NCBI GenBank assembly: GCA_034520565.1
Contig: JAXHNL010000002.1
Coordinates: 1,216,001 to 1,280,000 of the forward strand
Length of the DNA stretch: 64,000 bases
Reading direction: 5' to 3'
From: Halodesulfurarchaeum sp.
GTDB lineage: Archaea > Halobacteriota > Halobacteria > Halobacteriales > Halobacteriaceae
Shown here: piece after piece, positions 1 to 64,000 of the stretch
How positions within the stretch are numbered: position 1 is the first letter of the stretch
Layout: every line of letters starts with the position of its first letter
The notes under the pieces: model-generated
What the model was told of the DNA's origin: nothing
The model's input: the letters and a program-made list of their open reading frames with translations, nothing else
Database searches by the model: none
Made by a program: the position numbers and the translations under genes

Positions 1-48
1 GACCGCTACGGGACAACGACTTAAGCCCGGCGAGACGATAGGGAATGC

Positions 49-1086
49 ATGACAGCCGGTCCGTTTACGTACAGCGGGGGGAAAGTCGATCCCGGCGAAT
101 CGGTCACCCTCCGATACCGGATCAGCGAAACCTACCTCGGCGACCCGATCCGGATCCCGGTTTCGATCGTCAACGGCAGCGAGCCCGGGCCGACCGTCTT
201 CATGACGGCGGCGACCCACGGGGACGAACTCAACGGGATCGAAGTGGTTCGGGAAGTCGCTCTCGACTGGGACCATTCGAACCTTCACGGGACGCTTATC
301 CTCCTGCCGGTCCTCAACGTGCCGGCATTTCTGGCCCAGCAGCGGTATTTGCCGATCTACGATCGAGACCTCAACCGCTCGTTTCCGGGCGACAGCGAGG
401 GAACGAGCGCGAAACGGATGGCGGAGACGATCTTCACGAACTTCATCGCGCCGGCCGATCTCGGCCTGGACTTTCACACCTCGACCCGTGGCCGGACGAA
501 CATGCTCCACGTTCGGGGCGACATGGCCGACGAGGAGGTGGCCAGGCTCGCGTACGCCTTTGGGTCACACGTCGTCATCGATTCTGCAGGGTCCGAGGGG
601 ACGCTCCGCCGCGAAGCGACCGAAATCGGCGCACCCACCATCACGATCGAGATGGGCGAAGCACACCGGTTCCAGCGGGGGCTCATCGACAGGGCCCTCG
701 ATGGCGTCGCGAGCGTCTTTGCGGAGTACGAGATCCATCCGAACGAGCCCGTCCAGTGGCCGGGGTGGCGGACTGTCATCGACACGGACGCAAAGACCTG
801 GATCCGAGCCGAGAGCGGGGGGCTGGTCGAGATGCACGCCGACCAAGGCGACATCGTCGGCGAAAGCGAACCGATCGCGACGATCTCGAACCCGTTCAAG
901 ACCGAACGGACGGTCGTCGAATCGCCCTGGACTGGCCTGCTCGTCGGGGTGCTCGAGAATCCGGTCGTGTACCCGGGTAACCCACTCTGTCATCTCGTCG
1001 AACTCGAAGAGAAAACGCTCGCCGTGGCCAGAGACGACGAGGTCGACCGGAATCCGACACGACCAGATCCAACGAGTTCCAGGTAA
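49..1086 (+). CDS. Succinylglutamate desuccinylase/aspartoacylase family (M14-like) protein
   Basis: HGDELNG, DLNRSFPG and DFHT motifs; C-terminal biotinyl-like domain. Confidence 0.85.
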   Translation: MTAGPFTYSGGKVDPGESVTLRYRISETYLGDPIRIPVSIVNGSEPGPTVFMTAATHGDELNGIEVVREVALDWDHSNLHGTLILLPVLNVPAFLAQQRYLPIYDRDLNRSFPGDSEGTSAKRMAETIFTNFIAPADLGLDFHTSTRGRTNMLHVRGDMADEEVARLAYAFGSHVVIDSAGSEGTLRREATEIGAPTITIEMGEAHRFQRGLIDRALDGVASVFAEYEIHPNEPVQWPGWRTVIDTDAKTWIRAESGGLVEMHADQGDIVGESEPIATISNPFKTERTVVESPWTGLLVGVLENPVVYPGNPLCHLVELEEKTLAVARDDEVDRNPTRPDPTSSR

Positions 1087-1143
1087 TGGCCGTACTCTGG
1101 GAGTTGTAGTAAGTTCTATGTGCGCTGGCCCGCCATACGGCGT

Positions 1144-1577
1144 ATGACCGAACCAACCAGCCGGGGTCTGGTCGAAGACTTCGGGCGGTGGCGAACGTTT
1201 TCGGCCGGGATGTGGGCCTGGGTCCTCCACAAGGTGACCGGTTGGGTGCTGGCCGGCTATCTCTTTGCCCATATCGCGGTCCTCAGCACGGCCATTCCGG
1301 CCTCGACGAATCCGGAAGCGGTCGCTGCGGGGGTCGATCTCGTACACGCGAACCATCCAGGGCCTCGAGAGCATCTTCCTCGTCCGGGTCCTCGAGGTCG
1401 GGCTGCTCGCGGCGGCGGTCTTTCACATGGCAAACGGGATCCGACTGCTTCCTGATCGACCTCGGAATCGGCCTGGAACGCCAGGCCGAGGGATTTTACG
1501 CATCGGTTATCGTGACCGCGATCGTTACGGTGTTGAGCATTTCCGTCTTTCTCCCGCCGGAGGTGTTCCCGTGGTGA
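1144..1577 (+). CDS. sdhC: Succinate dehydrogenase cytochrome b556 subunit (two apparent +1 frameshifts near 1342 and 1449)
   Basis: [10 protein letters not shown]...[10 protein letters not shown], then FHMANGIRL, then FLIDLGIG lie in three successive frames; first gene of the sdh operon. Confidence 0.8.
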
Positions 1578-1945
1578 CCACCGCGAAGCGCAGCCGGTTC
1601 GAGTCGGGCTCGATCGCCTGGTTCTTGCAGCGGTTGACGGCGGTCGTCCTCCTCTTCACGCTTGCCTTCCACTTCATCTGGCTGCACTACGTGAACCACG
1701 CCGCAGACGTGACCCTGTGGGGCTCGGCACTCCGGATGAATCAGCTCGTCTACTTCCTCGTGATGGTCGTTTTCCTGGTGACGGCCACCTTCCACGCCAT
1801 CAACGGCATCTATAACGCATTGCTCAACCGCGGGCTTTCGGGACGGGCTCGACAGATCGCCTTCTGGCTGTTTGCGATCTTCGGTCTCGTGGTGATCGTC
1901 CAGGGGATGCGCATCTCGTTCGCGCTGGCGGGGGTGGTCGCCTGA
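1574..1945 (+). CDS. sdhD: Succinate dehydrogenase membrane anchor subunit
   Basis: WFLQRLTA...FH and FHAINGI motifs; GTG start overlaps the sdhC stop. Confidence 0.85.
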
Positions 1946-2769
1946 TGAGCGACTCCAGTGACGACCGCCGACACCCCCCTGACACGACGGGTCTCCGATC
2001 GAACGATCGCGGGGACGGCTCCAGTGGTGCAGCTACCGGGGCGGAGACTGTCACCCTGAAGATCTACAGGTACGACCCGGACGTCGAGGCGAAACAGGAA
2101 GCGAGTTTCGAGACGTTCGAGGTGCCGATTCACGAGGGAATGACCATCCTCGACGCGCTCATCGAGGCCCGGGACGAACACGACCCGTCGCTTACCTTCC
2201 GACACTCCTGTCGACAGGGGGTCTGTGGTTCCGACGCCCTGTTCGTCAACGGCAAACAGCGGCTCGGCTGCAAAACGCAATTGACGGATCTCAAACAGCC
2301 GATCCGGATCGAACCGCTCCCCCACCAACCGGTCGTCAAGGATCTGGTCGTCGACATGGACGCGTTCTACGAGCGGATGCACGCCGTCGAACCCTACTTC
2401 GACCCGGACGACCCGCCACCCGGGGACCTCGAGGAGCGGAAACAGAGCCCGAAGAACCGCGAGGAGATCAAGTTGAGCACCCGATGTATCTGGTGTGGGG
2501 CCTGCACCTCCTCGTGCACCATCGCGAGTGACGAGGAGGTGTACCTCGGACCGGCGGCGATCAACAAGGGCTATCGGTTCTACGCCGACGAGCGTGAAGG
2601 GGAAACTCGGAAGGCAGAACGGCTGGAAATCTTGAAGGAACACGACGGCGTCTGGCGATGTCAGACCCAGTTCTCCTGCACGACGGTCTGTCCCCAGGAG
2701 ATCCCGATCACCGAACACATTCAACAGCTCAAACGCGACGCGACCAAGGCGGACCTGAAATTCTGGTAA
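1945..2769 (+). CDS. sdhB: Succinate dehydrogenase iron-sulfur subunit
   Basis: SCRQGVCGSD, CIWCGACTSSC and CQTQFSCTTVCP Fe-S motifs. Confidence 0.95.
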   Translation: MSDSSDDRRHPPDTTGLRSNDRGDGSSGAATGAETVTLKIYRYDPDVEAKQEASFETFEVPIHEGMTILDALIEARDEHDPSLTFRHSCRQGVCGSDALFVNGKQRLGCKTQLTDLKQPIRIEPLPHQPVVKDLVVDMDAFYERMHAVEPYFDPDDPPPGDLEERKQSPKNREEIKLSTRCIWCGACTSSCTIASDEEVYLGPAAINKGYRFYADEREGETRKAERLEILKEHDGVWRCQTQFSCTTVCPQEIPITEHIQQLKRDATKADLKFW

Positions 2770-2771
2770 CC

Positions 2772-4604
2772 ATGTACGAACACGACGTACTCGTCATCGG
2801 TGGGGGCGGCGCGGGACTTAGAGCGGCGATCGCAGCCCACGAGGCCGGCGCGGACGTGGCAATCGTCTCGAAACTGCACCCGGTGCGGAGTCACACCGGT
2901 GCAGCCGAAGGGGGCGTCAACGCGGCCTTGCACGAGGACGACTCCTGGGCGGACCACGCCTACGACACCATGAAGGGGTCGGACTTCCTGGCAGACGCTC
3001 CGGCCGTCGACGCCTTCGCCCGGGAGATCAGGCAGGAAGTCATCCAGCTCGAACACTGGGGGATGCCCTTTTCCCGGAACGAGGATGGAACGGTTTCACA
3101 GCGGCCATTTGGTGGCCTGTCTTTCCCGCGAACCGCCTTCGCGGGCGCCGAGACTGGCCATCACATGTTGCACTCGATGTACGAACAGGTCGTCAAGCGG
3201 GGCATCGAGGTGTACGACGAATGGTACGTGACCCGGCTCGCGGTTACCGGACACGAAGCGGTGGCCGACCGGCGGTGTCACGGGTTCGTGGCATTCGACG
3301 TTGCGACAGGGGAGGTGACCGGATTCCGGGCCCGTGACGGGGTGGTTCTGGCCACCGGGGGCGCCGGGCAAGTGTTCGAACATACGACCAACGCGGTCGC
3401 GAACACCGGTGACGGCGTGGCGATGGCTTACCGTGCTGGCGTGCCGATCGAGGACATGGAGATGGTCCAGTTTCACCCGACGACGCTTCCGTCCACGGGC
3501 GTCCTCATCACGGAAGGGGTTCGCGGTGAGGGTGGACGACTGTTCAATGCGGCCGGAGAGCGATTCATGTTCGAGCGCGGCTACGCCGTCGAGGAGGGCG
3601 AACTCGCCTCCCGCGACGTGGTCTCTCGGGCAGAACTTACCGAGATCGCCGAGGGCCGCGGGGTTGACGACGACCACGTCCTTCTCGACATGCGCCATCT
3701 CGGGGAGGAGCGGATCATGGACCGCCTCGAGAACATCGTTCACCTCGCTCGGGACTTCGAGGGCGTCGACCCGCTGGAGAAGCCGATGCCGGTGAAACCT
3801 GGTGCTCACTATACGATGGGTGGCATCGAGACCAACGAATGGGGTGAGACGACCATCGACGGGCTCTATGCTGCCGGCGAGTGTGCCTGTGTGAGCATGC
3901 ACGGGGCCAACCGCCTGGGCGGGAATTCGCTGGCCGAAACTCTGGTCTTCGGTGCCCGTGCCGGTCGGGCCGCGTCGGGTGACGACATCGACAATCCGGA
4001 GATACCGGTTGGGCCGGATCCGTCGGCGGAGCGCGAAGATCGCGAGTGGCCCGTCGAACCGGGCGAACGTGGCACAGGCAGGGAGAACGATGTGGCAACC
4101 GATGGCCCCCTCGACGATCCCGTGGCGGTCATCGAGTCGACCGTGGAGGTCGAGAGGGGGCGCATCGATTCGTGGCTGGCAACCGAGGAGGGCGAGGGTC
4201 AGGCCGGGATCCGGTCTCGAGTCCAGCAGGCGATGGGCGAGCACGTCAACGTCTTTCGCGAACGATCGGGCATCGAAACCGCTTTGCAAGCGATCGAAGC
4301 GGCCAGGGAGGCGTTCCGGAACCTCCATGTCACGGACACCTCCCGGACGTTCAACACGGAACTCCAGCACGCCTTCGAAACGCGGAACGTGATCGACCTG
4401 GCCGAAGCTGTCGCGATGGGGGCCCTGGCCCGCGAGGAATCCAGGGGAGCCCACTGGCGCAAGGCCCATCAGGAACGCCGGGACGAGGAGTGGCGCAAGC
4501 ACACGATGCTTTCCTGGAACGACGGCGACCCGGAGCTGTGGTATCGACCGAACATCCTCGAAAGCGAAGTCCAGGATTACGATCCGACCGAACGCACCTA
4601 CTGA
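2772..4604 (+). CDS. sdhA: Succinate dehydrogenase flavoprotein subunit
   Basis: GGGGAG, RSHTGAAEGG, QFHPT, HGANRLGGNSL and ESRGAH motifs. Confidence 0.95.
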   Translation: MYEHDVLVIGGGGAGLRAAIAAHEAGADVAIVSKLHPVRSHTGAAEGGVNAALHEDDSWADHAYDTMKGSDFLADAPAVDAFAREIRQEVIQLEHWGMPFSRNEDGTVSQRPFGGLSFPRTAFAGAETGHHMLHSMYEQVVKRGIEVYDEWYVTRLAVTGHEAVADRRCHGFVAFDVATGEVTGFRARDGVVLATGGAGQVFEHTTNAVANTGDGVAMAYRAGVPIEDMEMVQFHPTTLPSTGVLITEGVRGEGGRLFNAAGERFMFERGYAVEEGELASRDVVSRAELTEIAEGRGVDDDHVLLDMRHLGEERIMDRLENIVHLARDFEGVDPLEKPMPVKPGAHYTMGGIETNEWGETTIDGLYAAGECACVSMHGANRLGGNSLAETLVFGARAGRAASGDDIDNPEIPVGPDPSAEREDREWPVEPGERGTGRENDVATDGPLDDPVAVIESTVEVERGRIDSWLATEEGEGQAGIRSRVQQAMGEHVNVFRERSGIETALQAIEAAREAFRNLHVTDTSRTFNTELQHAFETRNVIDLAEAVAMGALAREESRGAHWRKAHQERRDEEWRKHTMLSWNDGDPELWYRPNILESEVQDYDPTERTY

Positions 4605-4634
4605 CCGCGGGCGACGAACACGCCTCCCGCAGCC

Positions 4635-4832
4635 CTATCGCAAGCCGAAAACCGAAAGGAGGTCCACGGTGAAATCGCTTCCCTCCACGATCACGTATCC
4701 GAGATAGATCCCCGCGATCCCCAGGACGCCGGCCATGTTTGGGGGAGCGGGAATCGGCGCTTCCACGGCAGCGAAGATGCTTCCAGTGAACAAGCCGGTG
4801 AGCAGCGCGAATACCGGGATGGCGAGGTTCAT
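4635..4832 (-). CDS. XapX-domain small membrane protein (65 aa)
   Basis: PIPAPP-x-AGVLGIAGIYLG signature between two hydrophobic helices. Confidence 0.75.
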   Translation of the reverse strand: MNLAIPVFALLTGLFTGSIFAAVEAPIPAPPNMAGVLGIAGIYLGYVIVEGSDFTVDLLSVFGLR

Positions 4833-4903
4833 GTCACGAACCTGGCCGGCCCGGAAAAAAAGCCGTTCGGCTTCGGTCTCGGCGCGGTTTCGCCTCGGCG
4901 ATT

Positions 4904-6186
4904 TTACTCTCCGCGGACTGCCTGCATGTGCTTGATCCGTGCGTTCACCAACTCCGCCGTCCCGATATCGTGGCGGACGTGGAACCCCTCCCCCACGTCC
5001 GAGAGGGCCGCTTCGGCCCGCGATTCGGCGGCTTCGATCGACTCGCCGAGCCCGAGCACGGCGAACGAGCGGGAGGTCGTCGTGTACAGTCCGTCCGCTC
5101 GTTCGTCGACCGATGCGTAGAACAGCTCGGTATCCGGGGCCGCGTCGACGTCGACGGAGACTTTGGCACCCGCTTCCGGATTCACCGGGTACCCGGTCGG
5201 CACGGCGTACTTGCACACCGTCGCCTGCCCCGAAAACTCGAGGTCGGGAAGCGACTCGCCCTCGCGTGCGGCGATCAGGACGTCGCGGAAGTCGGTTTCG
5301 AGAACCGGGAGGGTGTTCATGGCCTCCGGGTCGCCGAACCGGACGTTGTACTCCACGACCTTCGGCCCGTCCGCAGTGAGCATGAACTGACCGTACAAAA
5401 TCCCACGGTAGTCCCCGAGGGCCGCGACGGTCTCCTCGAGGACGTCTACTGCCGCCTCGTACTCGGTTTCGGTCATAAATGGCAGTACGGGCCCCGTGTC
5501 GCTGTACGACCCCATCCCGCCGGTGTTGGGGCCCTCGTCGCCCTCGTAGGCCCGCTTGTGGTCCTGGACGGCGAGGGTGGGACGAACCTCGCCATTCGCG
5601 ACGAACGCTTGCACGGTAAACTCCTCGCCGAGCAACCGTTCCTCGATGACCCACTCCTCGTAGTCGCTCTCTCGGAGATACTCGACGGCCTCGCCTTTCG
5701 AGAGCTGGTCGCCGGTCACTCTGACGCCTTTTCCACCGGTAAGCCCCCGCGGTTTGACGGCGACGTCTCCGTCGACGGATTCGAGATACTCGATTGCGGG
5801 TTCGACCGTCTCGAAGGTCGCAAAGTCCGGCCGTGCGTCGATGTCGTGCTCGGCCATGAACTCCCGCTGGTAAGCTTTGTCCGTCTCGAGCCGGGCCTGT
5901 TCGGCTTTCGGGCCGAAGGCGAAGATGCCCGCCGCCTCGAGGGCGTTGACGACGCCGGCAGCGAGCGCGGCCTCGGGACCGATGACGGCGAGCGTGGCGT
6001 CGACCTCGGTCGCGAAATCGACGATCGCGTCGGTATCGGTTTCCGTCCCGGTTCGAAACTCGGTGGCGATCTCCGCGATCCCGGATTTCGGTTGCTGCTG
6101 AACGCGTACAGTTCGACGTCGGCAAGCGCCCGGGCGATCGCGTGTTCCCGGCCACCACCCCCCACGAGTACCACTCGCTCTTGCAT
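4904..6186 (-). CDS. purD: Phosphoribosylamine--glycine ligase (apparent 1-nt deletion near 6080)
   Basis: N-terminal VGGGGREHAIA...NPG in one frame; the rest (GPEAAL, GGKGV, GPNTGGMGSY, RFGDPE) in another; the break lies in a G run on the coding strand. Confidence 0.9.
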
Positions 6187-6285
6187 GTTCGGGAGTGGAA
6201 CCCACGCTCGTGTAAGTTTTACCGTGTGTCGAAACCCGAATATGCACGTTCGTGGGGATGTATTCCGGCCGATGTCCGCTGTCGT

Positions 6286-6741
6286 CTACCCGGCACCGAA
6301 TTCGGACTGTGTCACCCGGACGACGACGGTGTTCGAGACGTCCGCGAGGTCGTACTCGGGAATCGAGCCCTTTCGACGGGTCACGTACATCGGTTCGAGC
6401 AAGGTTCCGTCGTCCTCGCCGTAGACTTTGAGGTACTCCCCCGTCTCCTCGGGTTCCACGTTCCCGTTCCGGACGGCCGTCGCGAGGTCCCGGGAGAGCC
6501 ATTCGGTCGGACTGATCGATGGGTCCCTGAGGAAGACCTCCTCGGTGGTGCGGGCGAGATACCATGAGAGGTCGTTGAGAAAGGAGATGGCCGCCCCGAG
6601 GCTCACCGTTTCGATCGCGATGGTGTTCTCGAAGGGTTCACGCCGGTCGTACGGTGCCAGGGCGGATCTGGCGGTTTCGTAGGCCAGGAGTGCCTCCCGG
6701 ACGTCGCGGTCGGGTTTGCCCCGGAGACAGACCGCTGTCAT
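6286..6741 (-). CDS. Conserved haloarchaeal hypothetical protein (DUF5804-like)
   Basis: Acidic 151-aa ORF from MTAVCLRG; start overlaps the thiI stop. Confidence 0.65.
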   Translation of the reverse strand: MTAVCLRGKPDRDVREALLAYETARSALAPYDRREPFENTIAIETVSLGAAISFLNDLSWYLARTTEEVFLRDPSISPTEWLSRDLATAVRNGNVEPEETGEYLKVYGEDDGTLLEPMYVTRRKGSIPEYDLADVSNTVVVRVTQSEFGAG

Positions 6742-7934
6742 TGGCCCTTCGAGTCCAGTATCGGCCCGACGGGTATTAATTCCACCTCGGCTGCGGCCTC
6801 GATTGCCCAGTCTTCGAGGGAATCCGGCTCCGCAGCTTCGACACGCTCGAGGGGCGCAGCGGTTTCCGGGTTGTCGGGGGCGATCCGATTGCAGCCCGCA
6901 TCGATGGTTGCAGTGTCGTAGGTCCCGATTTCCCTGGCACGAGCGATGATCTCCTGTTTGTCGAAGGAGAGGAGGGGCCGATGGACCGGTAACGCTGTCA
7001 CCCGGTCGGTCACGGCGAGGTTCGTCGCCGTCTGGCTCGACTTCTGCCCCATCGATTCGCCGGTGACGATTCCCTGGGCCCCGGCGTTTTCGGCGACACT
7101 TTCGGCGACCTGGAGCATGAGTCGCCGGACCGAGAGCATCCGAGTCCCCTCGACTCGCGAATCGAGCGCCTCGAGCGCCGACCCGATCGAGGCCACCCGA
7201 ACCGTCCACTCTTGATCGGGCGCGTATGCCGCGAGCTGTCGGACCGTCTCGATCGCCCGGGAGCGATGGTCGGCTCCACCGTACTCGCCCAGATCGAGGT
7301 AGAGCGGGACGATCGGTGCACCCCGTTTCATCGCGAGCCAGGCGGCGACGGGCGAGTCGATGCCGCCACTGATCAGGGCGAGAAGGGGCTCTTGCGTTCC
7401 TACCGGCAGGCCCCCGGGCCCCTCGAGCCGTTCGCGGGACACGAAGGCCTCCTTTTCACGGACTTCGACCTCGAAGCGGTGATCCGGGTCGTCCAGATCT
7501 ACTTCCGGCTCGAATTCGTCCTCGACTGCCGTCCAGATCGCCGCTCCCCCCTCCCTTCCGACGTCTTGACTGGTGAATTCGTGGTCGCCGGCGCGTCTCG
7601 CGTCGACGGCGAAACTGCCGCCGTCGTAGGTCTGTCGGGCCACGGCTGCCAGCCCCTCCGAGATGGACTCCATGGACGGGTCGACGGACCGTGTTGGACT
7701 CGCGGAGACGACACCGAACACGTCGGCGGCTGCCAGTGCTGCCTTCTCTGGGGCTCGCGTCCGGACGAACAGCCGACCTCGCTCCTGTTCGACGCGGCCG
7801 TCGATTTCCCGTGCCGAGAGCATCGCCTCGAGATTCGCCGCGAGGGTTCCCTCCATCCATGACTGGACCCGACTGGATTTGACCCCGATGTCCCCGTGGC
7901 GAACCACGACGACGTCCGCTCCCGGCACGTTCAT
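6738..7934 (-). CDS. thiI: tRNA 4-thiouridine synthase (THUMP + PP-loop)
   Basis: GPGGLPVG, LISGGIDSPVA and TGESMGQKSSQT motifs. Confidence 0.92.
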   Translation of the reverse strand: MNVPGADVVVVRHGDIGVKSSRVQSWMEGTLAANLEAMLSAREIDGRVEQERGRLFVRTRAPEKAALAAADVFGVVSASPTRSVDPSMESISEGLAAVARQTYDGGSFAVDARRAGDHEFTSQDVGREGGAAIWTAVEDEFEPEVDLDDPDHRFEVEVREKEAFVSRERLEGPGGLPVGTQEPLLALISGGIDSPVAAWLAMKRGAPIVPLYLDLGEYGGADHRSRAIETVRQLAAYAPDQEWTVRVASIGSALEALDSRVEGTRMLSVRRLMLQVAESVAENAGAQGIVTGESMGQKSSQTATNLAVTDRVTALPVHRPLLSFDKQEIIARAREIGTYDTATIDAGCNRIAPDNPETAAPLERVEAAEPDSLEDWAIEAAAEVELIPVGPILDSKGQ

Positions 7935-7996
7935 ACGGAAAGAAGGATTCGGTCGCCTAAGCGCTCTTCGGGACACGACCGGAGTCCGAGTCGCCC

Positions 7997-9202
7997 TCAG
8001 AAGGTGGTGAGTTCGCCCCGGATGACCGCCTGGGTCAGGTCCTCGACGCTTGCCAGTTGCTCGTCGACGATGGCACGGATTTCGGGCTCGACGTCGCTCA
8101 GGTCGACGTCCGATTCGGTCACGACGTGCAGGTCGGCCACGTGGGGATCGTCGATCGGGCTCCCGATCTGACTCAGCAATCGGACTCTGAGATCCCGGAT
8201 CCCCGACACTTCACTGACGACCTCGGCGGCGATCTCGGTCGAGAGGAGGTTGTAGATCTTCCCGATGTGGTTGACGGGGTTCTTGCCGCTCGTTGCCTCC
8301 ATCGACATCGAGCGGTTGGGCGTGATCAGGCCGTTCGCCCGGTTCCCCCGACCGACTGACCCGTCGTCGCCCTGCTCGGCACTGGTCCCCGTCGTCGTGA
8401 GGTAGATCGCGCCCCGGCTCGGTTCGTCGGCCGTGTTGACGTGGACCCGGACGTCCCGGTTCGTGTAGTCCGTTGCCAGATCGCTCACGAAGGTTCGGAT
8501 CGCTTCGATTTCTGCCTCGTAGGTCTCCATATTCGGGACGTACTGGTCCACCATCGCTGCGGCCACCGTGAGATCGATCGTCGACCCCTCGCGTTTGCCC
8601 ATCACCTTGATGTCCTGGCCGAGTGCCGGGTGGTCCTCGTGGAACTCCTCGAGCAATCGACGCTCGGTGTTGTAGACCAGCTGCTCGGTCTCGGAGAGCG
8701 GGGCGTGCCCGACGCCGAAGCTCGTGTCGTTGGCCATCGGCACGGTGCTTCCGTTCTCGGCGAAGACTTCTTGAAGGTCCCCGGAGCCCTCGCCGAGGCG
8801 GACGTCGACGATCGCGTCGGATTCGAGATCGAGGTTGGGAATGTTCTCGTTTAGATAGTCGCGGGCGGCCCGGAGGGCGATGGAGTCGACCGGAATCGCC
8901 TGTCCCTGGTAGTACTTGGTCGCCCGGCCCACGATGAGAATGTAGATGGGTTCGACGACCTCCCCGCCGCCGAATGCCGGGGCGGCGTCGCCGGCGACCA
9001 GTTGGGTCTCGTCGGTATTGTAGTGGAGGACTTTCCCGAAGCGGTCGACGTATTCCTGGGCCAGGGCCCGCGAGACGGCCTCGGCGATCCCGTCACAGAT
9101 CGAGTCGGGATGGCCGATCCCCTTTCGCTCGACGATCTCGATCTCCTGGTCCTCGACCGCCCCCCGGTCGAGTGACTGGACGCGAATGTTCCGATCGGTC
9201 AT
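7997..9202 (-). CDS. mat: Archaeal methionine adenosyltransferase
   Basis: [21 protein letters not shown] and [13 protein letters not shown] motifs. Confidence 0.95.
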
Positions 9203-9229
9203 TGCCGAACGTACCCCACGGTCGCTTCT

Positions 9230-9248
9230 ATAACTTGCGAAAAGTTAT
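9230..9248. promoter_or_regulatory. Inverted repeat ATAACTT-N5-AAGTTAT over the putative mat promoter
   Basis: Perfect 7-bp AT-rich inverted repeat 28-46 bp upstream of the mat start. Confidence 0.4.
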
Positions 9249-9284
9249 TCCCCCGGTCTCATGCCTGTCACGCATCACGACGGT

Positions 9285-9834
9285 TCACCGCTCGGTCGAC
9301 TGGGAAGCGAGCAGTTCGAGGTACGACGTCGAAATTTGGGTCTCGGGATCGAGGCCGAGCCCCTCCAGCACGTTCGCTACCGTTTTTTGGGCCTGTTCGA
9401 CGGTCTCATCGGTTGCCGTCGTCTCGACCTCGACGAACTCGCCGAGTCCCTCGACCCGGTCCAGCACGACCGTGACTCCGTCGAGATCGTATCGGGTTCG
9501 GGTTTTCTCGACGGTTGCGGCCGGTTCGAACCCGAGGACAGCGAGAACCCGTTCCAGCTCCGCCGGTGTGTCGACCGCGGTCTCGGTGTTCTCTGCGGGT
9601 CTTCGATTCCCGGTTCAGGCGGGGACCCTTGTACGTGAGGACCGCCGTCGTCCCCTCGTCGTCGGTTTCTTCTCGCAGCCGCAGGGCCTCGTCTCGGGCG
9701 GCGAAGTCCCGGTGTGGCGCGTCGAAATAGACGTCGCGCTGGTCAACGGTTCCGAGCGGGGTCGCTCCTGTGGCTTCGAGTTCCGGTTGGACCTCCTCGT
9801 GGGTTGCCCGGACCTTCAACTCGACTTCGTACAT
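9285..9834 (-). CDS. cyaB: Class IV adenylate cyclase / CYTH protein (apparent +1 frameshift near 9585)
   Basis: YEVELK (ExExK), DVYF, LRLR and TYKGP; V-EKTR and DRVEGLGEFVEVE follow in the next frame. Confidence 0.85.
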
Positions 9835-9947
9835 ACCACCTGGGTGTGGGCCTACAGGGAAAAGTGTCGGTTTCGCTCGCGGGTGAAAATCGGGGCCTCG
9901 TCCCGTGACCGATTCGGCTGCAAAGAAGCTGGCAGCCGACGAGACCC

Positions 9948-11309
9948 TCAGCCGACCAGCCCGAGCCGGCTCAGGCCGCCCATGAGACCGAAACCGGCCA
10001 CGAGCAGCATGGTGACCGCGTAGTAGACCGTGTGTGCACGATCCGGCTGGAAGGCCTCGGGGAGGTGCTCGCGAACGATGTAGTAGTTCGCGAAGTAGAA
10101 GAACACCTGGAGAATCGCCATCAGGGCCGCGGAGAACACCATCAGCGTCACCGGCAGCTGGCCGATCACGAGTATCGGGATGATGCTCGCAGTGCCCATG
10201 ACCAGGATGAAGCCGAGTCGGAGACGGTCTGTGTCCATGTCCTGTTCGAGGACGAGCGGGAGCGTATCGGCGTTGACCCTCGCGGCACCGTCCATGACCG
10301 TGACGACCGTCGAGAAGAGCGCGGCGAAGGCGCCGGCGACAACGACGTAGAAGGTCCAGTCACCGAAGCCCTCCTGCAAAATGTTCCCGATGGCGATGGC
10401 CATGTTCGCGTCCTGTGGTGGGTTCGGGTAGAGGACGGCCGTGGCGAGCAGGATCATGCTCACGATGAGCACGAAACTGAAGCCAAAGGCCACACGGAAG
10501 TCCCGGATCCCGGTCCGGGTCCAGCTCGCGATGTATTCGTGGAACCGCTCCTCGGTCGGGTCGTAGTCTTGACTGCGAAGCGCTTGTGCGCCCTCCTTCT
10601 TTGCCATGCTCCAGCTGCCGATCGTGACGGTGGTGCTGAGTCCCGTCGGCGCGTAGCCGGCGAGGGCCGCGAACAACCCCAGAAAGATCGGCGAGGAGAG
10701 ATCGGGAAGCGTGAAAGCAGTCTCCGTCACCACGGCGGGCGAGGGTGGCGAGACGAACACGCCCAGAATGATGAATCCGCCGAGGACGAACACGAAGAGT
10801 TTCATCAGCATCTCGATCCAGGAGTATCGGGAGACCATTGTCAGCGCGACGGAGAACGCGATCAACCCGATGTACAGCTGAATGGGGGTGACCGAGGGAA
10901 TCAACGCCGCCAGGAACGTGGCCGCACTGAAGCCGACCGATGCGAGGATGACGGTCCACCCCACCAGATACACGAGCATCGTAAAGACCTGACCCCAGTG
11001 GTCGGGTCCCGGGAGGTCTCCATACCCTTCGACGGGGTTCCGGCCGATTCCGTAATTGTATCGAATACCGAGTTCCCACCCGCCGTATTTCGCGAGGAAG
11101 ATGATCGCGACGACCCAGACACCGAAGAATCCGTAGAAGCCACCGATGGTCGGGGCGAGCACGATGTGACTGCCCCCGATTCCGAGCAGGGCCCACATGA
11201 TCGAGGGCCCGAGGTGGTTGCGGATGAAGCCGCCCCAGTCCTCAGCCGGGTAGTTGAGGTCGGGCGTGTCCTCGGCCGTCGCGCTTCCCCGATTGTCGAC
11301 TGTTCCCAT
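9948..11309 (-). CDS. Nramp-related divalent cation transporter
   Basis: About 11 hydrophobic segments; LGPS...IGGSH and AALFSTVVTVMDG motifs; lacks the canonical DPGN. Confidence 0.7.
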   Translation of the reverse strand: MGTVDNRGSATAEDTPDLNYPAEDWGGFIRNHLGPSIMWALLGIGGSHIVLAPTIGGFYGFFGVWVVAIIFLAKYGGWELGIRYNYGIGRNPVEGYGDLPGPDHWGQVFTMLVYLVGWTVILASVGFSAATFLAALIPSVTPIQLYIGLIAFSVALTMVSRYSWIEMLMKLFVFVLGGFIILGVFVSPPSPAVVTETAFTLPDLSSPIFLGLFAALAGYAPTGLSTTVTIGSWSMAKKEGAQALRSQDYDPTEERFHEYIASWTRTGIRDFRVAFGFSFVLIVSMILLATAVLYPNPPQDANMAIAIGNILQEGFGDWTFYVVVAGAFAALFSTVVTVMDGAARVNADTLPLVLEQDMDTDRLRLGFILVMGTASIIPILVIGQLPVTLMVFSAALMAILQVFFYFANYYIVREHLPEAFQPDRAHTVYYAVTMLLVAGFGLMGGLSRLGLVG

Positions 11310-11426
11310 TGGTGTCTGCTTTTGTCGGGGCAGGGGAACTAAACGTTCCGATGCGGTCGAAAACCGCCCGCTCGGTGGCGTGGGCGGACCGTGATTCTTA
11401 AGGGTCGAACGGGACTCCCTTGGAGT

Positions 11427-12365
11427 ATGAGTGACGAACAGACGGCCGATTCGGCCGACGATACCGCAGCCGACGAGGAGACGGCGGGGCTGCAAAACGG
11501 GGATTTCGTGAAGGTCGCCTACACCGCTCGAACTGTCGAGAGCGGTGACCTGGTCGACACCACGGACGAATCGGTCGCGGAGGAGGAAGGCGTTGACACC
11601 GAAGGGCAGGAGTTCGCCCCGCGAACGATCGTCCTGGGCGAGGGACATCTCTTCCCCGGCGTCGAGGAGGACATGATCGGCCGGGAGGTCGGCGAGGAGG
11701 GAACCGTCGAAATTGCCGCCGCCGAAGCTTTCGGCGAGTACGACGAGGAGGCCGTCCGCACGGTCAGCGCCGAGAAGATCCCGGAAGACGACCGCTACCC
11801 CGGTGCCCACGTCGACATCGACGGCCAGCACGGCCACGTCGAAACCATCATCGGGGGTCGCGCACGCGTCGACTTCAATCACCCACTCGCCGGGCAGGAC
11901 GTCGAGTACGAGTACGAGGTCCTGGACACGATCGAGGATCGCGTCGAGAAGGCCCAGGGCCTGTTGAACACCTACTTCGACGTCGACCTCGACATGCACC
12001 TCGAGACCGACGAGGTCGAGGAGGAAGTCGAAGTCGAGCGCGAGACGGAGGAAGACGAGGACGACGCGGAACCGGAGACGGAGGTCCAGACCGTCGAGAA
12101 GGAGACCCTCTACATCGAGAGTGCGCCGGAACTCCAGTTCAACCAGCAGTGGATGATGTCGAAACAGCAGATCCTCGGTGACGTCATCGACCAGATCGAC
12201 ATCGACCGGGTCATCGTCCAGGAGATCATCGACGGCGCTCCCGCGATGCCTGGCATGGGCGGGATGGGTGGCCTCGGCGACGTCGAAGCCCAGCTCGAGG
12301 ACGCCGACATCGACGCGGACGAGATCATGGACGAACTCGACGTCGACGAACTGGACGAGGAGTAA
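11427..12365 (+). CDS. slyD: FKBP-type peptidyl-prolyl isomerase (SlyD-like, long form)
   Basis: VDTT, EAFGEYD and VDFNHPLAG motifs; acidic tail. Confidence 0.9.
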   Translation: MSDEQTADSADDTAADEETAGLQNGDFVKVAYTARTVESGDLVDTTDESVAEEEGVDTEGQEFAPRTIVLGEGHLFPGVEEDMIGREVGEEGTVEIAAAEAFGEYDEEAVRTVSAEKIPEDDRYPGAHVDIDGQHGHVETIIGGRARVDFNHPLAGQDVEYEYEVLDTIEDRVEKAQGLLNTYFDVDLDMHLETDEVEEEVEVERETEEDEDDAEPETEVQTVEKETLYIESAPELQFNQQWMMSKQQILGDVIDQIDIDRVIVQEIIDGAPAMPGMGGMGGLGDVEAQLEDADIDADEIMDELDVDELDEE

Positions 12366-12444
12366 CTCACACGACCGCTTTTCAGCTGTTAGTGCTCTCC
12401 GAGGGCAGCGAAACGGCTTTCAGAAAGACGGTGCCGGTTTCGCC

Positions 12445-13071
12445 TCAGGCGATGTCCCGACTGGTGTCGACCCGGACGCGCTCGCTCAGATCGAGTTTGA
12501 TCGTCTCGTTCGGGATCCGGCCGCTTCGGTACTTGCGGACCGTGAGCCGACTGTCGATCTCGCTGCCCTTGATCCGCACGTCGAGGTCGAGCACGACGTC
12601 GGCCATGTGCTGGGTCGTCGATCGGAGCGCGGGCGTGTGATCGCCTTCGAGGGCGTGCAAAAAGGCAATTCCACCCGTGTTGAGCATGTGATTCCGGATC
12701 TCGTTCAGCAACTGCTCGTATCGAGCGCGTTCGGCTCGCTCAAGGGGATCGATCGGGTCGATGATGACCGTCATCTCGTCGAAGGCCTCCCTGACGGCCC
12801 GGCGAGTGGTGTCGATCGGGTCCTCCCCCGCAACCAGCCTGATTTCCGGATCGCCCGTTGGGGCCGTCGTCGCGTCGATCGCGTCCGCGACGGCGTCTTC
12901 CCGCCGATCGCTCGTGAGGTACAGCGTGGAGCGGGGCCGGGTCAATTCGTAAAGCAGCAACTCTCCCTGGCTCGCCGCCGGGGCCTGGAACGCGACGACA
13001 CTCCCGGCTGGGAGTCCCCCGGCGAGTTCGCGGTCGAGTACTTCGACCCCGGTGGAGAGTTTATCCGCCAT
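12445..13071 (-). CDS. RAD55/KaiC-like protein with degenerate Walker A (alternative start 13098)
   Basis: LSTGVEVLDRELAGGLPAGS and LTVRKYR; APAASQGE replaces GxxGxGKT. Confidence 0.7.
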   Translation of the reverse strand: MADKLSTGVEVLDRELAGGLPAGSVVAFQAPAASQGELLLYELTRPRSTLYLTSDRREDAVADAIDATTAPTGDPEIRLVAGEDPIDTTRRAVREAFDEMTVIIDPIDPLERAERARYEQLLNEIRNHMLNTGGIAFLHALEGDHTPALRSTTQHMADVVLDLDVRIKGSEIDSRLTVRKYRSGRIPNETIKLDLSERVRVDTSRDIA

Positions 13072-13097
13072 CGACAGATCTGAGGGCACGGTTCCCA

Positions 13098-13709
13098 TTA
13101 AGCGTTCGCCCACGCGTCGGCGATTTCGTCGTACGCGTGTCTTGCACGCTCGTCCGTGACTGGCTGTCCGACCGTCGGCACTGCGTGGGCGGGCCCGGCC
13201 CCGAGTGTCTCCAGAACCTCCTCCGAGACGGAATCGACTCGGCTTAGCAGGACGCCGGCGACCGGGGTATCGACGCCTCGGCTCATCCGAATCGACTTGA
13301 CAGCGTCGGTGACGGACGCGGGTGTCGCTCTCGACACGACGACCGCCCGCTCGGCGTGTCTGAGCGGTGTCACCGCTCGTTCCGAGGCACCGGCGGCGCC
13401 ATCGAGGATAACCGGTCGGTCCGTCACGACGTTTCGCAGCGCCGCCTCCAGGTCCGTTCCCGGCGTCGCCCCCACGATCGAGACTCCGGGGTAGCGGTCG
13501 GATTCGGTCGCCGCCTCGCCGATGTTTCCACCGCACGCGAGCGTTTCGAGTCCCGAGTCCTCGACCCCGGCCCGGATGTGCAGGTTCGGCATGTCCACGT
13601 CGGCGTCGATCACGATCGGTTCCCGGCGTCGGTCCGAGAGCGTGACGGCGATTCCCAGTGCAGTCGTCGTTTTTCCCGATCCACCCTTTCCGCCAGTCAC
13701 CGCGAGCAT
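13098..13709 (-). CDS. MinD/ParA family ATPase
   Basis: [10 protein letters not shown] deviant Walker A; DADVDMPNL. Confidence 0.85.
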
Positions 13710-13807
13710 GGTGGGTCGTGGTCCGATCCTGTGACTTAAACCTCCGGGCGGGGGATCGGCAGCCACATGCGAGGGATTCAATACGCTGCCACGAGGGCAT
13801 CTACGTA

Positions 13808-14710
13808 ATGCGTCACGAGCACGTCATCTCCGCCAAACAGTTCTCCCGCGCGGACATCGAGGCGGTGTTGGACCGGGCCGCCGACTTCGCTGCCAACCAG
13901 CGGGACGCGGTGGACGCCCACGAGGGCGCGCTGCTCGCCACCGCCTTTTTCGAACCCAGTACGCGGACGAAGATGAGTTTCGAAGCGGCGATCAAGCGAC
14001 TCGGCGGGGACGTCATCGACATGGGGCCCGTCGAGTTTTCGAGCGTGAAGAAAGGCGAGACCCTCGCGGACACGCTCCGGGTGATCGAGGGGTACGCCGA
14101 CGCAATCGTCCTCCGCCATCCGATGGAGGGTGCAGCGACGATGGCCACGGAGTATGTCGACGTCCCGCTTCTCAACGCCGGCGACGGCGCGGGGCAGCAC
14201 CCGACCCAGACGCTTCTGGATCTGTTCACCATCCGGGAGGAGGTCGGCCTCGACGACCTCACTATCGGGATCATGGGAGATCTCAAGTACGGCCGAACGG
14301 TCCACTCCCTCGCCCAGGCGCTGACGAACTTCCAGACCTCCCAGCACTTCATCAGCCCCGAGAGCCTCCGACTCCCGCGGAGCGTCCGCTACGACCTGCA
14401 CGAACAGGGGGCCCAGGTCCGGGAACACGAGGGCTTCGAGGAGATCTTGCCCGAACTCGACGTACTCTACGTGACCCGCATCCAACGGGAGCGCTTCCCG
14501 GACGAGGACGAGTACAAGGCCGTGGCCGGCCAGTACCGGCTAGACACGGAGACCGTCCTCGAACTGAACGAGAATCTCACGGTCCTCCACCCGCTTCCGC
14601 GTGTCGACGAGATCGCCCCGGGGATCGACGATCTTCCGGGGGCGAAGTACTTCGAACAAGCCCACAACGGAGTGCCGGTGCGAATGGCCCTCCTCGATAT
14701 GCTCCTATGA
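13808..14710 (+). CDS. pyrB: Aspartate carbamoyltransferase catalytic subunit
   Basis: [16 protein letters not shown] and HPLPR motifs. Confidence 0.96.
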
Positions 14711-15171
14711 CCGAGACAGAAACCGAACTCCGCGTCAGCAAGATCGAGAACGGAACCGTCATCGACCACGTGACCGCCGGCGAGGCCCTTCGCGTGCTGG
14801 GGATCCTCGGGATCGACGGCACGGCGGGCGAAACGGTGAGTCTGGGCATCAACGTTCCGAGCGACCGACTCGGCCGCAAGGACGTGGTGAAAGTCGAGGG
14901 CATGGAACTGAGCCAGGAGGAAGTGGATGTCCTCTCCCTGCTCGCCCCCGACGCGACGATTAACATCATCCGGGACTACGAGGTCGTCGACAAATCCCGC
15001 GTCGAGCGTCCGGAGTCGGTTATCGGCGTACTCACCTGTCCGAACACGAACTGCATCACGAACGCGGGAGAGCCGGTCGATACCCACTTTGCGGTGCTCG
15101 ATGCCGGCGTCCAGTGTCGCTATTGTGAGACGATCGTTCGCGAGAACATCACCGATCACATCGAAACTTGA
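14707..15171 (+). CDS. pyrI: Aspartate carbamoyltransferase regulatory subunit
   Basis: IENGTVIDH; CPNTNC and CRYC zinc motifs. Confidence 0.96.
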
Positions 15172-15252
15172 GCCTGGACGGGAAACATCCGACCAGGCGT
15201 GGAACCCAGGGCTGCCCGAAAGCGTATATCCATCGCTGCCGTATTTTCCGAT

Positions 15253-15360
15253 ATGGGACGGACAATCCTCAAAGTCGGCGTGGCCCTGATCCTCGTAGCC
15301 CTGATCTGGAAGCTCGTTCTGGACAAGGACGAGGCCGAGAAAATCGACCGCATCGACTGA
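15253..15360 (+). CDS. 35-aa single-pass membrane microprotein (not in ORF track)
   Basis: Translates as MGRTILKVGVALILVALIWKLVLDKDEAEKIDRID; TATA-like element about 25 bp upstream. Confidence 0.55.
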   Translation: MGRTILKVGVALILVALIWKLVLDKDEAEKIDRID

Positions 15361-15443
15361 CGAACCCCGAGCGAATTTTCCGAGCCGGGTCTGGCGTGTG
15401 CGAGACCGGTTGACTTTAATGAGCCGGGGAAATAGCCCGTGAC

Positions 15444-15653
15444 ATGGCATTCGAAGAGGACGACGAGGTACGGCTCATCGACGAGCACAGCGAGTACGAT
15501 GGCGAAATCGGGACGATCACGCAGGTCGTCGAGACGATGTTCGGGGACGCGAACTACACAGTCTCCTTCGAAGACGGGCAGGAAGCCGGCGTCCCGGAGG
15601 ACCACCTCGAGACCGTTGACGGCGACGGCGACGAGGCGGAAGCCGACGACTGA
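15444..15653 (+). CDS. Small acidic SH3-like protein (DUF1918-like)
   Basis: 69-aa acidic ORF with G-x-I-x-QV...YTVSF pattern; TTTAAT upstream. Confidence 0.7.
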   Translation: MAFEEDDEVRLIDEHSEYDGEIGTITQVVETMFGDANYTVSFEDGQEAGVPEDHLETVDGDGDEAEADD

Positions 15654-15658
15654 CTGGG

Positions 15659-16075
15659 ATGGGCCTTCCCTTCCACTACGTCGACCTCCGGGCGTTCTGC
15701 TATGCGACGGAGGACGAAACCCGCGTGCGTGACGCCCTGCGCACAGTCCTCCCACCGGAGGCGACGATCGAATCTGCGGTCGGGGAGGGACATCACGGCG
15801 ATCGGATCGTGATTCTCACGGCCCGCGTCGAGCGAGCCGCCGAGATCGAATCGATTTTCGACCGACTCGAAACGGGGGTCGGCCTCGAACGGATCCGCAC
15901 CGAACTCGAGGACCGGCTCGACGAGAACAACGCCCTCTACGTCGGCCTCGACAAACAGGCAGCCGCGCGCGGGGACGTCGAACTGGGCGACGGAATCACC
16001 CTTCGGGCGAAAGTCGAGGCCTACCCGGCAAAGCGGGATCAGGCCCTCGAAAACGCCCGTGACGCACTGACCTGA
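15659..16075 (+). CDS. DUF54-family RNA-binding protein
   Basis: ATEDE-x-V, EGHHG and LDKQAA motifs; precedes rnp3. Confidence 0.85.
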   Translation: MGLPFHYVDLRAFCYATEDETRVRDALRTVLPPEATIESAVGEGHHGDRIVILTARVERAAEIESIFDRLETGVGLERIRTELEDRLDENNALYVGLDKQAAARGDVELGDGITLRAKVEAYPAKRDQALENARDALT

Positions 16076-16076
16076 G

Positions 16077-16805
16077 ATGTACGACGCCGTTCACGTCGAA
16101 TCGGAAGCGACGACGACTCCGGGACGGTTCGCGCTGACGGTCTCCCGGGCTGGCTTCGACGGGATGGTCGTCCGAAATTGCCAGTCCGCGATGGTCGATG
16201 TGGACGCCAGTGTGCTTGCCGATCGGTACCAGATCGACGTCGTTCGCGGCATCGAAATCACCGCGAGGGACAAAGCGACAGCCAGTGGCGCGATCGGCAA
16301 CCGGCGACCGGAGGCGGAAATCCTGCTCGTCCGGGGCCGGGACCCGGAACTGAATCGCTTTGCCGTGGAATCGCCGCGGGTCGACGTCCTCGCCGATCCG
16401 ATGGGCGGTGACGGTGATGTCAATCACGTGATCGCCGAGGCGGCCGCAAGAAACGGCGTCGCATTCGAGGTGAACCTCGGTCCAGTCCTCCGCGAGTCCG
16501 GTGGCACCCGCGTCCGGGCGATTCGACGCCTCCGGAAACTCCGGGAGCTGATCGAAGACGCGAACGCTCCGTTCGTTGTGTCCGGCGCTCCCCGAACTCA
16601 CCTCGAAGTGCGCGGACCGCGGGAACTGCTCGCAGTCGGTGAGCAAATCGGGTTCGACCGAGAGCAGATCCGCGCTGGACTGGAGACGTGGGGCCAGATC
16701 GCCGAACGGACCCGCAAGCGCCGTGATCCGTCCCAGGTCGCTCCGGGCGTCCGGATCGAGGACGAACCCGAATCAGCCCGGGAAACCGGGTCGGACTCGA
16801 ATTGA
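16077..16805 (+). CDS. rnp3: RNase P protein subunit p30
   Basis: LNRFAVE...VDVL and PFVVS...RGPRE motifs; synteny. Confidence 0.85.
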   Translation: MYDAVHVESEATTTPGRFALTVSRAGFDGMVVRNCQSAMVDVDASVLADRYQIDVVRGIEITARDKATASGAIGNRRPEAEILLVRGRDPELNRFAVESPRVDVLADPMGGDGDVNHVIAEAAARNGVAFEVNLGPVLRESGGTRVRAIRRLRKLRELIEDANAPFVVSGAPRTHLEVRGPRELLAVGEQIGFDREQIRAGLETWGQIAERTRKRRDPSQVAPGVRIEDEPESARETGSDSN

Positions 16806-16869
16806 CCGGCGCGGTCGGGGCGTGAACCGGATCCGTGGAGTTACAATCGTCCGCGTGTAAGACCGCCCC

Positions 16870-17346
16870 GTGCGACATCTCCCGAAACACCTCCGGCCCC
16901 GATATCGTTATCTCGCCGTGGAGATCGAGACCTGGCCCGAGGCCGAAATCGAGACTCGGGCTTTCACGGAGGCTCTCTGGTCGGCGGAACGGTCGCTTCT
17001 CGGAGATGCCGGCGCTGCCGCCGTCGATCTCCAGGTCCTTCAGGCGGACTTTCGGTCGGGTGGGGGATCGGCCATCGTTCGGGTCCGTCGGGACGCGGTC
17101 GAACGGGCTCGCAGCACGCTCGCCTGCCTCTCCGCCGTCGACGGGCAACCGGTTCGAATCGGCGTGCGGGGGGTCGGTGGAACGGTCCGGTCGGTGAGGG
17201 AACACTATCTGGGCGGCCCACCGGAACCGACCGGGACGGAATCGGTCGTGTACCGGGGCGAATCGGCAGTCGCCGTCCGTCGGGAGGATCGCGTTGACGT
17301 CGATTTCGGCGACACGTTCGTGGGCACGACGCCCCAGGAGCTCTGA
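16870..17346 (+). CDS. rnp2: RNase P protein Pop5/Rpp14
   Basis: LPKHLRPRYRYL and GVGGTVR motifs. Confidence 0.88.
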   Translation: MRHLPKHLRPRYRYLAVEIETWPEAEIETRAFTEALWSAERSLLGDAGAAAVDLQVLQADFRSGGGSAIVRVRRDAVERARSTLACLSAVDGQPVRIGVRGVGGTVRSVREHYLGGPPEPTGTESVVYRGESAVAVRREDRVDVDFGDTFVGTTPQEL

Positions 17347-17347
17347 C

Positions 17348-18079
17348 ATGCAGGGACAACAACAGCAAGCGTACGATCGTGGCATCACCATCTTCTCGCC
17401 GGACGGCCGACTTTACCAGGTCGAATACGCCCGGGAGGCAGTCAAACGCGGCACGGCCAGTATCGGGGTCCGGGCCAGCGACGGGGTCGCCCTCGTCGTC
17501 GACAAGCCCGTCCGGTCGCCGCTGGTCGAGCAGTCCTCGGTGGAGAAACTCCACAAGGCCGACAACCACATCGGGATCGCGAGCGCCGGCCACGTCGCCG
17601 ACGCCCGGCGACTCGTCGACTTCGCCCGCCGGGACGCCCAGGTGAACCGCCTCCGCTACGAGGAACCGATCGGCGTGGAGACGCTGACAAAGGACGTGAC
17701 CGATCACATCCAGCAGTTCACTCAGATCGGTGGCGCGCGACCGTTCGGGGTGGCACTGTTGATCGCTGGGCTGGATGACGGGACCCCACGACTCTTCGAG
17801 ACGGACCCGAGTGGCACGCCCTACGAGTGGCAGGCGATCGCCATTGGGTCCGACCGGGGCGAACTCCAGTCGTTCCTCGAGGCGGAGTACGACCCGGAAA
17901 TCGAACTTGCCGACGCGGTCGGGTTGGCGCTTCGGGCCCTCGGTTCCGTGGCGGAGGACGGGATTTCCCCCGACGGCGTCGGTGCAGCGACGGTCGACGC
18001 CGAAACCGGCCAGTATCTCGAACTCACCGAAGCCGAGATCAAGGCGTCCCTCGAGGACGCGGATCTCCTCGCAGAATAG
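17348..18079 (+). CDS. psmA: Proteasome alpha subunit
   Basis: YDRGITIFSPDGRLYQVEYA and RPFGVALL. Confidence 0.97.
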   Translation: MQGQQQQAYDRGITIFSPDGRLYQVEYAREAVKRGTASIGVRASDGVALVVDKPVRSPLVEQSSVEKLHKADNHIGIASAGHVADARRLVDFARRDAQVNRLRYEEPIGVETLTKDVTDHIQQFTQIGGARPFGVALLIAGLDDGTPRLFETDPSGTPYEWQAIAIGSDRGELQSFLEAEYDPEIELADAVGLALRALGSVAEDGISPDGVGAATVDAETGQYLELTEAEIKASLEDADLLAE

Positions 18080-18149
18080 CTCCGGCGGTGCCCCTGCCAC
18101 CGGGCCGGGACGTGCTACATTTTTCACCCCGCCCGCCGTAGCCATGTCC

Positions 18150-18875
18150 ATGATATCACTTGACGATGCCGTGACGGCGCGGTTGGAATCCCACGGCGCC
18201 CGCTTCGAGGTACTCGTGGATCCGGATGCGGCCCTGTCGATCAAACGCGGAGAGTTCGACGGGGATATCGAGGACGTCATCGCGGCCAGGGACGTCTTCG
18301 AGAACGCCTCGCGGGGGGACAGGCCCGCCGAATCCGACGTGGAGGCGGTCTTCGAGACGACGGACCCACTCGAGATCATTCCCGAGGTCATCAAACGCGG
18401 CGAGATCCAGATCACTGCCGAACAGCGCCGGGAAATGCTCGAACGAAAGGAGCGCGAACTCATCGAGCGCATCGCCCGCAACGCGGTCAACCCCCAGATG
18501 GACGACGCCCCGCACCCGCCGGATCGAATCGAGAACGCCCTCGAGGAAGCCGGATTCGACGTCGACCCGATGGAGCCGGTCGAGGCACAGGTCGAGGACG
18601 CGCTCGAGGCCCTTCGACCGGTCATTCCGATCCGCTTTGACGAGGTGACGATGGCCGTCCAGATCCCCCCGGACTACGCCGGTAGCGCACAGGCTCAGAT
18701 CCGCCAGTTCGGCGAACTCGAGCGCGAGGAGTGGCAGGCAGATGGCTCGTGGATCGGCGTCCTCACGTTCCCGGCCGGCCTCCAGAACGACTTCTACGAC
18801 CTGGTGAACGAACACACGAGCGGCGAGGCAGAAGTCCGGATCATCCGGGACGAGGACGAAATCTCCCGTCGGTAG
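18150..18875 (+). CDS. Ribosome maturation factor SBDS
   Basis: ARLESHGARFEVLVDP, GEIQITAEQRR and PHPPDRIE motifs. Confidence 0.93.
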   Translation: MISLDDAVTARLESHGARFEVLVDPDAALSIKRGEFDGDIEDVIAARDVFENASRGDRPAESDVEAVFETTDPLEIIPEVIKRGEIQITAEQRREMLERKERELIERIARNAVNPQMDDAPHPPDRIENALEEAGFDVDPMEPVEAQVEDALEALRPVIPIRFDEVTMAVQIPPDYAGSAQAQIRQFGELEREEWQADGSWIGVLTFPAGLQNDFYDLVNEHTSGEAEVRIIRDEDEISRR

Positions 18876-18918
18876 GACGGGTTCGACTGGAAGCGGCAGG
18901 CCGACGAGCAGAACGCGA

Positions 18919-19239
18919 CTATCCCTTCTTGAAACCGACGAGGAAGCCACCGGTGAACCCGGCCCCCACGGAGAGCGTCGAGAGGATCGTGTTCACCCAG
19001 GACGGCGGCGTCTGTGATGCGGCAGATTCGGTCACGTCAACGATTCCACCGGAGAGTCTGTTCCAGTCCACACTGAGGATGCCCCGGGACTCGAGAAACT
19101 TGAACAGGGCGAGTTCGATGCCCACGAGGACGGCGATCACCTTCGCGATCTTCTTGAAGGCAAAACCGATGATCGCCCCGATGACGGCCCCGCTGCCGAA
19201 TTCGAGGCCGAGTTGGGTCGGGTCCAGTTCGAGCGCCAT
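18919..19239 (-). CDS. FUN14-domain membrane protein
   Basis: GAVIGAIIGFAFKK...VDWNRL...GFTGGFLVGFKKG. Confidence 0.85.
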   Translation of the reverse strand: MALELDPTQLGLEFGSGAVIGAIIGFAFKKIAKVIAVLVGIELALFKFLESRGILSVDWNRLSGGIVDVTESAASQTPPSWVNTILSTLSVGAGFTGGFLVGFKKG

Positions 19240-19355
19240 GCTCACTGTTCGTCGACTCGTGACTAAGTCTCTTGTGTCCGTCGCCCCTCGGCGACGGGAA
19301 ATTGATCGCGAGCCCGCCGTGTCCTTAAGTAACCACACACCCTACGAACTGCCAA

Positions 19356-20660
19356 GTGACGGGATCGAACGACCGGGCCATCATTGCAAAACGGGTGGAC
19401 CGAGGCGACGCCGACACGACCGAGATCGAGCAACTCGCGGCCGCGGCCGGATACGACGTGGTCGGGACGTGTACCCAGCGACGGAAACCGGATCCCGCCC
19501 TCCAGCTCGGTGCGGGGAAGGTCGAGGAGCTGTCAGCCCAGCTCGAAGACACCGGCGCCGAAACTGTCGTCTTCGACAACCGCCTCGGTCCTTATCAGGT
19601 TTACAACCTGGGCAACGAACTCCCCGAAGGTGTCCGGGTAATCGATAAGTTCCGCCTCATACTCGACATCTTCGGCCAGCGGGCCCGGACGAAAAAGGCC
19701 CAACTCCAGGTCGAGTTGGCCGAACTTCGCTACGAACTCCCCCGGGCCGAAGCCAAAGCCAGCCTGGCAAAGCGGGAGGAACGCCCGGGATTCATGGGCC
19801 TGGGGGAGTACGACGAGAGCCGCGAACAGGACATCAAGGCCCGGATCAGTAACATCAGGGACGAACTCGAACGGATCGAGGAGACCGAGCGAAACCGCCG
19901 GGCCCAGCGACGCGAATCGGGCTTTGACCTCGTCGCGCTGGCCGGCTACACGAACGCCGGGAAGTCGACGCTCATGCAGGCACTCGCGGAAGACCTGGAG
20001 GTCGGCGAGAACCGGGATACCCATCCGGATCTCGATCCAACGGCCGAGCGCGAGGATCGGTTGTTCACGACGCTTGGCACCACCACGCGTCGACTCGATT
20101 TGGACCGGCGCGAGGCACTGCTCACCGACACGGTCGGGTTCATCAGCGATCTTCCTCACTGGCTCGTCGAGTCGTTCAAGTCCACGCTGGAATCGGTCTA
20201 CCGGGCGGATCTGGTCCTCCTGGTGGTGGACGTGAGCGAACCCGTGGAGGACATCCGGGAGAAACTCATGACGAGCCACGACACCCTCTACGAGCGAAAC
20301 GAGGCCCCAATTGTCACGGTCCTCAACAAGACCGACCGAATCGAGCACGAGGAGTTGGCCGACAAACGGGAGGCACTTTCGGCCCTGGCCCCGGAGCCGG
20401 TGGCCGTCAGTGCCACGGCGGGGACGAATCTCGACCGGATCAAAGCACGAATCCAGCGAGAACTCCCGGATCGCCAGCGTGAGCGACTCGTCCTCCCGAT
20501 GACCGATCGAACGATGAGCGTGGTCTCCTGGGTCTACGACAACGCGTTCGTGGAGGCGGTCGAGTACCGCGACGAGGAGGTCATCCTCGACTTCGAGGCC
20601 AGACCGGCGGTCGTCGAACAGACCCGGGCGAAGGCGAGTGACCTGGCGGCGGACGCCTGA
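19356..20660 (+). CDS. hflX: GTPase HflX
   Basis: GYTNAGKST, LFTTL, DTVGFI and NKTD motifs. Confidence 0.95.
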   Translation: MTGSNDRAIIAKRVDRGDADTTEIEQLAAAAGYDVVGTCTQRRKPDPALQLGAGKVEELSAQLEDTGAETVVFDNRLGPYQVYNLGNELPEGVRVIDKFRLILDIFGQRARTKKAQLQVELAELRYELPRAEAKASLAKREERPGFMGLGEYDESREQDIKARISNIRDELERIEETERNRRAQRRESGFDLVALAGYTNAGKSTLMQALAEDLEVGENRDTHPDLDPTAEREDRLFTTLGTTTRRLDLDRREALLTDTVGFISDLPHWLVESFKSTLESVYRADLVLLVVDVSEPVEDIREKLMTSHDTLYERNEAPIVTVLNKTDRIEHEELADKREALSALAPEPVAVSATAGTNLDRIKARIQRELPDRQRERLVLPMTDRTMSVVSWVYDNAFVEAVEYRDEEVILDFEARPAVVEQTRAKASDLAADA

Positions 20661-20688
20661 GTTCGGCTCTCCGCCGGGAACAATCCGT

Positions 20689-21171
20689 TCAATCGAGTTC
20701 GCGCTTTTCCTTCGAGAGGACTCGCACGTTCTCGATGGCGGTGTCCGGGTACTGACCCTCGTCGTTTTTCTCCGCGGCCTTCACCATGTCCCAGATGACA
20801 TCGAGACCGGTCGTCGTGCCCTGAAGGGCCTCCATCTCGCAACCGGTTTTTCCGGTCGTTTCGACGGCCACCTCGAGGACGATCTGCGACGCTTCGACGT
20901 CGAACTCGGTCTCGACGTTCGTGATCGGGATCTGGTGACACATCGGGATCGTCTCCCAGGTGTGTTTGACCGCCTGAATGGCCCCGACCCGGGCGGTGGC
21001 GAGCACGTTTCCCTTGCCCACCTCGTTCTCCCGGATCGCGTCGATCGTGGCGGGTAGGAGGTGGATTTCTCCCCGGGCCACGGCTCGCCGAGCGGTGTCC
21101 GGTTTGTCGCCCACGTCGACCATCTGAGCGTTGCCGTCCGCCGTGGTATGTGTCAGTTCGTCGTCGCTCAT
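20689..21171 (-). CDS. moaC: Cyclic pyranopterin monophosphate synthase
   Basis: MVDVGDK, IPMCHQ, TGCEMEAL and DMVKA motifs. Confidence 0.95.
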   Translation of the reverse strand: MSDDELTHTTADGNAQMVDVGDKPDTARRAVARGEIHLLPATIDAIRENEVGKGNVLATARVGAIQAVKHTWETIPMCHQIPITNVETEFDVEASQIVLEVAVETTGKTGCEMEALQGTTTGLDVIWDMVKAAEKNDEGQYPDTAIENVRVLSKEKRELD

Positions 21172-22601
21172 CGCTGTTCACCCCGGAGTGCTGCCGGCAG
21201 GGTCTCGAGGAGGTCCGTCGCGAGAAGCCCGCCGTCGCGATCTTCGGCTGCCAGATCACCCGCGGTTCCGGTGAGATAGGCTCCGAGCGACGCGGCCTGA
21301 ACTGGATCGAGTGCCGCGTACATCGCTCCCGTCACGCCGGCGAGGACGTCTCCGGTGCCACCGACGGTCATGCCCGGGTTTCCGGTCCGGTTGATTCGGG
21401 TCCTCGGTCCGTCGGTAATCACGTCGTGAGTGCCCTTGAGGAGTATCGTGACGCCCAACTCGTCGGCGAGGCCGGCGGCTGCGGCTTCCCATTCTCCCCG
21501 TGTCGTTCCCCGACCTCCTCCCAGGTCGGTGAACTCTCCGCGATGGGGCGTACAGATGACCGACGCTGCAATTTCGGTGTTTCGAACGGCGGCGATCGCG
21601 TCCGCGTCGAGGACGGCCCGGCCCGAATACGATCCTACCACTTCAGCCACGGCCCGCCGTGTGTCTGCTGTTTCGCCAAGTCCGGGACCGAGAACGAGCA
21701 CGTCCCGTTCCCGTGCGGCGTCGACTATCGTCTCGACGTGTTCCGGGCCGATTTTTTGGCCGGGAACGGGCATGACGATCAGGTCCTCGCTGTATCCCTG
21801 GATCTCGTCGGCGACGGTCTCGGGAGCAAGGACGGTCGCGAGATCCGCCCCGGCCCGAAGGGCTGCCTGGGCTGTCAGCGCCGGCGCTCCAGTGTAGGGT
21901 CCACCCCCGACCACGAGCACACGGCCGAAGTCACCTTTATGGGCGTCCGACGGGCGGTCGAGTCGCCGCAGGTCTCCCGGGCCGACGAAACGCGAGGCGG
22001 CCCCCGGAATCCCGATGCTCGCGACGGTCACGTCCTCGCGATCGGCAAGTCCCGGTTTTAGATCGTGAAACGTCACAACCCGGTCGGCCTCGACGGCTGT
22101 TCCTGGCGTATTGCCGGTGTCGACGTCCATCCCGGACGGAACGTCGACCGAGACGACGCGTGCTCCCCGGTCGTTGATCGCTTCGATGGCGGTCCGTTCC
22201 GGCTCGCGAGGGGCCCCACTCACCCCCGTCCCGAGGATGGCGTCGACGATCACGTCCGGCTTGCCGAGTTCGATTCCGGTCGAATCCCGGACGACGACCG
22301 TCTCGACTTCGGTCTGTTGGAGGGCGTCCCATTTCTCCCGGGTCACCTCGCTTCGGATCCGATCGGGATGGCCGAGCAGGTGGACGACCGGATCGAGATC
22401 CGCCAGAAAGCGGGCGGCCACCAGTGCGTCGCCCCCGTTGTTTCCGCGTCCAGCGACGATCGTCACCGCTCCATCCCCATCCAACTGCGCCCGGACTTCG
22501 CGGGCGACCGCGTTGCCCGCGGATTCCATGAGATTCGTCTCGGCAACGCCGAGGGCCACGGCGTTTCGGTCGACGACCGCCATCTCGGTGCTGTCGATCA
22601 T
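21168..22601 (-). CDS. nnr: Bifunctional NAD(P)H-hydrate epimerase/dehydratase
   Basis: LMESAG, GNNGGD, DVPSG, HKGDFG, TPHRGEF and GGTGDVLAG motifs. Confidence 0.93.
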   Translation of the reverse strand: MIDSTEMAVVDRNAVALGVAETNLMESAGNAVAREVRAQLDGDGAVTIVAGRGNNGGDALVAARFLADLDPVVHLLGHPDRIRSEVTREKWDALQQTEVETVVVRDSTGIELGKPDVIVDAILGTGVSGAPREPERTAIEAINDRGARVVSVDVPSGMDVDTGNTPGTAVEADRVVTFHDLKPGLADREDVTVASIGIPGAASRFVGPGDLRRLDRPSDAHKGDFGRVLVVGGGPYTGAPALTAQAALRAGADLATVLAPETVADEIQGYSEDLIVMPVPGQKIGPEHVETIVDAARERDVLVLGPGLGETADTRRAVAEVVGSYSGRAVLDADAIAAVRNTEIAASVICTPHRGEFTDLGGGRGTTRGEWEAAAAGLADELGVTILLKGTHDVITDGPRTRINRTGNPGMTVGGTGDVLAGVTGAMYAALDPVQAASLGAYLTGTAGDLAAEDRDGGLLATDLLETLPAALRGEQR

Positions 22602-22662
22602 GCCTTCGCGTAGGCGTGGGATCCCCTAAAGGGAGTGGTCCATCGTGCGGTGGGGATTCCCG

Positions 22663-23550
22663 CTATTCCACCGAGCCGCCAGTTCTGCGGTGCGTGAACA
22701 CGTAGGTCTGGGCGTATCCCGGTCGCGGGCCGAGTCGATCCCGGATCGCCCGCGAGGTCTCGGCGTAGGTACCCCGCGACGTCCCGGGAAAGTACTCCTC
22801 GATTGCCGTTCGGATCCAGGTATCGAGCGGAACCGGTTCGTCAAAGCCCATCCCGAAAAGGAGGACACAGTCAGCGACTTTCGGTCCGACCCCGACGAAC
22901 TCGGTCAACGCCTCCCGGGCGTCTTCGTATGGGCTGTTCGCCACCGAATCGAGCGGGACGACCCCGTCCCGGAGTAGCTCGGCGGTGGCTTTCACGTAGG
23001 GCGCGCGGTAGCCAAGCCCGAGATCACGCAATTCGGTCTCGGTCGCCCGGGCCAATTTTTCGGGGCTCGGAAAGTCATACACGACCGTGTCGCGCCACTC
23101 GATCGGTTCGCCGTAGGTCTCCCGCAGTGCGCCAACCATCTCGTGGATCCTGCCGATTCGCATCTGCGCGGAGAGGATGAAGGAGAACAGTGTCGGCACG
23201 ACGGGCTCGGTAACCAGTCGGAGCCCTTCGAACCGGTTTGTGGCCGCCTGCACGACGGGTTCGTCGGGAAACTCGGATCGAATCCGCGGCAATTCCGCAT
23301 CGAGGCCGAGCCGAGCCCTGAGTGCTGGTGTCGGGTCGGTATTCGACCGCCAATCGAGGCCTCCATTCTGCTCTCTGACTTCGATTACCTCACCGTCGCC
23401 GACTGTCCGGAACCACTCCCCCTTCGATCCCGATTCCAGCCCGTGGGCCCCATTCACCGGTTGCCACAGGAACGTCTGTCCGCTTTCGAGCGTCGTCCGG
23501 AGGTCGATTGCCCCCGGGATCGATTTTGCGGGGACGTGACCGGTTTCCAT
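22663..23550 (-). CDS. ogg: HhH-GPD DNA glycosylase (8-oxoguanine/AlkA family)
   Basis: TLESGQTF, LGLGYRA, GVGPKVADCVLLF and PLDTW motifs. Confidence 0.85.
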   Translation of the reverse strand: METGHVPAKSIPGAIDLRTTLESGQTFLWQPVNGAHGLESGSKGEWFRTVGDGEVIEVREQNGGLDWRSNTDPTPALRARLGLDAELPRIRSEFPDEPVVQAATNRFEGLRLVTEPVVPTLFSFILSAQMRIGRIHEMVGALRETYGEPIEWRDTVVYDFPSPEKLARATETELRDLGLGYRAPYVKATAELLRDGVVPLDSVANSPYEDAREALTEFVGVGPKVADCVLLFGMGFDEPVPLDTWIRTAIEEYFPGTSRGTYAETSRAIRDRLGPRPGYAQTYVFTHRRTGGSVE

Positions 23551-23635
23551 CGACTGGTGTTCGTGTTTGCCGGGGAAAACCTGTCGGATCGGGGCCAATC
23601 TATTTTTATGTCGGGCGTGAACGAGCACCATACCC

Positions 23636-24151
23636 ATGGATTGTCGAGTTGTCGTCGAAGCGGCGGTTCCGGTATACGACGTGGAAACAGCGGACGAGGC
23701 CATTCGGATCGGGATTTCCAAGACGGGCGAGATGCTGAATCCCGACCTCAACTACGTGGAGATCGACATGGGCACCCGCGAGTGTCCCCACTGTGGCGAG
23801 GAACTCGAGCCAGCCTTCGTCGCAGCCGACGAAAGCCTTGTCGCCCTCGAACTGGAGATGACGGTGTTCAACGTCGAACGGGAGGAGCACGCCTCCCGGA
23901 TCGCGCGGAAGGAGATCGGGCAGCGGCTGGAAAACATTCCCCTCGAGGTTCTCGAAGTGACAGTCCTCGAGGATGACGATGAATCTCCGTCGGAGGAAGA
24001 AGATGCCGGAAGTACCGAGGTTGCCGCCGAGTCGGACGATGACGCCGAACCAGTGGCGGACTCGGACGGCCAAGCGGAGACCCAACCCGCCGAATCGGAC
24101 GACGAGTCCGATGACGTGCTGCCGGAGTTCGAGGACCTGATCGAGGACTGA
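23636..24151 (+). CDS. DUF555 (UPF0212) protein
   Basis: EAAVPV...DEAIRI, CPHCG and EHASRIA motifs; acidic tail. Confidence 0.85.
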   Translation: MDCRVVVEAAVPVYDVETADEAIRIGISKTGEMLNPDLNYVEIDMGTRECPHCGEELEPAFVAADESLVALELEMTVFNVEREEHASRIARKEIGQRLENIPLEVLEVTVLEDDDESPSEEEDAGSTEVAAESDDDAEPVADSDGQAETQPAESDDESDDVLPEFEDLIED

Positions 24152-24316
24152 CTGGCCACCGTTCGCGGTCCGTACCGTTCGGTCGAATCCGATAGTGATT
24201 GCTCTCCGTTTCTGGTGTCAGTGACCGTCGTTTCACGAGGTCGGGGGGTCTCCCATGCAGCGCACAGCCTGCGCTACTCGAGATCGACGGACGTACCGCT
24301 CGTCTTCGTCAGGAAT

Positions 24317-24556
24317 TCAGTCGGCCTGGGCCGTGACGGGCTCCGAGCTCTCCGCGGCGTCCATCGTGCCCGTGATTCCCTTCGCCAGCGCAAAAACAGC
24401 GGCCTTGTGGTCAGTTTTCGATTTGTGGATCGATGTCGGTCGTACACCCGTGGATTCGTACTCGTCGAGCTGGAGTTCTCTCGTGGAAACGCGCTCGTAG
24501 AAGTTCCCGACCTCGGCGAGGAGTCCATGCAGGTGAATGAGCTCCTGTTTTTTCAT
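24317..24556 (-). CDS. UPF0058 family protein
   Basis: MKKQELIHLHGLL...RPTSIHKSKTDHKAAV. Confidence 0.88.
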   Translation of the reverse strand: MKKQELIHLHGLLAEVGNFYERVSTRELQLDEYESTGVRPTSIHKSKTDHKAAVFALAKGITGTMDAAESSEPVTAQAD

Positions 24557-24684
24557 GTGCAACCACTTGTAGCGACTACACCGTTATAGTATTACTCTGA
24601 GGAGAGTTACCAAGGGTTGTACCGCCCAAATTCGGGTCCGACGCTTGCTGAAAGGCTTTTAGGGTGGCACCGTCTGGTACCGAT

Positions 24685-25083
24685 ATGGACTACGAGGAGC
24701 AACTCGAACGCGCCCTCGAGGAGAAACCGGACATCAGCGAGAAGGAGAGCCGCTTCGAGGTTCCGGATCCGACGCTTCGGACCGAGGGAAACGTGACCGT
24801 TTTCGAGAACTTCCAGGAGATCCTGGACTCCGTGGGCCGGGACGAAAATCACGTGCTCAAGTTCCTGCAGGACGAGTTCGGGACCAGCGCACACATCGAC
24901 GACCGGGATCGGGCCAGACTGACAGGGCAGTTCAACGAATCACGCGTCGCGGGCGTGATCGACGAGTACGTCGAGGCCTACGTTCTCTGTCCGGAATGTG
25001 GCCTCCCGGACACCCATCTCACACGGGAACAGGGCGCGGAACTGCTCGAATGTGACGCCTGTGGGGCTCGTTCGTCGGTCTGA
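24685..25083 (+). CDS. tif2b: Translation initiation factor aIF-2 beta subunit
   Basis: RFEVP and NF motifs; CPECGLPDT...CDACGA zinc ribbon. Confidence 0.92.
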   Translation: MDYEEQLERALEEKPDISEKESRFEVPDPTLRTEGNVTVFENFQEILDSVGRDENHVLKFLQDEFGTSAHIDDRDRARLTGQFNESRVAGVIDEYVEAYVLCPECGLPDTHLTREQGAELLECDACGARSSV

Positions 25084-25116
25084 GAAAATCGAAGAAAGAC
25101 GGGATACGCCAGCGGA

Positions 25117-25299
25117 TCAGGAGAGTTGCTTGAGGTTTTCGAGGTCACGATCCGTCCGCATGAACTCGCTTGTCCGACGGGTCGCATGGCAGTTCGGACA
25201 ACTGAAATTCTGCTCTGCGTCTGGAAGTTCGCTCGGCGTGGCCTCCCAGGCCTTCCGGCACTCCGAACAGACCAACTGGACGTAAGCCTCGTGTGGCAT
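25117..25299 (-). CDS. Small zinc-finger protein (CxxC...CPxC)
   Basis: 60 aa with CSEC and CPNC. Confidence 0.75.
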   Translation of the reverse strand: MPHEAYVQLVCSECRKAWEATPSELPDAEQNFSCPNCHATRRTSEFMRTDRDLENLKQLS

Positions 25300-25340
25300 G
25301 CATTCGCACAGTGGTGTGCCGAGGGGAAAAACTTGCTGGG

Positions 25341-25607
25341 CTAGATGCGACCGACTTCCTCGACGGCGACGGACTCGACGCCTTCCACGGATCGAAACGC
25401 CTCCTCGACGGCTTCGGTGCCGCCGGCGTCGTCCGGAACGATCACGGTCGGATAGAGGGCGACGAGTCCGAACGCGACCTCCTCGCGGTCGACGTCGTTG
25501 ATCTTGGCACCTTCCGGCAGTGAGTCGCTCAGTCGGTCCTCGAGTGTGTCGAGATCGAGGTCCGGGCTCTGGGGCATCACCTTGATGACGGCGGCGACTT
25601 TCCCCAT
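25341..25607 (-). CDS. tef1b: Elongation factor 1-beta
   Basis: [12 protein letters not shown] and VAFGLVAL. Confidence 0.95.
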
Positions 25608-25608
25608 G

Positions 25609-25782
25609 CTATGGCCCCCGGAACCCGCACTCGGGACACTCGTAGAGCGTACTCTGCTTTCGACAGGTTGCACACCGGTAGATCTGGTGCCCACACTCCG
25701 GACACGTGAAGGCCGCCGCGTTTGTCCCCGAGATGTTGATCCCACAGGAGACACAGCGACGGGCCCGGTCGGTCTGACTCAT
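25609..25782 (-). CDS. HVO_2753-like zinc-finger microprotein (57 aa, not in ORF track)
   Basis: [14 protein letters not shown]...CPECG...RCATCR...CPECGFRGP; sits upstream of EF1-beta. Confidence 0.88.
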
Positions 25783-25880
25783 ATGCTACGTACTCCTACC
25801 TGGCCCGTTCCGTTTAACGGTTGTCTTTCGGCCCGAAAGCGACCGTCCCACTTAACCCGGCCGGCGCGGAAACCCCAACC

Positions 25881-26717
25881 ATGACCGACCGGGGCTGGTT
25901 TCACGATCTCGACGAGCCCGACGTCGAGCGAGGCGCGGCTGCCATTCGGGCGGGCCAGGCCGAAACGCCCGGTCCGTGGCCGGAACTGGCCGTCGAGGCC
26001 GGGTTCGTTGACAGTCGGGAGGAGTATTACGAGGCGCTTCGCGAAGCAACCGTCGAAGCTGCAACCGCCGCCACAGCCGAAAAGGAGCAGGCAACGGGCA
26101 ACCAACTGGTTCACGCCGTCCGCGCGATGGACCACCTCACGGAGACCGAAAACGAACTCGCCGAACGGGCCGCGGAGTGGGCGGGGAGCCAGTACGGCGA
26201 ATCGAGGGAGGGACTCGAGTACGTGCTCGAAGTCAGCGATCGAATGCCGAAAACACCCGTCGAGGCCGAAATCGTCGACTTCGCGGAAACGGTTCGGGAC
26301 GTGCACCGGCGGCGAGAGCACCTCCGCTCGTTCGTCGCCGAACAGACGCCGCTTTTGGCGCCGAACCTCTCGATGCTCGCCGGGCCGGAGCTTGCAGCTC
26401 GCCTTATCGCTCTCGCCGGCGGACTCGAAACGCTCGCGAAGAAACCGAGCGGAACCGTCCAGGTACTTGGGGCCGAAGACGCGCTTTTCGCTCACCTCGA
26501 GGGCCACGCGCCGTCGCCGAAACACGGGATCATCTTCACTCACGAGTACGTGCGCGGAACCCGCCCGGAAAAACGGGGCTCGGCAGCGCGGGCCCTCGCC
26601 GGGAAGTTGTCCATCGCGGCCCGGATCGATCACTACCGCGGCGAACGACATCCGCCTCTCCAGACCGAGCTCGACGACCGGATCGAGCGAATCCGATCCG
26701 GGGGTGAGGGTCAATGA
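25881..26717 (+). CDS. nop5: C/D-box sRNP protein Nop5 (short haloarchaeal type)
   Basis: APNL...G, TVQVLGAE, PKHGII and IAARIDHY motifs. Confidence 0.92.
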   Translation: MTDRGWFHDLDEPDVERGAAAIRAGQAETPGPWPELAVEAGFVDSREEYYEALREATVEAATAATAEKEQATGNQLVHAVRAMDHLTETENELAERAAEWAGSQYGESREGLEYVLEVSDRMPKTPVEAEIVDFAETVRDVHRRREHLRSFVAEQTPLLAPNLSMLAGPELAARLIALAGGLETLAKKPSGTVQVLGAEDALFAHLEGHAPSPKHGIIFTHEYVRGTRPEKRGSAARALAGKLSIAARIDHYRGERHPPLQTELDDRIERIRSGGEGQ

Positions 26718-27343
26718 CGCTTCCCGACAGGGTCGAACGTCGACGGATCGGCGACGGCGACGTGCTCGCCACCCGTGGTGAGCCGGTGTACGGCGAACCG
26801 ACGAAAGACGATTGGCGCCGATGGGATCCCAATCGGTCGAAACTCGGTGCCATGTTGGAACTGAAAATCGAGACGGGACTCGAACACGGAGACGGAGTAC
26901 TTTACCTGGGGGCGGCGACTGGAACGACTGTCAGTCACGTCGCAGATTTCGCCGGGCCGATCTACGCAGTCGAATTCGCCCCCCGGCCGATGCGGGACCT
27001 CGTGTCTGTCGCGGAAACCCGCTCGAACCTCTTCCCACTTCTCGCAGACGCCCGCAAGCCGACCACCTATGGGCACGTGGTGGAAGCCGACCTCGACGTC
27101 CTGATTCAGGACGTTGCAACGACGGAACAGGCCCGGGTCGCGAACCGGAACGCGCGGTTTCTGGCCCGGGATGGCACACTCCTACTCGCCATCAAGGCCC
27201 GAAGCGAAGACGTGACGCGGGATCCCGCGGCCGTGTTCGAGGAATCCCTTTCAACGCTCGAATCGAGGTACGAAGTTCTCGAGACCAGGGAACTCGATCC
27301 CTATCACGCGGATCATCTCGCCGTCGTGGCGACCCCCCGGTAA
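26714..27343 (+). CDS. flpA: Fibrillarin-like 2'-O-methyltransferase
   Basis: WDPNRSKL, VLYLGAATGTTVSHV and IQDVA motifs. Confidence 0.95.
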   Translation: MTLPDRVERRRIGDGDVLATRGEPVYGEPTKDDWRRWDPNRSKLGAMLELKIETGLEHGDGVLYLGAATGTTVSHVADFAGPIYAVEFAPRPMRDLVSVAETRSNLFPLLADARKPTTYGHVVEADLDVLIQDVATTEQARVANRNARFLARDGTLLLAIKARSEDVTRDPAAVFEESLSTLESRYEVLETRELDPYHADHLAVVATPR

Positions 27344-27409
27344 GAAGAACGGGCAAGGAAGAGCCGACTTCAGGAAGTATTTACGTCGACCGCCCCTCGG
27401 ATTCGACCG

Positions 27410-28492
27410 ATGTCGAACGGGTCTCGAACTGTCTTCGACGAGTTGGGAACGGTGGGGGTCGAAGAGGAATATTTCGTCGTCGACGAGGTCGGAGTCCCGA
27501 CGGCTGGGTCCGACCAACTCGTGTACGAGAACGAGGCCCCGGAACCGATCACGGGCGACGTGGACCACGAACTGTTCAAATTCGTCCTCGAGACCCGGAC
27601 CAGAAAACTCGATGGCCCTGACCAAGCGCCCGATGCGGTCCGAGAGATCCGGAATACACTCAAGGAGTACGCCGCCGAACACGGGTTTCGGATCGCCGCC
27701 GCGGGGATCCACCCTGCAGCCGACTGGCGGCTCCACGAACACGCCGAAAAACCCCGTTATCGATCGCAACTCGACAGGATCCAGTATCCACAACACCGGA
27801 ACACGACGGCGGGATTACACGTTCACGTGGGTATCGACGACGCGGAGAAGGCCGTCTGGATCGCCGACGAGATCCGCCGCTATCTCCCCCTGATGCTGGC
27901 GCTCTCGGCGAACTCACCGTTCTGGAACGGCTTCGACACCGGGCTTTGCTCTTCCCGCGCGAAGATCTTCGAGAACCTGCCGAACACCGGCATGCCGACA
28001 GCCTTCGAGCACTTCGAGGCCTACGAACGGTTCGAAACGCGGATGCTCGAGACGGATTCGATCAAGGACTCCGGCGAACTCTGGTACGACGTCCGGCCCC
28101 ACACCGACCTCGGGACCGTCGAGGTCAGAATTTTCGACGCTCAGGACCGTGTCGGACACGTCGACGCGTTCGTGGAATACACCCACGCGCTCGTGATGGA
28201 CCTCGTAGCCCGGTACGAGGACGGCGAATCCGGACTCGATATGCGCCGGGAACTCCTCGATGAGAACAAGTGGCGTGCGATGCGTCATGGTCACGAGGCC
28301 GAGTTGATTCAGCCCGATGGAACGCCGCTTTCCATCGGGGCGATCGTCGACCGGGAGGTTGATCGCCTCGGGGTTTCCGGAATCAGAGAGATCTTCGAAG
28401 CCGAAAGCGGAGCGACACGACAGCGCCGCATTCTCGAGGAATCAGGCGCCCGTGCGCTCAACGAGGCGCTCATTATCGAACCGCGTCTGTAG
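27410..28492 (+). CDS. gshA: Glutamate--cysteine ligase (GCS2/YbdK family)
   Basis: GVEEEY, GLHVHVG, SANSPFW, WYDVRP and TVEVR motifs. Confidence 0.88.
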
Positions 28493-28561
28493 GGGGAAAT
28501 CGGGTGGGTGTCTGGCCGAGGGTTTAAACCCGCCCGCCACTTTTGTCCTATTAGAGACAAC

Positions 28562-29179
28562 ATGACCGAGGACGAGCCACGGGACGGTCGGTCGGAACTG
28601 GGCGACGAGCATGCGGACACGGAACGGGAAACCCGCAGTGGTGAACCCGATGAAACGGCAGGTGACGAGACGGAACCGCCGGCCGAGTCCCGGGGGAGTG
28701 AGGACACCGAGGCGGAGACGCCCGAGGAGGAGACGGGCGCCCGCGATCGAATCGAAGCCGGTGCCGACCGGGCCGTGAACGAACTCGACACTCGTGTCAT
28801 CGACATCCTCTCCTGGTTGCTCGATACCGAGACCCGGGGCCGAATTTACGTCTATCTTCGCCAGGATCCATGGAGTACCAGCGAGGAGGTCGCCGAAGGT
28901 ACCGGTCTTTATCCGAGCACGGTTCGCGAGGCGCTCGCAGAGTTGGCCGATGAAGAGATCGTCGAGCGTCGAAAACGCGAGAGCGAGGGGGCCGGGAACA
29001 ACCCGTTCGAGTACAAGTCCATCGCCCCGAGTGACCTGGTCGGAAGCGTCGTCGGGCGCGTCCAGGAGGAGCTCAACACAGTCTTCACCATGGACCTTCG
29101 GGGGGCAGCAGAGGAAGAGGAGACACCGGAGCCCGTCCAGATCGAAGTCCGTGAGGACACGGAGGAGTCGGCGGAGTAA
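28562..29179 (+). CDS. HTH transcriptional regulator (TrmB-like)
   Basis: TSEEVAEGTGLYPSTVREALAEL helix-turn-helix. Confidence 0.8.
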   Translation: MTEDEPRDGRSELGDEHADTERETRSGEPDETAGDETEPPAESRGSEDTEAETPEEETGARDRIEAGADRAVNELDTRVIDILSWLLDTETRGRIYVYLRQDPWSTSEEVAEGTGLYPSTVREALAELADEEIVERRKRESEGAGNNPFEYKSIAPSDLVGSVVGRVQEELNTVFTMDLRGAAEEEETPEPVQIEVREDTEESAE

Positions 29180-29237
29180 CGCTGGGTGGGAAGTGCCAAA
29201 CCCAACCTCTAAACGCACGGGAACCATCCCGCGGGAT

Positions 29238-29738
29238 ATGGACGTGGCGCTCGGGGGGACGTTCGACCCCATTCACGACGGACACCGCAAACTTTTTCGT
29301 CGTGGGTTCGAACTCGGCGATCTTACTGTTGGATTGACCAGCGACGAACTGGCCCCCAAGACCCGTCACGAGCCGCGGTACGTCCGACCGTTCGAGGAGC
29401 GCAAGGCCGACCTGGAGGCCGAATTGGCTGCCCTTGCCCCGGAATATGATCGCGAGTTCGAGGTCCGACGCCTCGAGAAGCCGACCGGTATCGCGGTCGA
29501 ACCCCAGTACGAGGCCCTCGTGGTGACGCCGGAAACCAGGGAGGGCGGGCACCGGATCAACGAGATTCGCCAGGACCGGGATCTCGAACCGCTGCAGATC
29601 GTCGTGGTCGAGCGGCTTCTGGCCGAGGACGGGGACATCATCTCAAGCACCCGGATCGTCCGCGGCGAGATCGACGAACACGGTACGCTCACACCGGATC
29701 GGACGGGCCGGGAAAACGACGCCTCTGCGGTCAGGTAA
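29238..29738 (+). CDS. coaD: Phosphopantetheine adenylyltransferase
   Basis: GGTFDPIHDGH and ISSTRI motifs. Confidence 0.9.
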   Translation: MDVALGGTFDPIHDGHRKLFRRGFELGDLTVGLTSDELAPKTRHEPRYVRPFEERKADLEAELAALAPEYDREFEVRRLEKPTGIAVEPQYEALVVTPETREGGHRINEIRQDRDLEPLQIVVVERLLAEDGDIISSTRIVRGEIDEHGTLTPDRTGRENDASAVR

Positions 29739-29771
29739 GTCGGCGGGTTTCGGATTCGGCCGCTTTCAGGA

Positions 29772-30080
29772 CTACCAGGACGGCGTTTCGAATCCGGCTT
29801 TTTCGAGCAGCGGCCGCCAGCGGGACTGGATGGTGAGTCGGGAGACGTCGGCCGCATCGGCGACTGCCGTTTGGGATCGTTGGTCGCCGGCGATCAGTGC
29901 GCCGGCGTAGATGCTCGTCGCGAGGAGCGCGTCTTTCGACCGTTCCTCGACGGGGAGTTGGGAGAGAAACAGTTCCCGGGCGGCCGAACGAGCAGTGGTG
30001 TCCAAGTCGAGTCGTTCCGAGACCCGGTCGAGAGCGGCGAGGGTCGATTGTTCGGCCCGCTCGGTCCCGGCACGATACAT
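29772..30080 (-). CDS. Single cyclin-fold TFB-like protein
   Basis: LLATSIY and SQTAVADAADVSRLTI resemble a TFIIB repeat. Confidence 0.7.
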   Translation of the reverse strand: MYRAGTERAEQSTLAALDRVSERLDLDTTARSAARELFLSQLPVEERSKDALLATSIYAGALIAGDQRSQTAVADAADVSRLTIQSRWRPLLEKAGFETPSW

Positions 30081-30167
30081 GGGCCAGAAAAGTATCGGAA
30101 TGGGGTTAATGCTTTCCCGGTGGTTTCTCGTGAGCCTTATTGGGGTGCCCGGGGTAGTAGTCGATGC

Positions 30168-30250
30168 GCGCGGGTAGCCAAGTGGTCAACGGCGCAGCGC
30201 TTAGGACGCTGTGGGGTAGCCCTCCGCAGGTTCGAATCCTGTCCCGCGCA
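30168..30250 (+). tRNA. tRNA-Leu (anticodon TAG)
   Basis: GCGCGGG/CCCGCGC acceptor stem, CAGCG-CTTAGGA-CGCTG anticodon arm, long variable arm, GGTTCGAATCC. Confidence 0.95.
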
Positions 30251-30699
30251 GTGCGAGACCCGACCAAAGGGAGGGTCTCGGTAAAGGCGAACGGCGAGGA
30301 ACGAGCCGTGAGCCATGAGCGAGAAAACGAGTGAACGAGCAGGCACGGATTCGAGCCCTGGAAACCGAGCGAAGCGAGGTTTCCTCCGGTTCGAATCCTG
30401 TCCCGCGCACTTTTCAGCGACACTCACCGGCGAGGGACCCCCCGGTGTCCCGAGCCGTGAGATCGCGGTTGTAAATGCGTTCACCGGATTCGAATCAGGG
30501 AAGAGCTTTGCTCTGACCGTGGTTCGAATCCTGTCCCGCGCAGTGCGAGACCCGACCAAAGGGAGGGTCTCGGTAAAGGCGAACGGCGAGGAACGAGCCG
30601 TGAGCCATGAGCGAGAAAACGAGTGAACGAGCAGGCACGGATTCGAGCCCTGGAAATCGACCGAAGGGAGATTTCCTCCGGTTCGAATCCTGTCCCGCG
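30229..30699 (+). repeat. Tandem array of tRNA-Leu 3'-end copies with structured modules (A-B-A')
   Basis: GGTTCGAATCCTGTCCCGCG(CA) at 30229, 30388, 30521 and 30680 (periods 159/133/159); A and A' differ internally at only 4 nt. Confidence 0.95.
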
Positions 30700-30709
30700 G
30701 TATCAGTCG

Positions 30710-31276
30710 TTATTTCCACTTGATCGAACAGCCGCGTGACGGAATCTCCTCGACGTCGACCGGTTCGCCCGCGAGCACCGCGTCAATGGCCTGCCGCATC
30801 TCGAAGCCGGGTTCTCCGCTCGGTTCAGCGTCCGGGCTCTGGGCGTCGTCCAGCCGCCCGTGGTACACGAGCGTGAACTCGCCGTCGGTGCCATCGAAGA
30901 GGAACGGATCGGGCGTGCACGCTGCTCCGTAGGCCTCGGCCACTGCCTGTGACCCGTCCCGAAGGTAGGCGTCGTAGGCAACCGTCCCGTCCGCGACCAG
31001 TTCCCGCATTCGCTCGAACGAATCGTCGGGGTACTCCTCGGCGTCGTTGGGATTGATCCCGACGACTGCGACGTCGTCGTAGTCCGTGGCGATGTCGTTC
31101 AGCGTCTCGAACTTCGACTTCGCGTACGGACAGTGGTTGCAGGTGAACACGACGAGGAGGGCGTCGTACTCACCGAAATCCGACAGCGAGTACGTTTTGT
31201 CGTCGGTCCCCGGGAGTTCGAAGTCCGGTGCCGGCGTGTCGTGTTCGAGTTCGTCGGTCGAAGATTCGACAACCAT
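30710..31276 (-). CDS. Thioredoxin-fold AhpC/TSA family protein
   Basis: APDFELP, CNHCPY, ACTPD, YHGRLDD and GCSIKWK motifs. Confidence 0.9.
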   Translation of the reverse strand: MVVESSTDELEHDTPAPDFELPGTDDKTYSLSDFGEYDALLVVFTCNHCPYAKSKFETLNDIATDYDDVAVVGINPNDAEEYPDDSFERMRELVADGTVAYDAYLRDGSQAVAEAYGAACTPDPFLFDGTDGEFTLVYHGRLDDAQSPDAEPSGEPGFEMRQAIDAVLAGEPVDVEEIPSRGCSIKWK

Positions 31277-31380
31277 GCCCGACCGTAGCAGCCCCCGGCT
31301 CAAACGGATTTGGGTGGCGGACCGACCGTCCGGGACCGTCGTCTCGGGCATTTATGCGGCGGCGGCCTGTACGTTCGTCT

Positions 31381-31659
31381 ATGCCCGACCGCAAGCGAGC
31401 TCACGTCTACGTCTCCGGACGGGTGCAAGGGGTCTACTTTCGGGCGAACACGCGCGATCAGGCCCGGAAACGTGACGTCGATGGCTGGGTCAAAAATCTC
31501 GCGGACGGCCGCGTCGAAGCGGTCTTCGAAGGCGAGCCGGCCGCCGTCGAGTCGATGATCGAGTGGTGTCACGAGGGGAGCCCGGCTGCCGAAGTTAGTG
31601 ACGTCACCGTTTCCACGGAGGAACCGATTGCGCTGGAGGGGTTCGAGATCAGGCGCTAA
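31381..31659 (+). CDS. acyP: Acylphosphatase
   Basis: VSGRVQGVYFR and GWVKNLADGRVE. Confidence 0.95.
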   Translation: MPDRKRAHVYVSGRVQGVYFRANTRDQARKRDVDGWVKNLADGRVEAVFEGEPAAVESMIEWCHEGSPAAEVSDVTVSTEEPIALEGFEIRR

Positions 31660-31672
31660 CCCGTCTCGCGTT

Positions 31673-32413
31673 TCACTCCTCGTCGGCCACGCTCGGGTGC
31701 TGGGTCGGTTCATCCGGGTGCGGTTCGGCAAAGAACGATTGCATGACCTCGAGCGATTCGGCCTCTCGATCCCGGCGTTCCGACTCGGAGATTTCCTCAC
31801 AGCCCGGAGGGACGTCTCGACTGCGGCCGGTGAAGTAGCCCTCTGGAGCGATCCAGTCGTGGTAGAAATTCACGTCCGAATCCTCGACGACGGCGACGCC
31901 CACTGATGCTCCGTGTCCGGCGACGATGACCGTCTGATACGGTTGCATCGCCAGCCGTCCAGCGGCGTAGAGCCCGTCGACGCCGGTCCGGCCCCGGTCG
32001 TCGGTCTCGACGAAATCCTTCCCCCGGGAGACGATTTCGACCCCGTCGAGAGCTTCGAGAAAGTCGACTGTATTTTTCGTCGCGGCGATGACTGCTGTAG
32101 TCTGGACGGTCTCACCATCCGCCGTCGTCGCCTGAAACCCGTCTCCGGTGCGTTCGAGGTCGGTGACTCGTGCCTGTCTGCGACTCGCGCCAGCCCGTTC
32201 TGCCTGTTCGCCCATCATCTCGAGGAGGAGCCGGCTGTTGACTCCGGCAGGGAAGCCTGGATAGTTCTCGAGATGGGCGTTCCGGCGGAGGATCGGCTCG
32301 CCATCGTTGAGTATCAACGTGTCCAATTCCGCCCGAGCGGTGAAAATCCCGGCTGAGAGACCGGCCGGTCCGCCCCCAATGATCAATACGTCCCAGGTTG
32401 TCGATCGGTTCAT
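31673..32413 (-). CDS. FAD-dependent oxidoreductase (thioredoxin-reductase-like, short)
   Basis: IIGGGPAGLSA, ENYPGF and TGVDGLYAAG motifs. Confidence 0.85.
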   Translation of the reverse strand: MNRSTTWDVLIIGGGPAGLSAGIFTARAELDTLILNDGEPILRRNAHLENYPGFPAGVNSRLLLEMMGEQAERAGASRRQARVTDLERTGDGFQATTADGETVQTTAVIAATKNTVDFLEALDGVEIVSRGKDFVETDDRGRTGVDGLYAAGRLAMQPYQTVIVAGHGASVGVAVVEDSDVNFYHDWIAPEGYFTGRSRDVPPGCEEISESERRDREAESLEVMQSFFAEPHPDEPTQHPSVADEE

Positions 32414-32472
32414 AAACGACATTCCACGCCCGAGGGGGAAGAAAGGGTGGGTGGCTCCGTCGCTTGCTGGTT

Positions 32473-33108
32473 TCAGTACTCGACCGCGACTGCCCGAACT
32501 GGCGCGCCATCGACCTGGAGCGGGAGCGGAAATGCGCGCAATTCGAACCGCTCCGGGACCCGTTTCAGGCCGGTGAGGTTCTCGAAAATCAGGTTCTCGG
32601 CGCCCAAGATTGCTTCGTGGGCCTTGAAGCCATCCGGCTCGTCGGCGCTCGCGGACAGACTTGGCGTCGGATCGGGATTGAGCGTATCCGAGCCGACCGA
32701 GAAATCCCGTTTTGCACACACCGTCGCGGCCTCGGGGCTGAGGTACGGGTGGTCGAAATATCGGTCCGTCCCCCAGTGTTCGTCCCAGTTCGTTTGAAAG
32801 ATCACGCAGTCAGCCGTCTCGTCTTCCGGGATCCGCTCGGGGGGAATCGGTTCCCGGGCCTCGAGGTCCCGACAGTCGACTTTCACCGCGTCGAACACGA
32901 ATTCGTCGACGGAAAATTCGGCGAGTTTCTTCCCATCCGGGATGATGTGAGCCGGCGCGTCGACGTGGGTGCCGGCGTGGCTCCCGGTCTCGATTTTGGT
33001 CGATCGGTAGCCCTCGGTTTCGTGTACCGCGTTTGGCGAGACGTGGACGTCGTCGTCTGCGGGATAGGTCTGTAACCCGTCGACGAACGGGTGGGAGAGG
33101 TCCTCCAT
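32473..33108 (-). CDS. Cyclase/kynurenine formamidase family protein
   Basis: HAGTHVDAPAH, ENL and DGAPVRAVA motifs. Confidence 0.9.
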   Translation of the reverse strand: MEDLSHPFVDGLQTYPADDDVHVSPNAVHETEGYRSTKIETGSHAGTHVDAPAHIIPDGKKLAEFSVDEFVFDAVKVDCRDLEAREPIPPERIPEDETADCVIFQTNWDEHWGTDRYFDHPYLSPEAATVCAKRDFSVGSDTLNPDPTPSLSASADEPDGFKAHEAILGAENLIFENLTGLKRVPERFELRAFPLPLQVDGAPVRAVAVEY

Positions 33109-33161
33109 ACCATTTGCTCCGGTTGGCACCGGCAAAATACTGCTGAAGACGACGGGCCCAG

Positions 33162-33614
33162 TTACGCGTCTCGCATTCCGACAGGAGACACCAGCCCGAG
33201 TTCCCGGACCATGCCCAACGTATCCCAGTAGGACCAGATCTCGACGATCTTACCGTCCTCGAACTGGAACATGTTCAGGCCGGTGCCGGAGAAGTCCTCG
33301 CCTTCGCCCTCGATGCCGAAGAGCTTCTCCGTCTGGGTGCCAGCGGAGGACCACCTGACGGCGTATTCGTCGCCGTCGCCGAAGATCGTCTCGACCTCGT
33401 ATTCGATGTCCGGAAATGCAGCGTGGTAGCGCTTGACGAACGCCTTGACCTGTCCCAGATTTTTGAGCGTGCCCGGCGTGACACTGCGGGGACCGTGATA
33501 CTTGATGTCCTCTGCGAGGATTTCCTCTGCAACGTCCGTATCTCCCTCGGTGAACATCTCCTCGTAATACCGCTCGATGGCGGTCTCGTGATCTACCATG
33601 CCTTGTGTCACCAT
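33162..33614 (-). CDS. SnoaL-like ester cyclase family protein
   Basis: AAFPD, GTQ...LFGI and FEDGKIVE-x-W-x-YWD motifs. Confidence 0.85.
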   Translation of the reverse strand: MVTQGMVDHETAIERYYEEMFTEGDTDVAEEILAEDIKYHGPRSVTPGTLKNLGQVKAFVKRYHAAFPDIEYEVETIFGDGDEYAVRWSSAGTQTEKLFGIEGEGEDFSGTGLNMFQFEDGKIVEIWSYWDTLGMVRELGLVSPVGMRDA

Positions 33615-33714
33615 ACCAACCTACGGCGGCCGAGCCATTAACCGTTCGGGGACCCCCCGATTCGTGCCCCTATTTTTCGACCCTGGGTGTCATCGTGGAA
33701 ATTGCCACCTGCGC

Positions 33715-34086
33715 TCAGAGAGCCTGAGCAAGTGCGCGAGTGAGTATCCAGGCAGCTCCCAGTGCGAGTAACGCCCCGAGGAACGTTCCGGCGGCGTTCC
33801 CGACGGCCCGATACCGGTCCCCGGTTTCCCAGAGTCGGACTGTTTCGACGGAAAACGAGGAGAAGGTGGTGAAGGAGCCGGCCACGCCAGTCCCGAGGAA
33901 GAGCACAAGTTCGTTTCCCATTCCGAGAAAGGTCACGGACCCGAGCAGAAAGGTCCCGGCGACGTTCACTGTGATCGTTCCGTAGGGATACACAGTCCCG
34001 TCGATTCGACTGCTCGCCAACTGTCGAAGTATTGCGCCGATTGCACCGCCGGTTCCGACGATGTGGGCGGGCTCGATCGGGATCAT
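33715..34086 (-). CDS. crcB: Fluoride efflux channel CrcB/Fluc (second copy)
   Basis: GGAIGAILR, GTITVN and GSFTTFSSF motifs. Confidence 0.92.
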   Translation of the reverse strand: MIPIEPAHIVGTGGAIGAILRQLASSRIDGTVYPYGTITVNVAGTFLLGSVTFLGMGNELVLFLGTGVAGSFTTFSSFSVETVRLWETGDRYRAVGNAAGTFLGALLALGAAWILTRALAQAL

Positions 34087-34478
34087 CGACTCACCCGCCC
34101 TTCGAATCGTACGGCCACTGCCCGTCCCACGATCACGCCGGCAAATCCCAGCCCGTAGGTGGCCAGTACGTTGAATACGAACCATGCTGGCTGGCTTTGG
34201 ACCGAGAGGAGCGCGAACGTACTGTAGGTCGTAAAGGACGAGAGAAAGCCCGTGGACACCAGAAGACGTGTTTCCATCGAGAGCCGGTCCGTGCGAAGAG
34301 CCACGTAGATGACGAGCCCGAGAGCAAAACTGCCAGTTGTATTCACGGCGAGTGTGGCAGGCAGCGCCGGCCAGAACTGTCCGATGAGATATCGGAGGTT
34401 CGATCCGGCGAATCCACCGATACCGACCAGTGCCATCGTCTCGAGTGCCCGAATCGGGCGGAAATCGCGTGCTGTCAT
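34083..34478 (-). CDS. crcB: Fluoride efflux channel CrcB/Fluc (first copy)
   Basis: GGFAGSNLRY, TLAVN and TGFLSSFTTYSTF motifs. Confidence 0.92.
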   Translation of the reverse strand: MTARDFRPIRALETMALVGIGGFAGSNLRYLIGQFWPALPATLAVNTTGSFALGLVIYVALRTDRLSMETRLLVSTGFLSSFTTYSTFALLSVQSQPAWFVFNVLATYGLGFAGVIVGRAVAVRFEGRVSR

Positions 34479-34487
34479 GACTCGATA

Positions 34488-34541
34488 GAAGGAGTCATCA
34501 GCCGCGAATCGGCAGTTGGATCAGGCGGACTCCATCGCCTG
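34488..34541 (-). ncRNA. Fluoride riboswitch (crcB motif)
   Basis: Minus strand reads GGCGATGGAGTCCGCC...GCTGATGACTCCT, matching the consensus with GGAGT/ACTCC pseudoknot; directly upstream of crcB. Confidence 0.92.
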
Positions 34542-34642
34542 TTGGGGAATTACACTCGTCAGTGAAGTCGTTTGCGCATTGTCGGGCGATGTTGTGAATT
34601 ACTAACAAAACACATATTATTATACCACGACAATTTTTGCCT

Positions 34643-35044
34643 ATGCGGTATCATATTCTCATGCCCGTCGACCGTGACGCCGACCGAACCAACGCGCAGG
34701 TCGATTACCTGTTGACTTCCCCGATGGCGCCCGAGGATCTCGTGGTCCGGATCCTTCACGTCCTCCCGCGGGAGGACGCGGACATCGATGACGAGGAGAA
34801 CTTCGAGGGCAACGAGGCGGCGATCGAGGCAGCGAATCGGTTGGAGGGTGCAGGCGCGACTGTCGCTCGTCGGATGGACACCGGGCCCGTCGCGGCGGCG
34901 ATTCTCGAGCACGCCGAGGAGATCGACGCCGACCAGATCGTTATGAGCGGACGCAAGCGCGATGGGATCTCCGACGTGTTACTCGGAAGTACTGCGACGG
35001 ACATCATTCAGGCGACGAAACGGCCGGTCGTCATGACCGGGTAG
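34643..35044 (+). CDS. Universal stress protein
   Basis: ILMPVD, IVMSGR...LLGSTA and RPVV motifs. Confidence 0.9.
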   Translation: MRYHILMPVDRDADRTNAQVDYLLTSPMAPEDLVVRILHVLPREDADIDDEENFEGNEAAIEAANRLEGAGATVARRMDTGPVAAAILEHAEEIDADQIVMSGRKRDGISDVLLGSTATDIIQATKRPVVMTG

Positions 35045-35050
35045 CGGCGG

Positions 35051-36820
35051 TCACTTTTCGCTCGGGGGGTGGTCGTACCGGGATGGAATCATCGCTGTTT
35101 CCACGTATCTGTTGCCTCCTGCGTAGTCGACCCCCGGCTGTATGAACGGATACGGTCCCTCTGCAGGCGTGTTCTGAACTGTCCCGCCGGACTCGGGTGT
35201 CGTGACGAGGTTCATCACCTCGTATGCAACCGGCGAACGGGTCTCGAGGTACTCGACGAGCACGTCGGCCGGAATCGCGTCACGGGTCTCCACGTTCCTG
35301 AAGGGAAAGCCACACCCGCCGAGATCCCGCGTTGGGGTACCGGGCCGTCGGAAGGTAGCCACGCGGTAGGTTGCCTCCGGGTCGATCGGTTCGTCGTCGA
35401 CGGTCATGGAGACCAGCCGCCGACCCCGTTTTGCCGTCGGGTCGACTACCAACTCGACGTTCGAGGAGAACGCACGCACGCGGCCGTCCTCCTGATCGTA
35501 GACGTGGGCGGTGAAGTTGTCGATGAGGTAGTTTTCGACGTGTGAGACGAGCTGTTGGCCCCAGGCGTCTCCGGCGGCGACCGGGGCCGTCATCGGGTAG
35601 AACGTGAACACGTCTTCGAGAGTGATTTCTCCGGCCGGGATCGCCTGCCCGAAGCGGTTGCCGTGGGTAACCGCGAGATCGGTCTCGAAGGTCTCCCTGA
35701 GGGCGTCGTTGAAGAGCGTATTCCACGCGCTCTCGAGGAACGACTGGCGGGCCAGATCGAATTTCGTCTCGCCGACCACCGTCGAGAGCGGTCGTGTGAG
35801 TGTGACCGGGCCACGCTGGAAGTCCGGATCCTCGTCGAAAAACGGGGTTCGAAGCCGTTCGATCGTCTCCGCGGTTGCCTCGTCCGGTGCTGGGGTGTAG
35901 GGGGCGTCCTTCGTGAAGGTGTAGAGGACGTGTCTGAACGCCGGTCCACGTTCGTCGAAGCGGACGTCTACCCGTCCAAGTGCCTCGCCCATGCCCGATT
36001 CGATCACCATCGTTTCGGTTCGGTCGATCAAGATGGGTTCGTACGTATACTCGTGGGTGTGTGCGCTGAGGGCCACGTCGACACTGTCGAAGTCCTTTGC
36101 GGCCTGAACCATCCACGGGAGACCGATCTCGGTGACTGCGACGACCAGATCTGCACCTGCCTCCCGGGCGGCAGTCGCGGTTTCCTCGAGCAGGACCGGT
36201 GACTTTCCGAACTGATATTTGCCGTCGTGGAAGGCCGGGGCCATCCTGTCGATGTAGGGATTTGTCATTCCGACGACGCCGATCGTTCGGCCGCTCCGCT
36301 CGAAGAGCGAGTACCCCTCGTACAACTGGGACCCTTCGGCGTCAGAGAGGTTCGTCGCGAGAGTCGGGGCCTCGACGGCGTCGAAGAGGTCCAGAGCGGA
36401 TCCGTCCCGGGCCCCCTCGTGGCCGAAGTCCCAGTTCCCGGGCACGTACACATCGGGATCGACGTGCTCGTTAATCGGTTCGAGCATGATCTCTCCGTCC
36501 GTGAACGTCGCCTCCGCCGTCCCGTGGAAGGTGTCGCCACTCATCAACACGAGCGACTCGTTGGCTTCGCGTAGCTGATCGAGTTTGGCCACGTGAGTTG
36601 CCAGCCCACGCACGGGCCGAATCGCCCGCTTTCCGGACTCGAAGTCGATTGGCGAACTTCCCCTGCTTGTGCGGTAGAAAACCTGATTCGCCGGTCCGAG
36701 TTGGCCGTGGAGATCACTCAGATGGGCGATTGTCAGGTCGGAAGACCCCGCAGGTGCTGACTGCCCGTTGAAGTACCGCCACTCTCCGAGCCAAGTGGTA
36801 TTACTATCCATGTCTGTCAT
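35051..36820 (-). CDS. Bifunctional metallophosphatase/5'-nucleotidase (SoxB-like), no visible signal peptide
   Basis: SDLHG, GDTFHG, GNWDF and AHTHE motifs plus a 5'-nucleotidase-like C-terminal domain. Confidence 0.8.
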   Translation of the reverse strand: MTDMDSNTTWLGEWRYFNGQSAPAGSSDLTIAHLSDLHGQLGPANQVFYRTSRGSSPIDFESGKRAIRPVRGLATHVAKLDQLREANESLVLMSGDTFHGTAEATFTDGEIMLEPINEHVDPDVYVPGNWDFGHEGARDGSALDLFDAVEAPTLATNLSDAEGSQLYEGYSLFERSGRTIGVVGMTNPYIDRMAPAFHDGKYQFGKSPVLLEETATAAREAGADLVVAVTEIGLPWMVQAAKDFDSVDVALSAHTHEYTYEPILIDRTETMVIESGMGEALGRVDVRFDERGPAFRHVLYTFTKDAPYTPAPDEATAETIERLRTPFFDEDPDFQRGPVTLTRPLSTVVGETKFDLARQSFLESAWNTLFNDALRETFETDLAVTHGNRFGQAIPAGEITLEDVFTFYPMTAPVAAGDAWGQQLVSHVENYLIDNFTAHVYDQEDGRVRAFSSNVELVVDPTAKRGRRLVSMTVDDEPIDPEATYRVATFRRPGTPTRDLGGCGFPFRNVETRDAIPADVLVEYLETRSPVAYEVMNLVTTPESGGTVQNTPAEGPYPFIQPGVDYAGGNRYVETAMIPSRYDHPPSEK

Positions 36821-36907
36821 TCGTCCTACGCGTGTCGGCCGTATAGATGCTAGCCCCGCCCCGAAGCCGCACAAACGTTTTGAGGGTTCACCGAGTTCGT
36901 TTACGTA

Positions 36908-37717
36908 ATGGTCGAACTGTGTGCTCTGCTGGATGACATCGTTGCCGATCCCGATGCGCTCTTTCTCTTCTCACCGACAGGGTCACAGTACGATGACGCG
37001 TCGTCGGTCGAGGAGATGCCAGTGGTCGTCGTCGGCACGGAAAACGAAGTCGAAGCGACCGAATTCGTCGAAGTGCCACTGGCGTTCGACAGCGTGAAAG
37101 ATTACATTTACTTCGCGCTGGAGGGTGCGGCCGATCAGGAACTCGTCGAACCCGGTGACGAGGTACTTGCCGTCTTGAGCCTGATTGACGACGGGCGGGA
37201 CATGATCTCCCGAGTCAGGGTCAAGGAGGGCACACACGGCATTTACGACCTGTTCACGGACTCGCGAGCGGACCCGGACGTGCTTCGGGACGCCTTCGAC
37301 GTCGCCATCGAACTCGGGAGGAAGGGGCAAAAGGGCAAACCGGTCGGCGCCCTGTTCGTCGTGGGCGATGCGGGCAACGTCATGAACAAGTCCCGACCGC
37401 TCTCGTACAACCCCTTCGAGAAGTCCCACGTTCACGTCGGCGATCCAATCGTGAACGTGATGCTCAAGGAGTTCTCTCGGTTGGACGGCGCCTTCGTCGT
37501 TTCGGATTCGGGGAAAATCGTCTCGGCGTACCGGTATCTCGAACCCTCCGCCGAAGGAGTAGACATTCCCAAAGGACTGGGTGCCCGGCATATGGCTGCG
37601 GGCGCCATCACTCGGGATACGGGGGCCGTGGCGATCGCGCTCAGCGAAAGCGACGGGATGGTTCGGGCGTTCAAGGGCGGTGATCTGGTCCTCGAACTCG
37701 ATCCGGAGGAGTACTGA
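36908..37717 (+). CDS. dacZ: Diadenylate cyclase DacZ
   Basis: LDGAFV and GLGARHMAA DAC motifs; GKPVGALFVVGD. Confidence 0.92.
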   Translation: MVELCALLDDIVADPDALFLFSPTGSQYDDASSVEEMPVVVVGTENEVEATEFVEVPLAFDSVKDYIYFALEGAADQELVEPGDEVLAVLSLIDDGRDMISRVRVKEGTHGIYDLFTDSRADPDVLRDAFDVAIELGRKGQKGKPVGALFVVGDAGNVMNKSRPLSYNPFEKSHVHVGDPIVNVMLKEFSRLDGAFVVSDSGKIVSAYRYLEPSAEGVDIPKGLGARHMAAGAITRDTGAVAIALSESDGMVRAFKGGDLVLELDPEEY

Positions 37718-38493
37718 ATGGTCGACGTGATCGCCGACTTCACGCTCGAAACCCGGTATCTCTGGGCCGCGGTCATCGTTGATCGGCGGGCTGCTCGGTG
37801 GTCACTTTTTCGGGCAACTCAATCGCCGGCTATTACGTGGATTGGGTGTCGACGAGGCTGTAGAGGGAACGAGTCTCGAGCGAACGGCCCGGAACTTCGG
37901 CACCGATACAGTCGCGATTCTCGCCCAGAGTACGGCCTGGTTGATTTACGGGTTTGCAGTGGTTTACAGTCTGCAGGTCGCCGATATCGTGGAAACGAGC
38001 GTGCTGTTGGCCCGGGGTGCTGACCTTCTCCCATCCTACATTCTCGCCACCCTGATCGTGATGGGTGGGTTGCTTCTCGGGGACAAAATGGAAGTCTCTG
38101 TGAACGAGCGACTCAAGGGGGTCAAGTTCCCTGAAGTCAGCGCTCGTCGGACGGGTCTTCCGGTACACGGTCGTATTCGTTGCGATACTTCTGGCACTCG
38201 CCCAAATCGGTGTCGCCGTCGGTGTTCTGTTGATCCTTCTCGGAGCCTATCTTTTCGCCGTCATCGTTCTCCTCACGACGGCACTGCACCAGCTTCTTGC
38301 CGCGGCCGGTGCCGGTCTGTATCTCTTGTTCTCACAACCATACACCATCGGCGATCAGGTTGCAATCGGGGAACACGAGGGCGTCGTACAAGAGATCGAC
38401 CTGTTTTCTACCTCGATCGAAAAGGATGGGCGGGTCTTTCTCGTGCCGAACCATCTCGTCCTCAAGAAGGGGGCGACGTTGATCCGCGAGTGA
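37718..38493 (+). CDS. mscS: MscS-family mechanosensitive channel (apparent frameshifts near 37779 and 38141)
   Basis: Transmembrane segments in three frames; PYTIGDQV...GVVQEIDLF...VPN; directly after dacZ. Confidence 0.8.
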
Positions 38494-38982
38494 TCACTCG
38501 ACGGGCTCGGCCGGAACTCCGGCGACGGTCGTCTCGGGTGGCACGTCCTCGGCTACGAGGGAGTTTGCAGCGACCCGAGCCCCGTCGCCGATTTCCACCC
38601 CGGGAAGGACGATCGCGCCGGCGCCGATCATGGCTTCGGCACCGATTCTGACCGGCCCGGTTCGGAACTCGTCCTGAAGGAACTCGTGACAGAGGATGGT
38701 CGCGTCGTACCCGACGATCGCGTCTGCTTCGATCGTGATGAGTTCGGGAAAGAACACGTCGGGAGTCGATTCGAGCCCCCAGCGGGCCCCAGGCTCCACC
38801 GTCATTCCGACCCGACGGTATAGCCAGTTCTTGAACCGGAGGCTCGGGGAATGCCTCGCTACCACGATCGCGGCGTAGTTGCGCGCGACGATCCACGGCG
38901 ATTTCGCCTTCCGCCAGTGACGAAGCGAGTTTCCGGGACCGGTCGCCGTCCGTTCGAGGCGCTCGTGGCGACGGTTAGACAC
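38494..38982 (-). CDS. Hexapeptide-repeat acyltransferase
   Basis: IGAEAMIGAGAIVLPGVEIG...VAGVPA. Confidence 0.88.
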   Translation of the reverse strand: MSNRRHERLERTATGPGNSLRHWRKAKSPWIVARNYAAIVVARHSPSLRFKNWLYRRVGMTVEPGARWGLESTPDVFFPELITIEADAIVGYDATILCHEFLQDEFRTGPVRIGAEAMIGAGAIVLPGVEIGDGARVAANSLVAEDVPPETTVAGVPAEPVE

Positions 38983-39023
38983 GACTGTCGGTAGGGCGTC
39001 GTGTTTCATTAACCCTCCGAGGG

Positions 39024-39191
39024 TTACTCGACGATCGGGTTGAACCCGCCCGTGATGTTCCACTCGTGGACACAATAGACCTTCCCGACCTCGCCCTCGA
39101 CGCGCCAGGCGCCAGTCGATTCGTCCCAGACCTCCTCGCGCTCACACCGCAGACACCGCCGGGTCTGCGGACGACGTATTTCGACGCTCAT
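39024..39191 (-). CDS. HEWD-family small protein (55 aa, not in ORF track)
   Basis: MSVEIRRPQTRRCLRC...YCVHEWNITGGFNPIVE. Confidence 0.8.
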   Translation of the reverse strand: MSVEIRRPQTRRCLRCEREEVWDESTGAWRVEGEVGKVYCVHEWNITGGFNPIVE

Positions 39192-39235
39192 ATGTGTCCT
39201 ATGGTATCACTACGCAATAAACCTGCAGGAACGTG

Positions 39236-40252
39236 TTACTTCGCTTCATTCGTTCTTTCGGACACGAGTCCGAGGTCGAGTGGGACCTGACCGTCTGCGT
39301 ATCCAGCGACCGTCCCTTCGGGACGCAATCGATAGACCACCGCCGGGCGATGGCCGACTGCTGGTTCGCTTGCCATGACCTGTTCGAACTCCGCGTCGGT
39401 GAAACTCGTACAATCCACCAGCAGAACCACGCCTCCTCCGTGAGCGTCGAGTTGGCCATCGACCTTGGTTGCCGCCGTCAGTTTGACCGCCTCGACTGCC
39501 GAATTTGCGTTCCGTCGGTGTGGTGGAGCCGGATGGGTCACCTCCACGAGGTGGGCACGATCGTTCGTTTCGACCCGGAAATCGAGTGAGTGCCCGGTCG
39601 AAACGGGCGCCTCCGGTTCGATGTCGTACCCGGCTGCATCAAGCAGGTACGCGGCATTGAACTCGCCCATCGCGGCAGTCATCCGAATCATGTTCAGCCC
39701 GTCGGAGGTGCCGAGCTTTCCGGCCATGAGGTGACGGTAGTCGTCGAAGACGCCACTCGCGAGAAACGATTCGTAAAATTCGAGGGCCGGTTCTGCATCG
39801 TCGATGGGGAAGCCGGCGGCGTGCTCTGAGAAGAACGTCCGCGAAGTTTCCCGACCGTCTTTCGAGAGAAACACGGGGAGGAAGAACCACGAGAGGTGGG
39901 GGAACTCGGTCAGCCAGGGAGACTCCTCGTGCAGTTGGGCCAATAGTTCGCGCTCGGCCCAGTCGGCGACACCGGGCGGCACTTCATCGAAGTCGTACTT
40001 CTCGGTTCGCCAGAGCACCTCCGGCGTTTCGGTGTTCCCCATCCAGTAGGCCTGTCCCTCCGTCCAGGCGAACAGGGCGATGTCGCCGTTTTCCATCTCG
40101 AATCGTCGTGCCTCGTAGTCGTCTGGCGGGGCGAACCAGGGGGTCGTCATTTCCGCACCGAGTGCGTCGTCGAGAGATCGATAAATCCGGTCCGTCACCC
40201 GGCCTTCTGACCAGGATTCCGTGGACCGCCGGAAGCGTAACAAACTAGCCAC
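39236..40252 (-). CDS. Conserved haloarchaeal protein (DUF5784-like)
   Basis: Acidic ORF with GNTETP and FFLPVFLSKDG; C-terminal D...VEV pattern. Confidence 0.65.
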   Translation of the reverse strand: MASLLRFRRSTESWSEGRVTDRIYRSLDDALGAEMTTPWFAPPDDYEARRFEMENGDIALFAWTEGQAYWMGNTETPEVLWRTEKYDFDEVPPGVADWAERELLAQLHEESPWLTEFPHLSWFFLPVFLSKDGRETSRTFFSEHAAGFPIDDAEPALEFYESFLASGVFDDYRHLMAGKLGTSDGLNMIRMTAAMGEFNAAYLLDAAGYDIEPEAPVSTGHSLDFRVETNDRAHLVEVTHPAPPHRRNANSAVEAVKLTAATKVDGQLDAHGGGVVLLVDCTSFTDAEFEQVMASEPAVGHRPAVVYRLRPEGTVAGYADGQVPLDLGLVSERTNEAK

Positions 40253-40296
40253 GAGCGGAAGTACGCCACCACCCCGTTTACGCCTTCCCCTCGGTG

Positions 40297-40776
40297 TCAG
40301 TCCTCTTCGAGGGAGCGTTCCATCATCAGCCGCTGTGGGGTGTAGCCCCGGTCCCGGTACCACTGAATCGCCGTCTCGTTCTCTGCCATTGCACTAATGG
40401 CCACGACGTCCGCGCCTCGATCTGCCAGCTTCGTTTCGGCACGCGAGAGCAACGCCGAACCGATGCCCTGTCCCCGCACGCGCGGTTTCACGTACACGTT
40501 TTCGATCACGCCGCGGACGACAGACTGCTCGTACAGCCCAGATTCGCGGTAAAACATGACAAAGCCAAGTAGTTCTTCGGCTCCCCCGTCCGTTGCCGTG
40601 GCGACATCCAGCATGTCCCCTGCAACGTACTGGCCCAGGAGGTCCCGGGCCGCAGCTCGGTTGGGTTCTCCGACGATATGAGAGCCATACGAACGCTGTC
40701 CCTCGACGAGGTTCACCCAGCATTCCAGAATCTCGTCGACGTCGGACACGGTTGCCTCGACGATTTCGAAGGCCAT
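40297..40776 (-). CDS. GNAT family N-acetyltransferase
   Basis: YVKPRVRGQGIGSALL and N-x-x-A-x-x-WY motifs. Confidence 0.9.
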   Translation of the reverse strand: MAFEIVEATVSDVDEILECWVNLVEGQRSYGSHIVGEPNRAAARDLLGQYVAGDMLDVATATDGGAEELLGFVMFYRESGLYEQSVVRGVIENVYVKPRVRGQGIGSALLSRAETKLADRGADVVAISAMAENETAIQWYRDRGYTPQRLMMERSLEED

Positions 40777-41975
40777 CAAGTATCCAGGGCTTCGATCGCC
40801 GGGAGGGTCTGGCCGGTGAGCATCGCGAGTGCGGCCCCGCCACCCGTGCTCACGTGGTCGAATCCGGTGATGTCGAATTTCCGGATGGCCCGGGCGGTGT
40901 CGCCACCGCCGACGACGCTGTATTCGGTCTCGGCGACTGTCTTGAACAGGCCCTTTGTTCCGACCCGGAAGGCCGGGTTTTCGAAAACGCCGGCCGGGCC
41001 GTTGAGAATAGCCGTCCCCATGTTAGAAAGGCAGTCGGCATACTGTTCGACCGTTCGGCTTCCGATGTCCATCACATCGCCGTCCCGTGACGTCGGAAGC
41101 TCGTCGATTGGAACTTCCCGACGACCGTCGTTCCCGGGCACGGCAACGTCAACCGGAAGGTGGATGTGCTCGCCGTGTTCCTCGAGGAGGACGGCGGCGC
41201 GATCGATCTGGTCCCAGACGTCCTTTTCGAGGATGTAATCCGCCGCTTTTTCTCCGAGGTCGATTCCGTCGGCCATGAGAAACACGTTCGCCACGAGCCC
41301 CGCCGTCAACACCTCGTCGGCCAGTCCGGCTTCGATTCCGTGTCGAATGACGCGGATCGCGTCCGGAATTTTGGCACCGCCGACCACGTATGCCCGGGGG
41401 GTGGGTGTCTGGTCGATATTTCCCAGGACGTCGATTTCCTGCTCCATGACCCGTCCGGCGTACGCGTCGAGCACGTGCGAGAAGCCGACGAGTGTCGGCT
41501 GGGATCGGTGGGCCGCGGCAAAGGCGTCGTTGACGAACGCGTCGAAATGGGGTGCGAGCCTGTCGACGACGTGCGTTTCGGCGGCGCGGGCAGGGTCGAA
41601 CTCCATGTACTCTTCGCTGTAGAAACGCGAGTTTTCGAGGAGGAGTGCCTGCCCCGGTTCGAGACCGTCGATGGCCTCGCGAGCGCCGGCGGAACTGGTG
41701 GCATCCGTGTACATCACCGGCGCATCGAGCAATTCGTCAAAGCGGGTCGCGTGGGAGTCAAGCGGCTCGAACTCCGACCCACCGGGCCGTCCCTGGTGGG
41801 CGATCACGGTCACTCGGGCATCGCGCTCGAGAAGTTCGGCGAGCGTATCGACGTGGGCTCTGAGCCGGGCATCGTCAGCCAGTTCCCCGGCCGGCGTGAG
41901 CGGGCTGTTGATATCGACCCGAACGCCGACCGAGGTCCCCGAAAGGGACAGGTCATCGAGGGTCCGTATCGCCAT
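40776..41975 (-). CDS. pgk: Phosphoglycerate kinase
   Basis: VRVDINSP, HQGRPG, NDAFAAAHR and HVSTGGGA motifs. Confidence 0.96.
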   Translation of the reverse strand: MAIRTLDDLSLSGTSVGVRVDINSPLTPAGELADDARLRAHVDTLAELLERDARVTVIAHQGRPGGSEFEPLDSHATRFDELLDAPVMYTDATSSAGAREAIDGLEPGQALLLENSRFYSEEYMEFDPARAAETHVVDRLAPHFDAFVNDAFAAAHRSQPTLVGFSHVLDAYAGRVMEQEIDVLGNIDQTPTPRAYVVGGAKIPDAIRVIRHGIEAGLADEVLTAGLVANVFLMADGIDLGEKAADYILEKDVWDQIDRAAVLLEEHGEHIHLPVDVAVPGNDGRREVPIDELPTSRDGDVMDIGSRTVEQYADCLSNMGTAILNGPAGVFENPAFRVGTKGLFKTVAETEYSVVGGGDTARAIRKFDITGFDHVSTGGGAALAMLTGQTLPAIEALDT

Positions 41976-42027
41976 GTATCCCAACGGTTCGTGGCGGGGT
42001 CCAAATGCGTTTCTGTGTCGGCCCGAG

Positions 42028-42579
42028 CTACACCGTCCGGCAGTCCGGACAGAGGAGTTGGCCGTCGACGTTGACCAGATCCTGCGAGAACGAACCACAC
42101 CCCTCACAGATGCTCTGATTCGAGTAGCCGTCGTCGACCGCGGTGTCCCGGCTGTCGACCATCGAGGCCGATTGCATCCCACCGGTCGATGCTTCGGTAC
42201 GCCCGGGCTGTTTTGCCGCCGCCAGATCCCGCGCGTCGAGGACGCCGAGGATCTCTGTTCCGTCTTCGACCAGCACGTGACTGCGGCCGGTTCCAACCAA
42301 CAATCTGGTTGCCTCTCCCAGCGTGGTTTCGGGCGTCACCACCGGCGGATCTCTGTTCATGACCGTCGAGACTGGTGTCGACTCGACGTCCCCGCCGTCG
42401 ACGAGATGGTCCAGAATCTCTCCGGCCGTCAGGATTCCTGCGGCGTCCTGTCCCCGCAAGACGACCGCTGCAGTCTCCCCGGATTTGCGCATCAGCGCGG
42501 CCGCTCCGAGAACCGCGTCTGACTCGCTCACGCCGAGGTAATCCCCGGAGAGGATGTCACGGACGGGGAGTGGACTCAT
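42028..42579 (-). CDS. CBS-domain protein with C-terminal zinc ribbon
   Basis: Two CBS repeats; CEGC...CPDC. Confidence 0.8.
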   Translation of the reverse strand: MSPLPVRDILSGDYLGVSESDAVLGAAALMRKSGETAAVVLRGQDAAGILTAGEILDHLVDGGDVESTPVSTVMNRDPPVVTPETTLGEATRLLVGTGRSHVLVEDGTEILGVLDARDLAAAKQPGRTEASTGGMQSASMVDSRDTAVDDGYSNQSICEGCGSFSQDLVNVDGQLLCPDCRTV

Positions 42580-42708
42580 ACATCAGTATACCATCGATTC
42601 GGTCTAAAAGGTATCCCCGGTAGTCTTATGCGTTGAGATGGTGTAGCATACGAACTAGTCGGCGAGGATCCGGGGGATTCAACTTGGCGGGACTCACCAC
42701 CTCTTGCA

Positions 42709-43323
42709 ATGGATCGGCCGTACGCGATCGGCATCGCCGGCGGAACCGGCGCCGGGAAGACCACGGTCGCCCGCGAACTCACCGAAAACGTCGAAGAATC
42801 GGTCACGATACTTCCGCTCGATAACTACTACGAGGATCTCTCGGACCTTTCCTTCGAGGAGCGACAGGGCGTCAATTACGACCATCCCTCCGCGTTCGAA
42901 TGGGACCTCTTACGGGGGCACCTGCAAACGCTACTCACGGGGGAGGCCATCGAGATGCCACAATATAACTTCGAGCGACATCTTCGCGAACCCGAACCGG
43001 TGACCGTCGAACCGTCCGAGGTCCTCGTCCTCGAGGGGATTCTCGCACTCTACGACGAGGGGGTGAACGACCTCCTCGACCTCAAAGTCTACGTGGAAAC
43101 TGACGCGGACGTCAGGATTCTCCGGCGCATTCGCCGGGACGTCGTCGAGCGGGGTCGCGATCTGGAGGGGGTGATCGATCAGTACCTCTCCACGGTCAAA
43201 CCGATGCACGAACAGTTCGTCGCACCGACGAAAAAGCGGGCCGACCTGATCATTCCGGAGGGCGCAAATCGGACGGCGGTCGATCTGCTCCAGGAAAAGG
43301 TGCGACGAGAGATCGAGGACTAA
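42709..43323 (+). CDS. udk: Uridine kinase
   Basis: GIAGGTGAGKTT, NYDHP and RRIRRD motifs. Confidence 0.95.
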   Translation: MDRPYAIGIAGGTGAGKTTVARELTENVEESVTILPLDNYYEDLSDLSFEERQGVNYDHPSAFEWDLLRGHLQTLLTGEAIEMPQYNFERHLREPEPVTVEPSEVLVLEGILALYDEGVNDLLDLKVYVETDADVRILRRIRRDVVERGRDLEGVIDQYLSTVKPMHEQFVAPTKKRADLIIPEGANRTAVDLLQEKVRREIED

Positions 43324-43327
43324 AACG

Positions 43328-43405
43328 ATTCAGTTCCCGGGGTGGCAGTCGGTAATTCAGTTTTCGACGTGACAGTCGGGCAAATCAGTTATCGGCGTGG
43401 TAGTC
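43328..43405 (-). repeat. Three degenerate tandem copies of the 3' end of the 43385 gene
   Basis: TCAGTT-N6-GTG-NN-AGTC at 43330, 43357 and 43385. Confidence 0.6.
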
Positions 43406-43696
43406 CCAGAGGCCGGCGGCCCTGATCGCGTCTCCGACGGCGCGGTGGAACTCGGTTTTCGTCTCGAAGGAGTCGACGGAGAGGTGTTCGAAAATCTCTG
43501 CGACGCTGTGGATTTTTCGGTGATTGATGCGGACCGGTTTTGCCCCGTGACGATCGAGGTACGTCTCGACCGACAGCGGGAAGGATTCTTTCGGCTCGAA
43601 CTTCGAGAGGATGGCCATGTCGAACCGGCGCATTCCGTTGCTTCCCTCCTCGCCGTCGGGATCGATCGGCCAGTCGGAGCGGTCTCCCGTTGTCAT
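43385..43696 (-). CDS. Conserved haloarchaeal protein (DUF5785-like)
   Basis: DWPIDPDGEEGS-x-G-x-R-x-FDMAIL. Confidence 0.7.
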   Translation of the reverse strand: MTTGDRSDWPIDPDGEEGSNGMRRFDMAILSKFEPKESFPLSVETYLDRHGAKPVRINHRKIHSVAEIFEHLSVDSFETKTEFHRAVGDAIRAAGLWDYHADN

Positions 43697-43815
43697 TGGC
43701 TTCTCTACCCGTCCGGGTACTTTCAAGATTCCGCTATTTTGAGCCGAGCAACGGAAACTCCATCCTGCAACCGAATTACTTCGGAAACCAACATTTGATG
43801 GTATTGATCTTCCGT

Positions 43816-43895
43816 TTTAGATTAGCCTAAACCGTCTTGTACCGATTACAAACAACTGAGAACGGTGGCAGGCTTTACTTTTAGGGTATCCTAAA
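43816..43895. promoter_or_regulatory. Two TTTAG-N6-CTAAA palindromes (DtxR/IdeR-like operators)
   Basis: TTTAGATTAGCCTAAA at 43816-43831 and TTTAGGGTATCCTAAA at 43880-43895 in an AT-rich divergent spacer. Confidence 0.7.
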
Positions 43896-43916
43896 CCACA
43901 AGTGCAGCAGTAGACA

Positions 43917-44453
43917 ATGACCCAAACAATAGAGGCCCGTTTGCCAGGGGGCGACCTCTCCCTGGATCTGAACGGCACGTGGGCGGCGTACTGGCTCTTC
44001 CTGCTTCGAGTGATCACCGGCTACTGGATGTTCCACGCCGGCTTGACGAAGGTGTGGGAGGCGTACGTCCTCGGTTCACCCTTCGATGCGGCCTGGTTCA
44101 TCCAGTTCGCTTCGCAGGGCACCATTCTCGAGGGATTCATGGCGCTGTTCAACAATTCCGCGGGTATCGCCTTCGCGAACTTCATGGTCCCGTGGGGTGA
44201 GCTCCTCATCGGGCTCGGAATTCTGCTCGGGGCGTTCACGAGGCTTGCCGCGTTCTTCGGCGGCTTCCTGATGATCTTCTTTTACTTCATCAACGGCGCC
44301 TGGAGCCACGGGATGGTGAACAGCGACCTGATGGGGATGATCCTCTTCATTACGGTCGCCGTCTTCGGTGCCGGCCGAATCTGGGGCGTGGATCAGTACC
44401 TTGAGCAGATGGACTGGGCCAAGAACCCGATCGCGAGGGCCATTCTGGGATGA
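43917..44453 (+). CDS. DoxX-family membrane protein
   Basis: LRVITG...HAGLTK, WGELLIGLGILLG-x-x-TRLAA and GAGRIWGVD motifs. Confidence 0.88.
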   Translation: MTQTIEARLPGGDLSLDLNGTWAAYWLFLLRVITGYWMFHAGLTKVWEAYVLGSPFDAAWFIQFASQGTILEGFMALFNNSAGIAFANFMVPWGELLIGLGILLGAFTRLAAFFGGFLMIFFYFINGAWSHGMVNSDLMGMILFITVAVFGAGRIWGVDQYLEQMDWAKNPIARAILG

Positions 44454-44466
44454 CGGAGGAAAACCA

Positions 44467-44775
44467 ATGACACAAGAACACCTCACGGCTGTCGAACGAA
44501 CGGGAATGATCGTGATCGGGGCGCTCGTCGTGATCGCGCTGCCGATCATCGGAACGCTCAACACCATCGCCGGATCGATGAGTGGCATGTTCGAGTACGC
44601 GGAGGGCGACTCCTCGGGCTACGCGCTGACCGAGGCTGCGGTCCCCGAGGCAGCGGAGATTACGGCGACCCCGCTCGTCGGCCCGAACACGCGAGCCTGG
44701 TTGATCCTCGTCGCGCTGCTCGTGCTGGGCGCAGTGGCAATCTACCGGCTCGGCACCTTCGGCGAGGCGGCCTGA
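44467..44775 (+). CDS. Hypothetical two-TM membrane protein
   Basis: GGAGG Shine-Dalgarno upstream; two hydrophobic segments; likely co-transcribed with the DoxX gene. Confidence 0.7.
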   Translation: MTQEHLTAVERTGMIVIGALVVIALPIIGTLNTIAGSMSGMFEYAEGDSSGYALTEAAVPEAAEITATPLVGPNTRAWLILVALLVLGAVAIYRLGTFGEAA

Positions 44776-44892
44776 TCGGACTTCGAAGCTACTGAACGTC
44801 GGACGACGCTGTTTTTGCGTTTTTCGGGGAGCTGAAGGTCCTCCTGAACAATGCGGTCGAGCCGACTCTGCTCCAGTGGGGTGACGGAATAG

Positions 44893-45184
44893 CGGTGCGG
44901 AGGGGATTTGAACCACGAGGACTTCGCTCAACCAGGTTTCGCTCGTCCTCTGGGCTCAAATCCCTCGTCCCCGTTCAAACGAAGACGGCGCGGTTCCTGA
45001 CGGAACACGCGCCTGGTGTGTTAGAAGCGGTGAGGAGGGGATTTGAACCAGAGGAAGACTCGCTCCCGTTGGTCGCTCGTCTTCCAGGGCTCAAATCCCT
45101 CGTCTCCGTTCAAACGTAGACGGCGCGGTTCCTGACGGAACACGCGCCTGGTGTGTTAGAAGCGGTGAGGAGGGGATTTGAACC
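44893..45184 (-). repeat. Tandem array of tRNA-Ser 3'-end copies with two 135-bp structured modules
   Basis: CGGTG(A/C)GGAGGGGATTTGAACC at 44893, 45028 and 45163 (period 135). Confidence 0.95.
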
Positions 45185-45247
45185 CCTGAGGCTACAATAG
45201 CCACCTGCTCTCAAGGCAGGCGCGTTGGGCCGCTTCGCTACCTCACC
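45163..45247 (-). tRNA. tRNA-Ser (anticodon TGA)
   Basis: GGTGAGG/CCTCACC acceptor stem, CCTGC-CTTGAGA-GCAGG anticodon arm, long variable arm, GGTTCAAATCC, G discriminator. Confidence 0.93.
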
Positions 45248-45273
45248 ACGACCGATACATTCGAGCGGACGGG

Positions 45274-46045
45274 TTAAGAACTGTCGGTCCCTTCCGCGTC
45301 CCGACTTGTCAATTCGCCATCCACCATCGCGATCTCGCGTTCCTGAACCGTCTCCCACGTGTGTTCGGGCACGGGTTTCCCGGCCAGCGTGTCCGCATTG
45401 AGCCGCGAGAGCACCCCCACGAGATCCTCCGGTTCCCACAGGAGCTCCCGCGACCGCTGGAAGTCGACTGCGAGGCCTTCTTCGACCGCTCGACGGGTAA
45501 TCTCCTCGACTGGTCGGGTCCCGAAGACGCCCTCGAAGTCGATCAGGTCCGAGAAGCCGGCGTAATAGACCTGTCCTCGACATGCCGGCCCGATGACCAC
45601 GTCCGCCCGCCTGAGCTTGAGGGCGGCCTCGTCGATCACCGAGCGAGTGAGGCGGGGCACACACGGTCTGAGCACCGCCGCGGACTGGATGTCCTCGTCC
45701 CGGACGAGGTGTGTGATGGCGTTGCCCGCTTTGGCCGAGAAGTCGCTGCCGACTTGCGGCTCGAACCGAACCGCCTCGAACCGGTCCGGCTCCATCGCCC
45801 GCGCGGCGATCTGCCGGAGTTCCGCCTTCGGATCGACGTCCTCGACGTCACTGGGTAAATCCCCCTGTGTCGGGTAGTTTACCAGGATGTCGATGGTGCT
45901 CCGTTCGAGGGTTTCCATGGTGTCCGCGAGCAGCGCCCGATAGAGAGCCAGCCCGTCAGCCGCAGTCAGGGCGGTCTTCTCGACGAGGCTCCGGCACGCG
46001 AGTCCCTCGACTGGCGGGTCGGGGAGCGGCGCGACTGTCGCTCAT
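45274..46045 (-). CDS. DUF2064/CofC-like protein (apparent +1 frameshift near 46039)
   Basis: Frame of the 45918 ORF extends upstream (DPPVEGL...LYRALLADT) to just after an out-of-frame ATG; VVIGP...GQVYYAGF. Confidence 0.6.
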
Positions 46046-46167
46046 CGACGCCACCCCTGACGGCGATTCACAGCGCATGGCAGTGGCTCGACGGTGGGGC
46101 CCCTTGAACTGCTCGCCTGCGGCTCGAATGGTGGCAAAATCCCTACTCGCGGGTGTCGATTGGCCCC

Positions 46168-47313
46168 TCACTCCGGGCGACTCGGGTGATAGTCGGTGTC
46201 GTACTCGCCCGGCTTCCCGTCCAGCCGATCGGGGTTGAGTCGGCCCGAGAGCAGCATGAAGTCCGTGATCGTGATCGCGGCAATCGCCTCGATGACCGGG
46301 ACCGCTCGGGGCGGAAGCACCGGGTCGTGCCGCCCGGTCACCTGCACAGTCTTTTCCTCGCCTGATTCCCAGTCGACGGTGGTCTGCTCGCTGGGAATCG
46401 ACGTGGGGGCATGGAGGGTCACCTCCCCGCAAATCGGCTCGCCGGTGGTGATTCCCCCCTGGACGCCGCCGTGATCGTTCTCGACCGGGGTCGGATCGCC
46501 CGACTCGTCGAACTCCCATTCGTCGTTGCGATCGAGGCCGGAAACCGCGGCCGCCTCACGACCGAGGCCGATCTCGAAGGCGGTGGTCGCCGGCACGGCC
46601 AACATCGCCTGTCCGAGTCGCGCCTCGACGGCGTCGAAGCGTGGCGCTCCCAGCCCGCGCGGCACGCCCTGGATCTCGAATTCGACGGCTCCGCCGACCG
46701 AATTGCCCCGCCGCTGGTACTCCTCTGCCACTTCCTGCATCTCCGCGGCCGTTTCGGGATGCGCACACCGGACGTCGGTGGCTTCGGTGTGCTCGCCCAT
46801 CTCCTCGAAGGTGACCGGTGGAGCTTCGATCTCGCCGATCTGGCTCACGTGGGCCCGGACCTCGATCCCCTCCGTCGCGAGGAGCTGTTTTGCGATCGCG
46901 CCGGCGGCGACCCAGTTGACCGTCTCCCGGGCAGAGGACCGACCCCCACCGCCCCAGTTTCTGGTCCCGAACTTCGCGGAGTAGGTGAAATCGCCATGGC
47001 TCGGTCTCGGAGCCGTGATGAACGGTTCGTACTTCCCGGAACGAGCGTCTTTGTTCTGGATCGTGAGTCCGATCGGCGTGCCAGTGGTGTAGCCGTCCTG
47101 GACGCCACTCTGAACCTCGACGCGGTCGGGTTCGTCACGGCTCGTCGTGATCTGTGACTGGCCGGGTTTGCGCCGGTCGAGTTCGCGCTGAATGGCCGCA
47201 CGGTCGAGTTCGAGCCCCGCCGGACAACCCGAGACGACCACGCCCATCGACGGTCCGTGGCTCTCGCCGTAGGTCGCGATCTGAAAGAGCCGGCCGAAGC
47301 GATTGCCGTTCAT
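46168..47313 (-). CDS. aroC: Chorismate synthase
   Basis: GESHG, PRPSHGD, GGGRSSARET and GRHDP motifs. Confidence 0.96.
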   Translation of the reverse strand: MNGNRFGRLFQIATYGESHGPSMGVVVSGCPAGLELDRAAIQRELDRRKPGQSQITTSRDEPDRVEVQSGVQDGYTTGTPIGLTIQNKDARSGKYEPFITAPRPSHGDFTYSAKFGTRNWGGGGRSSARETVNWVAAGAIAKQLLATEGIEVRAHVSQIGEIEAPPVTFEEMGEHTEATDVRCAHPETAAEMQEVAEEYQRRGNSVGGAVEFEIQGVPRGLGAPRFDAVEARLGQAMLAVPATTAFEIGLGREAAAVSGLDRNDEWEFDESGDPTPVENDHGGVQGGITTGEPICGEVTLHAPTSIPSEQTTVDWESGEEKTVQVTGRHDPVLPPRAVPVIEAIAAITITDFMLLSGRLNPDRLDGKPGEYDTDYHPSRPE

Positions 47314-47356
47314 ACAACTCCCCTCGGGACCCCCATCATTGAGCTTTTGGAATGAC

Positions 47357-48640
47357 TCACTTGAGAGTGACGCCTGCTCCGATTTCTTCGAGGACTCCGA
47401 AAAACCCGGGGAAGGAAACGTCGACGTCCTCGGCGTCGCTGATGGTGGTGTCGCCGTCCGCGACCAGTCCGGCGACGGCGAGTGACATCACGATTCGATG
47501 ATCGCCTCGGCCCGCGAGGCTCGCTCCTTCGAGTTCCGTCTCGGCCCCGTCGATCGTCAGCCGGTCCCGGTCTTCCCTCAGGCTCGCTCCCATCGACTCG
47601 AGGGACTCGGCCATGGCGTGCACCCGGTCGGTCTCCTTGTACCGGACGTGCTCGCAGTTCTCGATGACCATCGTTCCGTCTGCGACCGCCCCGAGGACCG
47701 CCAACGTGGGAAGGAGATCCGGGGTGTCGCCCACGTCCACCGTCACACCAGTGAGTTCTCCCCCGGCCACCGTTACCCGACCTGCCTCGTGGTCCCAGTC
47801 GACATCGGCTCCCATCCGTTCCAGGATCGGAATGATCACGCTATCCCCTTGCGGGCCAGGGTACAGCCCCTCCACGGTGACTGGACCGTCAGCGACCGCC
47901 CCGGCTGCGAGGAGATACGACGCGGCCGAGAAGTCGCCGGGAACGGTGTATCCGGCCCCCGGGGCCAGGTACTGCTGGTCACCCGGCACGGTGAAGCCGG
48001 ACCCGGTGCGCTCGACCTGCACCCCGAACTCATCGAGGAGTTCGACGGTTATTTCGACGTACGGCCCCGACTTCAACGGCGAGGTAAGCTCGATTTCAAT
48101 CCCGGTCTCCGTCCGCGCGCCGGCCATCAGGAGGGAGGTAATGAACTGCGATGAGACGTCCCCGGGGATTTCGACATGGCCGCCCCCCTGCCACCCGTCG
48201 ATGACGATCGGCGCCTGCTCGTTGGTCCGTGTACTCCTCGCCCGTCCGCCGAGTTGCTCGATGGCCGAAAGCATCGGTCCCTGTGGGCGCGAACGGAGCG
48301 ATTCGTCTCCCGTGAGGACCGTCGTTCCATCGACGAGCCCCGCCATGCCCATGGCGAGTCGGATCGTCGTGCCGCTGTTCGCACAGTCGATGACGTCGGC
48401 TGGAACCGCCGGTCGGTCGCCGAACCCATCCACTGTGAGCGCCCCCTCGTCCCGCTCGACTGTCGCGCCGAAGGCCTCCACGGCTCGCATGCTGGCTCGC
48501 GTGTCCGCGCTCACCAGTGGTCGTCGGATGATGCCCCCGTCCCCGTATGCGCCTGCAAAGATCGCCCGGTGGGTGTAGCTCTTCGAGGGTGGGGCGACGA
48601 CCGTTCCCGAGACGGTCGAACGAGTTACCGTCGCGTGCAT
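47357..48640 (-). CDS. aroA: EPSP synthase
   Basis: [23 protein letters not shown] and DHRI motifs. Confidence 0.96.
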
Positions 48641-48716
48641 ACCGGACCGTCGGGGCCCCGTCACATCACGGTTCCGGAGCCGACAGGAATTTGGGATCGG
48701 GCCGAGACTGCCCGTC

Positions 48717-49889
48717 ATGGCAAAGGATTTCTCGAAACTGGGGACGCTCCTCGCTGAGCAGGACCTCGGGGGCTATCTGCTCGATGCCGATTCGACCCAC
48801 GCGAACCAGTACTACCTCTCCGAGTTCGACGCCCCCGACCCGTTTCTCACGCTGTTCACGCCCGACCGAACTGCAATCCTCACTTCGGCGCTCGAATACG
48901 GCCGGGCCGAATCCGAAAGCCGCGCGGACACCGTTCGGCAGCTCGCCGCGTACGACTACCGGGACAAGGCAGCCGAACACGGCCGGGACACCGCCAGGGG
49001 ACTGGTCTACGCAGCGTTCCTCGCCGAGTTCGCGGTGGACTCGGTTGTTGCGGATCGACGCTTCCCGCTGTTCACCGCCGACTCCCTCCGGGAGCAGGGA
49101 ATCGAGGTGAGGGTCGACCGGGACGACGTGCTCGATTCGATCAGGGCACGGAAGACCGAGACGGAACTCGATCATATCCGCGAGGCCCAGGTGGCAACCG
49201 AGGCGGCGATGGCCGCGGCAGCGGAGATGCTCGCCGAAGCGACGATCGGCGACGAGACGCTTTTCCTCGACGGCGAGGCCCTGACGAGCGAGCGGGTGCG
49301 AACGACCATCGAACGGACCCTCCTGGATCTGGGCTTTGCCCTCGACGAGACGATCGTCGCAAGCGGCCCGGCCGGGGCGAAACCACACGATCGGGGATCG
49401 GGTCCGATCGCTGCGAACGAATCGGTTATCGTCGACATTTTCCCCCGATCGAAGACGACGAAGTATCATGCAGATATGACCCGGACGTTCGTTCGGGGGG
49501 ACCCCGACCCACGGATCCGCGAGTTTTACGACCTCACGCGGGAGGCAAAGGCCGCCGCGATGGACGCGATCGAACCGGGGGCCACGGGGGCAGACGTGCA
49601 CGATGCGGTCTGTGACGTCTACGAGGCTGCCGGACATCCGACGCTCCGCTCCGATGAGTCGACGAACACGGGGTTCATCCACAGCACCGGCCACGGCGTC
49701 GGGCTCGAAGTGCACGAACACCCACAGGTAAGCCCGGAAGGCGGCGAACTCGAACCGGGGCACGTCATCACGGTCGAACCGGGGCTCTACGACCCTGCGG
49801 TCGGAGGCGTCCGCATCGAGGATCTCGTGGTCGTCACCGAGGACGGCTACGAGAATCTCACGGACTACCCGGAAACGCTGGTGCTGTAG
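48717..49889 (+). CDS. M24 family (Xaa-Pro) aminopeptidase
   Basis: [26 protein letters not shown] and GVRIED motifs. Confidence 0.92.
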
Positions 49890-50053
49890 GCAGTTCTCGC
49901 GAACCGTCGACTCCTGTCACGGGATCCGGACGGATGGCCGGGGTGTGAACGGACCGTTCGAGCCGGGTGAGCAGATCAAGCCGGGTGAGCGGACAACTCT
50001 CGCTGGCTGATCAGAGCGAATCCTTTTGTCCGGGCACGGGCAAACCCAAGCAA

Positions 50054-50779
50054 ATGGACGTCTTGATCGTCGGATCCGGCGACGTGGGTCGGTGGTTCGG
50101 CTCGCTCTGGGACGACCCTGTCGCCTTCGCCGACGCCGAACGGGCGGTTGCCGAACGGGCGGCCGGGGACGTTGCAAACGCAGCTGTGGCCGATCTCGCC
50201 GGCAGTGATTCCTTCGACGTGGTTGCTGTGGCGGTTCCGATGCGGGTGGCCGAAACGGTCATCGCCGACCAGGCAGATCGGGCCGAGCGAGCCCTCGTCG
50301 ATTTCACCGGATCGATGACCGAACCCCTCGAGACGATGGCCGAGGCGGCTCCGGATCTCGAGCAGGTGAGTTTCCACCCGCTCTTCGCGCCGGAGCACGC
50401 CCCGGGTCGGGTGGCGAAGTCGGTTGGCACCCCGGGACCGACTGTCGATGCGATCACCAGAGCCCTCGTCGACGCCGGAAACACCATCGTTCCCGTCGAA
50501 GCGGGCGTCCACGATGACGCGATGGGCACGGTGCAGGGTCGGGTCCACGCGGCCGTCCTCGCGTTTGGCCTCGCCAGGGATCCGGTCCCCGAGGGGCTCG
50601 AAACGCCGGTCTACGAGGAGATGGAGGCGCTTCGGGAGCGGGTCACGTCCGGATCGCCGGGCGTGTACGCCGACATACAGGATCGATTCGACGGAGCCGA
50701 GGCACTTGAACGGGCCCTCGACCGACTTCACGAAGCCGACCGCGCCGAATTCGAGTCACTCTACGACGATGCCGGTTGA
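50054..50779 (+). CDS. tyrA: Prephenate dehydrogenase
   Basis: IVGSGDVG, FHPLF and HDDAM...Q motifs. Confidence 0.8.
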   Translation: MDVLIVGSGDVGRWFGSLWDDPVAFADAERAVAERAAGDVANAAVADLAGSDSFDVVAVAVPMRVAETVIADQADRAERALVDFTGSMTEPLETMAEAAPDLEQVSFHPLFAPEHAPGRVAKSVGTPGPTVDAITRALVDAGNTIVPVEAGVHDDAMGTVQGRVHAAVLAFGLARDPVPEGLETPVYEEMEALRERVTSGSPGVYADIQDRFDGAEALERALDRLHEADRAEFESLYDDAG

Positions 50780-52175
50780 CAGAGCGGCGATTCGGGACAC
50801 GGCGAAGTACCTCCGGCAGGTCCGCCCGATCGACCCCGCCGAAATCAGCGAGTACGTTCCGGAGCAGCCCGATCCCCGCGTCGTGCGACAGGTTCTCCGG
50901 GAGCAGGCGATGGAACTCGGCCTCGCCGAGGGCCCGGACGGGGCCTTTCGTCCGGCCGCGACAGGACCGTTTCGCCGCGAATTCGACGGCGTCGAACGGC
51001 TTCCCGAGCAGTACGAAACCCGTCTGACTGACCTGCTTGTGGAGCAGTACGGATCGGATTGGAACCGGGGGGAGACGGGGGCCGAGATCCGCGACCGGAT
51101 CGGCCGCCTGAAGGCGGATTACTTCGACGGTCGGTCGGTGACTTACGACCGGGACGTCGCGCTGGCCTACGCGATCTACCACCTCGCGGACTACTACGCG
51201 AGCACCCAGTACGTGCTCGCGGCCCTCTCCCGGGACGGGCTCATCCCGAGTCGGGCTCGGGTGCTCGATGTCGGCGCCGGGGTCGGTGGTCCGGCCCTCG
51301 CGTTTGCGGACTTCTACGCCGCTGACCGCGGCCCCGAAGCGCTCCCGATTCTCGAGTATCACGCGGTCGAACCCTCGGCGGCAGCCGAGGTCCTCGACGC
51401 GCTGCTCGGGAACGGGCCACGAAACGTCACGACAGCTATCCATCGCGAAACTGCGGAGGCCTTCGATTCGGCCGGGACCTTCGATCTCGTCTTCTTCAAC
51501 AACGTGCTCTCGGAACTCGACACGCCCGTCGAGACGGCTGCCCGATACCTCGACTTCCTCGCGGAGTCCGGTTCGCTCGTCCTGACGGCCCCCGCAGACC
51601 GGAACACGAGCATTCAGCTGCGAACCGTCGAGCGCGACCTCGAGGACTGGGGCGCGACGGTCTATGGTCCGACGGTCCGTCTCTGGGCTGGGGAACGACC
51701 CACCGACACGTGCTGGTCGTTCGACCGGCGGCCGGACATCGCGGTTCCAGCCTTCCAGTCCGCGCTGGCCGGGGAAGCGGATCGACCCGCGTCGGTCACG
51801 AACACTGCCGTCAAGTACTCTCACTCGGTGCTCCGAATGGACGGAACGCGACGGTACGATCTGGCACTCGACCGATCGAACGTCGCGATGATGGCCGAGA
51901 TGGAGACCCACGTCGGCAGCCGTATCGATCTCGTCGCCGCGAAACTCTCCCGGGACCTCTCGGAGGGGGGCCATCCGCTCTTCAAAGTGAGCGACGGGAG
52001 CGAATCTGCCAGCCACTTCGCCGTGCTGGTCAACGAAACCGAGTTGAACCGTGACCTGTTGGCCGCCGAATACGGCGATTTGCTCCAGATAACCGCCGGT
52101 CTAGCCCTTTACAACGACGATCAGGACGCGTACAACATCGTCGTCGACGAGGAGACGATAGTGGACGCGGCCTGA
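50769..52175 (+). CDS. SAM-dependent methyltransferase (Rsm22-like)
   Basis: VLDVGAGVGG and FDLV...NVLSEL motifs. Confidence 0.8.
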   Translation: MPVDRAAIRDTAKYLRQVRPIDPAEISEYVPEQPDPRVVRQVLREQAMELGLAEGPDGAFRPAATGPFRREFDGVERLPEQYETRLTDLLVEQYGSDWNRGETGAEIRDRIGRLKADYFDGRSVTYDRDVALAYAIYHLADYYASTQYVLAALSRDGLIPSRARVLDVGAGVGGPALAFADFYAADRGPEALPILEYHAVEPSAAAEVLDALLGNGPRNVTTAIHRETAEAFDSAGTFDLVFFNNVLSELDTPVETAARYLDFLAESGSLVLTAPADRNTSIQLRTVERDLEDWGATVYGPTVRLWAGERPTDTCWSFDRRPDIAVPAFQSALAGEADRPASVTNTAVKYSHSVLRMDGTRRYDLALDRSNVAMMAEMETHVGSRIDLVAAKLSRDLSEGGHPLFKVSDGSESASHFAVLVNETELNRDLLAAEYGDLLQITAGLALYNDDQDAYNIVVDEETIVDAA

Positions 52176-52227
52176 GTGTCTCACCGACAGCGGTGCGCTT
52201 TTGCGGTGGGGCCTCCTCGGCTTTCCT

Positions 52228-53007
52228 ATGTCCGGGTCCCCCGACATTCTCGTGACGAACGACGACGGCATCGAGAGCCCCGGCATTCGGGCCCTCGCGG
52301 CGGAACTCTCGACGGTCGGGGACGTGACGGTCGTCGCGCCCGCGGACAACCAGAGCGCGGTGGGGCGGGCCAGCTCGCGGGAGGTGCGGGTGCAGGAGTC
52401 GGACCTCGGCTACGCCATCGAAGGGACGCCCGTCGACTGTGTCGTCGCCGGGATCGGTTCGTTGGCCCCGTATCCCGACATCGTGGTTGCCGGCATCAAC
52501 AAGGGTGCGAACCTCGGCATGTACGTCCTCGGTCGCTCCGGGACGGTGAGCGCCGCCGTCGAGGCCGCCTTCTTCGACGTCCCGGCGATTGCCGCCTCCC
52601 TTTACTTGCCCGACGAGAAGTGGAAGCGCTCTTTGAAACAGGCCGACTACGAGCACGCCGCCCGGGCGACCCGGCACGTTGTCGAGGCGAGTCTCGAAAG
52701 CGGCGTCTTCGAGGACGCGGATTACCTCAATCTGAACGCCCCGGACCCCGACATCGAACCGAAGGGGATGCGGATTACCCGCCCGTCCCGCGCCTACGAT
52801 ATGACCGCCGAACGGGACGGCACGTGGGTCTCGCTCAAGGATCGGATGTGGCAGCGGATGGAAACCGGGAGTCTCGCCGACGACCCGGATACGGACCGCC
52901 GGGCTGTCGTCGAAGGCCAGATCAGCGTGTCTGCGCTCACGGCCCCACACACCCCGGAAGGGCAAGGCTCGCTCGAGGAGGTCGTTTCGTCCTATCGCAC
53001 AGCCTGA
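52228..53007 (+). CDS. surE: 5'/3'-nucleotidase SurE
   Basis: ILVTNDDG, GTPVDC, GIN-x-G-x-N and SGTVSAA motifs. Confidence 0.95.
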   Translation: MSGSPDILVTNDDGIESPGIRALAAELSTVGDVTVVAPADNQSAVGRASSREVRVQESDLGYAIEGTPVDCVVAGIGSLAPYPDIVVAGINKGANLGMYVLGRSGTVSAAVEAAFFDVPAIAASLYLPDEKWKRSLKQADYEHAARATRHVVEASLESGVFEDADYLNLNAPDPDIEPKGMRITRPSRAYDMTAERDGTWVSLKDRMWQRMETGSLADDPDTDRRAVVEGQISVSALTAPHTPEGQGSLEEVVSSYRTA

Positions 53008-53033
53008 TACCGCATCGCTTGCAGCAATTTGGC

Positions 53034-53348
53034 TTACCGCTTCTCCCGCTGTTCGACCTTGTTCAACTCGATGAGCAGCCGGAAAATAGCCTTGACCAGG
53101 TTGGCGTCGACGTCGAACTGCTCGGCGTTCTCCCCGGCTCGCTCCATGACGGCCTGTTCCTGGGTCTCGTCCGTCGTGGGCAGCCCTTCCTCGGCTTTCA
53201 CTTCGGCGATCGTGTCCGCGACGTACGTTCGCCGGGCGATCAGTTCGACGATGTCGTGATCGATCATCCGGATCTCCTCGCGGAGGTCCTCCAGTGACAT
53301 CTCCTCGGTGGGCTTGCCCCCCGACCTCGTTCGCGATGGTTCGCTCAT
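53034..53348 (-). CDS. Chorismate mutase (AroQ type)
   Basis: LEDLREEI-x-x-ID-x-x-IVELIARR. Confidence 0.9.
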   Translation of the reverse strand: MSEPSRTRSGGKPTEEMSLEDLREEIRMIDHDIVELIARRTYVADTIAEVKAEEGLPTTDETQEQAVMERAGENAEQFDVDANLVKAIFRLLIELNKVEQREKR

Positions 53349-54193
53349 TCTACGATCGCCCCGTCGGTCTGTGTTCGTGTCCGGATGACCTTCCCGTTTC
53401 GCTTTTTCCATCGGTCCGCGACGGTTTCGATCGCGTCGCGCTCCCCGACGGCCACGTAACTCGGGCCGGTTCCGGAGAGGGATACCCCGTCGGCCGCCGG
53501 GAGGGCTTCGATCATGGGTTCGCTCGGCCGTTCGAGTGCGGCCGCGTACGCGAACCCGTTGATCGTCATCGCGTTCTCGTAGCGACCGCTTTCGGCCAGT
53601 TCCAGCACGACGTCCGCGATCGGGGCGATTCGCTCGCACCGCCTGACGTTTGCATCGGCACTGAACCCCCGTTCTGGCGGCATCCACACCGCCACGTCCC
53701 AGTCGACGATCTCCCGGCTGAGGAGCCGATCCTCGGTGTTGTCCGAGATCGTCACTCCCCCGAGCATGCTCGCGCTGGCGTCGTCGAAGGCCCCAGTGAC
53801 GGTCACGCCGGCGTCTCTGGCCGCCTCGACCCCGATCCTGGCCGCGTCCTCTCGGCTCATGCTGTCCGCCTCGTCGAGGGCCGAAAGGGCTGCCAGCACG
53901 GCCGCGTTCGCGGCCGCACTCGAACTCTTGAGCCCGGAGGCCAGCGGGACCTCACTTTCGGTTCTGACCGTCGCTCCCTCGACCTCACCGACCGATTCGA
54001 GGACCAGCTCGACGGCCCGTTCGACGAGGCTCGTATCGGCGTCCGGGTCCTCTGCGATTTCGCCCTGGACCGTCCCGCCGCCAAGCGTGACGTCTGCGGT
54101 CACGTAGCGATCGATGGCGAAAGCGGACCCGTATCCCGTGGCGAGGGCGTTAAGAACCGTCCCCGCAGCCGGGGCCCGTGCACGTCCGTCCAT
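53345..54193 (-). CDS. aroK: Archaeal (GHMP-type) shikimate kinase
   Basis: NALATG, PLASGLKSSSAA, TGAFDD and SGTGPS motifs. Confidence 0.95.
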   Translation of the reverse strand: MDGRARAPAAGTVLNALATGYGSAFAIDRYVTADVTLGGGTVQGEIAEDPDADTSLVERAVELVLESVGEVEGATVRTESEVPLASGLKSSSAAANAAVLAALSALDEADSMSREDAARIGVEAARDAGVTVTGAFDDASASMLGGVTISDNTEDRLLSREIVDWDVAVWMPPERGFSADANVRRCERIAPIADVVLELAESGRYENAMTINGFAYAAALERPSEPMIEALPAADGVSLSGTGPSYVAVGERDAIETVADRWKKRNGKVIRTRTQTDGAIVE

Positions 54194-54277
54194 GCCCCGC
54201 AGTTCAGCCAGCGGTCACTTACGGTTGCCGGTCCCGAAGAACGCGGGGCTTTTGGCGACGGACGGGAAACCCCAGCC

Positions 54278-54703
54278 ATGACCGCTCGCGGCGACGTGGC
54301 ACCCGAACCGCTCGGCGTCGAACTGGACGAGGACGGCATTTACGTACAGTACCGGGACAACCGTCGGGTGTTCTACAACGGGATTCCCGAGGTCGTCACC
54401 GGCACGCTCCGCTGTCGGCCGGGGAAGGACGTGCAGGTGCTGGTGACCGACGAATCCGAAGCCGAAGGGGTGATGACCTACGTGAATGAGCGAAAGACCG
54501 AGGACGGCATTCTCGAATCGAGCGGGGTGGGCCGCGTTTTTCTCGAGTCGGGCGAGGAGGCGGAACTCTTCGAGGGCGTCACCGCCAGGCTCGACGGGCT
54601 CGCCGTGGAAGTGACCGCGGATATGGACCGGATCGATGGCCGGGTCTTCGTCTTCGAGGAGGACGAACTCGGCGAGGAGATGTACGAACTCCGGGAGGCC
54701 TGA
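54278..54703 (+). CDS. Conserved haloarchaeal protein (DUF5796-like)
   Basis: Acidic ORF with GKDVQVLVTD and ILESSGVGRV. Confidence 0.7.
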   Translation: MTARGDVAPEPLGVELDEDGIYVQYRDNRRVFYNGIPEVVTGTLRCRPGKDVQVLVTDESEAEGVMTYVNERKTEDGILESSGVGRVFLESGEEAELFEGVTARLDGLAVEVTADMDRIDGRVFVFEEDELGEEMYELREA

Positions 54704-54838
54704 CTACTGGAGATACGACGGGTCCTCTGCGTCGCAGTTTTCCTCGTGCTGGCCTGCCTCCTCCCGGTCGTCGAACATCATCCCGCACTTTTCACAGACG
54801 TACCAGGTCGAGCCGTCCTTTTCCGTTTCCTCCACCAT
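54704..54838 (-). CDS. 44-aa C2HC-type zinc-finger microprotein
   Basis: WYVCEKCGMMF...HEENC...PSYLQ. Confidence 0.7.
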   Translation of the reverse strand: MVEETEKDGSTWYVCEKCGMMFDDREEAGQHEENCDAEDPSYLQ

Positions 54839-54911
54839 GGACGTATATCGATTCGCCGGCAGTATAGGCATTCCCCCGCCACGCTTTAGGCCGTCGGCTC
54901 GAAGGCAGCAC

Positions 54912-56999
54912 ATGAGCGGGAACGCGCCGGTCGAGGCCGTCTTGCGGGAATCTCGGTCCCGGGACGCGGGGCAGGGAGTCATCAGGCTCTCACGAGAGCT
55001 CATGCGCGAGTTGGGAATTCTCAGCGGGGAGACAGTCCAGATCGAAGGTGGGTCGACGACTGTCGCCCGGGTCTGGCCAGGGCGGGACACGCTTGGTCGG
55101 AACGAGATCCGGGCCGACGGTGAACTCAGGGCGAATGCCGAGGCAGCGATTGGGGACCGCGTCACGGTCTCTCCGGTCGAACTTGTCGACGCCGAACAGG
55201 TAACACTCGTTCCGACTGCCGATTCCGGACGGGATCGCGACGCGATCGAGGACGCGTTAGGGACCCGGTTGCTGAACCGCTCGGTCCGGTCGGGCCAGCA
55301 GGTCAAAGTCGACTCGCTTGGCGCGATCGGCGAGTTCCGGGTGAATTCGACGGAGCCGACGGGCCCGGTCCGGATCACCGAAGAAACGTCGATCGTGGTT
55401 GGCAAAGGGACCGATGGCTCGAACGGCGTCGGGGTCACCTACGAGGACATCGGTGGGCTCGACGCCGAACTCGATGCCGTGCGGGAACTGGTCGAGGTGC
55501 CACTCGCGGAGCCGGGACTCTTCAGGCGACTGGGTATCGACCCGCCGAAGGGGATTCTTCTCTATGGCCCGCCTGGCACGGGGAAGACCCGGATCGCCAG
55601 GGCAGTCGCCAACGAGGCAAACGCCCATTTCATCTCGGTGTCGGGCCCGGAGATCGTCCAGAAGTACAAGGGCGAGTCCGAACAGCAAATCCGGGAGATC
55701 TTCGAGGAGGCCCGTTCGGAGGCCCCGAGTGTGGTCTTCTTCGACGAACTCGACGCGATCGCCGGCAAGCGGGATGGCGGTGGCGACATGGAGAACCGGA
55801 TCGTCGCCCAGTTGCTTGCCGAACTCGACGGACTGGAGGTCCGAGGCGAAATGGTCGTTATCGGGGCGACCAACCGCGTCGACGCGATCGATCCGGCGCT
55901 TCGCCGGCCCGGGCGATTCGACCGGGAGGTCGAGATCGGGGTTCCCGATCGGGACGGTCGCGAGGAGATACTCCGGATCCATACCCGTGGGATGCCCCTG
56001 GCCGAGGACGTCGACCTCGCCGATCTCGCCGATCGGACCCACGGCTTCGTCGGCGCCGACCTCCAGGCCCTTGTCGTCGAGGCCGCGATGGACGCGCTCG
56101 CCCGGCATCGGGACGACGACGCGTCGGAACTGCTCGTCGAACGGGCAGATCTCGAAGGGGCACTGTCGGCGGTCGAACCCTCCGCGATGCGGGAGTTCGT
56201 CGCGGAACTGCCGGAGACGTCCTTCGATGACATCGGCGGCCTCGACTCGATAAAACGGACGTTGCGTGAAGCAGTGGAGTGGCCACGGACCCACCGGGAC
56301 CTGTTCGACGAGACCGACACCGATCCCCCATCTGGGATTCTTCTCCATGGACCGCCGGGAACCGGGAAGACGATGCTCGCACGCGCCGTCGCGAGCGAGA
56401 GCGGGGTGAACTTCGTGCGGGTTGCCGGCCCCGAACTCTACGACCGGTACGTCGGCGAATCCGAGCGGGCCGTCCGCGAACTCTTCGAGCGGGCCCGCCA
56501 GGCCGCCCCCTCGGTCATCTTTCTCGACGAACTCGACGCGATCGCCGGCAAGCGTGGGGATACCCAGGAGGTGACCGAGCGGGTGGTCTCCCAGCTCCTG
56601 ACCGAACTCGACGGGGCCGCAGCCGATCCGAACCTCATCGTGCTCGCGGCCACGAACCGATACGACGCGATCGATCCGGCCCTTCTTCGACCGGGACGAC
56701 TCGAGCGTCACGTGTACGTTCCGAACCCGGACGCGGTCGCTCGCCGGGAGATCCTGCAGGTCAAGATGGCGACGAAACCCCTCGCAGACGACGTGGATCT
56801 CGACGCTCTGGCAGCCGACACGAACGGCTACACCGGGGCCGACCTCGAAGCCCTGGTTCGGGAGGCGTCGATGCGGGCGATCAGGGACGCCGTAGCGGAC
56901 GGCGACGAGGCCGACGACGGAGTTATGCTCACCGCGGCACACTTCTCGGATGCGATGGACGTCGTTACTGCAGCGGAGGAATCCCCCCGTCGGGACTGA
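54912..56999 (+). CDS. cdc48: CDC48/VCP family AAA ATPase
   Basis: N-domain plus two GPPGTGKT / DELDAI / RPGR modules. Confidence 0.93.
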   Translation: MSGNAPVEAVLRESRSRDAGQGVIRLSRELMRELGILSGETVQIEGGSTTVARVWPGRDTLGRNEIRADGELRANAEAAIGDRVTVSPVELVDAEQVTLVPTADSGRDRDAIEDALGTRLLNRSVRSGQQVKVDSLGAIGEFRVNSTEPTGPVRITEETSIVVGKGTDGSNGVGVTYEDIGGLDAELDAVRELVEVPLAEPGLFRRLGIDPPKGILLYGPPGTGKTRIARAVANEANAHFISVSGPEIVQKYKGESEQQIREIFEEARSEAPSVVFFDELDAIAGKRDGGGDMENRIVAQLLAELDGLEVRGEMVVIGATNRVDAIDPALRRPGRFDREVEIGVPDRDGREEILRIHTRGMPLAEDVDLADLADRTHGFVGADLQALVVEAAMDALARHRDDDASELLVERADLEGALSAVEPSAMREFVAELPETSFDDIGGLDSIKRTLREAVEWPRTHRDLFDETDTDPPSGILLHGPPGTGKTMLARAVASESGVNFVRVAGPELYDRYVGESERAVRELFERARQAAPSVIFLDELDAIAGKRGDTQEVTERVVSQLLTELDGAAADPNLIVLAATNRYDAIDPALLRPGRLERHVYVPNPDAVARREILQVKMATKPLADDVDLDALAADTNGYTGADLEALVREASMRAIRDAVADGDEADDGVMLTAAHFSDAMDVVTAAEESPRRD

Positions 57000-57050
57000 T
57001 CGACGGGGCGAATCGACACGTTCTCCCGTTTCTCGGCCTCACGGACACCT

Positions 57051-57707
57051 ATGATTCGGGCCGTCGTGTTCGACATGGACGGGGTGATCGTCGACACCGA
57101 GCAGTACTGGGTCGAGGCCGAGCGCGGGATCCTCGACGCCGCATTGCCCGACGGTCACGACGTCGACCCCCACGACATCACGGGCATCAACGTCCACGAG
57201 CAATACGAGATGCTCGCCGAGGAGTACGAACTTCAGGTCACGCAGGCCGAATACTTCGATCTCTTCGACCGGGAAGCCGAAGGTGTGTACGAGCAGGCCG
57301 ACCTCCTTCCCGGGTTTCACGACCTCCTCGACGCCATCGAGGAACGCGATCTGCCGATCGGCCTAGCGACCTCCTCGTATCCCCGCTGGATCGATATCGT
57401 CTTCGAGACCCACGATCTCGACGGGCGGTTCGACGAGGTGCTGAGCGCGGCGAACCTGGACGGGCCGGGCAAACCCGAACCGCTGATCTACGAGACCGTG
57501 GCCGAGCGGCTGGCGGTCGATCCGTCTGCGATGCTGGTGATCGAAGACTCGGAGAACGGGGTCGCCGCCGCAGCGGCCGCCGGAGCATACACGATTGCCT
57601 ACGCCGCGAACGCACACGACGCCGTCGATCACTCGCCCGCTGACGAGATTGTTGAGACGCCCGGGGAGCTCCGAGCCAGGTTGCTGGCCCGTCTCGACGC
57701 CAAATAA
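57051..57707 (+). CDS. HAD-family phosphatase
   Basis: FDMDGV, GKPEP and IEDS motifs. Confidence 0.92.
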   Translation: MIRAVVFDMDGVIVDTEQYWVEAERGILDAALPDGHDVDPHDITGINVHEQYEMLAEEYELQVTQAEYFDLFDREAEGVYEQADLLPGFHDLLDAIEERDLPIGLATSSYPRWIDIVFETHDLDGRFDEVLSAANLDGPGKPEPLIYETVAERLAVDPSAMLVIEDSENGVAAAAAAGAYTIAYAANAHDAVDHSPADEIVETPGELRARLLARLDAK

Positions 57708-57821
57708 CGAACAGGCGAAACGATTTCCTCGGCGAACAGGCGTTTCGCACACCCGCGGCCCTGCCCGCCGCAGTTCTCAGTGCATGGGCCTGGCTTGCCC
57801 GGTAATCGCTTATAAACCTCC

Positions 57822-60647
57822 TCACCAGAAGGCCTTCGTCCGGGCGTACTCGCGCTCGCGTTCGAGGATATCTCGGTAGAAGTCCTGTTCTGACTCGCGG
57901 TGTCGGTTGATGATCCGCGCGGCGTTCTCCGGGCCGACCCCGCGTCCGGACAGGGCGATGACGGCCTTTTTGCCATGGCCCTGCACGAGACTGGCGTTTC
58001 GATAGGCCCGCTCGGTCCGCTTTTGCTGGTCATCGTCCTTGTCCTTTGCTCGGATCGCCGAGAGGACGTCGTCCGCGTAGGGGCTGAGGGCCGCGATCTG
58101 GGTCGACTCGCAGTGGGGGCACTGGGGCTGGTCCGGAACGCGACTGACTGTCATCTCCCGATCGTAGTCCAGACAGTGCAGACAGACCAGCCGAACCCGG
58201 TCGTCCTGGATTCGATCCCGAACCGTATCGATCACGCTCGCGTCGGCGTTTTCGGGGGTTAGCAGCTCGGAGCCGCTCTGTCGCCCGCCGGTGCCGATGG
58301 CCGTCCGCTCGCCGATCGATTCGAGGTCGACGGACCCGTCCTGGACCGCCGCGAGCACCGCCTTCGCTCGCTCGATGTCGAGTTCCTCGTGGAAGACCTC
58401 CCTGATCGACTCCTCGTAAATCGGCGTGTCTTCGAGGGCGGCCATCACCCGACTGAGCGACACCCCGTCGCCGCCCTTCCATCGCTTGAGCGCGCCGAAC
58501 TTGGCGGCGACCTGTGCGAGGGTGAACTTCAGCGTCTCCGACCCATCGAGGCTCAACTCGAGGAGCGGCCCGACGTGACGCGGTTCGGTCGTCTCCAAAA
58601 CCGCTCGAACGTCCGGGGCCCTGATGCCACGAGGGACGTCGAGTTCGACCCGATAGGGATCGACCTCGAGCCCGACCGTCGAACCCGTTCGTTGCCCGAG
58701 CAACGCGGCAAGCAAACGGCCAATGGTCTCGTTGCCCTTGAGCCCGCCACAGACGTTGAGGCCGATTTCCCCGCCCTGTGACTCGATGAGGAGCCGCGTA
58801 TCCGTCGGGACCGGTGCCCCGGAGTCAACGTGGGTCTCGATTTGCACCAGTGCCCGTTCGATGGTTGCCGGACTTGCCGGGTAGCGACTCGTCAGGTCCG
58901 CCGCGACCGCTTCGGTCGCTGCCCCCGTTTCGAACTGCGTGGCAGCCACGTCGCGTATTTGCCCCACTTCCTGGGCCACCTCGTACGGGACGGGAATCTC
59001 CTGACCGGTCCAGGATGGCACTTCACCCGTCGGATCCTCGATCGGCGACACCTCGACCTGCTGGTCGTCCTCGTCGATCTCGGAGATCCGCCACATGTCT
59101 CCCCGCTGGATGAACGAGGCCCCCGGCTCGGCGAAATTGACGACGAACCGCTCGTCCAGGGTGCCAACCTGCGAGCCGCTGGCGATGTCGAAGACCTCGT
59201 AGGTCTCCTCGTCGGGGATCATCGAGAGGTTCCGGTAGTAGTACTGCCAGGTGCCGCCGGACTTCTCGATCCGGTCTGCCTCCTCGTCGAGCCAGAGGAC
59301 GTAATTCGAATTGAGTTCCCGGACGACTGCTTTGAACGTCTCCTGCTCGAGGTCCCGGAACGGGTAGGCGTTCGTGAGGACCTCGTAGGCACCCCGGGCG
59401 GAGATTTCTCCGCCGTCCATGACGAGCCCGACGACCTGATTTGCGACGACGTCGAGGCTGCCGTGGTGGATCTCGGCCGGTTCGACGGCTCCCGTCCCGG
59501 CCCGGCGAGCGATCGCGAGTGCCTCGAGCGTGTCGTCGGGATGGGCGGTGACGACCGTCCCGGTCGAGACGGTATCGTGGCGGTGGCCGGCCCGCCCGAC
59601 CCGCTGGAGCAGGCGAGTGACCTGTCGTGGACTCGAGTACTGGACGACGTGATCGATCCGGCCCACGTCGATTCCCAGCTCCATCGAGGAGGTGCACAGC
59701 AGTGCGTCCAGGTCGCCGTCCTTGAACCGATCCTCGACGTCGATCCGGGCGTCCTTCGAGAGCGAGCCGTGGTGGACGCCGATGTTCGCCCCCATCTCCT
59801 TGAACCGGGATCCAAGCGCCTCGGCAGTTTGGCGCGTGTTTACGAAGATGAGGGTCGAATCCTGTGCTTCCACGATGTCGGCGATGTATCGGAGGTGGCT
59901 CGCGACCGCTTTCGTGGTCATCGCTTCCGAGGCCAGATCACGATCGGCTTCGGTGATATCGGGCTGGACGACCTCGACGTCGATCTTGCTCGCGACGTCG
60001 ACGGAGACGATCTCGCAGCCACGATCGCCCGTGAGGAATTTCCCGACCTCTTCGGGGTCACCGACGGTCGCGGAGAGCCCCACTCGTTGCATCGGGCCGG
60101 CGAGTTCCCGGAGGCGTTCGAGTGCCACGGTCAGTTGTGCCCCCCGCTTCGCGGCGGCGAGTTCGTGGACCTCGTCCACGACGACGTAATCGACGTCTTC
60201 GAGTCCTTTACGGAGTTTCGACCCGGAGAGCATCGCTTGCACCGTTTCCGGTGTCGTCACGAGGACGTCGGGAGGGTCCTCGGCCTGCTTCTGGCGCTGG
60301 TACTGGGTCGTATCGCCGTGGCGAACCTGCACGTCCAGGTCGAGCACGTCACCCCACCACTCGAGCCGATCCCGCATGTCTCGGTTGAGTGCCCGAAGCG
60401 GGGTGACGTACAGGGCCCCGAATCCCTCCCGGGGTTCCTGGACCAGTTTGTCGAAGATCGGGAGCATCGCGGTCTCCGTCTTGCCGGTCCCCGTCGGGGC
60501 GATCACGAGGGTGTGCTGCCCGGCAGCGATCGGGGGAATCGCCCGGCGCTGGGGCTCGGTGGGCGTGGAAAACCCCCGCTCGGAGAGTGCCGCCCGGACC
60601 GCTGGCCCGAGGGCCACAAAGGCGTCGGCCTGCCCCATCTCGCTCAT
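57822..60647 (-). CDS. lhr: Lhr-type DEAD/DEAH helicase
   Basis: APTGTGKT, DEVH, SAT and QRVGRAGH motifs; C-terminal CxxC pairs. Confidence 0.92.
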   Translation of the reverse strand: MSEMGQADAFVALGPAVRAALSERGFSTPTEPQRRAIPPIAAGQHTLVIAPTGTGKTETAMLPIFDKLVQEPREGFGALYVTPLRALNRDMRDRLEWWGDVLDLDVQVRHGDTTQYQRQKQAEDPPDVLVTTPETVQAMLSGSKLRKGLEDVDYVVVDEVHELAAAKRGAQLTVALERLRELAGPMQRVGLSATVGDPEEVGKFLTGDRGCEIVSVDVASKIDVEVVQPDITEADRDLASEAMTTKAVASHLRYIADIVEAQDSTLIFVNTRQTAEALGSRFKEMGANIGVHHGSLSKDARIDVEDRFKDGDLDALLCTSSMELGIDVGRIDHVVQYSSPRQVTRLLQRVGRAGHRHDTVSTGTVVTAHPDDTLEALAIARRAGTGAVEPAEIHHGSLDVVANQVVGLVMDGGEISARGAYEVLTNAYPFRDLEQETFKAVVRELNSNYVLWLDEEADRIEKSGGTWQYYYRNLSMIPDEETYEVFDIASGSQVGTLDERFVVNFAEPGASFIQRGDMWRISEIDEDDQQVEVSPIEDPTGEVPSWTGQEIPVPYEVAQEVGQIRDVAATQFETGAATEAVAADLTSRYPASPATIERALVQIETHVDSGAPVPTDTRLLIESQGGEIGLNVCGGLKGNETIGRLLAALLGQRTGSTVGLEVDPYRVELDVPRGIRAPDVRAVLETTEPRHVGPLLELSLDGSETLKFTLAQVAAKFGALKRWKGGDGVSLSRVMAALEDTPIYEESIREVFHEELDIERAKAVLAAVQDGSVDLESIGERTAIGTGGRQSGSELLTPENADASVIDTVRDRIQDDRVRLVCLHCLDYDREMTVSRVPDQPQCPHCESTQIAALSPYADDVLSAIRAKDKDDDQQKRTERAYRNASLVQGHGKKAVIALSGRGVGPENAARIINRHRESEQDFYRDILEREREYARTKAFW

Positions 60648-60746
60648 TGTCGAGGGTTACGCGAGCGACCGGTTAAGCCCGTTGTTCGCCCGTACGCTGG
60701 CGTTCCCCGCCGGTACCGTGGAGAAGGCAATCGCCCCGCTGTGGGT

Positions 60747-61487
60747 TTAGAACGAATCATAGGCGCCCAGCCGGGTACCGTCGAGGAGGTAGGCCTGCGC
60801 GGTCGGGGCGGCCTCGGGGAGGAACGGGGAGAGGAACTCCTGTCCGGCCACGTTCACCCAGGTCCCGCCGACCATCTCGTTGAACGAGGGGAAGACCACT
60901 ACCTCGTCCGGCCCCCCGATCGTTTCGTCGTGGTAGGTCTCGAAGGGTGTCGGATCGCCGTCGCCCCGGAGCCACACTCGCTCGATGCGGCTCCCGCCGA
61001 CTTCGTCCTCGAGACGGACACACGGATGCTCGTGGCCCACCGCGAGAACGGAGACGTCCAGTACTTTTGGATCCGGCCAGGTGTGGCCGTGGGCGAAGCC
61101 GAGATCGCCGATTCGGACGCCGGTTCCATCGGCCACTTCGATGTCCAGGGCATCGGTCAGGAGGCCGTCGTGGTTCCCTGGCACGAGCAGGACGTCCCGA
61201 TTCCGGAGCGCGTGTTCGAGGTCCATGAGTTCCTCGAGTTCGGCCCCGTCCGGTTGGCCGATATGATTGCCCAGGTCCCCGAGGAAGAGCACCTGGACCG
61301 GGTCGATCCGCTCGGAAAGCGCCAGTAACCGCTCCCGGCGGTCCCCGGCCCGGCTGTCGACCTCCACCCCCTCCTGCCGGAAGGAGCGCTCGATGCCGGC
61401 GTGGTAGTCCGCGACGACGAGGATCGGGCCGTTCGGCCCGTCAGCAACGGCGGCGGGTTCCTTTTCGATTGGCTCGATCGCGGCCAT
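60747..61487 (-). CDS. Metallophosphoesterase (Lhr-associated/Rpe-like)
   Basis: DYH, GD, GNHD, HGH and GHEHP motifs. Confidence 0.88.
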   Translation of the reverse strand: MAAIEPIEKEPAAVADGPNGPILVVADYHAGIERSFRQEGVEVDSRAGDRRERLLALSERIDPVQVLFLGDLGNHIGQPDGAELEELMDLEHALRNRDVLLVPGNHDGLLTDALDIEVADGTGVRIGDLGFAHGHTWPDPKVLDVSVLAVGHEHPCVRLEDEVGGSRIERVWLRGDGDPTPFETYHDETIGGPDEVVVFPSFNEMVGGTWVNVAGQEFLSPFLPEAAPTAQAYLLDGTRLGAYDSF

Positions 61488-63083
61488 TCAAATCGGCTTG
61501 AGATCCTCGGAACCCGACTCGAAACACCGGCCGCCGAGGAGTGCGGCTTCGATGGCATCCTCGATCTCGTCTTCGTCCAAATCGTGTCGCGTTTGCAGGG
61601 TTTCGATGAGTTCGGTGCGCGGGACTCCCGCTCCCTCGCCGAGTTCTTGGAGCGTGTCGATCACGAGGTCCTCTCGTTCGGCTTCCGAAAGATCGCCGCC
61701 GACATCGTCTTCCGCTGCGGACTCGATTTCCTCCGGAGCGGCTGTCGCCTCGTCACCTTCGGACGCGGCATCGTTCACTTCTGTGTCTTCGGTCGCGGAC
61801 TCGGTCGCAACGACCTCTTCGGCTTCCGTATCCGGTGCTTCGGTTCCGTTTGTGCCGGCCTCGGGCTCGATGTCCTCGGTTTCCTCGGGGCTGCCGATCT
61901 CCGCCCCGCTCTCGAAGCCGACGTCGTAGTTCTCCTCGACTTCGGCCCGTTCCTCCTCGGAGAGTTCGTAGCGTTCGTCGGCTTCCGTTGGCTCCTCGGA
62001 TTCGGTCGCCGATTCGGCCGCTGTCTCCGGTTCCGGCTCCGTTTCAGGGGTTGGCTCAGATTCTGGTTCCGCATCCGATTCCGATTCAGGCTCCGACGCG
62101 GGCTCGGTTTCCGCATCCGATTCCGTTTCAGGCCCTGATTCTGTATCCGGTTCGGATTCGGGCTCCGGTGTCGATTCTGTTTGCCCCTCGGCTTCCGGTT
62201 CATCCGGTTGGACCTCCTCGACGTGCGCTTCTTCGGACGGTTTCGCTTCGGTCGATTCCGCTTCGACTTCACCGGTATCCGGCTCCGTTTCGGGTCCCGA
62301 TTCCGTCGATTCCCGCTCGTTTACCGCTGGGTCCGGGGATTCGTCGGCACCGGCGACCAGCGAAACGTCGGTGAATCCGGTCAGTACCTCGCCTTCGCCC
62401 CCCTCGGCGGGTGTGCCGCCGACCCCGGACACCTCGTCGATTTCGCCGGCAACGACCCGCACTGCATCGAGGGCCATCTGTTGAACGGCCTCGAGGTAGC
62501 CAGTCGTCGGGCCGTACTCCCGGATTGAGCGTGGGATTCCGGCGGCCAGCCCCGGCTCGACCCCCGCGGCTGTGAGTCGGACTGACAGGGCTTCCTCCCG
62601 TTCGTCCAGTTCGAGCGCCTGGGCGATCACGCCCGTCCGTTCGAGGGTGTGCAGTGCCGTCTGGACGACCCAGCTGTCCCGCGTTTCGGCGTCGACCTCG
62701 TTTACCCGCTCCGGACGAAGCGAGGTGAGCACGCGATCCGAGCCGTCCGGCTCGAACGTGCGTGCTTTCCCCGTGAGCGAGACAAAGACCGGGGGATCTG
62801 CCCGCTCGAAGAAGGCCAGGGCCTCGGGCTGGTACTGGCCCGCATACAGGACGAACGCGCCCGTCGGATCGACGATCCGTGCCCGGAGGACGCCGTCGCT
62901 CACCTCCTCGGTCTCGGTGAGCACCCCGACGACGAAGATCCGGTTGATTCGGGCGCCCGTGGGCGTGACGAGGTACTGGGGGGCCCGTTCGTCGTCGCTC
63001 TCGGCGTAGCTGTAGGTCGACTCGGCGAACTCGTCGGCGAACACCCGATAGGCGACCTCTCGTGTCGGTGCGGCCCCGCTCAT
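61488..63083 (-). CDS. RPA-associated protein (Rpap, OB-fold) with long acidic linker and C-terminal wHTH
   Basis: REVAYRVFA, DERAP-x-Y, TPTGARINR and DPTG-x-F...GQYQPEA motifs. Confidence 0.85.
   Translation of the reverse strand: MSGAAPTREVAYRVFADEFAESTYSYAESDDERAPQYLVTPTGARINRIFVVGVLTETEEVSDGVLRARIVDPTGAFVLYAGQYQPEALAFFERADPPVFVSLTGKARTFEPDGSDRVLTSLRPERVNEVDAETRDSWVVQTALHTLERTGVIAQALELDEREEALSVRLTAAGVEPGLAAGIPRSIREYGPTTGYLEAVQQMALDAVRVVAGEIDEVSGVGGTPAEGGEGEVLTGFTDVSLVAGADESPDPAVNERESTESGPETEPDTGEVEAESTEAKPSEEAHVEEVQPDEPEAEGQTESTPEPESEPDTESGPETESDAETEPASEPESESDAEPESEPTPETEPEPETAAESATESEEPTEADERYELSEEERAEVEENYDVGFESGAEIGSPEETEDIEPEAGTNGTEAPDTEAEEVVATESATEDTEVNDAASEGDEATAAPEEIESAAEDDVGGDLSEAEREDLVIDTLQELGEGAGVPRTELIETLQTRHDLDEDEIEDAIEAALLGGRCFESGSEDLKPI
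61980..62310 (-). repeat. Coding low-complexity E/P/S/T repeats in the rpap linker
   Basis: PEPESEPDTESGPETESDAETEPASEPESESDAEPESEP. Confidence 0.7.
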
Positions 63084-63193
63084 GGGCGGGACACCTCCGG
63101 TGTCGGGTCGCCGGTATCTCTGTGGGTGGCTTGCCCCTCGGTCGATCCGCCACCAGGCCAGGGGGAGTCGAGGTGACGTCGGTGAATGGTCAT
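63080..63193 (-). other. 37-codon ORF at the usual rpa position (leader ORF or remnant)
   Basis: Its stop overlaps the rpap start (ATGA); GGAGGTG at 63092-63098. Confidence 0.35.
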
Positions 63194-63285
63194 CGTGCCT
63201 GATTACTCCCGGCTTACGCTAAAAGGGTGTGGACGACTCGTCCCGGAGCGAAAGCGTTTCCCCGACTGCCTCGCCAGTATCGAAC

Positions 63286-63948
63286 ATGCACGTGGCCGTG
63301 AACGCCGCCATGAGCGTCGACGGGAAACTCGCTTCCCGTGAACGCGAGCAACTGGCGATCAGCGGACCCGAGGACTTCGATCGCGTCGATCGGCTCCGCG
63401 CTGAAACCGACGCGATCATGGTCGGCGTCGGAACGGTGCTGGCCGACGACCCATCCCTTACCGTCGACGATACGTCGGCCAATTCGGCTGCTGGGTCAGG
63501 GGCTCAGTCGACGAACCCGGTCCGAATCGTCGCGGATTCCAGGGCCCGAACGCCTCCTGACGCGCAGGTGCTTGACGACGCCGCGGAGACGGTGGTGCTC
63601 GTCAGCGAGGCTGTCCCCACCGAACACGTCACGACCCTTTCGTCAGTCGGAGCGGAGATCCTGGAAGCCGGAACGAACCGGGTGGATCTGCCGGCCGCCT
63701 TCCAACAGCTCGAGTCGATGGGTATCGACGACCTGCTCGTGGAGGGCGGGGGCGAACTCATCTACTCGCTGTTCGAGGCCGATCTCGTCGACGAACTCAC
63801 CGTTTACGTCGGGTCCCTCGTGATCGGGGGGCGGGATGCACCGACCCTCGCCGATGGGACAGGGTTCACCGAATCGTATCCGGAACTGACACTCCGCGCG
63901 GTCGAGGAGCTGGGGGATGGGGTGCTACTCGAGTACGATGTGGACTGA
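63286..63948 (+). CDS. arfC: 2,5-diamino-6-ribosylamino-4(3H)-pyrimidinone 5'-phosphate reductase
   Basis: AMSVDGK, GVGTVLADDPSLT and LLVEGGG motifs. Confidence 0.9.
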   Translation: MHVAVNAAMSVDGKLASREREQLAISGPEDFDRVDRLRAETDAIMVGVGTVLADDPSLTVDDTSANSAAGSGAQSTNPVRIVADSRARTPPDAQVLDDAAETVVLVSEAVPTEHVTTLSSVGAEILEAGTNRVDLPAAFQQLESMGIDDLLVEGGGELIYSLFEADLVDELTVYVGSLVIGGRDAPTLADGTGFTESYPELTLRAVEELGDGVLLEYDVD

Positions 63949-64000
63949 GAAGGGCCGTCTCGAACGCGAAATCTAGTGGGAGTGGCCGGTCGCTTCCGCG

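What the first reader, a model, noticed from the sequence alone, without database searches (positions are those of the whole stretch)
30229..45184. One family of target-matched structured modules arrayed behind two different tRNA genes
Seen in sequence: the arrays behind tRNA-Leu (30229-30699, +) and tRNA-Ser (44893-45184, -) share one architecture in the tRNA-sense strand. The order is hairpin(s), linker, antisense arm, inner hairpin, copy of the tRNA 3' end. Most modules share a core GGATT(C/T)GAGCCCTGGAA...TTCCTC(C/T)GGTTC(G/A)AATCC. The antisense arm tracks its own tRNA: GGATTCGAGCC (30347-30357) faces Leu GGTTCGAATCC, and GGATTTGAGCC (45098-45088) faces Ser GGTTCAAATCC, with weaker pairing continuing into the acceptor strand. 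No integrase or transposase lies nearby. Inference: a non-autonomous element family that inserts at tRNA 3' ends and carries its own target-complementary arm, loosely like the guide sequences of IS200/IS605 or the IS110 bridge RNA. Alternatives are tRNA-anchored small-RNA arrays or decoy att sites against tRNA-integrating viruses. I am not aware of a formal description, but I cannot search the literature.
Basis: partly seen in the sequence, partly recalled or inferred. Interest (0 to 1): 0.9.

Follow-up and report, generated by a model that had tools for sequence, protein, structure and literature searches.

The report
Hairpin cassettes stacked behind haloarchaeal tRNAs
Behind about half of this salt-loving archaeon's tRNA genes sit stacks of short, gene-free, tightly folded DNA units that each end in a copy of the tRNA's own tail, a family found in nearly every haloarchaeal genome searched and, as far as my searches go, not yet described.

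Summary
The window holds five modules: three behind tRNA-Leu(tag) and two behind tRNA-Ser(tga). Each ends in a copy of the last ~22 nt of its tRNA. That copy is paired with an upstream inverted copy across a conserved inner hairpin.

A covariance model built only from other genomes hits exactly these five modules in the 64 kb window. In the whole genome it gives 37 hits. Of these, 35 lie within about 400 nt 3' of 20 different tRNA genes, and 2 lie in an integrated-element array at tRNA-Arg(tct). The model hits 60 of 61 genomes of the order. A strict pattern hit none of about 312 other genomes of the phylum.

The helices covary strongly: 11 pairs carry double changes, and 0 of 500 shuffles reach the observed values. 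Arrays differ between congeners and within a metagenome, and tail copies decay with distance from the tRNA.

Best reading (0.42): miniature, non-autonomous integrative cassettes at the tRNA 3'-end attachment site, with a fold-back att hairpin. The enzyme was not identified. Main rival: structured RNAs co-transcribed with tRNAs. The guide-arm analogy to IS200/IS605 or IS110 is not supported. I found no prior description.

The parts
30168..30250 (+). tRNA-Leu(tag), host of array 1. Its last 22 nt (30229-30250) are the repeated tail.
   Evidence: ARAGORN; Rfam tRNA 57.7 bits
30251..30409 (+). Leu module 1 (159 nt). It has two 5' tandem-GA hairpins (about 30254-30280 and 30286-30314), antisense arm 30347-30357, inner hairpin 30358-30387 and tail copy 30388-30409 (22/22).
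   Evidence: Sequence; folds; R1 hit 30342-30409, E 4e-15
30410..30542 (+). Leu module 2 (133 nt), a different subtype. It has 5' hairpin about 30417-30466, antisense arm 30486-30496, short inner hairpin and tail copy 30521-30542 (22/22).
   Evidence: R1 hit 30481-30542, E 7.5e-7
30543..30701 (+). Leu module 3 (159 nt), 98% identical to module 1 over the 179-nt repeat. The differences fall in the inner hairpin and at the end of the tail: four changes in the inner hairpin, in two compensating pairs (GGAAACC/GGTTTCC to GGAAATC/GATTTCC; GC-GAA-GC to CC-GAA-GG), and the tail 30680-30701 has 2 mismatches at its end.
   Evidence: R1 hit 30634-30701, E 8.3e-13
45162..45247 (-). tRNA-Ser(tga), host of array 2.
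   Evidence: ARAGORN; Rfam tRNA 59.2 bits
45027..45161 (-). Ser module 1 (135 nt). It has 5' hairpin about 45148-45122, antisense arm 45099-45088, inner hairpin and an exact tail copy ending at 45027.
   Evidence: R1 hit 45028-45103, E 2.5e-15
44892..45026 (-). Ser module 2 (135 nt). Its 5' part matches module 1, the inner hairpin is different, and the tail copy has 1 mismatch and ends at 44892.
   Evidence: R1 hit 44893-44968, E 1.9e-8

Best explanation
The modules are miniature, gene-less, non-autonomous integrative cassettes. They pile up at the attachment site formed by the 3' end of tRNA genes.

Each unit carries:
(i) a short T-rich start that replaces the tRNA's trailer;
(ii) one to three small hairpins of a fixed grammar: stem, tandem G.A, 2 bp, GNA triloop;
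(iii) a fold-back att hairpin, in which an inverted, partly degenerate copy of the tRNA's T-loop-to-3'-end segment pairs with a direct copy of that segment.

How the arrays grow: new units enter at the tRNA, so older units are pushed outward and their tails decay. Larger elements use the same site and share the arrays. These include 9-kb and 20-kb integrated elements and a 1.1-kb toxin-antitoxin-like gene pair; the 9-kb element carries an intact integrase that fits the SNJ2 type and the 20-kb one only a broken integrase gene of untyped family.

Inferred, not shown: the units are moved in trans by a tRNA-targeting tyrosine recombinase, and the hairpin is used in single-stranded form. In that form the folded strand would rebuild a duplex that looks like the tRNA's att site, as in the folded attP of the cholera phage CTXphi or integron attC sites.

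Shown: the architecture, the exclusive tRNA 3' location, the covariation, the taxonomic range, the turnover and the polarity of decay.

Inferred: mobility as free units, the enzyme, and DNA rather than RNA as the folded strand.
For: 1. Location. R1 gives 37 hits in G000. Of these, 35 lie 34-384 nt 3' of a tRNA: 30 on the tRNA's strand and 5 on the opposite strand, of which 4 are shadows of same-strand hits. The other 2 lie in the array behind the element integrated at tRNA-Arg(tct). None lies elsewhere in 1.86 Mb. In G063, 27 of the 30 best hits lie 308 nt or less behind a same-strand tRNA.

2. Direct repeats of the tRNA tail bound every unit. This is the signature of insertion at an att site.

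3. Polarity. In 9 of 9 arrays with at least 2 copies, edits in the tail never fall with distance from the tRNA, and they rise in 7 at the first step.

4. Turnover.
- Orthologous tRNA-Leu(tag) loci of six congeners (G000 included) carry from zero to at least three units, with sub-parts reshuffled.
- Contigs of two runs carry a variant. X3 has 137 other letters between 30699 and 30709, and X1 has a contig that leaves the window at 30697 for 137 letters. One relative has a much shorter first unit.
- tRNA-Val(gac) has an extra proximal unit that its paralogue tRNA-Val(cac) lacks.

5. Homologous units sit at different tRNAs with both arms fitted to each host. The first units behind tRNA-Val(gac) and tRNA-Leu(gag) are an example. 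The arm tracks T-loop position 57 in 91 of 96 modules. The arm extension pairs with the host tail better than with other tails: 27 of 96 fall in the best tenth.

6. Shared site with real mobile elements.
- The layout is tRNA, then element ending in an integrase gene, then a 13-14-nt core, then a module, then the tail. This is seen at tRNA-Arg(tct) and, apart from the integrase end, at tRNA-Pro(cgg), where the element's integrase match lies about 3 kb from the tRNA and is broken.
- The same layout follows integrase homologues in 12 of 29 evaluable loci.
- The integrase family was found in 136 of 151 Halobacteria. It fits the SNJ2 type, which has a 14-bp core (PMC5861418, passages).
- A UPF0175/DUF3368 gene pair lies between an arm and a tail in the tRNA-Glu(ttc) array.

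7. Single-strand structure. On alignment A1, 98% of cells are paired, 11 of 21 pairs show double changes and 0 of 500 shuffles reach this. Slid controls give 19-48%. The tandem-GA hairpin occurs 169 times on the sense strand against 24 on the antisense strand in 135 modules. Of these loops, 79 of 169 are GNA triloops. That motif is far more stable as DNA than as RNA and is known from single-stranded DNA origins (PMC13037366, passages).

8. Many units start with TTCT or TTTT, as a tRNA trailer or terminator would.
Against: - No free, circular or excised form was seen, and no empty-versus-filled pair with exact junctions was recovered.
- No enzyme is tied to the modules. The arms of the SNJ2-type elements themselves do not resemble modules. 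Their identity with the tRNA is 13-14 nt, not 22.
- A 100-175-bp double-stranded circle is a poor recombination substrate, so the model needs a single-stranded or other intermediate that is not shown.
- The same tandem-GA hairpins also occur outside tRNA arrays, for example in a row behind a thermosome-like gene. That fits an RNA 3'-end role as well.
- Some inner loops are classic RNA tetraloops: UUCG and CUUG types.
- G-U pairs are not more frequent in sense folds than in antisense folds: 178 against 220.
- Presence in 60 of 61 genomes and retention of units at orthologous loci across species about 72% identical in the flanking gene could equally mean a host function.
- One metatranscriptome contig joins the tRNA-Leu 3' part to 102 nt of a relative's module.
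- The sample of 135 modules was partly ascertained with a pattern that demands both arms.
Confidence: 0.42

Rival explanations
1. The modules are structured non-coding RNAs or cis-RNA elements, made by read-through from the tRNA or from their own promoters. The hairpins would stabilise or mark 3' ends. The tail hairpin would mimic or sequester a tRNA 3' end, for example as a decoy for enzymes, toxins or integrases that recognise it. The repeated tails would then reflect how the genes duplicate rather than what they do.
For: - Strong covariation is seen, together with conserved non-canonical features: tandem G.A, a conserved T.T, and fixed internal loops.
- There is strand bias: 169 motifs on the sense strand against 24 on the antisense, and sense folds are more stable in 74 of 96 modules.
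- The sense strand is always the tRNA's strand.
- The same hairpin grammar follows a highly expressed-looking gene.
- UUCG-type and CUUG-type loops occur.
- The family is near-universal in the order: 60 of 61 genomes.
- Units are kept at orthologous loci with compensating changes in the 5' hairpins, for example GAGACC/GGTCTC against GAGGTC/GACCTC.
- An RNA-library contig runs from tRNA-Leu into a module of a relative.
- tRNA-Leu(tag) has no T-run before module 1.
Against: - There was no Rfam match at E up to 1.
- Many units begin with a T-run directly after the tRNA or the previous tail, which should end transcription.
- An RNA role does not explain why the last 22 nt must equal the host tRNA's, why distal copies decay, or why integrated elements and a gene pair share the arrays.
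- GNA triloops closed by C-G are weak in RNA (PMC13037366, passages).
- The RNA contig may be DNA carry-over. Contigs cannot show ends or strand.
Confidence: 0.3
2. The modules are inert by-products. They would be scars left when larger integrated elements were lost, or local duplications at a recombination-prone site. The inverted copy would be kept complementary by hairpin-templated repair (quasi-palindrome correction) rather than by selection.
For: - Arrays coexist with integrated elements.
- Tails decay outward.
- Sub-parts are shuffled between units.
- Leu modules 1 and 3 are identical over the repeat apart from a swapped inner hairpin and the last two bases of the tail.
- The same layout (inverted copy, spacer, tRNA 3' end) stands next to the integrase in Bifidobacterium-type prophage contigs: 64 of 80 viral loci, with the integrase about 60 nt away in L148.
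- It also stands behind tRNAs in four unrelated non-haloarchaeal genomes.
Against: - Scars would not keep a common grammar with covariation across at least 34 hairpins from different loci and many genera.
- Scars would not reach 1-42 copies per genome in 60 of 61 genomes.
- The ends of the haloarchaeal integrated elements examined carry no such arm or hairpins, so the modules are not their remnants.
Confidence: 0.13
3. The antisense arm would be a guide that base-pairs with the tRNA 3' end and directs insertion by a HUH, IS110-like or other guide-using enzyme. The tail copy would then be a target-site duplication made at each insertion.
For: - The arm covers exactly the duplicated stretch and tracks the host.
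- A duplication made from the target would explain exact 22/22 tails in proximal units and leader-proximal growth like that of a CRISPR array.
- Y1 transposase genes exist in 4 of 5 module-rich relatives.
Against: - No Y1 transposase was found in G000 (80.7% complete) or in G063 (99% complete, 42 model hits).
- IS200/IS605 and IS110 elements make no 22-nt duplication (recalled knowledge).
- Pairing of the arm with the acceptor part is degenerate in most units. For Leu the host ranks only 13-14 of 36.
- Several tails differ from the host inside the T-loop by one inserted base. This is not expected of a fresh target duplication, although decay could also explain it.
- IS110-family genes were not searched for.
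Confidence: 0.1

Closest known systems
Tandem att-site arrays and integrated elements at archaeal tRNA genes (SNJ2-type and other tyrosine integrases)
   Same: - The site is the same: the tRNA 3' end.
- Direct repeats of the tRNA tail bound each unit.
- Several elements sit in tandem.
- The SNJ2-type core of 14 bp lies inside the module tail (PMC5861418 passages; PMC8371274 passages).
   Different: - The units are 76-176 nt and encode nothing.
- They share a structured, covarying grammar.
- They repeat 22 nt, including the T-loop, rather than 13-14 nt.
- They carry an inverted copy of the site.
- The arms of the real elements examined do not resemble them.
Folded single-stranded recombination sites: CTXphi attP(+) and integron attC (recalled knowledge, not tested here)
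   Same: - An inverted and a direct copy of the site are separated by a structured spacer. Together they can fold into a duplex that imitates the target site.
- The pairing is imperfect, with conserved internal loops.
- Short units form arrays, each ending in such a site.
- A toxin-antitoxin-like pair sits among the units.
   Different: - No IntI or XerCD-type partner was shown.
- The sites sit at about 20 different tRNAs rather than at one attI or dif site.
- The units are mostly empty.
- Single-stranded use is inferred only from the hairpin statistics and the loop type.
Non-autonomous derivatives of mobile elements (MITEs, CIMEs, REP/BIME)
   Same: - They are short, gene-less, repeated and hairpin-forming.
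- They are spread over many loci and all members of a taxon.
- They probably depend on an enzyme supplied in trans.
   Different: - They are strictly confined to tRNA 3' ends.
- The arms copy the host site and change with it.
- No autonomous parent with the same ends was found.
- No Y1 or REP-associated transposase was found in two module-rich genomes.
Palindromic tRNA-derived attP region of Bifidobacterium-type prophages (seen here in IMG/VR and two Bifidobacterium genomes)
   Same: The layout is an inverted copy, a spacer and then the direct tRNA 3' end. It lies about 60 nt from a tyrosine integrase gene.
   Different: - It is a perfect 26-bp palindrome reaching into the variable region.
- It is one copy per phage, part of an autonomous element.
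- It has no tandem-GA hairpins and forms no arrays.
- I did not find a paper that describes it and did not search for one specifically.

Membership tests
Integrated element bounded by tRNA att repeats (tyrosine-integrase type) | Direct repeat of the tRNA 3' end at the distal boundary, with an intact tRNA at the proximal one | tested here: met
   All five window modules meet this, as do 29 tail copies behind 18 tRNAs in G000.
Integrated element bounded by tRNA att repeats (tyrosine-integrase type) | An integrase encoded by the element, or a demonstrated helper | tested here: not met
   No open reading frame fits in 76-176 nt. No integrase lies in the window. Integrases of the genome lie elsewhere. 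A helper is inferred only.
Integrated element bounded by tRNA att repeats (tyrosine-integrase type) | Excision and integration: an empty site and a free form | tested here: inconclusive
   Unit number varies between congeners and within metagenome contigs. No exact empty/filled junction pair and no circle was recovered.
IS200/IS605 (or PATE) elements | Y1 HUH transposase present in the genome | tested here: not met
   PF01797 gave 0 hits in G000 (80.7% complete) and 0 in G063 (99% complete). It is present in 4 other genomes.
IS200/IS605 (or PATE) elements | Insertion 3' of a 4-5-nt target without duplication, with a guide 5' of the end hairpin | tested here: not met
   Units are bounded by 22-nt direct repeats. 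The definition of the feature is recalled.
IS110 / bridge RNA elements | DEDD recombinase gene with an adjacent structured RNA that has target and donor loops | not tested
   No search for IS110-family genes was run. No gene adjoins the modules in the window.
Integron cassette array | intI gene and attI next to the array | tested here: not met
   The arrays sit at 20-21 different tRNAs with no recombinase gene beside them in the window.
Integron cassette array | Each cassette ends in an imperfect palindrome with conserved structure and variable sequence | tested here: met
   The hairpin has 21 pairs, 11 of them with double changes, and fixed internal loops.
Known RNA families (Rfam 15) | Match to a curated covariance model | tested here: not met
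   cmscan at E up to 1 over 29000-46500 found only the two tRNAs, a fluoride riboswitch and chance-level hits. None was found in L235.

The most novel reading that the evidence does not exclude
Haloarchaea carry an order-wide class of tiny mobile cassettes whose whole body is a folded, single-stranded attachment site. The hairpin rebuilds the tRNA's att duplex from one strand, and mini-hairpin signals allow priming. The units would therefore insert at tRNA 3' ends through a single-strand exchange. This would be an archaeal counterpart of CTXphi/integron-type recombination, with about 20 programmable tRNA targets per genome. The same principle may be at work in the scattered bacterial and DPANN cases.
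Probability: 0.2. Interest if true: 0.9.

Novelty: new variant of a known kind. Interest (0 to 1): 0.78.

Why it matters
If the reading holds, roughly half of the tRNA genes of a haloarchaeon are followed by a kind of mobile or recombination-derived unit that has not been catalogued. It is present in essentially every genome of the order, about 890 model hits in 61 genomes.

It would:
- explain a large share of 'empty' intergenic DNA next to tRNAs;
- give markers for strain typing and for the history of integration at each tRNA;
- point to a single-strand or structure-dependent step in archaeal site-specific recombination, for which no example is known to me.

If the RNA rival holds instead, this is a large, covarying and unnamed RNA family tied to tRNA 3' ends. 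Either way it makes testable how tRNA att sites are used, protected or exploited in haloarchaea.

Tried and rejected
- Rfam at a permissive threshold found nothing on the modules.
- blastn of the Ser array against 50,697 phage records gave no match.
- blastn of the Leu array against plasmids gave one weak hit in a Haladaptatus megaplasmid. R1 does not call it a module and no tRNA lies there.
- A search for the integrase P0001 in IMG/VR found no pattern match.
- I tested the idea that modules are the P arm of the integrase-bearing elements. I rejected it because 17 of 29 evaluable integrase loci have the 13-14-nt core without any module, and the elements' own arms look different.
- I considered using the tRNA-Val(cac) tail polymorphism to place the crossover. 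I dropped it because the two Val loci also share downstream flank and so look like paralogous duplicates.
- G-U asymmetry as a strand test gave no signal: 178 against 220.
- A script with ARAGORN's intron option failed to parse, so its 'nearest tRNA' column is void. Only its tail-copy column was read.
- Read laying: the parts of the stretch without contig cover, and the small shares of most runs, say nothing.
- Literature searches turned up no description of these units. The same holds for passages of PMC3119063, PMC5861418, PMC8371274, PMC7002104 and PMC5217627. PMC5217627 describes an unrelated palindrome behind Methanopyrus tRNAs.
- The paper on tRNA-like elements in Haloferax (Hoelzle et al. 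2012, recalled) is not in the library and may bear on this. Supplementary files were not opened.

Full report
WHAT IS IN THE WINDOW

ARAGORN and Rfam place tRNA-Leu(tag) at 30168-30250 (+) and tRNA-Ser(tga) at 45162-45247 (-). Read in the tRNA's sense, tRNA-Leu is followed by three units of 159, 133 and 159 nt, and tRNA-Ser by two units of 135 nt each.

Every unit ends with the last 22 nt of its tRNA, from G52/G53 of the T-arm to the discriminator base. The proximal copies are exact. The third Leu copy has two changes and the second Ser copy has one.

Between the two arms is a small hairpin. Each unit also starts with one or two further hairpins.

Leu units 1 and 3 are 98% identical over the 179-nt repeat. 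Apart from the last two bases of the tail, they differ by four changes, all in the inner hairpin. These form two compensating pairs.

The genes between the two arrays are ordinary: peroxiredoxin, CrcB behind a fluoride riboswitch, diadenylate cyclase, phosphoglycerate kinase and uridine kinase. There is no integrase or transposase.

THE SAME THING GENOME-WIDE

The window is C2:1216001-1280000 of a 1.86-Mb, 62% G+C assembly that is 80.7% complete.

A first scan for tail copies found such units behind 15 of the 44 ARAGORN tRNAs, and looser scans found more.

I then built a covariance model, R1. It uses 34 tail hairpins taken only from other genomes (alignment A1).
- In the window, R1 hits the five units and nothing else apart from weaker reverse-strand shadows.
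- In the whole genome it gives 37 hits at E up to 0.01. Of these, 35 lie 34-384 nt behind a tRNA: 30 on the tRNA's strand and 5 on the other. Four of those five are shadows.
- The remaining 2 lie in an array behind an element integrated at an intron-containing tRNA-Arg(tct) that ARAGORN had missed.
- There are 20 host tRNAs, 21 counting tRNA-Arg(tct). No hit lies anywhere else.

STRUCTURE

All units fold in the same way. On A1, RNAalifold predicts 21 pairs, of which 11 have sequences with both sides changed.

Counting on that structure gives 98.0% of cells paired against 87.2% in shuffles. There are 83 cells with double changes against 27.6. In each case 0 of 500 shuffles reach the observed value. 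Sliding the partners by 1-3 columns gives 19-48% paired.

Helix 1, the two arms, was part of the search pattern and so is not independent evidence. Helices 2-4 are independent.

The small hairpins share one grammar: stem, tandem G.A/A.G, two pairs, triloop.
- In G000 the strict motif occurs 71 times against 5 in reversed sequence. Of these, 35 lie within 700 nt of a tRNA.
- In 135 units it occurs 169 times on the sense strand and 24 on the antisense strand. The loops are GAA 43, GGA 18, GTA 11 and GCA 7.

These are the GCGNAGC-type 'mini-hairpins'. A 2026 review (PMC13037366, passages read) describes them as extraordinarily stable in DNA and much less so in RNA. It reports them in single-stranded phage origins, the ssiA signal and phage N4 promoters.

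Against a pure DNA reading, some loops are of the UUCG or CUUG type. The same hairpins also stand in a row behind a thermosome-like gene.

HOST TRACKING

The arm base opposite the variable T-loop position is complementary in 91 of 96 units. Four are C.A and one is another mismatch.

The 16 nt upstream of the arm pair with the host's acceptor strand better than with other tRNA tails. In G000 the median rank is 3 of 36, and the host is best in 4 of 19. In the larger set the median quantile is 0.27, and 27 of 96 fall in the best tenth.

The effect is strong for Ser, Gly (21 of 22 nt inverted), Pro, Phe and Tyr, and weak for Leu(tag).

Homologous units sit behind different tRNAs with both arms fitted to each. 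tRNA-Val(gac) unit 1 and tRNA-Leu(gag) unit 1 share a nearly identical inner part.

The set of 135 units was partly ascertained with a pattern that demands both arms.

DISTRIBUTION

- A strict two-arm pattern hits 69 of 88 genomes of the window's order. It hits none of about 312 other genomes of the phylum sample, and the reversed control gave 0 hits in every genome searched.
- R1 hits 60 of 61 genomes of the order at E up to 1e-4, with 1-42 hits each.
- In G063, a genome of another family, 27 of the 30 best hits lie 308 nt or less behind a same-strand tRNA.
In 69 pattern matches the hairpin directly follows a tRNA whose T-loop it repeats; in most of these the tail is identical or differs in one or two bases, and a few are much more diverged, down to 15 of 22.
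- The same layout also follows tRNAs in a Nanoarchaeota MAG, a Lachnospiraceae, a Micavibrio and an Acidimicrobiia genome.
- Among IMG/VR loci, 64 of 80 carry a 26-bp palindrome ending in a tRNA 3' end. In L148 it lies about 60 nt from a tyrosine integrase gene. The same sequence is in two Bifidobacterium genomes.

DYNAMICS

- Orthologous tRNA-Leu(tag) loci of six congeners, G000 included, carry from zero to at least three units, with 5' hairpins and tail hairpins recombined in different ways. Some parts are conserved with compensating changes.
- Contigs of the likely source run X1 and of an unrelated brine run X3 carry a variant. X3 has 137 other letters between 30699 and 30709. X1 has a contig that leaves the window at 30697 for 137 letters. 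X3 also has a relative with a much shorter first unit.
- In 9 of 9 arrays with two or more copies, the tails never get better with distance from the tRNA.
- A metatranscriptome contig joins tRNA-Leu to 102 nt of a relative's unit. This is only a weak hint of co-transcription.

RELATION TO REAL MOBILE ELEMENTS

G000 has matches to the integrase family at four places; three are intact open frames and the fourth is interrupted by a stop codon.

The first integrase (P0001, 380 aa) ends 45 nt before a 13-nt copy of the tRNA-Arg(tct) tail. This is followed at once by a module and a full tail. An older copy of the integrase's 3' end, 4.5 kb further on, is followed by the same layout.

The 20-kb element at tRNA-Pro(cgg) likewise ends with a 14-nt tail copy followed by a module. 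Its own integrase match is the interrupted one and lies about 3 kb from the tRNA.

Homologues of P0001 occur in 136 of 151 Halobacteria. In 30 loci the integrase stop is followed after 40-70 nt by the last 11-14 nt of a tRNA. This fits the SNJ2-type family, which has a 14-bp core (PMC5861418, passages). A module follows that core in 12 of the 29 evaluable loci.

The elements' own arms do not look like modules. The modules are therefore separate units that share the site.

In the tRNA-Glu(ttc) array, a 1.1-kb stretch lies between an antisense arm and a degenerate tail. It encodes a UPF0175 protein and a weak DUF3368 match (E 0.005, below Pfam's cut-off).

Y1 transposase genes were not found in G000 or G063, but they occur in four other module-rich genomes.

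READING

The exclusive location, the bounding tail repeats, the polarity of decay, the turnover and the shared site all point one way. I read the units as small insertion or recombination units of the tRNA att site.

The covarying, strand-biased hairpins show that a single strand folds at some stage. I put 0.42 on miniature non-autonomous integrative cassettes with a fold-back att hairpin, with single-stranded DNA favoured by the loop type.

The rivals are:
- structured RNAs, 0.30;
- inert by-products, 0.13;

The enzyme, the free form and the nature of the folded strand are not shown.

PRIOR KNOWLEDGE

Six full-text searches and passages of five papers found nothing about such units. Those papers described only larger integrated elements with 22- to 43-nt tRNA repeats. 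Rfam 15 has no such family. The Haloferax 'tRNA-like elements' paper (recalled) could not be read.

Noticed in passing
window 34482-34548 (-) and 34083-34478 (-): A fluoride riboswitch (Rfam RF01734, 51.9 bits) lies directly upstream of a CrcB-family gene.
   Followed up: partly
G000:C2:~516870-516976 (+), outside the window: An intron-containing tRNA-Arg(tct) was missed by ARAGORN in its default mode. It was found through its tail. It hosts a 9-kb integrated element ending in integrase P0001.
   Followed up: partly
G000:C2:762580-762800 (+), outside the window: A row of six or so tandem-GA/GNA-loop hairpins lies directly after the stop codon of a thermosome-like gene. The same hairpin grammar therefore also occurs away from tRNAs. 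Further clusters lie near C2:1365.9-1368.0 kb, 1394.9-1395.2 kb and 1410.3-1410.5 kb.
   Followed up: partly
L297:578-1401 (= G000:C2:1212977-1213800), just upstream of the window: A UPF0175 protein plus a weak DUF3368 match (a toxin-antitoxin-like pair) lies inside the tRNA-Glu(ttc) array, between an antisense arm and a degenerate tail copy.
   Followed up: partly
G000:C2:706843-726860: A 20-kb integrated element at tRNA-Pro(cgg) has low-G+C patches and an integrase gene interrupted by a TAG codon.
   Followed up: partly
L148:8781-8836 and 63 other IMG/VR loci; L070, L073: Bifidobacterium-type prophage contigs carry a perfect ~26-bp palindrome whose right arm runs into a tRNA 3' end (with CCA). 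In L148 it lies about 60 nt from the start of a tyrosine integrase gene.
   Followed up: partly
L018, L021, L061, L088: The layout tRNA, spacer, inverted T-arm copy, hairpin, tail copy is also seen in a Nanoarchaeota MAG (with a tandem-GA hairpin), a rumen Lachnospiraceae (two units), a Micavibrio and an Acidimicrobiia genome.
   Followed up: partly
window 39236-40363 (-): A full-length DUF5784 protein of unknown function (E 7.6e-162) lies between the two arrays.
   Followed up: no

Follow-up and report, generated by a model that had tools for sequence, protein, structure and literature searches.

An array of hairpin-bearing modules behind a haloarchaeal tRNA-Leu(TAG) gene belongs to a class-wide family of candidate integrative cassettes at tRNA 3' ends

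The window analysed here, a stretch of 64,000 nucleotides from a Halodesulfurarchaeum genome, contains a tRNA-Leu(TAG) gene followed by three modules (A, B and A'), each of which ends in a copy of the 3'-terminal 20-22 nt of this tRNA. There is no open reading frame inside the modules, and the neighbours of the array in the window are TFIIB-repeat and AhpC/TSA genes. The features are arranged as follows.

30168-30250, plus strand: tRNA-Leu(TAG) gene (ARAGORN; Rfam RF00005 tRNA, 57.7 bits, E 3.5e-11), whose last 22 nt (30229-30250) are repeat copy 1.
30251-30409, plus strand: module A, 159 nt; variable body with a small hairpin (30254-30280), then a type-1 hairpin and a tRNA-tail copy.
30347-30398, plus strand: type-1 hairpin of module A (fold z -5.26, pattern matches, covariation), made up of an anti-T-loop arm (30347-30357), an internal loop, a stem (30360-30366 with 30378-30384), an apex (30367-30377, containing GCGAAGC) and a T-loop arm (30388-30398).
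30388-30409, plus strand: repeat copy 2, 22 nt, a complete tRNA tail; a T run follows the copy.
30410-30542, plus strand: module B, 133 nt; 5' hairpin (about 30417-30466), type-2 hairpin (30486-30531) and repeat copy 3 (30521-30542); fold z -6.18.
30543-30699, plus strand: module A', 157 nt; body identical to that of A, type-1 hairpin (30639-30690) with an alternative apex allele (containing CCGAAGG).
30680-30699, plus strand: repeat copy 4 in A', 2 nt short of the full tail.

An earlier note, made from the letters of the window, had described four tail copies at periods of 159, 133 and 159 nt and a module B that keeps the plan of A. Both descriptions are correct. The sequence GGTTCGAATCCTGTCCCGCG occurs four times, with starts at 30229, 30388, 30521 and 30680 and the periods given, and module B has the same plan as A with a different central hairpin. 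Only 0.03 matches to GGTTCGAATCCTGTCCCGCG are expected in shuffled versions of the window, and none of 100 shuffles reached four. When the modules were folded, all three beat their dinucleotide shuffles (z -3.8 to -6.2; 0 of 200 as good). A search of Rfam 15 with E values up to 1 recovered the true tRNA only, with no Rfam family and no tRNA model matching in the modules; a weak match to rpfG, with 23.6 bits below the gathering score of 75.9, is located outside the array.

The sequencing runs that contain the stretch are hypersaline metagenomes. Exact matches of short-read contigs from one of them, run X1, which may be the sample behind the genome assembly, cover positions 30388-30542, 30521-30690 and 30661-31147. 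Therefore, three sequences are real and separate: B between its two repeats, A' including the variant bases, and the junction of A' with the unique downstream flank. This bears on the possibility that the array is an artefact of assembly, with A and A' being two alleles of one module collapsed in tandem or the product of a slippage duplication. Such an artefact is extremely improbable in view of these separate contigs and of similar arrays behind other tRNAs of the genome and in complete genomes of congeners (three modules in G001), even though none of the listed contigs and reads spans the complete array and part of module A (30284-30340) is uncovered in X1.

The body of a module begins right after the discriminator of the tRNA, is variable, contains small hairpins and usually measures 40-200 nt, with one case of 1.7 kb that includes a gene. 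The terminal hairpin consists of an arm of 11-12 nt complementary to the tRNA T loop, a small internal loop, a central stem-loop and then the T-loop sequence, which continues into the tRNA-specific last ~11-13 nt. The central stem-loop is of type 1 in A and A' and of type 2 in B. Bodies are non-homologous between loci, and the hairpin is the sole conserved unit. It forms a terminal imperfect inverted repeat with conserved arms, a variable centre and conserved pairing, the combination that characterizes integron attC sites. For Gly-GCC, Val-GAC and Leu-GAG, the left arm could be read as templated from the whole tRNA-specific tail. We rejected this as a general rule because, across 52 distinct hairpins of type 1, the acceptor part of the copy, beyond the T loop, pairs no better than in a shuffled-partner control, except at the second position (0.67 versus 0.45). 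Readings as a bulge-helix-bulge intron or a permuted or split tRNA were dropped since the internal loop is 2x3 nt and lacks 3-nt bulges on opposite strands.

Because the search pattern for the hairpin fixed the arms and four stem pairs, only the inner positions count as free evidence of constraint. The first free stem pair is paired in all 52 type-1 hairpins (G-C 45, A-T 6, G-T 1). In an alignment of 14 relatives of 50 nt from 13 genomes, 99.2% of the cells are paired as opposed to 93.6% after shuffling, and the covariation score is 0.207 as opposed to 0.093, with 0 of 500 shuffles as high in either case. Sliding the partner columns of this alignment by 1-3 positions lowered pairing to 26-55%, and three stem pairs of the central helix change on both sides. 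Selection on secondary structure, which the earlier note had proposed, is thus borne out as structural constraint by the excess of pairing over shuffles and the two-sided changes. The variable arm pairs of the same 52 hairpins are informative with respect to the strand. At the first of them, a left pyrimidine opposite the variable T-loop purine on the right, T-A was found 24 times, C-G 23 times, T.G five times and C.A never; at the second, a left purine opposite T, there were 28 G.T and 24 A-T. The excess of G.T over A.C shows that it is the tRNA-sense strand that folds, be it as RNA or as single-stranded DNA.

Modules A and A' were compared as units of 179 nt (30229-30407 and 30521-30699), of which 175 positions are identical. 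The four differing sites (C30365/T30657, G30369/C30661, C30375/G30667 and G30379/A30671) are exactly those named before and form pairs 30365-30379 and 30369-30375 of the predicted hairpin, i.e. two base-pair swaps; the probability that four random changes all land in the 25-nt hairpin is ~3.8e-4. The postulated pool of variants exists as well: congener G011 has the apex allele of A' in its orthologous tRNA-Leu(TAG) module, and the genome of the window has it, lacking one base, in its tRNA-Leu(GAG) module, while the allele of A is found in G001, G009 and G010. The differences described as purely compensatory are accordingly an allele swap: the occurrence of both alleles at other loci and in other species, together with the otherwise identical bodies, shows that a hairpin allele was replaced and that these are not four compensatory mutations in place. 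A and A' thus differ by an exchange of hairpin alleles, and the body that they have in common was recently duplicated or homogenised. Sequential acquisition, unequal crossing-over and short-patch conversion between family members are all candidates for the origin of the A-B-A' order.

The genome (1.86 Mb in two contigs, 80.7% complete) was searched as a whole with module A, which matched the trailers of other tRNAs. One of these lies in the window.

44892-45247, minus strand: tRNA-Ser(TGA) array, consisting of the tRNA (45162-45247) and two 135-nt modules (45027-45161 and 44892-45026).

In both of its modules, the hairpin is of type 1 and the tail copy is that of tRNA-Ser, and both arrays in the window are flanked by ordinary housekeeping genes. 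A scan for tail copies (T-loop anchor, the next 12 nt with at most one mismatch, up to 500 nt downstream) detected one to three copies behind 18 of the 43 anchorable tRNA calls, 29 copies in total; the other 5 of the 48 calls have no recognisable T loop and were left out. A structural scan for the anti-T-loop/T-loop hairpin yielded 23 distinct places. For 22 of them, a same-strand tRNA lies 43-390 nt upstream or the place coincides with a junction of two genomic islands; the remaining one looks like chance. Near-identical hairpins are found behind tRNA-Arg(CCG), tRNA-Ser(TGA) and tRNA-Arg(TCG). Every module is bounded by tail copies of 20-23 nt, and the tRNA is left intact.

The family is widespread in the class Halobacteria. 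The type-1 core was detected in 10 of 41 genomes of relatives (7 of 11 congeners). In a sample of 401 genomes from 90 genera representing the class, it was present in 72 genomes and 27 genera, and the type-2 core in 93 genomes and 42 genera; reversed-pattern controls gave no match in any of these searches. A same-strand tRNA was found upstream in 38 of the 42 loci fetched from the class sample, with the hairpin almost always 36-200 nt downstream of it. These tRNAs include those for Gln, Val, Leu, Asp, Ser, Thr, Pro, Lys, Met, Ala, Phe, Arg, Ile and Glu. In 28 of the 38 loci, the 12 nt after the T loop match the tail of the own tRNA at 10 or more positions. Two of the four loci without a tRNA call were inspected: one has a tRNA with an intron that ARAGORN had missed, and the other is a tandem module.

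The hairpin core is thus conserved in 27-42 genera and, as outlined above, folds on the tRNA strand. This brings up the possibility that the module is a structured RNA element co-transcribed with the tRNA, whose trailer hairpin would sequester a second T loop and tail. Such an element could help to form the 3' end of the tRNA precursor, to terminate it or to process it, or be a small RNA, and the tail copy would then be functional and not an insertion scar. The position of the hairpin 36-200 nt downstream, the strong asymmetry of G.U over A.C and the covariation are in line with this model. So is the absence of a T run between tRNA and hairpin in module A, with a T run following copy 2. A run of four T within 25 nt, between tRNA and hairpin, occurs in only 5 of the 38 class loci, which makes co-transcription plausible, and parts of a study of Haloferax volcanii (PMC7237163) document hairpins before termination sites. 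Nevertheless, we consider an RNA element unlikely. Modules are present at only some tRNAs, their number and type differ between congeners at the same tRNA, and arrays as well as split and decayed copies occur. The C-GNA-G apical loops are stable as DNA and poor as RNA. Furthermore, the acceptor part of the copy is on average unpaired upstream and the tRNA model of Rfam gives no match, so that the module is no tRNA-like processing signal; other Rfam families are unmatched as well.

The turnover between congeners is evident from the orthologous tRNA-Leu(TAG) loci.

G011: one module, 91 nt.
G001: three modules, 155, 146 and 98 nt.
G010: one module, 150 nt, plus a partial repeat.
G008: one module, 105 nt.
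G007: one module, 138 nt.

Their composition is mosaic in that the module of G010 combines the body of the first with the hairpin of the third module of G001. At tRNA-Val(TAC) loci of another genus, there are one or two modules with recombinant bodies, and in three genomes the tail copy is split by a later hairpin insertion. In another genome, two small hairpins are inserted inside the tail copy. Contigs of several relatives start or end inside modules.

Larger elements occupy the same sites. Behind tRNA-Arg(TCT), at ~517-532 kb of contig 2, there are two tandem low-GC islands, each of which ends with a tyrosine integrase gene that is followed by a 13-nt copy of the tRNA tail and then a module; the order is 9-kb island, core, module, 4.6-kb island, core, module. 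Islands land on module tails too, as at tRNA-Arg(TCG), where the gene is followed by a module, an 8-kb island and the 13-nt core. Homologues of the integrase at 75-86% identity all originate from named Halobacteria; together with the hypersaline origin of the runs, this identifies the host as a haloarchaeon. The 13-nt core is located ~55 nt after the integrase stop codon in 16 of 16 named homologous loci and in both loci of the genome itself, but a module adjoins the core in only 9 of these 18. Salinarchaeum laminariae R26 and Natrarchaeobius species are among the named haloarchaea with modules. The idea that the hairpin is part of the attP of the adjoining integrase (contig 2, 525-531 kb) was therefore rejected; it lies outside that attP, and the module belongs to the tRNA trailer and is displaced by integration.

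According to parts of two reports (PMC3119063, PMC5861418), haloarchaeal elements with tyrosine integrases duplicate tRNA 3' ends, with a 14-bp core in the SNJ2 type and duplications of 22 and 43 nt at Haloquadratum prophages. Tail duplication is a hallmark of site-specific insertion at tRNA genes, for which the 22-nt Haloquadratum case sets a precedent (PMC3119063, in the part concerned). Like the elements delimited by attL and attR, the modules are bounded by a direct repeat of the tRNA tail, leave the tRNA intact and occupy sites in tandem, and their 20-23 nt are close to the 22-nt case. Unlike these elements, they measure 90-170 nt, have no integrase and usually no gene, and number dozens per genome; moreover, they possess a conserved hairpin with an anti-T-loop arm beside the copy, which goes unmentioned in passages of PMC3119063, PMC5861418 and PMC8371274.

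Given these similarities, modules might be decayed remnants of integrase-borne islands or proviruses of which the att-proximal arms were left, with arrays forming by unequal crossing-over between tails. Duplications of 13-43 nt of the tRNA tail mark the ends of haloarchaeal islands, this genome has three islands with an integrase that are located at tRNAs, and deletion mediated by repeats is described for Haloquadratum in parts of PMC3119063. However, all three intact islands end in the 13-nt core without a hairpin. BLAST with modules A and B gave no match in 72,556 plasmid and 50,697 phage records, and both hairpin cores had none in a collection of viral contigs. The same core is conserved throughout the class, and ~29 copies per genome with a uniform length of ~90-170 nt, the same hairpin and no gene fragments are unlike random decay. 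An origin as remnants is improbable on these grounds.

A gene was found in only one case, and all other modules examined are non-coding. At tRNA-Gly(GCC), ~1.7 kb of DNA with a lower GC content lie behind a 169-nt module. This segment encodes a 385-aa Fic/DOC protein (Pfam E 2.7e-16) and contains no integrase; at its end there are a tail copy and a hairpin that is homologous to the one in the first module. It is a cassette that carries a gene, or else it was inserted later into a module that was already there.

Taking into account these data we propose that A-B-A' consists of small integrative cassettes that recombine at tRNA 3' ends and were then reshuffled by homologous exchange, a reading to which we assign a probability of roughly 45%. 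A cassette would comprise a variable body and a conserved terminal site, the latter formed by the anti-T-loop arm, a central stem-loop of varying sequence but kept pairing, the T-loop sequence and the tRNA-specific last 12-13 nt. It would enter by site-specific recombination at the tRNA tail, which would be duplicated with the tRNA remaining intact. Each insertion would recreate the target, so that arrays could build up, and unequal crossing-over together with short-patch conversion between family members would reshuffle them, leaving modules such as A and A' with a common body and different hairpin alleles. In the hairpin, the tRNA-sense strand would act in single-stranded, folded form, and the modules would be mobile by recombination with a recombinase acting in trans. 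This proposal starts from the observed anatomy, tRNA association, class-wide spread and covariation of the modules and fits their turnover between species, the arrays, the mosaicism, the one cargo case and the module tails that serve as attachment sites of integrase-bearing islands.

Several observations speak against cassettes. No recombinase is linked to the modules, there being no tyrosine recombinase gene near either array of the window and PF00589 matches only elsewhere in the genome, and the adjoining integrase family uses its own 13-nt core. The cargo case is single and possibly a later insertion, and the bodies are not homologous between loci. Moreover, strand-specific G.T pairing and constant co-orientation with the tRNA are equally expected of an RNA element. 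No circular or empty-site form was seen among the short contigs of the metagenome runs. The blank searches of plasmid and phage records with the module sequence, and of viral contigs with the hairpin cores, count against cassettes as well.

The tail duplication may also be explained by a non-autonomous transposable element inserted by an enzyme that makes a long staggered cut around tRNA positions 61-73, in a manner resembling the target-duplicating integration by casposases or Cas1. The tRNA-specific 12-13 nt would then be the target-site duplication and the T-loop sequence the element's own. Casposons target tRNA 3' ends. It agrees with this model that the tRNA-specific part of the copy is only ~12-13 nt, the T loop being common to all tRNAs and the element, that near-identical hairpins occur behind Arg-CCG, Ser-TGA and Arg-TCG with no homology needed, that each insertion would recreate the target, as in a repeat-spacer array, and that a Cas1 gene is present in the genome. 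Yet the modules have neither terminal inverted repeats nor a conserved left end, the sole Cas1 gene is 765 kb away from the array, and no gene for a Y1 (RAYT or IS200-type) transposase or a reverse transcriptase was found in the 80.7% complete genome, which makes this a very unlikely explanation. A search for Y2 transposases was blank in the genome and likewise in 14 of 14 control genomes, and hence says nothing about absence. The array is not a CRISPR locus either, as the repeat is a tRNA tail, the 'spacers' are homologous hairpin modules and Cas1 is distant. REP/BIME palindromes and MITEs resemble the modules as small intergenic hairpins that occur in many copies, in mosaic clusters and with nested insertions. 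They differ since the modules are tied to tRNA tails, have no terminal inverted repeats or short target duplication, and come from a genome in which no Y1 gene was found. As to MITEs in particular, the inverted repeat of the modules is internal to the right end, the left ends are unrelated and the duplication is 20-23 nt.

Coming back to cassettes, the closest parallel in organization is provided by integrons. Integron attC sites and the folded single-stranded attP of the CTX phage also combine conserved arms with a centre that varies in length and sequence, and clusters of attC sites without an integrase exist. The DNA-type apices of the modules add to the resemblance. Like integron cassettes, the modules consist of a variable body and a terminal imperfect inverted repeat, form arrays that grow from one primary site, show, on most of the evidence, strand-specific folding of a single strand, and occur without a neighbouring integrase. 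By analogy, the array might be a tRNA-anchored counterpart of an integron, in which the tRNA tail would be the primary site, folded single-stranded hairpin sites would mimic the duplex tail and a trans-acting tyrosine recombinase would stack the cassettes; most of these would be empty, some would carry genes such as Fic, and their tails would be landing sites for larger islands. This more specific model is unlikely. The primary site is a tRNA tail and not attI, the junction repeat is 20-23 nt and not ~7, the G.T asymmetry implies that the tRNA-sense strand folds, bodies are almost all non-coding, and the hosts are archaea. A linked IntI-like gene is missing; no IntI-type integrase with attI and promoter was found, and the array is headed by a tRNA gene. 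Another similarity concerns t-elements, tRNA-like processing signals located upstream of Haloferax 5S rRNA and in plant mitochondria, which also place tRNA-derived sequence beside a stable RNA gene in a transcript; the earlier note had raised the possibility that tRNase Z cleaves after each tail copy. The modules, by contrast, have no paired acceptor stem and no tRNA covariance model score, and their T-loop copy is locked in a long helix, with no T arm.

No published description of such modules was found in a literature search that covered neither supplements nor most subscription journals. Passages of PMC7002104, PMC5861418, PMC8371274, PMC3119063 and PMC7237163 do not describe them, and the word 'hairpin' does not occur in the available text of the SNJ2 integrase paper and of a review of archaeal tyrosine recombinases (PMC8371274). 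We provisionally regard the family as undescribed so far.

If the modules are mobile cassettes, the tRNA-targeted mobile DNA of archaea has a further layer, new and very common, that multiplies attachment sites behind tRNA genes. Such multiplication would explain the stacking of islands at tRNAs and probably also the frequent breaks of draft assemblies at tRNA loci, and haloarchaeal genetics could gain a compact, defined site of ~70 nt as a target for integration. If, alternatively, they are RNA elements, a model group of archaea has a conserved class of structures in tRNA trailers that has so far gone unrecognised.

Either way, the family offers a large natural set of covarying hairpins for testing selection on DNA versus RNA structure. 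The constraint may act on RNA or on single-stranded DNA. The apices of A and A' contain the heptamers GCGAAGC and CCGAAGG, respectively, and the consensus for the family is N-C-GNA-G-N', flanked by tandem G.A pairs, with a covarying N-N' pair and all four bases occurring at the middle loop position. Parts of a 2026 review (PMC13037366) describe these two heptamers as mini-hairpin DNA that is extraordinarily stable, the RNA versions being much less so, and that occurs in single-strand initiation signals. The apices of A and A' are identical to these DNA mini-hairpins (GCGNAGC/CCGAAGG in the same parts of PMC13037366), but they cap longer helices with tandem G.A pairs in tRNA trailers, and a priming role is not linked to them. 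In the genome as a whole, there are 38 mini-hairpins with a flanking stem of at least 4 bp, compared with none for the reversed motif. Judging by position, many of the 38 appear to lie near tRNA genes.

Hairpins with the apex GA-N-CGNAG-N'-GA are small and recurrent: genome-wide, 38 were found on the two contigs of G000, the genome to which the window belongs, versus none for the reversed motif. Two examples lie in the window:

Window 30367-30377, apex GA-N-CGNAG-N'-GA
Window 30659-30669, apex GA-N-CGNAG-N'-GA

Judged by position rather than by a count, tRNA genes are near many of these hairpins of G000. In the same genome, tRNA-Leu(CAA) and tRNA-Gly(TCC) are each followed, at a distance of 100-400 nt, by an identical two-hairpin unit in antisense orientation.

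The window also holds a second array of modules, the small hairpin-forming units that end in a copy of the tRNA tail:

Window 44892-45247, minus strand, tRNA-Ser(TGA) followed by two 135-nt modules

Most of the difference between the type-1 hairpins of these two modules (anti-T-loop arm, central stem-loop and T-loop copy) lies in the central stem-loop; the second module has one mismatch in its tail copy. Elsewhere, at loci L085 (G394 contig 2), L055, L064 and L072, small hairpins are inserted within the tRNA-tail copy and split it. Such nesting of hairpin into hairpin seems to be a process that is still ongoing. Draft contigs of congeners often start or stop within modules (e.g., G003:C28:1-92, G011:C3:1-103, and G007:C287 and C43), and it is probably the modules that cause short-read assemblies to break at tRNA loci.

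Beside tRNA-Leu(TAG) lies a pair of reading frames:

Window 29366-30080, minus strand, two overlapping ORFs of 163 and 102 amino acids

The second contains a TFIIB repeat, and the pair could represent a TFB gene that has been truncated or frameshifted. Compared with the window, one contig from sequencing run X2 lacks a base at position 29641.

Further features are found on contig 2 of G000:

481594-482419, Cas1 gene
About 516872-532000, two tandem low-GC islands 3' of tRNA-Arg(TCT) (locus L037, 518000-534000)
902283-903964, 1.7-kb segment of lower GC behind tRNA-Gly(GCC), carrying a Fic/DOC-HTH gene (locus L098)

The Cas1 gene presumably belongs to a CRISPR-Cas locus. The islands (38-50% GC versus about 65% in the flanks) are preceded by an intron-bearing tRNA-Arg(TCT), and each has a tyrosine integrase at its end; among the genes they carry are those for an N6 DNA methylase, a PLD-like nuclease, an HD phosphohydrolase and a Csa3-like regulator. 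The Fic/DOC-HTH segment has copies of the tRNA-Gly(GCC) tail and a hairpin of the family at its boundaries and is the sole cargo-bearing cassette observed.

Follow-up and report, generated by a model that had tools for sequence, protein, structure and literature searches.

Closest described systems

The attC sites of integron cassettes have the core consensus GTTRRRY. The CTX phage exploits the Xer system (XerCD), and a folded single strand can imitate a duplex recombination site. Among single-stranded folds, GNA hairpins of the d(GCGAAGC) type are unusually stable DNA mini-hairpins. tRNA-like processing signals are known from plant mitochondrial t-elements, from mascRNA and from a tRNA-like element that precedes haloarchaeal 5S rRNA. 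The excerpted text of one study reports PATEs down to 52 bp in Haloquadratum (PMC3119063), and that of another a stable tRNA-His 3' trailer of about 60 nt on northern blots of Haloferax volcanii (PMC3495736).

The window analyzed here, a stretch of 64,000 nt, contains two 135-nt units in tandem directly 3' of a tRNA-Ser(TGA) gene. Units of this kind apparently form a large family of small hairpin-bearing DNA behind haloarchaeal tRNAs that has not been described so far. We found no description of them in the papers searched, and the excerpted text of a review of archaeal tyrosine recombinases (PMC8371274) mentions neither the T-loop nor hairpins nor miniature elements. Like integron cassettes, the units form arrays that grow at one fixed site, and their hairpin cores have been exchanged between units. 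Their main hairpin, H3, which is the candidate recombination site, has covarying stems. It also resembles attC in being an imperfect hairpin with internal loops, strand bias and more conservation of structure than of sequence, and in having complementary feet that end in ...AAC / GTT.... Unlike integron cassettes, the units carry no ORF and have no IntI-type integrase known alongside, they are anchored at a tRNA gene rather than at attI, each with a tRNA tail, and the feet of H3 are tRNA T-loop sequence (GTTCRAAT), which does not fit the GTTRRRY core. An integron with IntI and ORF cassettes was rejected, as there is no credible ORF in any unit (97-169 nt) and the tyrosine-recombinase matches of the genome lie elsewhere.

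Other small repeats were compared in the same way. The units are small, non-coding, hairpin-based and strand-specific, like PATEs, the ends of IS200-IS605 elements and REP/BIME sequences. However, PATEs and REPs are dispersed, lack a target duplication and depend on a Y1 transposase, whereas the units stand behind tRNAs and carry a tail repeat of 21-23 nt. The model of the Y1 transposase (PF01797) had 0 matches in the 81%-complete genome and the end hairpins of its three TnpB elements differ from H3, and together with the tRNA-bound position and the tail repeat this led us to reject both a PATE/IS200-IS605 and a REP/BIME with RAYT identity. A MITE was rejected because the ends of a unit (TTCT... 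on the left, the flank of the inner hairpin on the right) are not inverted repeats and the bounding direct repeat is at least 21-23 nt long; the inverted T-loop feet lie internal to one end of the unit. The array is not CRISPR-like either, as what lies between the tail copies is mutually homologous sequence (98% over 98 nt) and the variable hairpins match only other units.

On the RNA side, the units resemble tRNA-like signals in that a copy of the acceptor/T strand is paired in a helix ending at the discriminator base and would lie within a longer transcript. They differ in that their T loop is base-paired, the helix is much longer than 12 bp and acceptor pairing is inconsistent. A tRNA or tRNA pseudogene (RF00005) was rejected, as no cloverleaf spans the units and only true tRNAs score. 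Rfam 15 returned only tRNAs, in the window at E up to 10 and at seven further loci at E up to 1; its tRNA and mascRNA models had no match over the units in the window or at the seven other loci, and ARAGORN had none. A box C/D or H/ACA guide RNA was likewise rejected: the best match, to sR1, scored 11.9 bits against a gathering score of 45, there was none at the seven further loci, and inspection by eye of the listed sequences found no CUGA (box D) after the antisense arm. We also saw no bulge-helix-bulge splice motif in the hairpin folds. Finally, the units recall the accretion of att sites by cis-mobilizable elements and tandem proviruses, since they have direct repeats of the tRNA 3' end, lie in tandem and are interleaved with integrase elements. 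Unlike att-flanked elements, however, they are only 100-170 nt long, are unrelated to the viruses and plasmids searched and share a class-wide hairpin. Each of the closest known systems thus fails at least one defining feature in these comparisons.

An array of two units behind tRNA-Ser(TGA)

The array is anchored at the tRNA-Ser(TGA) gene at 45162..45247 on the minus strand, which is called by ARAGORN and scores 59.2 bits with the Rfam tRNA model. A first-pass annotation of the window, made from the sequence alone, had proposed a two-module array here; ARAGORN and a repeat search show that it is real and tRNA-anchored, and every sequence that the annotation quoted (the bulged-T hairpin, the antisense arm and both inner hairpins) was found. 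The proximal unit occupies 45027..45161 and the distal unit 44892..45026, both on the minus strand. The repeat search returned a direct repeat of 98 nt (44952-45049 and 45087-45184, 98% identical, spacing 135) as well as a 25-nt family of three copies (44891-44915, 45026-45050 and 45161-45185), which are the 3' end of the tRNA and two copies of it.

Read along the minus strand, each unit consists of a 13-nt T-rich start followed by three hairpins. The first, H1, is a bulged-T hairpin of 27 nt (45122..45148 in the proximal and 44987..45013 in the distal unit), evident from sequence and folds, and the second, H2, is a short hairpin of 20 nt recognized in the folds (45102..45121 and 44967..44986). 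The third, H3, has as its 5' foot an antisense T-loop arm (45088..45099 and 44953..44964), identified from inverted repeats and folds, and as its 3' foot a copy of the last 23 nt of the tRNA, which spans G52/G53 to the discriminator base and lacks the CCA. This tail copy is without mismatch over the last 20 nt in the proximal unit (45027..45049) and has one mismatch in 20 nt in the distal unit (44892..44914), a T to G change that is the single substitution reported at first pass. Between the feet lies an inner hairpin, seen in both sequence and folds. That of the proximal unit (45053..45085) has a 7-bp stem, facing GAGCGA strands and a small apical stem-loop, and that of the distal unit (44917..44950) has another sequence and the same fold. 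In both, the facing GAGCGA strands enclose G-C/C-G between two tandem G.A pairs. Identity between the units is 98% over their first 98 nt, and the inner hairpins differ in sequence with a similar fold, as the first-pass annotation had described.

The predicted RNA folds of the sense strand reach -67.3 kcal/mol (z -6.5) for the proximal and -67.5 kcal/mol (z -5.9) for the distal unit, and none of 200 shuffles was as stable. The opposite strand folds less stably, at -64.1 (z -4.3) and -58.4 kcal/mol (z -2.5), and with DNA parameters the difference between the strands has the same direction and is weaker. H2 is present in the DNA fold of the proximal unit and the RNA fold of the distal unit, and it is absent from the minimum-energy RNA fold of the proximal unit.

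Units behind tRNA genes of the genome and the class

The genome of the window (1.86 Mb, 62% G+C, 81% complete) contains many more units. When a unit was defined as a copy of a tRNA's own last 20 nt, with up to 4 mismatches, within 900 nt downstream, 17 of the 44 tRNAs called by ARAGORN were found to carry one to three of them, 23 units of 97-169 nt in all. A hairpin criterion adds three tRNAs whose tail copies are decayed or displaced, namely tRNA-Met, tRNA-Glu(TTC) and an intron-bearing tRNA-Arg(TCT) that ARAGORN missed. The window itself has a second array on the plus strand (30168..30701), where tRNA-Leu(TAG) (30168-30250) is followed by units of 159, 133 and 159 nt. The common plan of a unit is a trailer-like 5' part with local hairpins, a very stable H3 hairpin of 50-70 nt and the last 21-23 nt of the tRNA. 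All 22 of the H3 hairpins collected in the genome lie downstream of a tRNA or a tRNA tail copy and are co-oriented with the tRNA.

These wider comparisons change the view of the units as a constant scaffold with a variable cassette, which had been suggested from the tRNA-Ser array. Most of the 5' part copies the native trailer of the tRNA and varies with both genome and tRNA; it appears constant in the tRNA-Ser units only because the two are recent duplicates. The inner part does not vary freely, being drawn from a limited set of hairpin types common to the class and to different tRNAs, and the proximal inner hairpin has a 95% identical copy behind tRNA-Arg(CCG) of the same genome. Searches with the inner hairpins against the genome and against phage and plasmid records matched only other such units of the genome, and the 292-nt array used as a query had no match in 50,697 phage or 72,556 plasmid records. 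Among 2.9 million viral contigs there were three pattern matches, which we attribute to chance as they fall in a bacterial prophage ORF (twice) and in a phage tRNA array. A spacer-like reading of the inner hairpins is therefore without support.

The recurrence of units behind many other tRNAs and across the class goes beyond what the first-pass annotation had observed. A strict H3 pattern, with both T-loop feet and 20-50 nt between them, matched in 154 of 301 genomes of the class Halobacteria, and its backwards control matched in 0. A slightly looser pattern matched in 13 of 20 genomes of the class versus 0 of 141 other genomes of the phylum, and a still looser one in four of five genomes that were negative for the strict pattern; one 99%-complete genome of the class had no match even to a loose pattern. 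In a scan of one genome per prokaryote species, 72-73 of the 80 matches listed carry Halobacteria names, including Halorubrum, Haloarcula, Natronomonas, Halobacterium, Halorientalis, Halobellus, Halanaeroarchaeum and Halodesulfurarchaeum, and the six bacterial matches among those listed are other things, such as convergent tRNA tail fragments and a sense/antisense palindrome of Gly/Ala tRNA. Among the genomes sampled, the family is confined to the class Halobacteria, and it occurs in most of the haloarchaeal genomes sampled. The class-wide matches fall into a few types of about 50, 60 and 69 nt.

The association with tRNA genes holds across these genomes. We sampled 40 loci in about 38 genomes belonging to other genera, and in 39 of these a tRNA precedes the hairpin by no more than 900 nt on one strand. 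The tRNAs include those for Val, Asp, Ser, Gln, Leu, Phe, Lys, Arg, Pro, Gly, Met and Ala. Of 42 evaluable hairpins, 30 have the tail of the resident tRNA behind them with no more than one mismatch over 12-13 nt, and the tail is perfect at 23; three tRNA-Ser cases that were mis-parsed are left out of this count. The presence of the family in Halorubrum, Haloarcula and Halobacterium makes it easily testable in culture, and it merits a covariance model of its own.

Covariation in the H3 hairpin

The feet of H3, GGATTYGARCC and GGTTCRAATCC, are the antisense and sense forms of the T-loop sequence, and a C(GNA)G loop flanked by tandem G.A pairs caps its inner stem. We examined its structure in 19 hairpins of one type (type a), chosen by eye for a common internal-loop sequence. 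In this set 98.1% of cells are paired, compared with 27-53% in slid controls; part of the outer helix is imposed by the search pattern itself. Changes on both sides are seen at seven pairs, and the number of doubly changed cells is 45, versus 14.1 +/- 3.3 in shuffles (0 of 500 reach 45). The Y-R pair of the outer helix, which the pattern leaves free, is C-G in 10 hairpins and U-A in the other 9 without exception, and the R-Y pair adjoining the C(GNA)G triloop apex covaries as well. H3 is a real single-strand structure, as supported by this covariation. The structural conservation in relatives on which the first-pass annotation had staked its reading is seen too, the pairing of the hairpins being kept through compensatory changes: H1 has variants with such changes at three positions behind tRNA-Ser in four genomes of the genus (including G008, G001 and G010), and a compensatory variant of H1 also stands at tRNA-Lys(TTT) of the present genome.

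Hairpins with the C(GNA)G apex number 37 in the genome, versus 3 for a backwards control, with 24 located within 1.5 kb downstream of a tRNA and 13 away from tRNAs. When hairpins were considered as general gene terminators, they showed no consistent orientation relative to crude gene calls.

The two feet of H3 relate differently to the resident tRNA. Beyond the loop, the tail copy agrees with it at 10.27 of 12 positions, and perfect copies number 14 of 22. For the antisense arm, agreement is only 5.77 of 12 positions overall, compared with 4.75 for other tRNAs, and within the T stem it is 3.68 of 5 positions for the resident versus 2.71 of 5 for other tRNAs; the Y/R position of the arm agrees with the A/G in the loop copy for 19 of 22 hairpins. 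In the second unit of the Leu-TAG array, the arm fits the T stem of Leu-GAG. This difference between a resident-specific tail copy and a poorly fitting arm indicates that the tail copy belongs to the site and the arm to a traveling body. Because the arm extends into the acceptor strand weakly and inconsistently, a faithful mimic of the acceptor/T-arm minihelix does not seem to be maintained, and we consider such a mimic weakly supported. In the tRNA-Ala units, for instance, a G opposite U70 is kept in one and not in the other.

Turnover and probable growth from the tRNA side

The number of units, which the first-pass annotation expected to vary among relatives, does so. At the orthologous tRNA-Ser(TGA) of genomes of the genus there are two units in G000, G008 and G010, five in G001 and at least one in G011, and the hairpin types differ; in G001 a pair of units has been duplicated as a block. 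The tRNA-Arg(TCG) gene shows a presence/absence polymorphism, with units in G000 and G010 and none in G001, G008 and G019. Behind tRNA-Glu(CTC), a single old unit whose copy is decayed stands in G001; in G010 a new 102-nt unit is placed exactly between the tRNA and this older unit, and the arrangement in G000 is different again. Growth from the side of the tRNA had been proposed from the single substitution in the distal copy, and it is consistent both with this 102-nt unit and with the 12 multi-unit arrays, where divergence of the last tail copy exceeds that of the first in nine, equals it in two and falls below it in one. Hairpin cores also recur at different tRNAs: an identical core of 58 nt is found at tRNA-Pro(TGG) and tRNA-Ser(TGA) of G001, with both flanks specific to the respective tRNA. 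As a separate observation, tRNA-Pro has a second, smaller kind of unit in which only the acceptor strand is paired around a GNA hairpin.

The reading that we favor, at a probability of roughly 40%, is that the units are non-coding cassettes inserted site-specifically at tRNA 3' ends by a putative enzyme. We infer how the units insert, that they pass through a single-stranded intermediate and that they are selfish (non-functional); these points would fit together as follows. A unit would enter by recombination or insertion at the T loop or 3' end of the tRNA gene, which would leave the tRNA intact and displace the previous tail copy outward, and repeated entry would make the array grow from the tRNA side. 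Later changes to an array would come from unequal recombination between tail copies and from exchange of hairpin cores between loci. The element recognized may be the hairpin of the tRNA-sense strand, either as single-stranded DNA or as a transcript, and the candidate enzymes are tyrosine integrases that act in trans from mobile elements targeting tRNAs, or else a host enzyme present throughout the class. The weightiest points for such insertion are the tRNA linkage with a repeat ending at the discriminator base, the entry on the tRNA side and the fast turnover. The conserved, strand-specific hairpin with its T-loop feet, the exchange of cores and the absence of units from the viruses and plasmids searched belong to the same group of points. 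The class-wide distribution, the polarity of the arrays, the contrast between tail copy and antisense arm and the interleaving with integrase elements at tRNA-Arg(TCT) speak for it as well.

Other observations sit less well with cassette insertion. Filled and empty sites of different species could have arisen through homologous exchange of old alleles instead of fresh insertion, and the searches found no free, excised, plasmid-borne or virus-borne copy of a unit. On steric grounds a double-stranded circle as small as 100-170 bp is improbable, and insertion therefore requires the assumption of another intermediate, single-stranded or otherwise. The 5' part of a unit often copies the native trailer that is found after the array, so that many direct repeats run on past the tRNA end into the trailer; a fixed staggered cut would not give such a repeat.

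The same extension of repeats beyond the tRNA end, with 5' parts that copy the native trailer, is what might be expected if no dedicated machinery were involved. Stable trailer hairpins would then provoke replication slippage or template switching, which would create direct and inverted duplicates of the tRNA tail, and the cores would be spread by gene conversion in the polyploid cells. We regard this as improbable. It would account for the alternation of sense and antisense tail copies with hairpins between them, for the block duplication of a unit pair in G001 and for the 37 C(GNA)G hairpins (versus 3 in the control), 13 of which lie away from tRNAs. However, it leaves unexplained the restriction of the events to tRNA tails and the almost invariable start of the repeat at the T loop, as well as the near-identical cores at different tRNAs that have only 11-bp feet in common. 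Arms templated locally should also fit the resident tRNA well, yet they fit weakly. If the units are instead mobile cassettes, they would constitute a very small type of site-specific element present at about 40% of the tRNA genes called in this genome.

Strand bias and the tRNA transcript

The strand bias of H3 is marked at the level of RNA. Under RNA parameters, 20 of 22 hairpins fold more stably from the sense than from the antisense strand (mean -6.5 kcal/mol), and under DNA parameters 13 of 22 do (mean -1.3). The internal loops of the type-a hairpins have invariant unpaired bases, and six of the 19 have a G.U pair at one fixed helix position. Several arrays have T-rich stretches after the last tail copy, compared with just TTCT directly after the tRNA. 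The antisense arm in G085 is a better fit to the 3' end of the upstream tRNA-Gln than to the downstream "copy".

These features bear on the main rival to cassette insertion, in which the units are functional parts of the tRNA primary transcript; we judge it rather unlikely, and it deserves more weight than any other alternative discussed here. The arm might pair with the T arm or 3' strand of its own tRNA, or with the decoy copy, so that the unit would switch or buffer the folding of the tRNA and the processing of its ends. A second possibility is that the unit is released by tRNase Z as a stable, protein-bound trailer RNA, with turnover at the DNA level being secondary. The invariant unpaired bases, the fixed orientation and the stronger bias under RNA parameters fit a functional transcript at least as well as they fit a cassette. 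A role in the transcript would also agree with the G.U pairs at a fixed position, with the T-rich stretches behind the last copy, with the better upstream fit in G085 and with the co-orientation of H3 with the tRNA, which holds in nearly all of the 40 loci as well as in all 22 hairpins of the genome. The stable tRNA-His trailer of Haloferax volcanii, as given in the excerpted text of PMC3495736, offers some encouragement. On the other hand, the number and type of units change fast, and the extension of the arm into the acceptor strand is weak and inconsistent. A housekeeping role is unlikely, given that orthologous tRNAs within one genus can lack units altogether and that one 99%-complete genome of the class is without a match. 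If the units were functional transcripts, they would add an unrecognized layer of tRNA precursor biology in well-studied archaea.

Integrase elements interleaved with units

The intron-bearing tRNA-Arg(TCT) gene is followed by 15 kb of DNA with 38-50% G+C, in which units and integrase elements alternate. Moving outward, the order is the tRNA, an integrase element encoding a 380-aa tyrosine integrase (Pfam), a 13-nt core, a unit and a full tail copy, and then a second set made up of an element with a related integrase end, a core, a unit and a variant tail copy. This order indicates that integrases use both the tRNA and the tail copy of a unit. Neither of these two resident integrase elements has flanks related to the units, and the 81%-complete genome has only four to five tyrosine-recombinase matches. 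This small number of recombinases, the lack of matches to a Y1 transposase and the different hairpins at the ends of the TnpB elements weigh against cassette insertion.

The interleaving with two low-GC integrase elements at tRNA-Arg(TCT), one of them inside the tail copy of a unit, would suit a different origin, in which the units are scars or minimal att-only derivatives of viruses and plasmids that integrate at tRNAs, accumulated in tandem in the manner of cis-mobilizable elements. The location at tRNA 3' ends, the direct repeats ending at the discriminator base and the tandem arrays would be expected of such remnants as well. The array is indeed bounded by direct repeats of the att core at a tRNA 3' end, as such a scar would be. 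It shows no sequence relation to the attP flanks of a known element in the records searched, and we hold this origin to be decidedly improbable for the units. The phage and plasmid records gave no match and the viral contigs only the three chance ones, the flanks of the resident integrase elements are unrelated to the units, and independent decay would not give a few hairpin types that recur throughout the class behind at least 12 tRNAs. Decay of integrated elements and slippage each account for parts of the picture only, and the four readings (cassette, transcript, scar and slippage) are not fully exclusive.

The units would also explain the abundance of partial tRNA 3' ends and tandem att sites in haloarchaea, and they affect both the calling of provirus and island boundaries and the annotation of tRNAs.

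A more specific version of cassette insertion, which we put forward as speculative and doubtful, is that the units act as integron-like cassettes devoid of ORFs. The sense strand, once folded, would rebuild as a hairpin the duplex of the attachment core of the tRNA gene (T loop to 3' end), and the units would so borrow the integrases of whichever tRNA-targeting virus or plasmid is present. Insertion beside the tRNA would leave a spare landing site, and the arrangement would be comparable to the borrowing of XerCD by the CTX phage. If this were true, the units would represent either a new hyperparasitic mini-element or a host decoy att site that spares the tRNA. Such an element appears to be confined to Halobacteria, possibly together with nanohaloarchaeal partners; one of the matches listed in the scan of prokaryote species belongs to a "Nanoarchaeota" MAG, which has a convincing unit behind tRNA-Ala.

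Units behind tRNA-Leu genes

In the window, the tRNA-Leu(TAG) gene heads a plus-strand array at positions 30168-30701, in which the three units downstream of the gene measure 159, 133 and 159 nt. Units 1 and 3 differ solely in the inner hairpin, in which both sides have changed at two base pairs, while the remainder of the two units is identical. The hairpin of unit 3 is also found elsewhere in the same genome, behind tRNA-Leu(GAG).

Integrase-bearing DNA behind tRNA-Arg(TCT), and hairpins away from tRNAs

Outside the window, an intron-bearing tRNA-Arg(TCT) and a low-GC tract occupy positions 516872-532000 of contig C2 of this genome (loci L003 and L005); this tRNA gene received no call from ARAGORN under default settings. 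The tract downstream of it comprises ~15 kb of DNA at 38-50% G+C. Besides a PLD-like gene, it contains two tyrosine integrase ends that are related to each other, and two tail units are interspersed within it. Hairpins capped by a GNA loop, of the type seen at the unit apex, also occur on C2 away from any tRNA, at ~355930, 762606 and 1395022-1395084, and two of these precede a TnpB gene by ~300 nt and lie on the strand opposite to it.

Other unit architectures and wider matches

On the same contig, tRNA-Val(GAC) (1042945-1043019) and tRNA-Val(CAC) (1076917-1076991) have in common a nearly identical 143-nt unit, and their downstream flanks are homologous. At position 66, the tail copy behind tRNA-Val(CAC) carries the base of tRNA-Val(GAC).

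A second kind of unit, lacking the T-loop feet that flank the inner stem, was observed at tRNA-Pro(TGG) in two other genomes of the genus (L095 in G001 and L096 in G010). In it, a GGGGCC arm and a hairpin with a GNA cap are combined with a tRNA copy restricted to the final ~11 nt, and the three together form an acceptor-stem-like helix. Downstream of tRNA-Gln(TTG) in genome G085 (L078) there are three 111-nt units in tandem, whose antisense arm matches the 3' end of the upstream tRNA at ~22/25 nt and whose downstream "copy" retains the T loop alone.

Beyond named Halobacteria, a MAG labelled Nanoarchaeota (L102, 49% G+C) has a convincing unit behind tRNA-Ala(CGC), followed by a GAGCGAAGCGA hairpin. 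The unit family may reach nanohaloarchaeal partners, or else the contig may be mis-binned. A Rhodospirillaceae MAG (L164) contains a perfect palindrome whose two strands are called by ARAGORN as different tRNAs, tRNA-Gly(GCC) and tRNA-Ala(GGC).
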